Positions 1 to 33,567 of a stretch of DNA of 33,567 nt are shown piece by piece. The notes under the pieces are model-generated. The model was given only the letters and a program-made list of their open reading frames with translations, did not search any database and was not told the origin of the DNA. How positions within the stretch are numbered: the first letter of the stretch is position 1; the number at the start of each line of letters is the position of its first letter. Made by a program: the position numbers and the translations under genes. Source of the stretch: Elusimicrobiaceae bacterium (GTDB lineage: Bacteria; Elusimicrobiota; Elusimicrobia; Elusimicrobiales; Elusimicrobiaceae); the NCBI GenBank assembly GCA_024405075.1, contig JAKSPG010000001.1, positions 1 to 33,567 on the forward strand, read 5' to 3'.

Positions 1-759
1 GGCGCAGTCGCCCACGTTATCGCCAACCAGGTCGGCTACGACGGCTGGGTTGCGCGGGTCATCTTCCGGAATCCCGGCTTCCACTTTGCCCACGAGGTCT
101 GCCCCTACGTCGGCCGCTTTGGTGTAAATACCACCGCCTACGCGCATGAATAGGGCCAGTAACGTACCACCGAAACCAAAGCCCAGTAGGGCATCCGGCG
201 CGGCAATACCAAAGATGATAAAAATAATCGTTCCACCGAACAAGCCAAGTCCGTCGGTGAGCATGCCCGTTACAGTGCCGGCACGGTACGCAATGCGTAA
301 AGCATCGCCAAAGCTGCGTTTAGAAGCAGCCGCTACACGTACGTTAGCGTCTACCGCAATGCGCATCCCCAACTGCCCGACGAGTAATGAAAATACCGCC
401 CCTAAAATAAATGCCCCTGCGCGGCCAAATGCAGCAATGAGTTTGACTTTTTCAGGCGATAGCCCGGCAAAACGTTCCATGGAATCTTGCGAGACGGGCA
501 CAATGTATACCGATAAAAACAGGCAGATAGTTAATAGCCCGATTAACGGCAAAATAGTTTTTAGCTGCCTTTTCAAGTAGGCGTTAGCCCCTTGTTGTAT
601 GGCGCCCCAAACCTTTAACATTTCCGGGGTGCCGGTGTCTTCATTCATGACTTGCTTGCGCAAGAATAACGCATATAACAGCCCCATAACGGCAATCAAC
701 AATACGCCAAACAGCGCATACTGTTCAAAGCACCGCAGGGACGAAATTCCGTACCACAT
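1..759 (-). CDS. hppA: Membrane-bound H+/Na+-translocating pyrophosphatase, N-terminal 253 codons (runs off the left edge)
   Basis: Not in the ORF track; read manually. ATG at 759 with AGGAGA RBS, MWYGISSLRCFEQYALFG..., ending in the family signature GGGIYTKAADVGADLVGKVEAGIPEDDPRNPAVVADLVGDNVGDCA at position 1. Confidence 0.96.
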   Translation of the reverse strand, partial: MWYGISSLRCFEQYALFGVLLIAVMGLLYALFLRKQVMNEDTGTPEMLKVWGAIQQGANAYLKRQLKTILPLIGLLTICLFLSVYIVPVSQDSMERFAGLSPEKVKLIAAFGRAGAFILGAVFSLLVGQLGMRIAVDANVRVAAASKRSFGDALRIAYRAGTVTGMLTDGLGLFGGTIIFIIFGIAAPDALLGFGFGGTLLALFMRVGGGIYTKAADVGADLVGKVEAGIPEDDPRNPAVVADLVGDNVGDCA

Positions 760-902
760 GTTTCTCTCCTTAATTTAAAGATGGTTACAACGACAACTAT
801 ATTATAATAAAATACTGCCTAAAATGCGCGTGGGACTTAAGACCCGGGACACATAGGACTTTAGCACTTGTCGCAAACGAATATCTTTCTTATACTACCA
901 GT

Positions 903-2133
903 ATGAACAAGTGGAAACTGGCAGGAATACTTTTTTGTTTGTGCGGGCTGGGACCGTTGTGTGCCCAGCAAACGCATGAGTATCGCACGGTTTTTTCCGC
1001 GGCGTTGGAAAGGCACCTGGCACAATATCCACAAGTATATGCTACTCCGGGGGTTGGGCGTTTTGAATGGATGAAATCCTACGCACCTTCTAACACCGTG
1101 CGGCAGTCACCACGTGTGCGGGAACAGCTTTTCGGCAAGAAAAAACGGATCCAAGAACAAGTGGAAGCGGTGGCTGTATTTTTATTTAATATGTATATCT
1201 CTGCGGCCGCTTACCGCGAAGATATGCCCGCGCAACTGACGCTAGATTATGTGGGTGCATTGGACGGATTTTTCAAATGTGAAGAAATGATTCCTGTGGA
1301 TAAAGTGCAAGATTTTTATACCCGCCACCGTGAGGAAATTCAAACTCGGCTGACCGAGTTGTTTGCACAGGAGGGGATAGTGGAGTATCAAGTGTCTCCC
1401 CTGATGAATGAAATGCGGGAACGCAGATTTTTGCAGGTGTTGGCTTCGGCCCCGACACATGAAAAATGGCCCGGCTATGTGTGGACGGGAACAACCCGTT
1501 TAACGGCTTTTGCCTATCGCGAAGATACGCGGCAGTTGCGCAGTTTGGTACATCGGAGTTTGGCAGAGTCGTCGCGTAAAGTAATTGTATTTGAAGTTCC
1601 TCACATGGAATTTGAAGATTTAGATAATCCGCTGGCTTTGCCCAGGAATAAAGCGGAGCGGCTGTACCGTTGTGTTAATGACGAATGTGCTTATTGCACA
1701 GTTATTGGTTAGGTAAACGTGTTTGCGAACAGGTAGCTTCGTCTGCTGATTTGGGGGACGAGGTGCGGTTGTATAAAATTGCGGCGTGGCCAACAGATGG
1801 TGGATTTTTGAAACCTGCCACAACAGATAAATTTACCCTGGCCGATGGGGAACAAGCCCCTCCCTGGTTTTATCACACGGCGACGTTGGTTATCCTTAAA
1901 AAAGAGGGTCGTTATATGCCTTTAGTAGTTGACAAATTTTTAGTGGGGGAGGAGCCGATTTTGCTGGAAGAGTGGATTTGCCGTTTCCGGCCGGAAAAAA
2001 CTATTTTATGGTGGAAGTATTTGAACGTAGCAAACAGGTAGAAAAGGTGATAGCGGAACCTAGCTCCCGCCTGGAAAACGATGTAGTGGTAGACGGCGCT
2101 GTGTACCACCCGTACCCTGTTCTTTCCCATTAA
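903..2133 (+). pseudogene. Secreted protein with a C-terminal protein-glutaminase-like domain, interrupted by two apparent frameshifts (or sequencing errors)
   Basis: ORF 903-1712 has a signal peptide. Removing 2 nt at tgcACagt (~1697) joins it to the 1685-2041 frame (..NDECAYC-SYWLGK..). Adding one T at actattttatg (~2005) continues as MVEVFERSK...YPVLSH* to 2133, just before a terminator. Confidence 0.6.
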
Positions 2134-2135
2134 AA

Positions 2136-2160
2136 TACCCCCCCGTTAGCCGGGGGGTTA
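2136..2160. terminator. Hairpin between convergent genes, likely bidirectional terminator
   Basis: C-run/gttagc/G-run stem-loop between the stops at 2133 (+) and 2192 (-). Confidence 0.65.
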
Positions 2161-2191
2161 GTGGTTGTGTGTGACTACAGGATACGTATTT

Positions 2192-2719
2192 TTATTTCTT
2201 CTTACAACCGCAAGCCATGCTGGGTAGAACAAGCTGAAAATCGTTTCCTAAATCTTCCAGCTCTTGTTCGTGTTCAATTTCCTCTTGTAGAATTTGACGG
2301 ATGAGGTGCGAAGTAATCATATCCTTATTAAGCACTTTTTTAAGTAGTTTATTGTATACTTCAATGGCACAGCGTTCACCTTGTAAGTTCTGTTTGAGCA
2401 CGTTGGCGGCGTCGTGATTTTTGGGGACCAGATAGCCGCAGGTGCTCTGCTTGTACCATTCCTCCGGGCTGAGTACCGGCGTGCCGCCCAGTTCAATAAT
2501 GCGTTTGGCCAATTTTTTGGCATGGTCCAATTCTTCGTTGGCGTGTTCTTCCAGTTCCGGGCGTAAGGACGGGGCCATAAGCCCACTGGCTACTTGCGCG
2601 CCTGCCCAGTATTGATAATAGGCCAGCCACTCGTCGCTAAATGCTTGGTTTAGCAATTGGATAACTTCTTCCACATCCAACCCGGCCTGTGCTACAATTT
2701 TCCGTCCCGTCATTCCCAT
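2192..2719 (-). CDS. Ferritin-like protein (DPSL / bacterioferritin-related)
   Basis: Di-iron carboxylate motifs DEWLAYYQYW, EELDHA, GERCAI, EEIEHE; RIIELGGTP. Confidence 0.88.
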   Translation of the reverse strand: MGMTGRKIVAQAGLDVEEVIQLLNQAFSDEWLAYYQYWAGAQVASGLMAPSLRPELEEHANEELDHAKKLAKRIIELGGTPVLSPEEWYKQSTCGYLVPKNHDAANVLKQNLQGERCAIEVYNKLLKKVLNKDMITSHLIRQILQEEIEHEQELEDLGNDFQLVLPSMACGCKKK

Positions 2720-2824
2720 AACTACCCCCCTAATACAAACGAATTTGATGCGGGGCCATGAACCGCCGCAACCATAGTATACTAATTCATTTATATACTT
2801 TCCGGCCCGAAAAAGGGTTAGAAA

Positions 2825-3304
2825 TTACGGTAACAGGTAGTCGTTCCAGGCTCCGCCGCTTGAATAGTATTTCCCGCCGACAGATTTACAAATTTTCTGA
2901 TGATTTTTGTTAAAGGCGCGACAGAACTTCCCTTTGCGAAACGAGTAATATACATATAGCCAGGTGGGGGCGGAAGAATCTGCTTGGTAGTTGCACATAA
3001 TTTCTTCGTTTGAACCGTTGAACCGGCATAATACATTTCCGATGGTCAGTTGGGTTTTGGATGCGTTTAGTTGGCCGCCTGGCAAAATGTCCAATGCTTC
3101 CAAATCTGTGGTGTTATACACACCATTAGCCAAATAATATGCCTCTTGACTTTTGGCGATACCGTCTCCAATGACCTGCAATTGTACAAAGCGGCTTTTG
3201 GCAACGGCTTTTTGGTATTGCGGCAATGCCACCGCCGCCAAGATGCCGATGATAAGCACAACAACTAATAATTCAATGAGCGTAAATGCATGATTGTTTT
3301 CCAT
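2825..3304 (-). CDS. Type IV pilin-like (PilE-like) protein
   Basis: N-methylation motif HA|[28 protein letters not shown]; Cys-containing variable C-terminus. Confidence 0.92.
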
Positions 3305-3340
3305 ATGATTTATCCGCTTATTATTTTTTGCCGATACTTT

Positions 3341-3368
3341 ATTATCGTTTTTTTTTTTGATATGTCAA
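3341..3368 (-). promoter_or_regulatory. Sigma70-type promoter of pilin 2825-3304 with an A11 tract in the spacer
   Basis: Minus strand: TTGACA (3368-3363), 16-bp spacer containing A11 (3358-3348), GATAAT (3346-3341). Confidence 0.6.
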
Positions 3369-3455
3369 GCAAAATTTGGCAGGTTGAAGAAAATACTGCG
3401 TCACTTACTGGAATAAAAATAGGCAAGGAGAGGAGAAAATTAAGGTTCGGGCATG

Positions 3456-3480
3456 AAAAAACCCTCTTAAAGGAGGGTTT
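3456..3480 (-). terminator. Intrinsic terminator at the left boundary of the cassette array
   Basis: aaaccctc-ttaaag-gagggttt hairpin with a U-run on the minus strand; same layout as the tRNA terminator at 24187-24221. Confidence 0.7.
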
Positions 3481-3482
3481 CA

Positions 3483-3523
3483 AAATTCACACGGTGAGTG
3501 TAGTTCGGGTGGCTAAATGCTTA
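3483..3523 (+). repeat. Junction J0: right-arm-only half copy of the cassette repeat (attR-like)
   Basis: acacggtgagtgtagttcgggtggctaaatgctta aligns without gaps to J4 atacggagtgcgtagtttgggtagcaggatgctaa. Its left side (aaattcacacgg) matches the tRNA flank (aaattcatacgg), not the repeat's left arm. Confidence 0.72.
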
Positions 3524-4471
3524 TTCTTTTGCTCCGTAAGATTTGAGAAGTTGAACTATTTCTTCATTTTTGGTTAATTGCAGGATGGTTTTACCTTCTT
3601 CATCAGTTGTATTGGGTTCAGCCCCAGCGGCCAATAATGCTTCAACAGCTTCTGCATCAGGCATAAAAACTGACACCCACCACAAAGCAGAATATCCTTC
3701 TTGTTTATGTTTGACATTTGGGTCTGCTCCGGCTGCCAACAATGCTTTTACTATTTCCGCTGTATCGCCTGCATTGTATTCATTCGGATATAAAAGAGCC
3801 TCAGAAATAGCTTCTTTATCACTTATTCCGGATGCTAACAACGTTTTAACTACTTCTGTAAATCCTAAATTGCTGGCTTCTTTAAGTGCACGTCCGTTTG
3901 CGGTTGCTCCCGCATTTAACAAAAGTTCCATAACTTCACTTATATCCTTATCTGATTCCTCAGCGGAATTGTCTGAATATAACACTTTATCCACTATGAT
4001 TTGTTCTAATTCTTCTTTTGAAACGTCAATGCCCGCATCTAATAAAACCTTTACAGCATATTGATTTTTATCCCGGCACGCTTCTAAAAAAGCCTCTTTT
4101 AGCTTTTGCTGAGTAACATTTTTGCCAGAAGAGGTTATCCACTTTTTAAGTTCACGGGCTTCTTCTTTATGTTCTTCGCTGAGTAGGGTATGCCAAGGAA
4201 AGGGTTTCCCGTTTTCATCTACTGGTAGCATATTTCCTTTTCCTTCCTTGATTTGTTTAATCATAGGGGCTTTTAAGTCGGCATCTATTCTGTTTTTTAA
4301 TTCAGTAATATTATTTGGGACAACTGTTTTTTCTGTTTCAGCAACCTGTGTTGGACTGGACAGGTTTATTCCCTGTTTTGCTTTATCAAAGGTAATACCT
4401 TCAGTATCTTTATCTGTATTGCACGCTGACAAAGTTAATAAAATGATACTACCTAATAAAAATTTACGCAT
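3521..4471 (-). CDS. Ankyrin-repeat lipoprotein
   Basis: Start re-set to ATG 4471 (GAGG RBS; MRKFLLGSIILLTLSA|C lipobox). Ankyrin motifs VKVLLDAG, VKALLAAGADPN, GYSALWW, LLAAGAEPN, GKTIL. Confidence 0.88.
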   Translation of the reverse strand: MRKFLLGSIILLTLSACNTDKDTEGITFDKAKQGINLSSPTQVAETEKTVVPNNITELKNRIDADLKAPMIKQIKEGKGNMLPVDENGKPFPWHTLLSEEHKEEARELKKWITSSGKNVTQQKLKEAFLEACRDKNQYAVKVLLDAGIDVSKEELEQIIVDKVLYSDNSAEESDKDISEVMELLLNAGATANGRALKEASNLGFTEVVKTLLASGISDKEAISEALLYPNEYNAGDTAEIVKALLAAGADPNVKHKQEGYSALWWVSVFMPDAEAVEALLAAGAEPNTTDEEGKTILQLTKNEEIVQLLKSYGAKE

Positions 4472-4521
4472 AAGGTTCCTCTCATCTGATATATTCCTAT
4501 TATAAAACATTTTACTTCGTA

Positions 4522-4719
4522 CTTGCACGACTTCCTACCCAACCTGGTCAGCATAAAACGGGAATATTTACCAAAACGCGCCTAAACCCACCAAAATTCC
4601 CCTACTATCAGTGGTTCATAAAAAAATCCCCGTCGGGAGTTAATCCTAACGGGGATTTATGCTGAAAATTGAAAACTAAAATACGGAGGTTGTAGTTTCC
4701 CTAGCACTATGCTGATTTT
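4522..4719 (+). repeat. Junction J1: full ~200-bp cassette repeat
   Basis: gcacgacttcctacc...gtcagcataaaa...aaaaaatccccgtcgg-loop-aacggggatttatgctgaaaattgaaaactaaaatacggag..tagttt..ctagcactatgctgatttt. Confidence 0.95.
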
Positions 4720-4763
4720 CAAGCAACTAGAACAAGGAGTAGTTTTTTTGTTAAGATAAAGCT

Positions 4764-6083
4764 ATGAAACAAGAGACGAAAGCATTATGCCCCATATGTT
4801 TAAAGACAATTCCCGCTATTAAAGTACAACGGGGAAGTGAAGTGTGGTTGGAAAAAACTTGCCCCGAACACGGCTCCTTTTTGGTACAGATTGCCAAGGA
4901 TGCCGAGCGTTTTTTTGATAAAACATACGATGTAGAAGGCAAACCGTTTCAAGCCATTACTCCGTTTAACGGTAATTGCGGCCCGGATTGTGGTTGGTGC
5001 GATGCGCACAAACAACATATTTGTACAGGGCTAATTGAAATTACAGAGGCGTGTAATTTGGCGTGTCCTATTTGCTATTTTGGCAAAAAGTCCACGCAAC
5101 ATATTACCGTAGAGGAATTTAAAGTCCGGTTGCAAACGCTGCTTACCGCGGAACAGGGCCACTTGGACGTGCTTCAAATCAGCGGTGGCGAATGCTTGAT
5201 TCACCCACAATTCAAAGAGATTTTGCAAGAATCCTTGCACGCGGATATCGGACGGATTTTGGTCAATACAAATGGTTTAAGATTGCTTACTGATACAGAT
5301 ACCTTTGATTTAATTAAGCAGCATAAAGACCGGGTAGAAATTTATTTGCAGTTTGATGGATTTGATGATGAAGTATATAAAACCCTGCGCGGAAAATCCT
5401 TGTTAACACAAAAACAAGAAATTCTAAAACAATTAAACGTGGCCGAGATAAAAACTTGTTTAGCGGTTACCGTTTATCAAGAAAACTTAAAAGAAATTCC
5501 GGCCATTTTGAAATTGGCGGTTGAATTAAAACATATTTCCGGCATTACATTTCAGCGTTTAACTAAAGTGGGCAGTGCAGCGGGAACGGAAATCCCGTCG
5601 GTTATGCAAGAAGATATTTTGCTAGCAATTGCTAATAGCGGATACATGAAATATAAAGATTTAATTCCTTTGCCGTGTTCGCATGAAAATTGCACCAGTT
5701 TGGGTTTTTTGTTTTGCCAAGGCGATAAAGTATATTCTTTGGGAGATTATATAGACTATTCAAAATGCAAGACCCAACTTTCCAACCGCATTGCGTTTGA
5801 TAAAACGATTTTAGACTATATGCAAAAGAACGTTTGCAAATGTTTTGTGGGGAAAGTACTGGGCGATAATTTTATGTTGGACAAATTGCAAGAATTTGCT
5901 CAAGGGAACGGCTCTTCTTACAAAGACATGAAAATCGTGCGCATTATTGTCAAGAATTTTATGGATGCAGACACATTTGATTGGCAACGTGCCCAGAAAT
6001 GTTGTACAGGAGTAAGCGTTGGGAACGGAAAAGTAATCCCATTTTGTGTACATAACGTATTAAAAGGAAAAATAATATGGTAG
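4764..6083 (+). CDS. Radical SAM protein (family with N-terminal CPxC...CPEHG; MoaA-like superfamily)
   Basis: CxxxCxxC = CNLACPIC; SGGEC; NTNG; C-terminal CC...IPFC. Confidence 0.92.
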   Translation: MKQETKALCPICLKTIPAIKVQRGSEVWLEKTCPEHGSFLVQIAKDAERFFDKTYDVEGKPFQAITPFNGNCGPDCGWCDAHKQHICTGLIEITEACNLACPICYFGKKSTQHITVEEFKVRLQTLLTAEQGHLDVLQISGGECLIHPQFKEILQESLHADIGRILVNTNGLRLLTDTDTFDLIKQHKDRVEIYLQFDGFDDEVYKTLRGKSLLTQKQEILKQLNVAEIKTCLAVTVYQENLKEIPAILKLAVELKHISGITFQRLTKVGSAAGTEIPSVMQEDILLAIANSGYMKYKDLIPLPCSHENCTSLGFLFCQGDKVYSLGDYIDYSKCKTQLSNRIAFDKTILDYMQKNVCKCFVGKVLGDNFMLDKLQEFAQGNGSSYKDMKIVRIIVKNFMDADTFDWQRAQKCCTGVSVGNGKVIPFCVHNVLKGKIIW

Positions 6084-6295
6084 AAGAAAACACATCTCAA
6101 ACACCCCAAGAAATTACGCAACAACCTTTACCTCCAACTTCTAATTTGTCGGCTGGCCAAACCGAAAAAGTGGGAAAACCTTATTCTGCTAAAAAACAGA
6201 TTGGAATTGTGCTACTTATTTTGTTGGGAGTAGTAATTGGGTTGCCCTTTTTATTATTTATGACTTGCTTGGGTATAGCCGCTATTACAGGTTAA
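6077..6295 (+). CDS. Small single-TM protein with a Cys near the C-terminus
   Basis: Overlaps the rSAM stop; AAAGGA RBS; P/Q/T-rich N-terminus, hydrophobic helix, ending LLFMTCLGIAAITG. Confidence 0.7.
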   Translation: MVEENTSQTPQEITQQPLPPTSNLSAGQTEKVGKPYSAKKQIGIVLLILLGVVIGLPFLLFMTCLGIAAITG

Positions 6296-6303
6296 TACTT
6301 ACT

Positions 6304-6939
6304 ATGTGGGCTTACGCGATTTGTTCTGCTATTGGTTTGATTGCCGGGGGGATAGTGGCATGGAAATTACAAATGCCGCATCCTCCGCAACGGGTACGCT
6401 TGCCCATTTATGTATGCGCTTTTATCGGGGCTATTTTAGGAGCCAAAATACCCATTTGGCTTTCTTATGGTTTGCACGGTTATATTGTGCAAGGTAAAAG
6501 CGTTATGGGCGGTATATTAGGCGCGTTTCTAGCAATTAACTTGTACAAAACATGTAGCGGCAACGCGGGCGGTTTTGGCGGCCGGTTTGTAATTCCACTG
6601 GCCGTGGCGGTTGGTTTTGGAAAAATCGGATGCTACTTAAACGGTTGTTGTGGCGGAACACTTTTTATTCCTGTGCAACTAGTAGAAAGTATATTCCAGT
6701 TTAGTATGGCAGTCGGTTTATATTTTTTCTACCGGCGTACACAACGGCCGGATTTGTTGTTCCCCATCTATTTGTTTGCCTATTTGTTGATGCGTTTGGT
6801 GATTGAATTTTGGCGGATAGAACCCCGTGTATGGAGTAATTTTACGGTGTACCAATGGCTGGCAGTTGCTTTTATCCCAGTATGTATTTTAATTCTTTGG
6901 AGGCGTACGCATGATAACATGGTTACTGCGGACAAGTGA
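6304..6939 (+). CDS. Prolipoprotein diacylglyceryl transferase (Lgt)-family protein, divergent
   Basis: GAILGAK, GKSVMGGILG, GKIGCYLNGCCGG, PVQLVE, RLVIEFWR correspond to Lgt-family motifs; ATG 6304 preferred over TTG 6265. Confidence 0.85.
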   Translation: MWAYAICSAIGLIAGGIVAWKLQMPHPPQRVRLPIYVCAFIGAILGAKIPIWLSYGLHGYIVQGKSVMGGILGAFLAINLYKTCSGNAGGFGGRFVIPLAVAVGFGKIGCYLNGCCGGTLFIPVQLVESIFQFSMAVGLYFFYRRTQRPDLLFPIYLFAYLLMRLVIEFWRIEPRVWSNFTVYQWLAVAFIPVCILILWRRTHDNMVTADK

Positions 6940-7894
6940 GCATGCTCAAAATCCTATTCTTTTTCTAATTGGAATTATACTTGTTTATGTAACGGGTGTC
7001 GCGCTTTTGGCGGCCGTTGTATGGAAATTTTATGAGTATCGCCAAATCTCCCAAAAACTGGACAAACAACGGAGTCACTTTTTTTCTACGCGAGAGATGT
7101 TGTTGTTAGTGTTGTTGCTTTTCCCATGTTGGATTGGCTCTTGGGGACAAGTAGCCCTACCGTTAATTCCTTATTATTTCTTCTTTGTATTGGGCAGTAT
7201 TGGGCTTTTATTTGCGACCGGATGGCATTTGTGGGCAAAACTGAATATCGGACACTTATGGTCCGATGGAATAGAAATTAAACAAAACCATCCCTTACGT
7301 ACCACAGGGGCTTATGCGTTGGCGCGCCACCCGATGTATGCATCTTTGTTGCTTTGGTGTTGGTGCGGAAGTTTGATAATGTCCAATGCTCTTACATTAG
7401 TGCTAGTGAGTGCGCTATTTTTACCTTTGATGGTTCATCGTGCCAAAGCAGAAGAACAGTGGCTGTTGCAAAAAAATCCGGACTATGCGTTGTACCGAAA
7501 TAATGTGCGGATGATGAGTGTTACATTGTCGGGTGGGTGGAGTGTGGCAGTACGGTTGGTATTAGCACTTGCTTTATGTTGTTTTACGGCAACAAATCAA
7601 ATTACACTGACCGTTTTGGGGGGCCTAGTATTTATTCACTTGTATTTAGGATATAGTCTAAAGCCGGAAAAAACGGCGTTTTCGTACCGTTCCAAATCGG
7701 GCATGATGACGGTATTTGGGCTATTGGGGTTATATATACACCCGGCTTTTTTCTATTTTTTTTATGTAATCGTTGCCATGTGTTTATATGGATTAAAATG
7801 GAATTGTCCGTGCATGTGGGTGTATGAGAAATACCACGGCTGTCCTTGTTTTATGCTAATAAAACAATGCCGGCTCAGCCTAGCAAAAAAGTAA
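6911..7894 (+). CDS. Isoprenylcysteine carboxylmethyltransferase / PEMT-family membrane methyltransferase with a C-terminal extension
   Basis: HPLRTTGAYALARHPMY and RAKAEEQWL..DYALYR motifs; multi-TM; Cys-rich tail. Confidence 0.82.
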   Translation: MITWLLRTSEHAQNPILFLIGIILVYVTGVALLAAVVWKFYEYRQISQKLDKQRSHFFSTREMLLLVLLLFPCWIGSWGQVALPLIPYYFFFVLGSIGLLFATGWHLWAKLNIGHLWSDGIEIKQNHPLRTTGAYALARHPMYASLLLWCWCGSLIMSNALTLVLVSALFLPLMVHRAKAEEQWLLQKNPDYALYRNNVRMMSVTLSGGWSVAVRLVLALALCCFTATNQITLTVLGGLVFIHLYLGYSLKPEKTAFSYRSKSGMMTVFGLLGLYIHPAFFYFFYVIVAMCLYGLKWNCPCMWVYEKYHGCPCFMLIKQCRLSLAKK

Positions 7895-7920
7895 TAAGCA
7901 ACAAAATACTTAAGAATGTT

Positions 7921-8118
7921 CTTGCGCGACTTCCTACCCAGTCCCGTCAGCATAAAAAGAGAATATTTACCAAAAAGCACGAAAACCCACCAAAATTCCC
8001 CTACTATCAGTGGCGCATAAAAAAATCCCCGTCGGAGCGAAACTCTAACGGGGATATATGCTTAAAATCTAAAACTAAAATACGGTGGGGGTAGTTTTGC
8101 TAGCACTATGCTGATTTT
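7921..8118 (+). repeat. Junction J2: full cassette repeat
   Basis: Colinear with J1; core aaaactaaaatacggtgggggtagttttgctagcactatgctgatttt. Confidence 0.95.
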
Positions 8119-8179
8119 AAAACAGGCAATAAACAGGCAGAAAATGGCACTTTTTCCTTTCAAAAACAGAAATAGTTTT

Positions 8180-8797
8180 TTATAATGAACAAGCATATTC
8201 TCCGCTCCCTGAATAGGCACTCGGGTTATTACATAATGCTTGGCAAAGTGCCACTTTTTTAGCGGTAACACTCATGGAAGGGACTTTGCACTGACACGAC
8301 TGTGTTGGAGACAAATCACACTGTAACCATATCGTGGTGCCATAATTATAATAGCCGACATATCTGTTAGCGGGTCTGTAATATAAGTACCATTTGGGAG
8401 GAAGCGGAGGGATATCAATATCTAACACACTGCTTAATACGGAAGGGTCTGAAAGATTTTCAAGATTGGCGGGTGGATATTCACCCGAGGCCAACTTGTA
8501 CTGTTCTAACGCGCTGTAAATTTTTTTAATATTCCAAACCATTTGTGAGTATTTAACTTTATCTACGGTTTTTTGATATTGCGGCACGGCCACGGCGGCC
8601 AAAATGCCAATGATCAGCACGACTACCAACAGTTCTATCAGGGTAAAACCGGAGCGAAGCGGAGCCCTGAAAGTGCTTTTATTCAGGGCCTCTTTCTCAA
8701 TCCTAGAATAACTGGATACTAAAACACGTTCCGCATAATTATTTTCGTTTACAACATTTTGCGTATAACTGCGCCCAGTATTTTTTGTATACGTCAT
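8180..8797 (-). CDS. Type IV pilin-like protein with an unusually long (~50 aa) leader
   Basis: SG|[26 protein letters not shown]; ATG 8797 follows GGAGG RBS (8810-8806). Confidence 0.9.
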   Translation of the reverse strand: MTYTKNTGRSYTQNVVNENNYAERVLVSSYSRIEKEALNKSTFRAPLRSGFTLIELLVVVLIIGILAAVAVPQYQKTVDKVKYSQMVWNIKKIYSALEQYKLASGEYPPANLENLSDPSVLSSVLDIDIPPLPPKWYLYYRPANRYVGYYNYGTTIWLQCDLSPTQSCQCKVPSMSVTAKKVALCQALCNNPSAYSGSGEYACSL

Positions 8798-8847
8798 AAT
8801 TATAACCTCCATTTATTTTTATTTAATTTACTTCAAATTTTCCTAAT

Positions 8848-9005
8848 AAAAAAGACGACTGCTATTTGTGAGAAGCCAATCACACAAATAACAGCCGCCT
8901 ACCCATTATTGATACAAATCAGATAATAGGATTATTCGCTAACAGAACCGGGTTATAAGACCGCTTCCATTAGCAATAGCGACTATTTTTGGTTTGGCTT
9001 CTCCA
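8848..9005 (-). promoter_or_regulatory. Structured 5' leader RNA (three hairpins, the last an intrinsic terminator) upstream of the cassette pilin
   Basis: GGCGGCUGUUAUUUGUG/CACAAAUAGCAGUCGUC 17-bp stem with 3 G-U pairs followed by U6; further stems at ~8902-8930 and ~8938-8975; upstream GAGAAGCCAA (9003-8994) is complementary to the terminator loop region (8879-8870). Confidence 0.7.
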
Positions 9006-9167
9006 TTGTTTATACAATAGTGATGTCTAAAATAATTTAGACAACCAAAAACAGTACCAATTCAAATTTTGTATAAGCCGTTTCGGGGCTTATGGTATTA
9101 CAAAATATCTCCTGTATAAAATCTATATTTTCATGTTAGCATATTTATTTTCTATTTTGTGCGAGCC

Positions 9168-9368
9168 CTTGCGCGCGACTTCCTACCCAACCCGGTCAGC
9201 ATAAAATTTGAATATTTACCAAAAAGCACAAAAACCCACCAAATTTCCCATGCTATCAGTGGTGCATACAAAAATCCCCGTCGGGCGCGTTGCCTAACGG
9301 GGATTTATGCTGAAAATTGAAAACTAAAATACGGAGCTTTTAGTTCTGCTAGCACTATGCTGATTTTT
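9168..9368 (+). repeat. Junction J3: full cassette repeat
   Basis: Colinear with J1/J2; core aaaactaaaatacggagcttttagttctgctagcactatgctgatttt. Confidence 0.95.
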
Positions 9369-9370
9369 CA

Positions 9371-9650
9371 AACAGGCTGAAAACAGGCAAAAATTGATAG
9401 TTTTTTCTTTCCAAAGCGGTAGAAAAGCGGTTGAAAATAGCATTTTTTAATAAATTTGAAGCGGGGAGAAAGCGGCGAGGGTTGTTCCCAAACAGGTGAC
9501 AAACAGGCGAGGGATGCTATTTCCCTGCTAAACAGGGTAAATACAGCGAAAAAACAAGGAATTTATTTTAAATTTTAAAGATTTTCTGTATTGGCACCCC
9601 ATATAAATTTACCCAATTTCCTAAAATCCGGAACAGGGAACAAGCAGGGA
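9371..9650 (+). repeat. Cluster of paired AACAGG/AAGCGG hexamers with 11-bp period
   Basis: Pairs start at 9371/9382, 9414/9425, 9459/9470, 9491/9502, 9531/9542 (degenerate) and 9632/9643 (degenerate). Confidence 0.7.
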
Positions 9651-9652
9651 AT

Positions 9653-10702
9653 TTATTTGTTTAATTTGTATTTCCTTGCTTTTTTGGAGGGATCTGCTAC
9701 CACCACAAAACCCTGTCGTACCCACTTTTGAAGTAACTGTCTAGCCGTTCTGCCCGCGAAGTGGAACAGTTCTTCTACATCTTTGGAAGTGATAAATTCG
9801 CTCTTTTCAAACAGAATGAGAGCTTGTTTTTGGCGGGCATCTAGCGCGTTAATGGTTTTACTTCGGTCCTTTTCGGTGCCCTGTAACTGTAAATGTTTTT
9901 GCGCACTTTGGAATGAATAGAGCATACCGGACACAAAGAATTCAATCCAACCCGTTATATCGGCCTCGGCCCGGCCCATATAGTAATTGTGTGAGGGGCC
10001 CACCGCAAGTGCATTATAGTAATCTTGGATGTGCTGATAGTAATACTCTTCCAAATTGTAAATACCTTTAAGGTCATACCCGCCTTGGTGTAAAATAAGC
10101 GTAGTCAAAATACGGGCCGTTCTGCCGTTCCCGTCATAATACGGGTGTATGGTTACAAACTGGTAATGGACAATAGCTGCCACAATAGGGATAGGTAACG
10201 TGTGAGTGCTTTCGTTAATCCATTCCACAAGCCCGGTCATTAGTGGGCCTACATCTTTGGCTTCCGGTGGCATATATACAATCGTACCCGTTTGGGCATC
10301 TACTACCGAGTTTTGTTCCGTTCGGTACGCGGAAGGAGTGTTTTTGCCAATAATCAGGCCATGTAAGAGTTGGATATTTGACTCCGTAACAATATGCTTT
10401 TTAGCGAGTACAGCCACTTCATCCAAAGCATTAAAATACTCTTTGACTTCCTTTTCATCCCGTTCCCGGCCTTGAATAGCTTGCCCTTTTAATACCTCGC
10501 GTACTTCCCGCTCTGTTAAGCGGTTTCCCTCAATTACAGTAGAAGAGTGCGTGGTAACAAGGCGGGAGGTTGCCTTAAGCCCGACAAGTACCCGCGGCGT
10601 TAATGGCATATCCTTGACCTGCTCTTTGATTTGGTCTATTTTATAGAGCTTTTCAAGGATAGATTGGGTAATTTGGTAATTCGGATAAAATGTTATTGGC
10701 AT
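9653..10702 (-). CDS. Fic family protein with a C-terminal winged HTH
   Basis: Fic motif HPYYDGNGRTAR; SSTVIEGN; C-terminal ITSKDVEELF..GRTARQLLQKWVRQG. Start re-set to ATG 10702 after AGGAG (10717-10713). Confidence 0.93.
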   Translation of the reverse strand: MPITFYPNYQITQSILEKLYKIDQIKEQVKDMPLTPRVLVGLKATSRLVTTHSSTVIEGNRLTEREVREVLKGQAIQGRERDEKEVKEYFNALDEVAVLAKKHIVTESNIQLLHGLIIGKNTPSAYRTEQNSVVDAQTGTIVYMPPEAKDVGPLMTGLVEWINESTHTLPIPIVAAIVHYQFVTIHPYYDGNGRTARILTTLILHQGGYDLKGIYNLEEYYYQHIQDYYNALAVGPSHNYYMGRAEADITGWIEFFVSGMLYSFQSAQKHLQLQGTEKDRSKTINALDARQKQALILFEKSEFITSKDVEELFHFAGRTARQLLQKWVRQGFVVVADPSKKARKYKLNK

Positions 10703-10757
10703 ATTATTGGCGCTCCTATATGCCATTATTATGCCATTAAATAGGCGGAAATGTCAA
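10693..10757 (-). promoter_or_regulatory. fic promoter with a repeat-type operator
   Basis: TTGACA (10757-10752), 18 bp, TGn-CATAAT (10733-10728), overlapped by tatgccatta x2 and oppositely oriented ttattggc x2. Confidence 0.55.
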
Positions 10758-10774
10758 GAATTAAAATAAAATAC

Positions 10775-10803
10775 TTGACAAATAAATAATTTATTAGTAA
10801 ACT
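10775..10803 (+). promoter_or_regulatory. marR-operon promoter with a palindromic operator; probably leaderless
   Basis: TTGACA-17bp-TAAACT; palindrome aataaa-taa-tttatt (10781-10795) in the spacer; ATG at 10810 with no RBS. Confidence 0.65.
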
Positions 10804-10809
10804 ATTTAT

Positions 10810-11298
10810 ATGGAAACAAATAAAACGAACTTACGTCCTTACGGTATCAATCCGGAAAAAGGACGTGCGTATGAAAATATTACGTATGTGTTAGCGTTGG
10901 TTTATAACCTATTACAAGCCCGTGTGGAAAAATACTTGCTTCCGCATGGTTTGTCGGCTGTGCAATTTAATTTACTGATGCTTGCCTCTTATCAAAATAA
11001 TGGCAAAGGGCTTAGCCAAGTGGAGTTATCTAAGCGGCTTATTGCCTCCGCCAGTAACATTACTAAACTGGTAGAAAAATCGGTTCAAGCCGGTTTTATT
11101 ACGCGCAAAACAAATCCACAAAGCCGCCGCGAAAATATCATTTGTATTACGAAAAAAGGGCAGGAACTTATTGATAAAGTGTGGCCTGGATATGACCAAC
11201 TGGTAAAAAGTTTGACGGAAAAAATCCCTGCCGCAGATCACCCACAAATGGAACAAATTTTAAAAGATTGGTTTGTCGCACTGCAGGAGGGAAAATAA
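10810..11298 (+). CDS. MarR family transcriptional regulator
   Basis: GLSAVQFNLL, LSQVELSKRL, NITKLV, SRRENIICITKKG pattern. Confidence 0.92.
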   Translation: METNKTNLRPYGINPEKGRAYENITYVLALVYNLLQARVEKYLLPHGLSAVQFNLLMLASYQNNGKGLSQVELSKRLIASASNITKLVEKSVQAGFITRKTNPQSRRENIICITKKGQELIDKVWPGYDQLVKSLTEKIPAADHPQMEQILKDWFVALQEGK

Positions 11299-11299
11299 T

Positions 11300-14200
11300 A
11301 TGTTGTCTTTACTCAAAACTTTCTTTAATCGTTCGTTTTTGGCCCTATTTTGTACGCAGTATCTAGGTGCATTTAACGATAATTTCTTCCGCACGGCTAT
11401 GGCTACTTTTATTACTTACAAAGTAACCAGTATGTCTGCCGGAAGCAAATCGGTGGTAGTATCGCTAGCAGTGGCGTTATTTATGTTGCCGTTTTTCTTG
11501 TTCTCGGCATTGGCCGGGGAATTAGCGGATAAATTTCGCAAAGATATCCTTATTAAAGCCACTAAAGGGTTGGAAGTTGTTATCGTTCTTTTAGCCGGGG
11601 TCGGATTTTTAACGACCAACGTACCACTTTTACTGGGTGTACTATTTTTAATGGGTACGCAGTCGGCCTTTTTTGGACCCGTAAAATACAGCATCTTGCC
11701 TGATATTTTGGGTGAAAAACAACTCATTGCCGGTAACGGTATTATTGAAGCGGGAACGTATGGTTCTATTTTGCAAGGCACGATTTTCGGTGGAATTATC
11801 ATTGCCGCTAATGAATTGTGGTTGCCCGGCATTATTTTAGGGGTAGCGTTGCTAGGGTTGCTTGCCAGTTTGTTTATTCCGGCTCAAAAACCGGCCAATG
11901 CGGATTTGAAAGTAGATAAAAATTTCATCCGCAGTACTTGGAAAAATATGGCGTTTGCCAAGCAGAACCACGATATTTTTCTGTGTATTTTAGGTATCTC
12001 TTGGTTTTGGATGTTGGGCACAGCGCTTGTTGCCCAAATGCCTTCTTTGGCACATGATATTTTAAACGGGACTCCCGGACTTTTTACCTTTTTGCTCACG
12101 CTTTTCTCTTGTGGTATTGGATTGGGGTCCTTACTTTGCCAGTTTTTAGTAAAAGGCGAAATTACCAGCAAATACGTTCCGGTAAGCGCCCTTATTATGA
12201 CGGTATTTTTAGCCGATTTAGCGTGGGCTACTGCGGGCTATGTTCCATCTGCGGTCCCAGTGGATTACAAGGCATTTTTGCTAACCTTCGCGGGTAAACG
12301 TGTTACGCTTGATTTGCTTGGTTTTGCGGTGTGCGGAGGGTTATATATCGTACCGCTTAATGCTATGTTGCAATTTTTGGCTACTGGGGATACCCGCTCC
12401 CGTGTGATTGCTACCAATAACATCATTAATTCGCTTTTCATGGTACTCGGTAGTGGCTTTTGTGCGCTGCTACTTGCCATGCACTTTACGATTCCTACTG
12501 TGTTTGGCGTGATTGCGTTTGCTAACGCGTTAGCTGCCATTTACATTTGCGGTCTATTGCCGCATCACATCATTCGCATGATGATGACGCGCATTTTGAA
12601 TTTTGTGTACGGTGTAAAAGTAAACGGGTTAGAAAACTGGAAAAATTTGCAAGGCAATGCACTTATTATTGCCAATCATACGTCGTTTTTAGATGCAGTG
12701 CTATTGTGGGTATATATCCCTGGCCATTTGTATTTTGCCATTGATACATACGTGAGTCAAAAATGGTGGGTCAAACCGTTTTTGCACTTAGTCAAATACT
12801 TTCCGATTGATCCCACCAACCCGATGGCAGTAAAATCCATTATTGAAGAAGTAAAATCGGGTAAACGGGTAGTTATTTTCCCGGAAGGACGTATTACCAC
12901 GACTGGGGGGCTGATGAAAATTTATCCCGGCCCTGCTATGATTGCCGATAAAAGTAATGCGCAATTACTTCCCATTTGTTTGGAAGGCAGCCAGTATTCG
13001 CTATTTTCTCGTTTTGGCACGCAATTAAAAACACGTCCGCAAAGTAAAATTACGATTTCTATTCAAGCTCCTAAAACCTTAAAAATTGACGAAACTATCA
13101 AGGGAAAAGCGCGCCGTTTGGCGGCCGCCCGTGGACTTTACGATATTATGGTCAATATGAAGTACGAGGCGGGCAATATCAGCGAGACGTTGTTTGATTC
13201 GCTCATTGATGCCTATAAATTAGTGGGCCGTAAAAAACGTATTATCAATGACGCTACCCGTCATCCGCTTAACTTCGGCCAATTTTTAACGGCTGTATTT
13301 GTACTTGGTAAACAAATCCAAAAGTATACCAAGCCGGGCGAAATGGCAGGATTTTTACTCCCCAATATGACGGCTAGTGTGGTAGCGTTTTTTGGTATGC
13401 GCGCGTTTAATATTACGCCGTGTATGCTGAACTTTTCTACGGGTGTAAAAAATATGCTGGCGTGTTGCAAGGCAGCAGAAATTTTTACCGTGTTTACTTC
13501 CAAAACATTTTTGGAACAAGGAGGGCTCTCGGAAACGGCGGCCGCGCTTAAACAAGCAGGGTTGAAACTTGTTTATTTGGAAGATCTCCAAACACAAATT
13601 ACGCTTTGGGATAAATTAGTGGGCTTGGCGGTTTCTTATGCGCCGCGCCGTTATTACAAAATGGTGCGTGGTAATGTTAGCCCCAAGGATCCGGCGGTTG
13701 TGCTCTTTACATCGGGAAGCGAGGGAACCCCCAAAGGGGTGGTTCTTTCCCATGAAAATATCCAAGCCAACCGTTTGCAACTGCAAAGCGTGCTAGATTT
13801 TGGGCTTAAAGACCGTGTGTTTAACGCTATGCCCATTTTTCATTCATTTGGACTTACGGTGGGAACGCTACTTCCATTATTGTGCGGGGTACCTGTATTT
13901 TTCTATCCGTCTCCGTTGCATTACCGCATTGTGCCGGAACTCATTTATGATAGCAACGCTACCATTATTTTCGGCACGGATACATTTTTTAACGGATACG
14001 CAAAAATGGCTCACCCGTATGATTTTTACTCCGTGCGTTTAGCCGTAGTGGGTGCTGAAAAACTGAAAGAAGAGACCATCCGTAAATACTACGACCAATT
14101 CGGTTTGCGTATCATGGAAGGATACGGTGCAACCGAAACAGCGCCCGTAATGGCCGTCAATACGCCCATGTACTTTAAACGCGGTAGCGTAGGGCGTTTG

Positions 14201-14710
14201 CTACCGGGTATTGAATATAAGTTGGAACAAATCCCCGGCGTTGAAGATGGAGGTAAACTGCTTGTCAAAGGAGCCAATATTATGGCCGGGTATCTACGCG
14301 AGAGTAACCCCGGTGTATTAGAGCCGCCGCAAGATGGGTGGTACGATACTGGCGATATTGTGCGTGTGGACGAAGATGGATTTGTGTTTATCTTGGGTCG
14401 TGCTAAACGCTTTGCCAAAATTGCAGGCGAGATGATTTCCTTAACCGCTGTGGAAACAGAAATCAATGCGCTGTGGCCTAACAAAATGCACGCGGTAGTA
14501 AACATCCCCGATGAGAAAAAAGGTGAACAGTTGGTACTGTTTACCACGGAACCGACGGCCGAACGCGGATCCTTGCTTGCCGATTTCAAAGAGAAAGGCC
14601 TTAGTGAACTGGCCGTGCCCAAAACGATTCGTGTAGTGGAAGAAATTCCGCTCATGGGTACAGGTAAAGTAGATTATGTAAAGTTAAAAGAGATGGCATT
14701 AAACAGCTAG
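11300..14710 (+). CDS. aas: LplT-type MFS + acyltransferase + acyl-ACP synthetase fusion (Aas-like acyl-[ACP]--phospholipid O-acyltransferase)
   Basis: TQYLGAFNDN and FGPVKY (LplT-like MFS); NHTSFLD and FPEG (PlsC); FTSGSEGTPKG, EGYGATE, YDTGD (AMP-binding). ATG 11300 after AGGAGG. Confidence 0.93.
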   Translation: MLSLLKTFFNRSFLALFCTQYLGAFNDNFFRTAMATFITYKVTSMSAGSKSVVVSLAVALFMLPFFLFSALAGELADKFRKDILIKATKGLEVVIVLLAGVGFLTTNVPLLLGVLFLMGTQSAFFGPVKYSILPDILGEKQLIAGNGIIEAGTYGSILQGTIFGGIIIAANELWLPGIILGVALLGLLASLFIPAQKPANADLKVDKNFIRSTWKNMAFAKQNHDIFLCILGISWFWMLGTALVAQMPSLAHDILNGTPGLFTFLLTLFSCGIGLGSLLCQFLVKGEITSKYVPVSALIMTVFLADLAWATAGYVPSAVPVDYKAFLLTFAGKRVTLDLLGFAVCGGLYIVPLNAMLQFLATGDTRSRVIATNNIINSLFMVLGSGFCALLLAMHFTIPTVFGVIAFANALAAIYICGLLPHHIIRMMMTRILNFVYGVKVNGLENWKNLQGNALIIANHTSFLDAVLLWVYIPGHLYFAIDTYVSQKWWVKPFLHLVKYFPIDPTNPMAVKSIIEEVKSGKRVVIFPEGRITTTGGLMKIYPGPAMIADKSNAQLLPICLEGSQYSLFSRFGTQLKTRPQSKITISIQAPKTLKIDETIKGKARRLAAARGLYDIMVNMKYEAGNISETLFDSLIDAYKLVGRKKRIINDATRHPLNFGQFLTAVFVLGKQIQKYTKPGEMAGFLLPNMTASVVAFFGMRAFNITPCMLNFSTGVKNMLACCKAAEIFTVFTSKTFLEQGGLSETAAALKQAGLKLVYLEDLQTQITLWDKLVGLAVSYAPRRYYKMVRGNVSPKDPAVVLFTSGSEGTPKGVVLSHENIQANRLQLQSVLDFGLKDRVFNAMPIFHSFGLTVGTLLPLLCGVPVFFYPSPLHYRIVPELIYDSNATIIFGTDTFFNGYAKMAHPYDFYSVRLAVVGAEKLKEETIRKYYDQFGLRIMEGYGATETAPVMAVNTPMYFKRGSVGRLLPGIEYKLEQIPGVEDGGKLLVKGANIMAGYLRESNPGVLEPPQDGWYDTGDIVRVDEDGFVFILGRAKRFAKIAGEMISLTAVETEINALWPNKMHAVVNIPDEKKGEQLVLFTTEPTAERGSLLADFKEKGLSELAVPKTIRVVEEIPLMGTGKVDYVKLKEMALNS

Positions 14711-14718
14711 GATTTATT

Positions 14719-15702
14719 ATGACTAAATTACACATTGAAAGCATTGCCTATGAATTGCCGGATCGGTATGTCTTGTCTAATGAACTTGACGAAAAATGTC
14801 AAACCCCTATTGGATATACCGAAGAATATATCGGTATCAAGTCACGCTATTATTTTGATAAGAAAACCGTGCTGGCAGGTGGTGCGGCAGCAGCTCAAAA
14901 GGCCGTGGAGCAAGCCGGACTGACGTGGGCAGATATTGATTGCATGGTGGCGGCTTCTGCTACCAAATGGCAACCCATTCCGTGCATGGCTGCTTGTCTA
15001 AAACAAGAGTTAGGAGTATCTGATTATACGTTTCCTTGTTTTGATATAGACAGTACTTGTTTAAGCTTTATGGTGGCAGTGGATACGTTGGCATGCGGGT
15101 TAGAAAGTGGGAAATATAAACACGTGCTTGTGGTTTCTGCCGAACAACCTTCAGGCGTTATTAATTGGAATCAACCCAAAAGTGCGTGTTTATTTGGAGA
15201 TATGGCCGTAGCGGCTATATTGGGACGAGGAAGTGCAGAGAAGCCTTTCTTCTCATGTTTTAGCACTCACATCCAAGGAGCCGATTTTGCTCGTATTAAA
15301 GGTGGACAACTGGCACAGCTTCCCACATCATATACACCGCAAAATCATAACGATTATTTGTTTGATATGAACGGACGAAGTATCTATAAAGTTTCGGCAA
15401 AAGTATTACCCGGATTTATTGAAAATGCATTTAAACAAACAGGGCTTACATGGAAAGATATTGCCATGGTTATTCCGCACCAAGCCTCTCCGCTAGCCAT
15501 GACGCTGATGTGTAAAAAACTAGGGATTCCTTTGGAAAAAATGATGTTTACGATACAAGATTATGGCAATAATGTGGCGGCTTCCATTCCGTTTGCATTT
15601 GCTAAAGCCACTGAGCAGGGTAAAATCAAACGAGGCGACAAAGTAATGCTACTGGGCACGTCAGCGGGTTTATCTATTGGGGTGATGATTCTTGAGTACT
15701 AA
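14719..15702 (+). CDS. Beta-ketoacyl-ACP synthase III (FabH-like)
   Basis: Cys-His-Asn triad: STCLSF, IPHQAS, YGNNVAAS; LFGD. Confidence 0.9.
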   Translation: MTKLHIESIAYELPDRYVLSNELDEKCQTPIGYTEEYIGIKSRYYFDKKTVLAGGAAAAQKAVEQAGLTWADIDCMVAASATKWQPIPCMAACLKQELGVSDYTFPCFDIDSTCLSFMVAVDTLACGLESGKYKHVLVVSAEQPSGVINWNQPKSACLFGDMAVAAILGRGSAEKPFFSCFSTHIQGADFARIKGGQLAQLPTSYTPQNHNDYLFDMNGRSIYKVSAKVLPGFIENAFKQTGLTWKDIAMVIPHQASPLAMTLMCKKLGIPLEKMMFTIQDYGNNVAASIPFAFAKATEQGKIKRGDKVMLLGTSAGLSIGVMILEY

Positions 15703-16789
15703 AGTGCTATTTACAGGGGCGCGGGCGCCTATTGTAGCGTACATGGCTCGCTTGCTTGGGCAAGTGGGATATGAAGTGTGCGCCGCAGATAGCACATACG
15801 CAAGTGTTTGCGTAGCGAGCTGTTTTGTGCATAAATTTATTAAACTTCCTAAACCAACTGATTCCAATTACAGAGATACGTTGTGCAAGATAGTACAAAA
15901 GTACCAGATTGACTATATAATTCCCACCTGTGAAGAAATTTTTTACCTTGCTCAATTCCGGCAAGAATTATCCCAACATGCTCGCGTATTTTGCGAGGAA
16001 GCCCCAAAACTAATTTCGTTACATGACAAATGGAGTTTTTATAATTATTTATGTAAGGTCGGTTTAAGAACACCCGCTACCCAACTAGCAGACCAAGCAG
16101 ACGAAACGTGGGAAGAACCGCATATCATTAAGCCGCGCTTTTCTCGTTTTGCCAGTAAGGTAAGATGTGAAACGAAATTGCCCAAGACAATGGCAGATAA
16201 CCGTCATATCGTGCAAGAGTTTATCAACGGAAAACAAATTTGTTCGTATGCTTTTTGCAAAGAGGGGAAAGTACTTGCCCAATGTGTGTATGAGCCGGTT
16301 CTAGCGGCTGGCAAAGGAGCCGGGATTTTGCTTAAGCGTATCTCCCATCCGCAAGCGGAAGAAATAACAGCGCGTATTAGCCAAGATTTTTGTTTTACAG
16401 GGCAAATTGCCTTTGATTTTATAGAAAAGGATAACAATGAATTATATGTTATAGAGTGTAACCCGCGTGCGACGAATGGACTTGGTTTTTTAGGCGCTGA
16501 TTTTGTGCGGTTGTTATCTAATGAAAGAACAGTTAAAAAGGATAACCCTTCTGTGCTGATTTCCCACTTGGCGGTTTGGTGTTATGGGGTACTACAACCT
16601 CTTAAAACCCTGCAAGCCCACAGATTGTGCGTTGGAGCGGTTGATTTTGTATCGTTTAAACAAGACCCCCTTGCGTGGCTAGCGCAAATCCCGATAGTAA
16701 TTTGGTGGCTATTCAAAGGACTTTGGTGTGGCGGGCCGATGGCGGCCAGCACCGTAGATATTGAGTTTAACGGAGCCAATTATTTATGA
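15692..16789 (+). CDS. ATP-grasp domain protein
   Basis: IIPTCEE, LHDK, IIKP, VQEFING, QIAFDF, IECNPR. Confidence 0.85.
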   Translation: MSTKVLFTGARAPIVAYMARLLGQVGYEVCAADSTYASVCVASCFVHKFIKLPKPTDSNYRDTLCKIVQKYQIDYIIPTCEEIFYLAQFRQELSQHARVFCEEAPKLISLHDKWSFYNYLCKVGLRTPATQLADQADETWEEPHIIKPRFSRFASKVRCETKLPKTMADNRHIVQEFINGKQICSYAFCKEGKVLAQCVYEPVLAAGKGAGILLKRISHPQAEEITARISQDFCFTGQIAFDFIEKDNNELYVIECNPRATNGLGFLGADFVRLLSNERTVKKDNPSVLISHLAVWCYGVLQPLKTLQAHRLCVGAVDFVSFKQDPLAWLAQIPIVIWWLFKGLWCGGPMAASTVDIEFNGANYL

Positions 16790-17757
16790 AAATACTTGTA
16801 ACAGGGGCAACCGGTTTTTTGGGTAAGCGGACTTGTGAAATCTTAGCAAGCCAAGGCCATCAAGTGGTGGGGATTGGTCGCAATCGCGCTAAAGCCCCCG
16901 CTGGAATTAAATTTTTTCAGGTCGATTTAACCTATCTCTTACCGCCGGAAGTATGGCAAGGAGTGGAAGCTGTCGTCCACTGTGCGGCAAAAAGTTCCGT
17001 ATGGGGCAAGTACGATGATTTTTATCAAAACAATGTAGTGGCTACTCGGTTATTAGCCAAGCAAGCTTTACACCAAGGGGTCAAACTCTTTGTGCATATT
17101 TCATCTACTAGCGTATATTTTGATTCCAAAAATCACCAACAAATTACCGAGGAAATGCCACTCCCCAAACATAAGGCTAATCATTATGCCGAAACTAAAT
17201 TTTTGGCAGAACAAGAAATGCTGAAATTTGTCCGTAAAGGGTTACCGGCTATTATTTTGCGCCCGCGTGCCATATTCGGGGTGGGAGACAGCGCTTTGCT
17301 ACCGCGTCTTTTGAAAGTAAATAATGAAAAATTCTTCCCGGAATTTACTAATAATGGGGGTCCTCTAACCGATATAACGTACGTGGATAACGTGGTAGAA
17401 GCCATTACATGTGCGTTGCAAGCTCCAACATCCTGCTACGGGCAAATTTATAATATTACCAACGGGGAAAGTGTTTTAATCCAGCAAACAGTTAAACGGT
17501 TAGTGGAAAATTTAGGATATACTTATCACGGGAAACGGGTTCCGTTTGCTTTAGCCAAAATGTATGCTTATTTTTTAGAAAAATGGCATCAGTTATTTTG
17601 CCCTAAAACAGAGCCGCCTTTTACCGTATCTAGTATTAGTTTAATTGCTAGGGACCAAACATTTTGTATTGGCAAAGCACGCCGGGAACTGGGTTATCAA
17701 CCTAAAATAACTGTTGCACAGGGGCTAGCGTATGTTACCCAACATTGGAAACATTAA
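16786..17757 (+). CDS. NAD-dependent epimerase/dehydratase (3-beta-HSD-like extended SDR)
   Basis: TGATGFLG; YAETK; LRPRAIFG. Confidence 0.92.
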   Translation: MKILVTGATGFLGKRTCEILASQGHQVVGIGRNRAKAPAGIKFFQVDLTYLLPPEVWQGVEAVVHCAAKSSVWGKYDDFYQNNVVATRLLAKQALHQGVKLFVHISSTSVYFDSKNHQQITEEMPLPKHKANHYAETKFLAEQEMLKFVRKGLPAIILRPRAIFGVGDSALLPRLLKVNNEKFFPEFTNNGGPLTDITYVDNVVEAITCALQAPTSCYGQIYNITNGESVLIQQTVKRLVENLGYTYHGKRVPFALAKMYAYFLEKWHQLFCPKTEPPFTVSSISLIARDQTFCIGKARRELGYQPKITVAQGLAYVTQHWKH

Positions 17758-18514
17758 AATATTATCTTGCGGTTATTGCACACAACTGGAATGGCTTGTT
17801 TCCAAACAAGGATATTGGAAAAGGGTGCGTTTTCCAGCACGTTGTTTTCTAGCGCCTTTGCAAAATGGATATTTGTTATTCGATAGTGGTTATGGTGCTG
17901 ACGTAGGCCACATTATGCAATCATGGCCAGCTTGGTTGTATAAAACACTTATCCCGGTAACAATACCCCCTAATCAAACTGCAGCTATGCAACTAAGTGC
18001 GTTGGGGATATCCAAGGATGATATAAAATATATTTTTATTTCCCACTTCCACGCAGACCATATTGGGGGATTGCGAGATTTCCCGAAGGCTCGGTTTATT
18101 TGTTCACAAGAGGGATACCAAGCTCTTAAAAAGCTTTCCAAGTTTCGTCAGGTTTGCAAAGGATTTGTGAGCGAGTTTTTACCGGATGATTTTGAACAAC
18201 GAGTGATATTTGTAGATACAAATAATGCCCAAAAATTAAATAATTTAACAGTATCTCCTTTGGCAGATTTACCGAATATGTATGCAATAGAACTCCCCGG
18301 TCATGCCAAGGGCCAGTTGGGGTTATGGCTTAAAAACGAAAATATTTTACTGGCCGCCGATGCAGCGTGGCGGCACACTAATTTAAAACCCGGGGCAGAG
18401 CCGTCGTCTATCGCTTTGCTGCTTTGTGAAGATAAAATACGTTATTTACAAACTCTTTCTGCTTTAACCAAGTGGGCGGAAGTACAAATTTTATTCACGC
18501 ACGAGGAAGAATAA
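17732..18514 (+). CDS. MBL-fold metallo-hydrolase
   Basis: SHFHADHIGG; LPGHAKG; AADA. Confidence 0.9.
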   Translation: MLPNIGNIKILSCGYCTQLEWLVSKQGYWKRVRFPARCFLAPLQNGYLLFDSGYGADVGHIMQSWPAWLYKTLIPVTIPPNQTAAMQLSALGISKDDIKYIFISHFHADHIGGLRDFPKARFICSQEGYQALKKLSKFRQVCKGFVSEFLPDDFEQRVIFVDTNNAQKLNNLTVSPLADLPNMYAIELPGHAKGQLGLWLKNENILLAADAAWRHTNLKPGAEPSSIALLLCEDKIRYLQTLSALTKWAEVQILFTHEEE

Positions 18515-19788
18515 TGTTTTATAAACTTTTAACATTTTTTTATTATTTGCGGGCCAAATATTGGTTGCGATTTTCTTCTCGTGCTAAGTTGGAAAGATAC
18601 CAACAAAAGCAACTCAAACGTATTTTAGGGTATATGAAAAAGCATAACCCCTTTTATCACACTAAAAATCTTTCTGAGAGAGATTTGCCTTCTTGGCCTT
18701 GTATGGATAAATACAATTTGATGACTCATTTCGACGAGCTTAATACGGCGCATATTCCTCTTGCGCAAGCGCAGCGCATCGCCCAACAGGCCGAAGTAAC
18801 GCGTGATTTTACCCCCAAAATAGGTAAATATAGCGTGGGGCTTTCTTCAGGCACTTCAGGGATAAGAGGCGTGTTTTTAATTAGCCCGCGTGAGCAAGCT
18901 CAATGGAGCGGGACCATTTTGGCTAAAATGTTACCTAAATCTATTTTTTGTAAACAGAAAATTGCATTTTTCTTGCGAGCTGATAATAACTTGTATGAAA
19001 GTGTAAAGAGCCATATTATACAGTTTAAATTTTTTGATTTGAAAAAACCGTTTGAACAACATATTTCTATTTTGAAAAATTTTCAGCCCGATATTTTGGT
19101 TGCACCTCCTACGGTACTGTATCTATTGGCCCAAGCGCAAGAACAAGAAAAATTACATATTGCCCCAATAAAAATTATTTCGGTGGCAGATGTGCTGTAT
19201 GATGATGTGAAACAATATATAAGCCGTATTTTTAAACAAAAAGTACATCAAATTTACCAAGCTACCGAAGGTCTTATTGCTTGTACTTGTGCGCAAGGGC
19301 ATTTGCACTTAAACGAAGAGTTGATGCTTGTTCAGCAAAAAAACTTAGAGAAAAACTCGGGCCGTTTTATACCGGTATTAACTGATTTTAACCGTACCAC
19401 ACAACCGATTATTCGCTATGAACTGAATGATATTTTGACATTGAGTTCCCAGCCTTGCTTTTGTGGTAACCCTTCGTTGGTAATTGAGCGCATAGAAGGA
19501 CGGTGTGATGATGTGCTATATGCTCCGGGTAACCCATTGCACCCGGTGTTTCCGGATTTTATTGTACGGCTTGTACTTCAATATTTGCCGTTTGTGGGTA
19601 ATTTCCAATTTCGGCAAGTTTCTCTAACAAAGGCTCAGTTGGCTTTGCCGGTTGATATGAAATGCCCACCAGAATTACTCACGCAACTAAAACAGGTTTT
19701 ACCCATACAAATTGATGTAACGGTGTGGCGGCCCACTACGGATTTGACCCATAAACAAAAGCGTGTAGTGCGGGAGTTTTCGGTATGA
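18514..19788 (+). CDS. Putative adenylate-forming enzyme (F390 synthetase / PaaK-like)
   Basis: GLSSGTSG, IYQATEG, IIRYELND, IEGR; ATG 18514 in a TAATG overlap with the MBL stop. Confidence 0.88.
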   Translation: MFYKLLTFFYYLRAKYWLRFSSRAKLERYQQKQLKRILGYMKKHNPFYHTKNLSERDLPSWPCMDKYNLMTHFDELNTAHIPLAQAQRIAQQAEVTRDFTPKIGKYSVGLSSGTSGIRGVFLISPREQAQWSGTILAKMLPKSIFCKQKIAFFLRADNNLYESVKSHIIQFKFFDLKKPFEQHISILKNFQPDILVAPPTVLYLLAQAQEQEKLHIAPIKIISVADVLYDDVKQYISRIFKQKVHQIYQATEGLIACTCAQGHLHLNEELMLVQQKNLEKNSGRFIPVLTDFNRTTQPIIRYELNDILTLSSQPCFCGNPSLVIERIEGRCDDVLYAPGNPLHPVFPDFIVRLVLQYLPFVGNFQFRQVSLTKAQLALPVDMKCPPELLTQLKQVLPIQIDVTVWRPTTDLTHKQKRVVREFSV

Positions 19789-20914
19789 TACGTTTTATCA
19801 GTCCGCAACAATATGCTACTTATACGCCCCCGGATAATCCCCAAGCACGTGCGGTTTATCAGTATGTAAAACCTTTTATAGAAAAGGGTAGCCGGGCTCT
19901 CATCCATAACGTAGATACCGAGGTATGGCTTGCTCAAATTGATGATATTCTATTACCGGTAACCAAAAACACAGCCCAGTATGAAAATTCCTATGTGTGT
20001 TCGTTGTATACGCATTATATTTCGTATTGTAAAGAAGAGATGAATATCGTTGGGATAGGGGGCCTCAAATATTTATTTGCGCCGCTATTAGGACTGTTGG
20101 GCTGGATGGCAAACGAGCTCAAATGAACAAAGTCGTTATTCTAAACAATTTTATACTTTCTACCAATTTATATGTTCCGGTATTTAAGGCACAATATCAA
20201 GAGTTGGTTCGGGCAGCTCAAAAACAATTCCCAGAATTTTTAATTGCTTTTCGCTCGCTAAACGAGGATTATAACGCCATTGCATTAGCTGATCTAACGT
20301 CTTTGGATGGTCATAAAATTGCCTCCCGTCGTGTTTACTTATTAAAACCCGAAAATATCCGTTCTTGCGCTAAAAAATTATTGCGCAAAGATGAAAACAC
20401 AAAACAAGCAAAAAACTACTGCTGGGCCAGCGCATCACTAGCGGATGTGCCGGATATAAATCAATTTCACGAAGCATTATATTTGAAGAAATATTCTCGT
20501 CTTAATCCACAATTTACCCAGTTATTTTATCGTCATATTTTGCAGAATGCATTATTTCGGGTACGAATGCTAAGAAAAGGGGTTAAAAACAGAGGGGTGT
20601 GTGGTCTTTTTGTGCATGGGAGCGGGGTTACGGCTCCCGTTTTCGGATACGCGCCTGATAGTACAACGCAAGATGCCTTGTATCGTGTTTTATCTTTGTG
20701 GGGATGGGAGATGATCCAAGATAAGGAACCGCTTAATATCAATTTTTCGTCCGGTGTATCTCTTTTTAAACGAGCCCGCGGCGCAGTAGGACGCACGGAA
20801 TATACTGTGCTATTTTATAACCATTTATCTATTGGGAGAAGATGGTTTTGGAAATGGTTCGCCGGGTTTATAAATCGGGTTGCTTTGCCCATTATGATTT
20901 GGAAGAAGTACTAG
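19785..20914 (+). pseudogene. Probable single GNAT-like/hypothetical protein split by a 1-nt frameshift at ~20112 (ORFs 19785-20126 and 20123-20914)
   Basis: Adding one A in gcAAAcgagctcaaatg gives ..WMAKRAQMNKVVILNN.. in one frame; contains YVCS, NNxxLSTNLY, LYLKKYSRLNPQFT, NFSSG..FKRARG. Two ATGA-coupled genes is the alternative reading. Confidence 0.55.
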
Positions 20915-21809
20915 GCAAGGAACGAAAGGATTGCCCTGTAATTTTCACCCATTTTTGGTTACTGCATAACCAATGTCCCGTAATATTCATTTCATTAATT
21001 TTATCGTAATTTAGTAGGGCTGGCCCGTTGAGCGGTTTAGCCAAAAATTGATAGAGCCGAATTGCAGCGCCGGCTAAACGGGGGTTTATGTTTAGAAAAC
21101 GGACGTTGCGGTTAGCTACCGCTTGAATCAGTTGTTTCCATGTATAAGCGTTTGGATCTGCCACAAAAAAGGTTTGATTTAATACTTCTGCTTTCTGAAT
21201 CGCTATTACGATAGCATTCGTGAGATCTTCCACATGAATTACACTATATAAAACAGTAGGGGTTGGATCTATAAAAAATCCATATTTTAAGAAAGGCGCT
21301 AAATCACTTAGGCCGCTAGCGTTTGGACCATACACAATGGGCGGCCGAAGAATGACAAAAGGTGTTTTGAGGTGGGATAGTTCTTTTTCTGCTGCTAATT
21401 TAGTCCGGCCATAATCGGCAACCGGATTACAAGGGAAGGATTCATCTATGGGCTGCTTAGTAGGGGCCGGGCCCGCCGCCGCTTGGCTGGAGATATGAAT
21501 AAATCGTTTTAGCGTAGGAGTTTTATTAGCTGCTTGTATTAATGAGCAGGTTGGTAATACAGTACCGTTAAAGTACCCTTCTGCTGTGAAACTAAAAAGA
21601 CATCCGGTTAAATTAACTAAATAATCTATTCCTTGTAATGCTTGCGTTAAGGAAGAAATATCTTGATAATCAACCACGAAAGTAGGGAACGGATTTTGTT
21701 GTTTTGCTTTACGTGATAAAATCCGCACCTGAAAATTATGTTGAGTTAGTTTCGCGGCTAAATGTTGACCAATAAACCCACTTCCACCCGCAATGGCTAC
21801 TGTAAACAT
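20892..21809 (-). CDS. NAD-dependent epimerase/dehydratase family protein
   Basis: GGSGFIG; ISSQAAAG; YGRTK; LRPPIVYGP. Confidence 0.9.
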   Translation of the reverse strand: MFTVAIAGGSGFIGQHLAAKLTQHNFQVRILSRKAKQQNPFPTFVVDYQDISSLTQALQGIDYLVNLTGCLFSFTAEGYFNGTVLPTCSLIQAANKTPTLKRFIHISSQAAAGPAPTKQPIDESFPCNPVADYGRTKLAAEKELSHLKTPFVILRPPIVYGPNASGLSDLAPFLKYGFFIDPTPTVLYSVIHVEDLTNAIVIAIQKAEVLNQTFFVADPNAYTWKQLIQAVANRNVRFLNINPRLAGAAIRLYQFLAKPLNGPALLNYDKINEMNITGHWLCSNQKWVKITGQSFRSLPSTSSKS

Positions 21810-21884
21810 ATATGTATCATATCATTTCTTGAAATAACTTGACTTCTAGGCCTAGAAGAAGCGTGAATGCGTAGATATTTATAA

Positions 21885-22083
21885 GCAAGTGCACCACTTC
21901 CTATCTAGTCCGGTCAGCATAAAGAGAGAAGATTTTGCCGAAAATCTCACAAACACGCAAGAAACCGCGTGCTCAAAGTGGTGCACAAAAAAATCCCCGT
22001 CGGAGCTAAACTCTAACGGGGATTTATGCTAATAATTTAAAACTAAAATACGGAGTGCGTAGTTTGGGTAGCAGGATGCTAAC
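21885..22083 (+). repeat. Junction J4: full, more diverged cassette repeat
   Basis: acttcctatc...gtcagcataaa...aaaaaatccccgtcggag..ctctaacggggatttatgct...aaaactaaaatacggagtgcgtagtttgggtagcaggatgct. Confidence 0.92.
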
Positions 22084-22097
22084 ATTCTAAATAAAGT

Positions 22098-22124
22098 AAA
22101 AACCCTACATTTCTGCAGGGTTTT
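22098..22124 (-). terminator. Terminator of the ECF sigma operon
   Basis: aaaaccct...agggtttt hairpin ~12 bp after the stop at 22136. Confidence 0.65.
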
Positions 22125-22135
22125 AAGTATAGGAG

Positions 22136-22945
22136 TTATTTGTCGGTTTTTTCTAGCACGTAATAGGCGGGTTTTTGACCACGGAAAACATAATCACCGC
22201 TTTTCCATTCAAAGAACATGTACTCTTTACCACCTATCTTTTTAATTTCATAAGCCGAGTTTGTCTTGTCCCCTTTGTGTAAGATATGGCCTTTTGTCCA
22301 CGTAATAGCGGGTGACATGGGCGTCTTGCCGTTGGGTTGCAAAGTCAATTTTTTCAAATACAAATCCCCTTTCCAAAATTTTTCTCCGGGTTTGAATTGG
22401 CTAGGCTCAAAGACGAAATCAACCGATTTCCACTTGCCAACTGCTTGAGGGTCATTTTTGAAAGGCATATTGATATTATCCGTGCGCAAATTAGACGTTT
22501 TGCGAAGTACATAATACGAGGGTTTTAACCCCAAACATGTATAATCGCCGCTTTTCCATTCAAAGAATAAGTAATCCTGGCCATTGATTTTCTTAATCTC
22601 ATAAGCGGAATCGGTTTTGTCGCCTTGGTGTAAAATATGGCCTTTGGTCCACGTAAAACCGGAATTGACCACCTTGCCTTCTGGTAAGAAGGTCAGTTCT
22701 TGCAGGAAAAGGTCGCCACGGAAAGATTTTTGAGAAGGATTAAAATCTTCTATCTCATCCACAAAATCTACCGATACCCAATTGCCTTGCAGTTGGGCGT
22801 CATCCACAAACGGAAGATTGACTTCATCTTGCTTGGGATTTATTTTTGCATTTGGACCAAAAGCTGTCTCACAATTCGGGTTAGCCATGGCCGAAAGGAC
22901 AAGTCCTGTACAGAAAACAATTAACGTCATCAATTTACGAGACAT
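22136..22945 (-). CDS. Secreted protein with two tandem ~115-aa repeats
   Basis: Signal peptide (..SAMA); duplicated WxSVDFV..WTKGHILHxGDKTxSAYEIKKIxGxxYxFFEWKSGDY..KPxYYVL. Confidence 0.82.
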   Translation of the reverse strand: MSRKLMTLIVFCTGLVLSAMANPNCETAFGPNAKINPKQDEVNLPFVDDAQLQGNWVSVDFVDEIEDFNPSQKSFRGDLFLQELTFLPEGKVVNSGFTWTKGHILHQGDKTDSAYEIKKINGQDYLFFEWKSGDYTCLGLKPSYYVLRKTSNLRTDNINMPFKNDPQAVGKWKSVDFVFEPSQFKPGEKFWKGDLYLKKLTLQPNGKTPMSPAITWTKGHILHKGDKTNSAYEIKKIGGKEYMFFEWKSGDYVFRGQKPAYYVLEKTDK

Positions 22946-22954
22946 AAGCGCTCC

Positions 22955-23266
22955 TTATTGGAAATGAATATAATCGGGTTGGCTTTCAAGCCCCCGGGGG
23001 CCGCATTCGCCAAAATTCTGCGCTACGTATATATTCGTGGCATGTAAAGCAGACGGCCCTAACAATTCTACTGGGTGGGGCTGACGTACATACAATCCTA
23101 TCCCTAGAAGTACAAGCAAACTTCCCACGGCTAATGCCCATTGAAAACGCCGCGGGGCATGGCAGGTCAATTTCCGTTCCAAGACCATTCTTACACGTTC
23201 TTTTGTCGTAGTACTGGGTTGGAAACCGCTCTCTAACACCGTGTTCAATTTGTTCTTGTATTTCAT
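22955..23266 (-). CDS. Putative single-TM anti-sigma factor
   Basis: Overlaps the ECF sigma stop by 4 nt; one TM helix; function inferred from position. Confidence 0.6.
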   Translation of the reverse strand: MKYKNKLNTVLESGFQPSTTTKERVRMVLERKLTCHAPRRFQWALAVGSLLVLLGIGLYVRQPHPVELLGPSALHATNIYVAQNFGECGPRGLESQPDYIHFQ

Positions 23267-23760
23267 AGCTCATTTCCTAATTTGAATTTTAATTTTTTAA
23301 CGGCCCGGTGTAAAAGGACACCTACATTACTTTGTGAGAGCCCTGTAATAGCGGCAATATCAGTCTGTTTAAGACGTTGATAATAATGCAGGTTGATAAG
23401 CTCTCGCTCTTGGCTTGTCAACACCTCTAAAGCAGCTTGCAGTTCTTCCTCCAAAGAGGTCCGTTCCAACGTGCGGGCCGGATTATCATCCATCGGTAAA
23501 TTCTCTTCTTGCTGTGGTGTAAACGAAAACCAAGAACGGATTTTCTTACGCCGGGAAAAATCTACCGTTACACTATGGGCAATGGTAAAAATCCACGCCT
23601 CAATAGGGGATTTATCTGCATTGTATGAATTGAACTTTCTATACAATTTTTCAAAAATACACGCCGTTAAATCTTCCGCTTCCGTATCCGTCTCACAGCG
23701 GTAACGTGCATAGTTGTAAACACGTACAAAGAAAGTTTCATACAATTCTTCAAACTGCAT
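23263..23760 (-). CDS. ECF RNA polymerase sigma factor
   Basis: AEDL, AWIFTIA (region 2); ERELINLHY..IAAITGLSQSNVGVLLHRA (region 4); AAGGAG RBS. Confidence 0.93.
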   Translation of the reverse strand: MQFEELYETFFVRVYNYARYRCETDTEAEDLTACIFEKLYRKFNSYNADKSPIEAWIFTIAHSVTVDFSRRKKIRSWFSFTPQQEENLPMDDNPARTLERTSLEEELQAALEVLTSQERELINLHYYQRLKQTDIAAITGLSQSNVGVLLHRAVKKLKFKLGNEL

Positions 23761-23793
23761 AAGTGCTCCTTTTTTAGGTCCGTCACTAGTTAA

Positions 23794-23819
23794 TACGCAG
23801 CACCTAACAAAATATTACA
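23794..23819 (-). promoter_or_regulatory. ECF-type autoregulatory promoter
   Basis: TGTAAT-N16-CGTA upstream of the ECF gene, resembling the SigW/SigX-type consensus. Confidence 0.6.
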
Positions 23820-23850
23820 AAATTCTGTATAGAATTGGCCGTTACTAATC

Positions 23851-24020
23851 GCAAGTGCGCGACTTCCTACCTGACCTTGTCAGCATAAAAACAAAAGATT
23901 TGCCACAAATCCCAATAATTCGCCAAAAACCGCATGCTGAAAGTCGTTCATAAAAAAATCCCCGTCGGGAATTAACCTCAACGGGGATTTATGCTGAAAA
24001 TTGAAAACTAAAATACGGAG
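23851..24020 (+). repeat. Junction J5: left-arm-only copy fused to a tRNA 3'-end duplicate (attL-like)
   Basis: Colinear with J1-J4 up to ..gaaaactaaaatacggag, then switches to tRNA sequence tcgacgaga instead of the tagttt..agcactatgct arm. Confidence 0.93.
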
Positions 24021-24029
24021 TCGACGAGA
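24013..24029 (-). repeat. 17-bp direct repeat of the tRNA-Asp 3' end
   Basis: atacggagtcgacgaga at 24013-24029 and 24223-24239. Confidence 0.95.
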
Positions 24030-24186
24030 GTTCGTCCTGCATAAATTTCCTGACGGAAATTTTGCCCGGAACCGCCCTCGCGGTTTTTGCCTTTCGCGGC
24101 TTACGCACGCTCAAACAAAAACATCGCTCCGGGCTTCGAATCTCGACGCAACACCAAGCAGTTGGTGTTGCTCGATACTCCCCATA

Positions 24187-24221
24187 AATTTAAAAACCCG
24201 CACAAGGCGGGTTTTTAAATT
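24187..24221 (-). terminator. tRNA-Asp terminator
   Basis: aatttaaaaacccgc-acaag-gcgggtttttaaatt perfect inverted repeat. Confidence 0.85.
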
Positions 24222-24225
24222 CATA

Positions 24226-24300
24226 CGGAGTCGACGAGATTCGAACTCGCGGTCTCTGCCTTGACAGGGCAGCGTGTTAACCAGGCTACACCACGACTCC
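24226..24300 (-). tRNA. tRNA-Asp(GTC), CCA not encoded
   Basis: GGAGTCG/CGACTCC acceptor stem, GTGT/ACAC D stem, CTGCC-CTGTCAA-GGCAG anticodon arm, TTCGAAT T loop, discriminator G. Confidence 0.97.
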
Positions 24301-24384
24301 AAACAACTCAAATTTTTTCGTACCTATATTGTAGCTTAAATAGACGCATAACGTCAACCGTTTTCCCGTACACGCCAGCTGCGG

Positions 24385-25284
24385 CTACTTAAATTCACCC
24401 CATAAGATCTGCTCTAATTCCAACTCCACACCGTGTTTTTCTTTTACTTTTTGGCGCACTTGATGTATCAGTTCGCGGATATCTTCCGGCGTGGCGTGGT
24501 TGAAATTGATGATAAATCCGGCGTGCTTTTCCGATACTTTGGCTCCGCCCACCGTCAGCCCGCGTAAGCCTGTGTCGTCAATCAGACGTGAGGCATAGTC
24601 GTTTGCCGGGCGTTTGAATACACTGCCAGCACTGGGGTAATCCAGCGGTTGTTTTTCAATGCGTTTGTGCAAAATGGTGTAGCGGCTTTGCGTGAGATGG
24701 GTGAAATCTCCTTTGGTTAATTCAAACCCAGCTGATAACACAATGTAATTTTGTAATTCCTCTACATGACGGTAAGAGTACGTAAGATCCTTTTTGGCAA
24801 ACGTAACGGGGCGGCCTTCCAGGTCTAGCGTGTCCACGTACTGCAAACAATCAAATGTCTCTTGCCCGAACGCGCCTGCGTTCATATACACCGCCCCGCC
24901 GATACTGCCCGGAATACCCGAAAGTTTTTCCATTCCCGCCAGGCCCGCCTGACAGGATTCCTCGCACACTTTATCTAACGCGGCACCCGCTTGTGCCTTG
25001 ATGCTGGTGCCTTCCAGCGAAATATGGTTCATACGTTTAGTAGAGCAAACAATTCCACCCAGGCCTTTGCTACCTACTAAAATATTGGAACCGAAACCGA
25101 TAATATGTAATGGAATTTGAAAAGACCGCGCCAACTTAAGCACAAAGGCCCACTCCTGCGGCGAAGACGGATACACATACACCTGCGCCGGGCCACCGGT
25201 GCGATAGGTAGTGTGCAGGGCCATCGGCTCATCAAGCAGGCAGTTTTCGCCGAAGAAGTTTTTAAGTTCCTGTTTATAATCCAT
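24385..25284 (-). CDS. murB: UDP-N-acetylmuramate dehydrogenase
   Basis: HTTYRTGG, GSN, GIPGSIGGAVYMNAGA, PSAGSVFKRP, VSEKHAGF, LELE. Confidence 0.97.
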   Translation of the reverse strand: MDYKQELKNFFGENCLLDEPMALHTTYRTGGPAQVYVYPSSPQEWAFVLKLARSFQIPLHIIGFGSNILVGSKGLGGIVCSTKRMNHISLEGTSIKAQAGAALDKVCEESCQAGLAGMEKLSGIPGSIGGAVYMNAGAFGQETFDCLQYVDTLDLEGRPVTFAKKDLTYSYRHVEELQNYIVLSAGFELTKGDFTHLTQSRYTILHKRIEKQPLDYPSAGSVFKRPANDYASRLIDDTGLRGLTVGGAKVSEKHAGFIINFNHATPEDIRELIHQVRQKVKEKHGVELELEQILWGEFK

Positions 25285-25298
25285 GGTTGATTAGATGA

Positions 25299-25997
25299 CT
25301 AAAAGTTTAAACCCAACCCGCCCTGAAAACCGTGATTGTGCGTCGTGTAGGTGTACGAGCCGTATACATACACAAACGGGAAAGGATGTACGTTGACTCC
25401 GGCGGTGTAGCGCATGGCTCCGTCGGAAGTGGAGCGGTTCCCAATGCGGCGCACGGACAGATCGCCATAGTCGTAACCGAGGCCCACATACGGGGTGAAA
25501 ACTAAAAGGGAAGTAGATGCTACCGCGGAAACGGAATAGTGGTCGGTCGTGTAATAATCGGTTTTAGCACGGTCATAAAATCCGGACAACGAAAGATGCA
25601 CCACTTCCAGCACGTTATAGCCGTACTTAATGCCGCCGCCAAACGATTCAAATCCGTTCAAGTCCGTGCCGCGCAAGGCCAGCGTAATGTTGGCTACAGG
25701 GATGAACGTTTCTGCCGTTACAAAACCGGTAAACAAGAAATCTTCGGAGGAAATATCATTGTCTTTCCCTACTTTTACCGCACTTGCGGTGCCGCCAATA
25801 TCAAACCCGGGGAAAGTGGTTGCTTTGCCGGTGTGGAAATCAGCCATGCCGATTAAGGCGTTGATATCGCGGTTATAGGCGGACAAGTTAGCCCCGACGG
25901 AGTAATGGTCTCTAAAATCGTTAGAAATGTTAGAGGAAGCTTGGGCCCCTGTTACAACCAAGAGGGGGATAAGTACAGTAAACAGTAATTTTCTCAT
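25299..25997 (-). CDS. Probable outer-membrane beta-barrel protein
   Basis: Signal peptide (AQA), TPYVGLGY strand, C-terminal GLGLNF. Confidence 0.65.
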   Translation of the reverse strand: MRKLLFTVLIPLLVVTGAQASSNISNDFRDHYSVGANLSAYNRDINALIGMADFHTGKATTFPGFDIGGTASAVKVGKDNDISSEDFLFTGFVTAETFIPVANITLALRGTDLNGFESFGGGIKYGYNVLEVVHLSLSGFYDRAKTDYYTTDHYSVSAVASTSLLVFTPYVGLGYDYGDLSVRRIGNRSTSDGAMRYTAGVNVHPFPFVYVYGSYTYTTHNHGFQGGLGLNF

Positions 25998-26090
25998 ACG
26001 TTCTCCATTTGCGAAAGTTTAAGATATATAATATGATAGAAAAAGAGGGGCGTAAGTGCAAGCTGCCCCAACCGGTAAAAGGAGAATTTT

Positions 26091-27635
26091 ATGGTAAGTG
26101 AATTGGCTGGAACATTAACTACTCAAAAAATTGATACGCAGGCCCTGCGCCGCGCATTTTACGAGCCGCAAAATACCCCCGTCCCTGTTAAATTTGGTAC
26201 GTCGGGTCACCGCGGCACTTTAGGGAAAGGTTTTTGTGCCTTACACGCTAAAGCTATTGCACAAGCCGTAGCACGTATTCATGCAGAAAATAACATTACC
26301 GGGCCGGTGTTGGTAGGGGGGGATACGCGGCTTATGTCGCGCGATACGGCCCAATTATGTGCCGAGGTGTTAGCCGGAAACGGAATCAGTGTTATTTTGC
26401 CCGATATGCCCGTGCCGACGCCGGTATTCTCGTTTGAAATTCGCAGTGGGCGTGCCGTAGCGTGTTTGAACGGTACAGCCAGCCACAACCCGCCGCAGGA
26501 AATGGGATTAAAATACAATCCTTCACACGGCGGCCCGGCGGACAGTACGCTAACCGGGCAAATTGAAAAATACGCCAACGAATATATGGCCCACCCCGAG
26601 CAAATCAAAACTTTGCCGCTGCAAGAAGCCCGTCAAAAAGGGTTGGTGCGCTCGGCCGATGTGCTTACTCCGTACGTAGAAGCCTTGGGAAAGAAAATTG
26701 ACTTTAAAAAAATTGCGGCATCTTCGTGTAAATTTGCCGTTCATCCGCTGGGCGGCACGAGTTTGCCTTATTATAAAGCATTAAAAGAAAAATACGGCCT
26801 AACCAACGTGGATATCGTAAGCGAAGTACAAGACCCCACTTTCTATTTTATCCCACTGGACCACGACGGTAAAATCCGCATGGACCCGTCTTCTGCCTAT
26901 CCAATGAAACCGCTCATTGAACTGGTGCAAAAAGGCACGTACGGCTTTGCGGGTGCAAGCGACCCGGATGCCGACCGCTTCGGTTGTGCCACAGCCAAAG
27001 GCGGTTTAATTGCCCCCAACCACGCGTTGTGTGTCATGGCCGATTATTTGATCCGCCACCAACGTGTAGCGGGTGCTACGGCCATCGGGCGCACGCTGGG
27101 CACGACGGCGTTACTGGACCGCCTTGCCAAAGCCAATAACTTAGAGCTGGACGAAGTAAACGTGGGTTTTAAGTATTTTGTGGAAGGGTTGAATAAAGGC
27201 CGCTACGTGTTGGCCGGTGAGGAAAGTGCCGGCATGTCCGTAAGCGGTTGGACTACGGAAAAAGACGGCATGTTTGCCGTGTGCCTGCTGATGGAAATTC
27301 AAGCGGCCGAAGGCGACATTGCCGAATTGTACCAGCGCATTACAAAAGAACACGGCTTGCCATATTATACCCGCGTAGATACGCCGACAGATGCTGAAAC
27401 GAAAAAGCGTATTAAAGCCATGAAAGCGGCCGATTTTGCCACACTCACACACGTAGCGGGCGAGAAAGTTTCGCGCGTGCGCGACACGGACGGCATCAAA
27501 GTATATTTGGAAAAATCGTGGTTTTTGGTTCGCCCCAGCGGCACGGAAAATATCTTAAAGATCTATGCTGAAACGTTTGAGAACGAAGCACACTTGCAGG
27601 AGCTGATTCAAGAAGCACAAAAAATCTTGGCGTAA
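26091..27635 (+). CDS. pgm: Phosphoglucomutase
   Basis: FGTSGHRG, TASHNP, DPDADR, GEESAG, RPSGTE. Confidence 0.93.
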   Translation: MVSELAGTLTTQKIDTQALRRAFYEPQNTPVPVKFGTSGHRGTLGKGFCALHAKAIAQAVARIHAENNITGPVLVGGDTRLMSRDTAQLCAEVLAGNGISVILPDMPVPTPVFSFEIRSGRAVACLNGTASHNPPQEMGLKYNPSHGGPADSTLTGQIEKYANEYMAHPEQIKTLPLQEARQKGLVRSADVLTPYVEALGKKIDFKKIAASSCKFAVHPLGGTSLPYYKALKEKYGLTNVDIVSEVQDPTFYFIPLDHDGKIRMDPSSAYPMKPLIELVQKGTYGFAGASDPDADRFGCATAKGGLIAPNHALCVMADYLIRHQRVAGATAIGRTLGTTALLDRLAKANNLELDEVNVGFKYFVEGLNKGRYVLAGEESAGMSVSGWTTEKDGMFAVCLLMEIQAAEGDIAELYQRITKEHGLPYYTRVDTPTDAETKKRIKAMKAADFATLTHVAGEKVSRVRDTDGIKVYLEKSWFLVRPSGTENILKIYAETFENEAHLQELIQEAQKILA

Positions 27636-27657
27636 TTGTCTTTTTTGTGTTACGTGC

Positions 27658-27692
27658 GGCGGTGCAAACTTTTGTTTGTGCCGCCTCTTTTG
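27658..27692 (+). terminator. pgm terminator
   Basis: ggcggtgcaaac...gtttgtgccgcc stem followed by tcttttg. Confidence 0.6.
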
Positions 27693-27865
27693 TGGGGTCG
27701 TTTTTTTCGTTGGGAAAAATAAAAAATTCTTCCCGGCATTTATTTTTTCTCCCGGCCCTGCGGTTGAATGGTTACTTGTTGGCATGTAACGGGGACACCA
27801 CCAAAAGCGTGTGGCTACAAATAAGTGGAAGCCTACTTATTACTTGCCTGCCCCCGTCAAGGGGG

Positions 27866-27893
27866 TTGACATCGTTTTTTTTTTTGCTACATT
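27866..27893 (+). promoter_or_regulatory. Sigma70-type promoter of pilin 27928-28500 with a T11 tract in the spacer
   Basis: TTGACA (27866-27871), 16-bp spacer containing T11 (27875-27885), TGn-TACATT (27888-27893). Confidence 0.65.
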
Positions 27894-27927
27894 TTGCATA
27901 TAAGTCCATTTATGAGGGGGGATATGT

Positions 27928-28500
27928 ATGCAAAATAAAAACTGTATTACAGGCCGTTTAAACGTCAGAGCATTTACGTTAATTGAGTTGTTGGTTGTTG
28001 TTCTTATCATCGGTATTTTGGTGGTAATCGCCTTGCCGCAATATCAAAAAGCAGTGTGGAAATCTCGTAGCGTGCAACTAAAAACGTTAGCTAAATCGGT
28101 AGGGGAAGCCCAACAACGTTATTATTTGGCGAACGGTTTTTATGCTAAAAATTTTGAGGATTTGGATATTGATATTCCGCTTGAAAAACAAGCCGGTGGC
28201 GGCGGTTCAATTTCTGCCGTTTGTCCGGCAACAACTCCGGAAGGTTCTGTAGACCCTTTGCGCAAAGGGAAAGATTTTCACCTATTGCTTTCTGCGGGTG
28301 GCAGCATCATCACCTTTTGGAAAACGGGGCCGTATTTGTGCGGCGGATTTTACTTTGATGTTTCTTCGGGAAAGTTGTTATGTGCGGAACGGGCCAGTCC
28401 TGTCGGCGGCGGCAGATTACCGCCCGACTTTTGCCCGAAAGTAGAAAGGGCCACTTTTCTTTCTCAACCCAGTACGTGGCGTCTTTACAGACTACCTTAA
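27928..28500 (+). CDS. Type IV pilin-like protein
   Basis: RA|[28 protein letters not shown]; GAGG RBS. Confidence 0.92.
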   Translation: MQNKNCITGRLNVRAFTLIELLVVVLIIGILVVIALPQYQKAVWKSRSVQLKTLAKSVGEAQQRYYLANGFYAKNFEDLDIDIPLEKQAGGGGSISAVCPATTPEGSVDPLRKGKDFHLLLSAGGSIITFWKTGPYLCGGFYFDVSSGKLLCAERASPVGGGRLPPDFCPKVERATFLSQPSTWRLYRLP

Positions 28501-28503
28501 AAT

Positions 28504-29439
28504 TTATTCTGCGCGGCGGTCCATGACGTAGTAGCTACCTACCGGGTGTTGTTTGGCTAAACATTTCAGCTCGGCCCCGATGTGGCTCACCATGGCAAAG
28601 GAGGTCAGTTTGCGTTTGGTGTTGTGGACGATGCCGATGCCTATAGCCAAAAAGTTAAATTTTTCTTCCTCGCCTTTGCGATTGGGGGCGAGCATAAAGC
28701 CCTGGGCGCGGTCCTGCTCGTTATAAAAAGACGGGGCCAGCGCATCGGTTTTTTTGATAATTTCCCGCGCAATCGGTTCCGCCTTGTCAAACGCGCACAC
28801 GATAATAAAATCATCCCCGCCGATGTGTCCTACAAAAGAATCCGAGTCCTGCCGGGCGGCTTGAACTAAAATCTCGGAGGTTTGTTTAAGCACGCGGTCG
28901 CCCGCCTCAAAGCCGTATTTATCATTAAAAGATTTAAAGTTATTTAAGTCGCAATACAGCACGGCAAATGGTCGGCCGCTGGAAATTTCACGCTCTACGT
29001 GCGCTTGAATGGAAGGGTTGCCGGGCAAGTGGGTTAAGGGGTTGCTATCCATTTTTTGTTTATTGCGTTTGAGTAGCAATTTCACACGCGCGACGATTTC
29101 GTCCTCGTCGGCCGGTTTAGTTAAATAGTCATCAATATCCAGGCCCAGGCCTTCTAATTTGGTAGATTTTTCGGTATTGGCGGTAAAAATAATAATTGGC
29201 GTATGTAAATACCCGGTGCGACTGCGTACTTCCTGCACGACTTCAAACCCGTTTTTTTGCGGCATGTCGTAATCCAAAATCAGCAAATCCGGGTTTTGCT
29301 TGTAGGTCTTTTCAATCGCTTCCTGCCCGTTTGTAGCTTGGATAACCGTAAATCCGGCATTAGTCAACACCTCCGACACTAAACACAAAATAGCCGGCGA
29401 ATCATCCGCGAGTAAAATTTTTGCAATAGGTTCTGTCAT
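28504..29439 (-). CDS. Response regulator with a GGDEF-like domain (GGDDF variant)
   Basis: REC: ILLADD, LDYDMP, YLTKP; DLNNFKSFNDKYGFEAGD; HIGGDDF. Start re-set to ATG 29439 after GGAG. Confidence 0.9.
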   Translation of the reverse strand: MTEPIAKILLADDSPAILCLVSEVLTNAGFTVIQATNGQEAIEKTYKQNPDLLILDYDMPQKNGFEVVQEVRSRTGYLHTPIIIFTANTEKSTKLEGLGLDIDDYLTKPADEDEIVARVKLLLKRNKQKMDSNPLTHLPGNPSIQAHVEREISSGRPFAVLYCDLNNFKSFNDKYGFEAGDRVLKQTSEILVQAARQDSDSFVGHIGGDDFIIVCAFDKAEPIAREIIKKTDALAPSFYNEQDRAQGFMLAPNRKGEEEKFNFLAIGIGIVHNTKRKLTSFAMVSHIGAELKCLAKQHPVGSYYVMDRRAE

Positions 29440-29461
29440 CGCACTCCATTGTAACATTTTT

Positions 29462-30154
29462 TTAGGGTTTGTAAATAAATGATAGCAAACTGTCGCGTAC
29501 GTGGTCGCGCCGCCAAGAGAAGAAATTTTCTTTATCTCCACATGTACAATAATACGGTGTTTTGATGTGCTGGGGATTTAGGCCCGCTTCTTGCAGTTGC
29601 TGTAAAATTTCCACATTTAAATTAACAAAAATCTTTCCGTCCTTGCGGTGAATACTTTTTGGGGAAAACTGGGTGGCTACGTCCTCTTGCACCTCAAAAC
29701 AGCACACCTGGATATGCGGCCCCACCCAGCCGAAAATTTTCCCGTCCGCGCCGGTTTGCCGCAAGGCAGAAGCCACTTTAAGAGGTAACCTTTTGACGAC
29801 GCCGCGCCAACCACAGTGCGCCAGCGCAAACGCTTGGCCGTGTTCGTCCCACAAAAAAAGCGGTACGCAATCGGCTGTTAAAATAGCTCCGCCCCAACCT
29901 GACGTGGTAAACAGCCACGCATCGGCATCTTGCAAGGGGGCCGCCTGTACAGCCCGGGCTTGGGTTTCGTTTGAAACAGAGACAATCGTGTCGCTGTGCG
30001 TTTGATGAAAGTGCAACATGCGGTGGGGGGAAATGCCTAATTCCTGATACAGCGGGATTTGGTCGTCGCTTTGGCGCATATTGCCACGGTGGCGGGAAAC
30101 AGTTCCTCCCACCAATCCGGCTGCTAGTAAACGATTGTCGGTAAAAATAGTCAT
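29462..30154 (-). CDS. pgeF: PgeF/YfiH family (polyphenol oxidase-like / purine nucleoside phosphorylase) protein
   Basis: QTHS, TADCVP, HCGWRG, GPHI..CCFEV, CT...FFSWRR. Confidence 0.9.
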   Translation of the reverse strand: MTIFTDNRLLAAGLVGGTVSRHRGNMRQSDDQIPLYQELGISPHRMLHFHQTHSDTIVSVSNETQARAVQAAPLQDADAWLFTTSGWGGAILTADCVPLFLWDEHGQAFALAHCGWRGVVKRLPLKVASALRQTGADGKIFGWVGPHIQVCCFEVQEDVATQFSPKSIHRKDGKIFVNLNVEILQQLQEAGLNPQHIKTPYYCTCGDKENFFSWRRDHVRDSLLSFIYKP

Positions 30155-30951
30155 GCGTTTAGTTTCTTTAAATGGACCGTGCCAATTTTATCTGCCAGTA
30201 AATACGCCGCCAAACGTTTGAAGCGGGCGGGGTCGTCGCTGGCGTAGACAGTCAGCTTGCCGCGGCCGGAAGTTTCGGCCTGGCCGTGTTGTTGCAAAAA
30301 CGATTGGGCCGCTTCGGCCAGCGATTGAGCGGAGTCCACCAATTGCACGCGGGGGCCCAGTACGCCGGCAATTACCTCTTTAAGTACCGGGTAATGCGTA
30401 CAACCTAAAATAACGGTATCTGCCTTGCTTTGTTTAACAGGGGCTAAATACGTTTGGGCAATCAGCCGCGCCGCGGGCGTTTTTGCCCAGTTTTCTTCTA
30501 CCAGCGGCACAAACAGAGGGCAGGCTTGTTGAACAATGTGTAAATGCGGATTTTGTTTTAGTAACGCTTTGGGATAGGCGTTACTTTTTACGGTAGCTTC
30601 TGTTCCCAGTACGGCCACGCGGCCGCTGCGGGTCACGCGAGCGGCTTTTTGGGCGCCCGGCTCAATGACTCCCAGCACCGGTACGCCGCAGCGTTTGCGT
30701 AGTTCCGGCAAAGCCAAGGCCGAAGCCGTGTTGCAGGCAATTACTAACATTTTGATGCCTTGCCCTTCTAAAAAACGGGCGATATCCAACGAAAAACGGG
30801 TTACGGTCTGTTTGGATTTGGAGCCGTAGGGTACGTTGGCACTGTCGCCAAAGTAAATTAAATTTTCATGCGGCAGTGTTTGGCGCAGGGCTTTTAAGAT
30901 GGTCAAACCACCCAGCCCGGAGTCAAAAACGCCGATTGCTTTTTTGGTCAT
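30151..30951 (-). CDS. murI: Glutamate racemase
   Basis: FDSGLGGLT, PYGSKS, ACNTAS, LGCTHYP. Confidence 0.97.
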   Translation of the reverse strand: MTKKAIGVFDSGLGGLTILKALRQTLPHENLIYFGDSANVPYGSKSKQTVTRFSLDIARFLEGQGIKMLVIACNTASALALPELRKRCGVPVLGVIEPGAQKAARVTRSGRVAVLGTEATVKSNAYPKALLKQNPHLHIVQQACPLFVPLVEENWAKTPAARLIAQTYLAPVKQSKADTVILGCTHYPVLKEVIAGVLGPRVQLVDSAQSLAEAAQSFLQQHGQAETSGRGKLTVYASDDPARFKRLAAYLLADKIGTVHLKKLNA

Positions 30952-31027
30952 ATACTATATTATATGAATTATTGTTCCCCCGCGCTGGCGGAAAAATTCC
31001 CCGGACGGCGTTTCTTTGTGCTAAAAT

Positions 31028-32527
31028 ATGTATATGCGTCTAAGCAAAGTCAACCTATTTATTTATGCATGGCTGGCGGGTCTATTGCTGGGGGCAACCT
31101 CGGCAGTGGCAACGCCACTGTTGGTGCCGGGGAATTTTTCCGCGCGTACGGATCTTTCTTCTTCCGCTACGGTCTTTGACCAGGCCGCCCGCAACGCGGA
31201 AGTGGAGGCGCTGAATAATTTACTGCGCGAAAAACAATTTGATGCCGTAATCAGCCGCATCAATCAGTTGACTTTACAAAACTACCGCGACGACCGCTTT
31301 TACTTGCTTTTAGCCATTGCTTACGACGGACTAAACAGATACGACGATGTAATTTACGCCGCCGGGCAAGCCATTGCCGTAGCTCCGCAAGATGCGCGCG
31401 CGTATGTGTTACGGGCGGGAGCCTATTTACAAAAAGAGCAATACGAACGTTGCCAAATGGATTTGGATGCTGCGTTGCGTTTCAATCCGCAATCGCGCTT
31501 GGCGCAAAAAATTCAAGCTCAGTTAAACGAAAAAACATTTATGCCCAAGCCGCAGCAGGAAGAAAAACCAAAAACCCGTTCCACGCGCCCGCTGTCGGGT
31601 TGGCTGATTGTGTACTTTGCCGTGGTGCTGATTGCCATTTTCCTCTACGTATATTGGCGTTACGAGGAAGTTTTCCGCCGGCCCAAAAACGCGTTTACCA
31701 AAAAAGAAGTAGAAGTAAAAGAACAGTACGATTTTATCCGCCAAATCGGCGAGGGCGGTATGGGTAAAGTATACGAAGCATACGACAAAGCTCTTAAACG
31801 CAAAGTCGCTATTAAACGGGTCCGTCCCGAGCTGGTGCGCAGCGCCTATGTGCGCGAACAATTTTTGGCCGAAGCCCGCATGGTGGCCCTGCTGCGTCAC
31901 CCGTGCATTGTGGAAATTTACACGGTTATTGAATCGGAAAGTGCGCTCTATTTAGTGTTTGAATATGTGGACGGGCAAACGCTGGAAACTCGTTTGGATA
32001 TAGACGGGCGCTTGCCGTTCTCGCAAGTGAAACAGATTTTTGAATACGTCTGCCGCGGGTTGCAGTACGCCCACTCGCAAGATATTATTCACTGCGATTT
32101 AAAACCGGGTAACATCATGATTTACGGCGATGATAACAAAGCCAAGGTCATGGATTTCGGCGTTGCCAAACGCGCCATTGACCATGAAACCGGGGCGCGC
32201 ACGGTGGCGGGTACACCTGCGTATATGGCACCGGAACAACAAAAAGGATTTATGCGCAAACAGTCGGACGTGTACTCGCTGGCGCTTTGTTTGTATGAAG
32301 CGTTGGTGGGGCAGGTGCCGTGGTCGGTCAAAGGGTTTGATATTGCCCGCAAAAAAATTGTGCCGGCTTCGCAGGTGGCGCCGCAGATTCCGCCGGCGGT
32401 GGACGCGCTGCTGGAGGATGCGTTGAAAGAGGACCCGAAAGAACGTGTCCAATCCATAGAAGAATTTTGGAACCGGCTTAAAGTCATTGAGCCGCTGGAA
32501 GAAAATTTAGAACAAACGCATTATTAA
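31028..32527 (+). CDS. TPR-containing membrane Ser/Thr protein kinase
   Basis: Signal-like N-terminus, TPRs, TM helix, then IGEGGMGKVY, VAIK, HCDLKPGN, DFG, GTPAYMAPE. Confidence 0.92.
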   Translation: MYMRLSKVNLFIYAWLAGLLLGATSAVATPLLVPGNFSARTDLSSSATVFDQAARNAEVEALNNLLREKQFDAVISRINQLTLQNYRDDRFYLLLAIAYDGLNRYDDVIYAAGQAIAVAPQDARAYVLRAGAYLQKEQYERCQMDLDAALRFNPQSRLAQKIQAQLNEKTFMPKPQQEEKPKTRSTRPLSGWLIVYFAVVLIAIFLYVYWRYEEVFRRPKNAFTKKEVEVKEQYDFIRQIGEGGMGKVYEAYDKALKRKVAIKRVRPELVRSAYVREQFLAEARMVALLRHPCIVEIYTVIESESALYLVFEYVDGQTLETRLDIDGRLPFSQVKQIFEYVCRGLQYAHSQDIIHCDLKPGNIMIYGDDNKAKVMDFGVAKRAIDHETGARTVAGTPAYMAPEQQKGFMRKQSDVYSLALCLYEALVGQVPWSVKGFDIARKKIVPASQVAPQIPPAVDALLEDALKEDPKERVQSIEEFWNRLKVIEPLEENLEQTHY

Positions 32528-32609
32528 GCCGGCCGGGTAAAACCTTTACAAGCCCATGCCGAGGTGGTATGATGTAAGTAAATAATCCGGCAGATGCTGG
32601 GGTGAACGT

Positions 32610-33524
32610 ATGTTGAAGAAATATATTATCTCAAATAAAAAACTACAGGAAACCGATGCCGAAAAAGCCCAGGTGTACGTATACACCAACCCGACGGCCG
32701 AGGAGCAACGCTTCCTGGTAGATGCTTACCAAATTGACGAGCACACCCTTTCTTCTGCGCTGGACCCCGATGAATTACCGCGCTTGGAATTTGAACCGGA
32801 ACATATCGTCATGATTTACAAACGGCCCAAAAATTATTCCGGCAAGGACCAGCTGGAGTTTAAAGTGGCTTCGGTGGGGATGTTCTTATTTGAAGATAAA
32901 CTTGTTGTGGTGCTGGCTGACGACATTGCCCTGTTTGTGGGCAAGCGTTTCCAGGCGGTTAGTTCCATTAAAGAAATTTTCTTAAAACTCGTATACAACG
33001 CAATTTCTCACTACGTGGAACACTTGCGTATTATTCACATGATTTCGGAAGAGATTGAAGATAAGATGACCGAGTCTATGGATAATACATACCTGTTTAA
33101 TCTGTTTAGTTTGGAAAAGAGCTTGGTGTACTACGCCGAGGCCATCACTTCCAACGGATTTGTGTGTGAAAAAATGCGAAACGTGTCGGCGCGTATCGGC
33201 TTTGAAGAAAAAGACGAAGAAATGTTGGACGATATGATTGTGGAAAACATGCAATGCAAAACACAGGCGGATATCCACTCCAACATTTTAGCCCAACTGC
33301 TTGGGGCGCGTGCGTCCATCGTCAGCAACAATTTGAACTTACTGATTAAAAAATTAAACGTCATTACGATTTGGATGATGGTCCCTACGCTGGTGGTCAG
33401 TGCGTACGGTATGAACGTGGCCTTGCCGTTGGCGCAGCACCCGGATGCCTTTTGGATGCTGATGGGAATTTGTTTGATTTTGGTGTGGCTGGTGATGATT
33501 TACTGGCGGCACAAAAACTGGTAG
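32610..33524 (+). CDS. CorA family Mg2+ transporter
   Basis: YGMN motif between two C-terminal TM helices; ASIVSNNLN. Confidence 0.92.
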   Translation: MLKKYIISNKKLQETDAEKAQVYVYTNPTAEEQRFLVDAYQIDEHTLSSALDPDELPRLEFEPEHIVMIYKRPKNYSGKDQLEFKVASVGMFLFEDKLVVVLADDIALFVGKRFQAVSSIKEIFLKLVYNAISHYVEHLRIIHMISEEIEDKMTESMDNTYLFNLFSLEKSLVYYAEAITSNGFVCEKMRNVSARIGFEEKDEEMLDDMIVENMQCKTQADIHSNILAQLLGARASIVSNNLNLLIKKLNVITIWMMVPTLVVSAYGMNVALPLAQHPDAFWMLMGICLILVWLVMIYWRHKNW

Positions 33525-33567
33525 TTTTTTTAGGACATTTTTACAAAGGCGGCACAAACAGGTTTTG

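Follow-up and report, generated by a model that had tools for sequence, protein, structure and literature searches.

A stretch of 33,567 nucleotides from an Elusimicrobiaceae genome (hereafter the window) contains five recombinase-less units stacked in tandem near a tRNA-Asp gene, and the ends of these units are shared with complete elements in related genomes that carry a DUF2924 gene and a large serine recombinase (LSR). We put at roughly 80% the probability that the LSR of a passing or neighbouring complete element excises such units and inserts them at the CGG of tRNA-Asp and tRNA-Ser 3' ends and of copies of those ends, a reading drawn from sequence comparison.

Comparison within the window places the core ACGG at 3491, 4683, 8082, 9331, 22050, and 24015, giving core-to-core lengths of 1192, 3399, 1249, 12719, and 1965 bp for units 1–5. 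The left arm (P) spans about 168 bp and the right arm (P') about 41 bp; both are present in J1–J4, while J0 has the right arm only and J5 the left arm only. The features are as follows.

3491..24018: array; six junctions, J0–J5, bound five units, head-to-tail near tRNA-Asp
3456..3490: chromosomal half of J0; terminator-like hairpin and AAATTCAC, resembling the sequence beside the tRNA's own empty site
3491..3533, +: J0 core (3491-3494) and short arm P'; outer left array end; right-arm profile E=1e-7
3521..4471, −: unit 1 cargo; protein with ankyrin repeats (Pfam Ank_2, E=5e-15) and a lipoprotein-like N terminus
4519..4726, +: J1; arm P 4519-4682, core 4683-4686, arm P'
4764..7894, +: unit 2 cargo; radical SAM, Lgt-family, and ICMT-family genes (Pfam)
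7918..8125, +: J2; arm P, core 8082-8085, arm P'
8180..8812, −: unit 3 cargo; type IV pilin-like gene (Pfam N_methyl)
9168..9374, +: J3; arm P, core 9331-9334, arm P'
9375..10726: unit 4 right end; long, with repeated ACAGG motifs, then fic (9653-10726, −)
10810..21809, +: unit 4 cargo; marR, Aas-like MFS/acyltransferase/acyl-CoA ligase, FabH, ATP-grasp, epimerase, metallo-hydrolase (Pfam)
within 10810..21809: further unit 4 genes; AMP-binding protein, two unknown genes, and a second epimerase on −
21835..21885, +: unit 4 deletion scar; promoter-like leader of DUF2924 fused directly to the long arm
21885..22093, +: J4; arm P, core 22050-22053, arm P'
22136..23760, −: unit 5 cargo; ECF sigma factor (Pfam Sigma70_r2/r4), putative anti-sigma factor, 269-aa two-repeat protein
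23851..24018, +: J5; arm P and core 24015-24018
24015-24224: tRNA-linked repeat, about 210 bp; tRNA-Asp 3'-end copy, hairpin-rich spacer, terminator
24225..24301, −: tRNA-Asp(GTC) (ARAGORN, Rfam)

The four full and two half repeat copies and the five unit sizes given in the earlier note were all reproduced, and its cargo annotations agree with Pfam. Its statement that no gene crosses a core likewise holds, the only crossers being short unannotated ORFs of 82–95 aa, and a Pfam scan of 32 window proteins returned none of the recombinases, transposases, Rep proteins, or relaxases that it had reported missing. Pairwise identity among the left arms of J1–J5 is 73.5–86.4% (random window pairs: median 44.9%, 95th percentile 48.7%), with BLAST E-values of 1e-25 to 1e-67 for the repeat copies in the source assembly. 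The repeat was located on the array contig only, one of 260, rather than scattered through the genome. GC content averages 38–42% in the units versus 47–49% in the flanks. Rfam gave nothing above its gathering score for the repeat sequence; the alignment contains a short terminator hairpin and A-tracts. Together, the layout supports a reading of the junctions as att-type and of the loading as serial and site-specific.

The site in use lies beside the tRNA gene rather than in it. The 3'-end site of tRNA-Asp itself (core 24225–24228) is unoccupied, and the right side of J5 is a copy of the tRNA-Asp 3' end that begins the tRNA-linked repeat; by its sequence, this repeat evidently supplies the target in actual use. 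The array adjoins tRNA-Asp, as the earlier note proposed, but it occupies a second copy of the tRNA end that lies at a distance of 210 bp. Related copies of the tRNA-linked repeat occur on five other contigs, and it is uninterrupted in four genomes (G063, G004, G028, G093). At the other end, the chromosomal half of J0 matches 24189–24228 at 73% over 40 bp, versus 43–47% for J1–J5, an arrangement also seen at the empty site of G063; further empty sites are present in G066 and G009, in support of the earlier reading. In 38 of 82 genomes, a long arm is found no more than 700 bp from tRNA-Asp.

Searching related genomes with the repeat indicates a family widespread in the genus. In counts from MAGs, the related ones of which are not independent of each other, the repeat occurs in 25/36 same-genus genomes and 0/24 other-family genomes, and in 65/95 other genomes of the genus. 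Among 76 complete units, 56 (from 28 genomes, 665 bp to 12.7 kb) show no trace of LSR or DUF2924, four contain relics, and 16 are autonomous, providing the elements with the same arms and an integrase whose existence had been anticipated. These 16 are bounded by the same P and P' arms as the window units and carry DUF2924 and an LSR of about 550 aa against that arm, at tRNA-Asp or tRNA-Ser 3' ends. In those examined, the LSR gene abuts or stands close to the long arm, and J5 arm P begins with TAATCGCAAG, as does the sequence directly after the LSR stop codon in autonomous elements. LSR matches of at least 80% identity over at least 530 aa occur in 23/95 genus genomes.

The LSR contains Pfam Resolvase (PF00239) and Recombinase (PF07508) domains, and its partner gene encodes a Pfam DUF2924 protein. 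Catalytic Y-x-R-x-S (S15) and D-R-L-x-R are invariant in the alignment, cysteines are absent from the consensus of the zinc-ribbon-like segment, and the best folds in a fold search are Bxb1 and other LSR–DNA complexes (E 1e-17). Across phyla, DUF2924 lies upstream at 58 of 69 LSR loci and a tRNA or tmRNA 3' end within 4 kb downstream at 44; Gastranaerophilales-type relatives stand at tmRNA. Foldseek returned no match for the DUF2924 fold at E≤0.001; its C-terminal half has weak matches to CcrM C-terminal and MPND domains (Z 6.0 and 5.8; rmsd 3.3; 58 residues) and its N-terminal half to Rho-N/LEM/SAP folds (Z 5.3–4.8). A search of mostly open-access main texts found no account of this array or of DUF2924 function, and no functional study of the tRNA-targeting DUF2924-LSR family.

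Of the located cores, 179/182 end in CGG, which is common to the chromosomal junctions, and a dyad surrounds GG in P/P'. On these sequence grounds, the predicted crossover dinucleotide would be GG, at the center of AAAACTA-N6-GG-N6-TAGTTT; the tRNA halves match the AAAACTA motif poorly. The distance from TGCT to the inner motif is 8 bp in P and 3 bp in P', with no clear motif in the tRNA halves. Structural work on LSR–DNA complexes has established that the outer motif is shifted by 5 bp between attP and attB half-sites. Here, TGCT does shift by 5 bp, but from one arm to the other of the same element.

Seven units lacking a recombinase are found again, bounded by the same ends, in further genomes. 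Unit 2 stands alone at tRNA-Ser(tga) in another species (G083:C27), as a 3398-bp unit of 96.6% identity with 0/45 differences in P', though the host murB genes are only 69.9% identical; its cargo is mosaic, with four differences in the first 2 kb followed by blocks at 10%. An equivalent of unit 5 (1962 bp, 89.7%) occupies the distal slot in G080, and a 775-bp unit is 99% identical between the tRNA-Ser repeat of G004 and the tRNA-Asp repeats of G069 and G074, while the murB genes of these hosts are 68–73% identical. Gene content varies between relatives rather than being fixed, and indel breakpoints fall at CGG. Unit 2 cargo is covered in 7/7 non-source sequencing runs, where units 1 and 3 yield at most short pieces; one X2 contig leaves unit 2, crosses the J2 core, and enters another unit, of about 1 kb. 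Of the five units, 2 and 5 are found between the same ends elsewhere, in other species; the previously unstudied LSR of related elements likely loads the cassettes.

Unit 4 is evidently, from its matches, a deletion derivative of an autonomous DUF2924-LSR element. Across 1.25 kb, its long right end shares 82–87% identity with autonomous units in G006 and G111, and ACAGG-rich ends of this kind occur in 11/16 autonomous versus 3/56 recombinase-less units. Its cargo matches an LSR-bearing unit of G107 (91.5% over 10.2 kb) and a DUF2924-only unit of G027 (92%). The leader at its scar directly precedes DUF2924 in G107, G103, G111, G006, and others, and the same leader-to-arm joint occurs in G064 (at both tRNA-Asp and tRNA-Ser) and G020, placing it in three species and at both tRNAs. 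The earlier view of minimal non-autonomous cassettes therefore stands insofar as units consist of arms plus cargo, but unit 4, at least, derives from an autonomous element; it alone among the five shows such an origin. In unit 1, the ankyrin gene runs from an ATG at 4471 to a stop within P', and homologues occur in 12/47 small units; the upstream leader of the unit 3 pilin gene is 77–82% identical in related pilin units of G100, G111, and G036. The 5' regions of many cassettes are promoter-like by sequence, with TATAAT-type hexamers and AGGAG whose distance from the arm varies.

Under the favored reading, a P × P' circle would integrate at B × tRNA-end, the long arm bringing an A-tract and hairpin in place of the tRNA terminator. 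Later circles would enter at the regenerated P × tRNA-end junction or at the outer junction, yielding B/P' - (P/P')n - P/tRNA. Loss of the DUF2924-LSR genes with both arms retained would leave carriers that go on capturing cargo. The recombinase would act in trans on the units, DUF2924 may be a DNA-binding helper for excision, and homologous recombination between stacked or incoming copies would also reshuffle the long arm and parts of the cargo.

The long arm behaves differently from the rest of the unit. Its 170 bp are 74–89% identical where the adjoining cargo is 96–100% identical, with 18–37 differences for 6/7 shared units; one short-arm cassette pair retained its arm (three differences in 172). 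Linkage within the arm declines from r2 0.24 at 1–5 bp to 0.02 beyond 40 bp, and multi-base hairpin alleles are shared by as many as 20 genomes. If crossover took place purely at the core, the long arm would be expected to move with its cargo; the observations are otherwise, an anomaly beyond standard att-site recombination. The divergence of the repeats had been taken to indicate independent acquisitions, but it does not support this, because near-identical cassettes carry different left arms; with the arm reshuffled, its divergence is no guide to when units were acquired. On inspection, mutagenesis of the diversity-generating-retroelement type was rejected (A-tracts are conserved and multi-base alleles recur). 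A hybrid promoter with a −35 from the arm tip was also rejected, the −10-like hexamers lying at variable distances. Tentatively, and with the odds against it, the arm may be an accessory module that can be exchanged, recombining at a point of its own near the distal end, its three ATGCT motifs across phased A-tracts bound by DUF2924 or the extra C-terminal domain of the LSR, and swapped between cassette and recipient at each transfer.

The mosaic arms could also mean that units come and go mainly through homologous recombination at repeated arms or shared cargo, in the style of minimal mobile elements, with the LSR only founding the first unit at an empty site. The declining linkage, the recurrent hairpin alleles, the mosaic cargo of unit 2, and the cassette pair that kept its arm all speak for this. 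However, solitary recombinase-less units stand at a different tRNA between chromosomal halves that lack left-arm homology (G083 unit 2, G004, G076), identity to other copies begins at the core (0–2 differences in 45 in P'), and the arms are only about 76% identical, with no concerted evolution seen within a genome (77.5% within vs 75.7% between genomes). We consider this account improbable.

It is less probable still that all units are dead relics, each having arrived as an autonomous element and lost its recombinase where it stands. A decay series does exist, in the DUF2924-LSR relics of G033, G027, and G099 and the unit 4 scar, and no helper was found in the source assembly (88.7% complete): tblastn with three LSRs and three DUF2924 proteins and three family searches gave no match there. 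Yet the same deleted forms recur across species, slots, and tRNAs with 96–99.5% identical cargo, and a single internally deleted LSR relic (91.5% over 733 bp) is common to two G033 units whose cargo differs. The relic account already fails for units 2 and 5, though units 1, 3, and 4 may individually still fit it. The missing helper also counts against the favored reading, and LSR, resolvase, and DUF2924 were equally unfound in some better assemblies holding units (G086, G020, G075, G008). Against that reading, too, are the long arm that parts from its cargo, the poor motif match of the tRNA halves, the mosaic cargo of unit 2, and the contigs of the probable source run (X1), in which rare variants are dropped and the right-to-left core joint of an excised circle was not seen. 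A candidate excision joint in X5 (4716–8115) was set aside as another family junction because it lies on a 225-nt contig, 15 of 107 letters differ, and two arms match it.

Action on the repeats by a host XerC/D-like tyrosine recombinase or an integron-type integrase is very unlikely: the source assembly does have five Phage_integrase matches (four over cut-off), but none is on the array contig or linked to the array, the arm-adjacent gene in the 16 autonomous units is an LSR, and the sites share a 3-bp core that is dyad-symmetric about a dinucleotide. Chance repeats or mis-assembly, conceivable in a fragmented MAG, can practically be dismissed given E-values to 1e-67, X1 contigs that reproduce the arms with zero differing letters, one of them bridging the J3 core, and recurrence of the layout in many genomes.

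Integrons and CALINs are arrays of small, often single-gene units in a preferred orientation between repeated sites, with IntI beside attI and an attC hairpin with R/L boxes; their cassettes are mostly promoterless and read from a shared Pc. The present arrays resemble these in their small units, repeated sites, and preferred orientation but lack IntI and attI, many cassettes have their own promoter-like leader, and serine chemistry on double-stranded sites would apply. The functional parallel to an integron drawn earlier is therefore loose, since no resident recombinase was found and the enzyme is a serine recombinase. The array is instead of a kind already described, as CIME accretion, SCC-like tandem cassettes, and ssrA islands, and works like cis-mobilisable elements: integration and transfer genes are absent (32 proteins), att sites of autonomous relatives are retained, and unit 4 has a deletion origin. 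Its units would be excised or mobilised by a helper's recombinase, as for CIMEs. The resemblance extends to tandem accretion in streptococcal ICE/IME islands, though these are described as having mostly tyrosine integrases and conjugation modules, unlike the LSR-linked units, and serine-recombinase IMEs there usually disrupt genes, whereas the elements here restore tRNA 3' ends (PMC5704250). Dehalococcoides ssrA-specific islands likewise lie in tandem at a stable-RNA 3' end with a serine recombinase of about 540 aa (DsiB) beside an att end, and 15 members without an integration module were read as cis-mobilisable; as described, they target tmRNA rather than tRNA-Asp/Ser, with a six-gene DsiB module rather than two-gene DUF2924-LSR, and their recombinase gene overlaps attL, whereas the LSR here stops before a non-coding arm of about 170 bp (PMC3146451). 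Units down to 665 bp and recombinase-less units at different targets and in different species also distinguish the present family from the islands of that account (PMC3146451). SCC/SCCmec elements also have a large serine recombinase and tandem recombinase-less att-bounded cassettes; their inverted half-sites are degenerate and flank a central dinucleotide, as is predicted here, and Ccr has been shown experimentally to excise all combinations of tandem ccr-less cassettes; they differ in targeting rlmH with CcrAB/CcrC, in cassettes of tens of kb, and, as described in these sources, in having no long accessory arm (PMC11470126, PMC13739063). Prochlorococcus tycheposons also stack cargo elements at tRNAs with partial tRNA copies between, but 910/937 have tyrosine recombinases, many have replication genes, and their separators are tRNA fragments rather than 210-bp element arms (10.1101/2020.12.28.424599).

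These data identify what likely drives a hotspot of accessory genes in gut Elusimicrobiaceae, bacteria that exchange genes of the surface and envelope (ankyrin lipoproteins, pilins, TPR/Sel1 proteins, and lipid-modifying operons) between species only about 70% identical in murB. They also provide a precise att site for a widespread tRNA-targeting DUF2924-LSR family, with a 3-bp core, defined arms, and natural sites both empty and filled. Because insertion by these enzymes would leave the target gene restored and could be repeated, they would be useful for gene stacking at a conserved site. If the arm is indeed exchangeable, sub-kilobase single-gene cassettes would circulate between species in the genus's serine-recombinase system, with att arms diversified as part of the reaction and long stacks thereby kept from collapsing.

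Sequence reading and profile searches locate ACGG cores at 3491, 4683, 8082, 9331, 22050, and 24015 of the window, defining junctions J0–J5 and five units; a repeat finder run on the window recovers five long direct repeats at spacings of 3399, 1249, 12719, and 1965 bp. The long left arms (P, ~170 bp; the short right arm, P′, is ~41 bp) share 73.5–86.4% identity against a background of 45%, and are absent elsewhere in the 1.42-Mb assembly (G000). Cargo annotation (unit 1, ankyrin; 2, radical SAM-Lgt-ICMT; 3, pilin; 4, fic and a lipid operon; 5, ECF sigma) agrees with Pfam across the 32 window proteins, among which Pfam recovers no mobility gene. The junction-delimited array lacking its own mobility gene that an earlier note described is real. 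Its placement at tRNA-Asp stands in part: the array lies beside the gene, but on its right side J5 carries a duplicate of the tRNA-Asp 3′ end, and the gene's own site is empty.

J0, core 3491: short right arm P′ only
J5, core 24015: long left arm P only
24019–24224: tRNA-linked repeat (~200 bp), also on G000 contigs C76, C183, C230, C44, and C85 and in many relatives
24225–24301: tRNA-Asp, own 3′-end site empty

The tRNA-linked repeat opened by the right side of J5 (~210 bp) comprises, in order, a 3′-end copy of the host tRNA (Asp or Ser version; here Asp), an inverted copy of the T-arm sequence with hairpins, and a terminator. It provides a second target site, and several arrays have units separated by it. 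The left side of the empty tRNA-Asp site resembles that of J0 (73% over 40 bp), and all three tRNA-Ser 3′ sites of the assembly (contigs C76, C174, C207) are empty, with the same CGG core. Elsewhere in the window, a 269-aa protein of the ECF unit (22136–22945) carries two ~117-aa internal repeats and has no Pfam family; upstream of the pilin gene, a ~38-bp motif containing a long T-run (3341–3378) is present on more than 40 G000 contigs and is probably a shared pilin leader.

Cores end in CGG at 179 of 182 profile-located junctions, the remaining three having been dropped; as ACGG belongs to the long-arm profile, it is the 53 chromosomal left sides that are informative, and there the final four bases read ACGG, GCGG, or TCGG. 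To the right of the core lies P′ in 106 cases, tRNA-Asp or the repeat linked to it in 52, tRNA-Ser or its linked repeat in 20, and an unclassified sequence in one. Together, P and P′ make the dyad AAAACTA-N6-GG-N6-TAGTTT, whose centre, GG, is the probable crossover. The attP and attB half-sites of large serine recombinases (LSRs) are told apart by a 5-bp shift; because the distance from the outer TGCT motif to the inner motif differs equally here (8 bp in P, 3 bp in P′), internal junctions may resemble attL/attR sites and stay excisable. The long arm holds three ATGCT/AGCAT motifs, phased A-tracts, and, on the tRNA strand, a hairpin then a T-run; the distal motif is missing from 42 of 124 P arms. 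At two junctions (L038 10571 on G027 C27; L049 10079 on G036 C7), all that is left of the long arm is its final ~20 bp. Ankyrin cassette genes end GAKE-stop within P′ (window 3521–3533; relatives such as locus L041), a coding/att overlap.

Many tRNA-proximal units carry a 127–133-aa gene (DUF2924 by Pfam) and a ~550-aa gene (Resolvase and Recombinase), the latter, an LSR, ending at the distal tip of the long arm. The LSR has invariant catalytic residues and a zinc-ribbon-like segment without cysteines; its predicted structure (mean pLDDT 82) matches Bxb1 and other LSR–DNA structures and has, at its C-terminal end, about 90 additional residues in a helical region. Matches with 80% identity or more across 530 residues occur in 23 of 95 genomes, and the closest relatives are recorded as Elusimicrobiaceae and Candidatus Avelusimicrobium. 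Among 69 of 80 listed relatives' loci (11 short matches were left out), a tRNA or tmRNA 3′ end faces the LSR gene within 4 kb at 44, and DUF2924 lies upstream of the LSR at 58; among them (loci L177, L178, L180, L181, and L183), Gastranaerophilales-type relatives sit at tmRNA, and those from Alphaproteobacteria use tRNA-Ser, Gln, Ala, and Arg. LSR, resolvase, and DUF2924 were not found in G000 (88.7% complete) nor, though arm-bounded units are present, in G086 (99%), G020, G075, or G008; the helper recombinase thus seems a visitor, not a resident. Between LSR and long arm, tRNA-proximal units of eight genomes (G069, G031, G080, G071, G087, G107, G099, G067) hold a 181-aa gene with no Pfam family; this spot holds other genes elsewhere, making it a second cargo position.

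Complete units in the fetched loci number 76, the window's five included: 16 are autonomous (DUF2924 and LSR between the same arms), 4 carry relics, and 56, from 28 genomes, have no trace of LSR or DUF2924. Among the 47 units shorter than 2.6 kb, the arm-adjacent gene points away from the long arm in 38 and an ankyrin homolog occurs in 12; many are equipped with a TATAAT-type hexamer and ribosome-binding site of their own. Sel1, TPR, WG-repeat, and DUF2207 proteins are also among the cargo, and 5 of 12 cargo proteins received no family assignment. The ankyrin cassette genes have middles just 25–45% identical, resembling an immunity or surface-variation array. The marR-aas pair (window 10810–14710; G028 C17, G020 C7, G089 C69, G090 C31) precedes a FabH operon in some units and, in others, the radical SAM-Lgt-ICMT operon known from unit 2; units 2 and 4 thus carry interchangeable halves of one lipid-modification locus.

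Seven recombinase-less units (nine pairs) recur with the same ends. One, of 775 bp, is 99% identical in G004, G069, and G074, hosts with murB 68–73% identical, and in G004 is solitary at a tRNA-Ser repeat. Unit 2 is solitary in G083 between chromosomal halves at tRNA-Ser(tga) (3398 bp, 96.6%), with identical P′ and murB at 69.9%. In G080, unit 5 (89.7%) takes the distal slot, behind an autonomous element. The 10.2-kb operon of unit 4 lies within an autonomous unit of G107 (91.5%) and a DUF2924-only unit of G027; for the fic end of unit 4, the matches are autonomous units of G111 and G006. Unit 4 retains, fused to the arm, the leader that precedes DUF2924 in autonomous elements; the same joint occurs in G020 and, at both tRNAs, in G064. 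Relatives of units 1 and 3 share leaders, with no same-length twin among them. One third or more of the words of 3300–9600 are present in twenty metagenome runs, which come from 11 studies; run X1 (0.95 of words) was set aside as a possible source, and contigs of 8 of 22 listed runs were compared. In seven runs besides X1, near-identical contigs cover the unit 2 cargo, and units 1 and 3 appear at most as short pieces. An X2 contig follows unit 2 up to position 8088, then 971 other letters, then another long arm; in X3 and X4, arms pass into a tRNA-Ser 3′ end right after the core. No circles were seen among the contigs of the compared runs. The earlier note's core proposal, serial loading by a recombinase acting in trans, holds as the likely reading, with an LSR the likely enzyme; we assign this explanation a probability of roughly 0.8.

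The repeat was matched in 25 of 36 same-genus versus 0 of 24 other-family genomes, and with a second query in 65 of 95 genus genomes; metagenome runs holding this DNA are gut or faecal where the record states an origin. Flanks of tRNA-Asp were fetched for 87 of 94 genomes with a match, most contig-edge cases being left out; in the 82 whose flank reaches 700 bp or more, a long arm adjoins the tRNA or its repeat in 38 (G000 included) and is absent in 44. In G066 and G009, tRNA-Asp leads directly to a ferritin gene. The empty allele that the earlier note predicted between pilin and tRNA-Asp is present in G063, the closest genome by murB (76.8%), which has pilin, uninterrupted site, tRNA-linked repeat, and tRNA.

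The long arms themselves behave anomalously. Among 66, pair identity reaches at most 92.9% (median 75.7%, 2145 pairs). In 11 pairs, several of which share one gene and are not independent, the adjoining 300 bp of cargo is 96–100% identical and the arms 74–89%, with the first arm difference 123–166 bp from the core. Linkage among variable arm sites falls from r2 0.24 to 0.02 within 40 bp, likeness within genomes is no greater than between them, and the same multi-base hairpin alleles turn up in as many as 20 genomes. The left-hand arm of a shared unit also differs in both informative comparisons; the sole shared unit with a short (65-bp) arm retained its arm (3 of 172 positions differ, all outside the last 80). 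Because a core-only crossover would take the right arm along with the cargo, these patterns argue that a second process acts on the long arms. Most simply this would be repeated homologous recombination, which also left the unit 2 cargo mosaic; alternatively, a distal arm site may be used during transfer. Repeat divergence had been taken as a sign of independent acquisitions, a reading not supported here, as near-identical cargo comes with differing arms: since long arms are reshuffled, their divergence cannot date acquisitions.

Systems of this kind are already known. Published accounts describe tandem Dehalococcoides ssrA islands that use a serine recombinase of 540 aa and of which 15 lack an integration module (PMC3146451), tandem SCC-like cassettes excised by Ccr recombinases in all combinations (PMC11470126), SCC att sites formed of degenerate inverted half-sites flanking a dinucleotide (PMC13739063), CIME accretion (reviewed in PMC5704250), and tycheposons stacking at tRNAs (10.1101/2020.12.28.424599). 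A literature search, supplements aside, turned up no description of the array or of what DUF2924 does. The novelty lies in the enzyme family, in very small cassettes that occur in several species and at two different tRNA targets, and in an accessory arm that is reshuffled.
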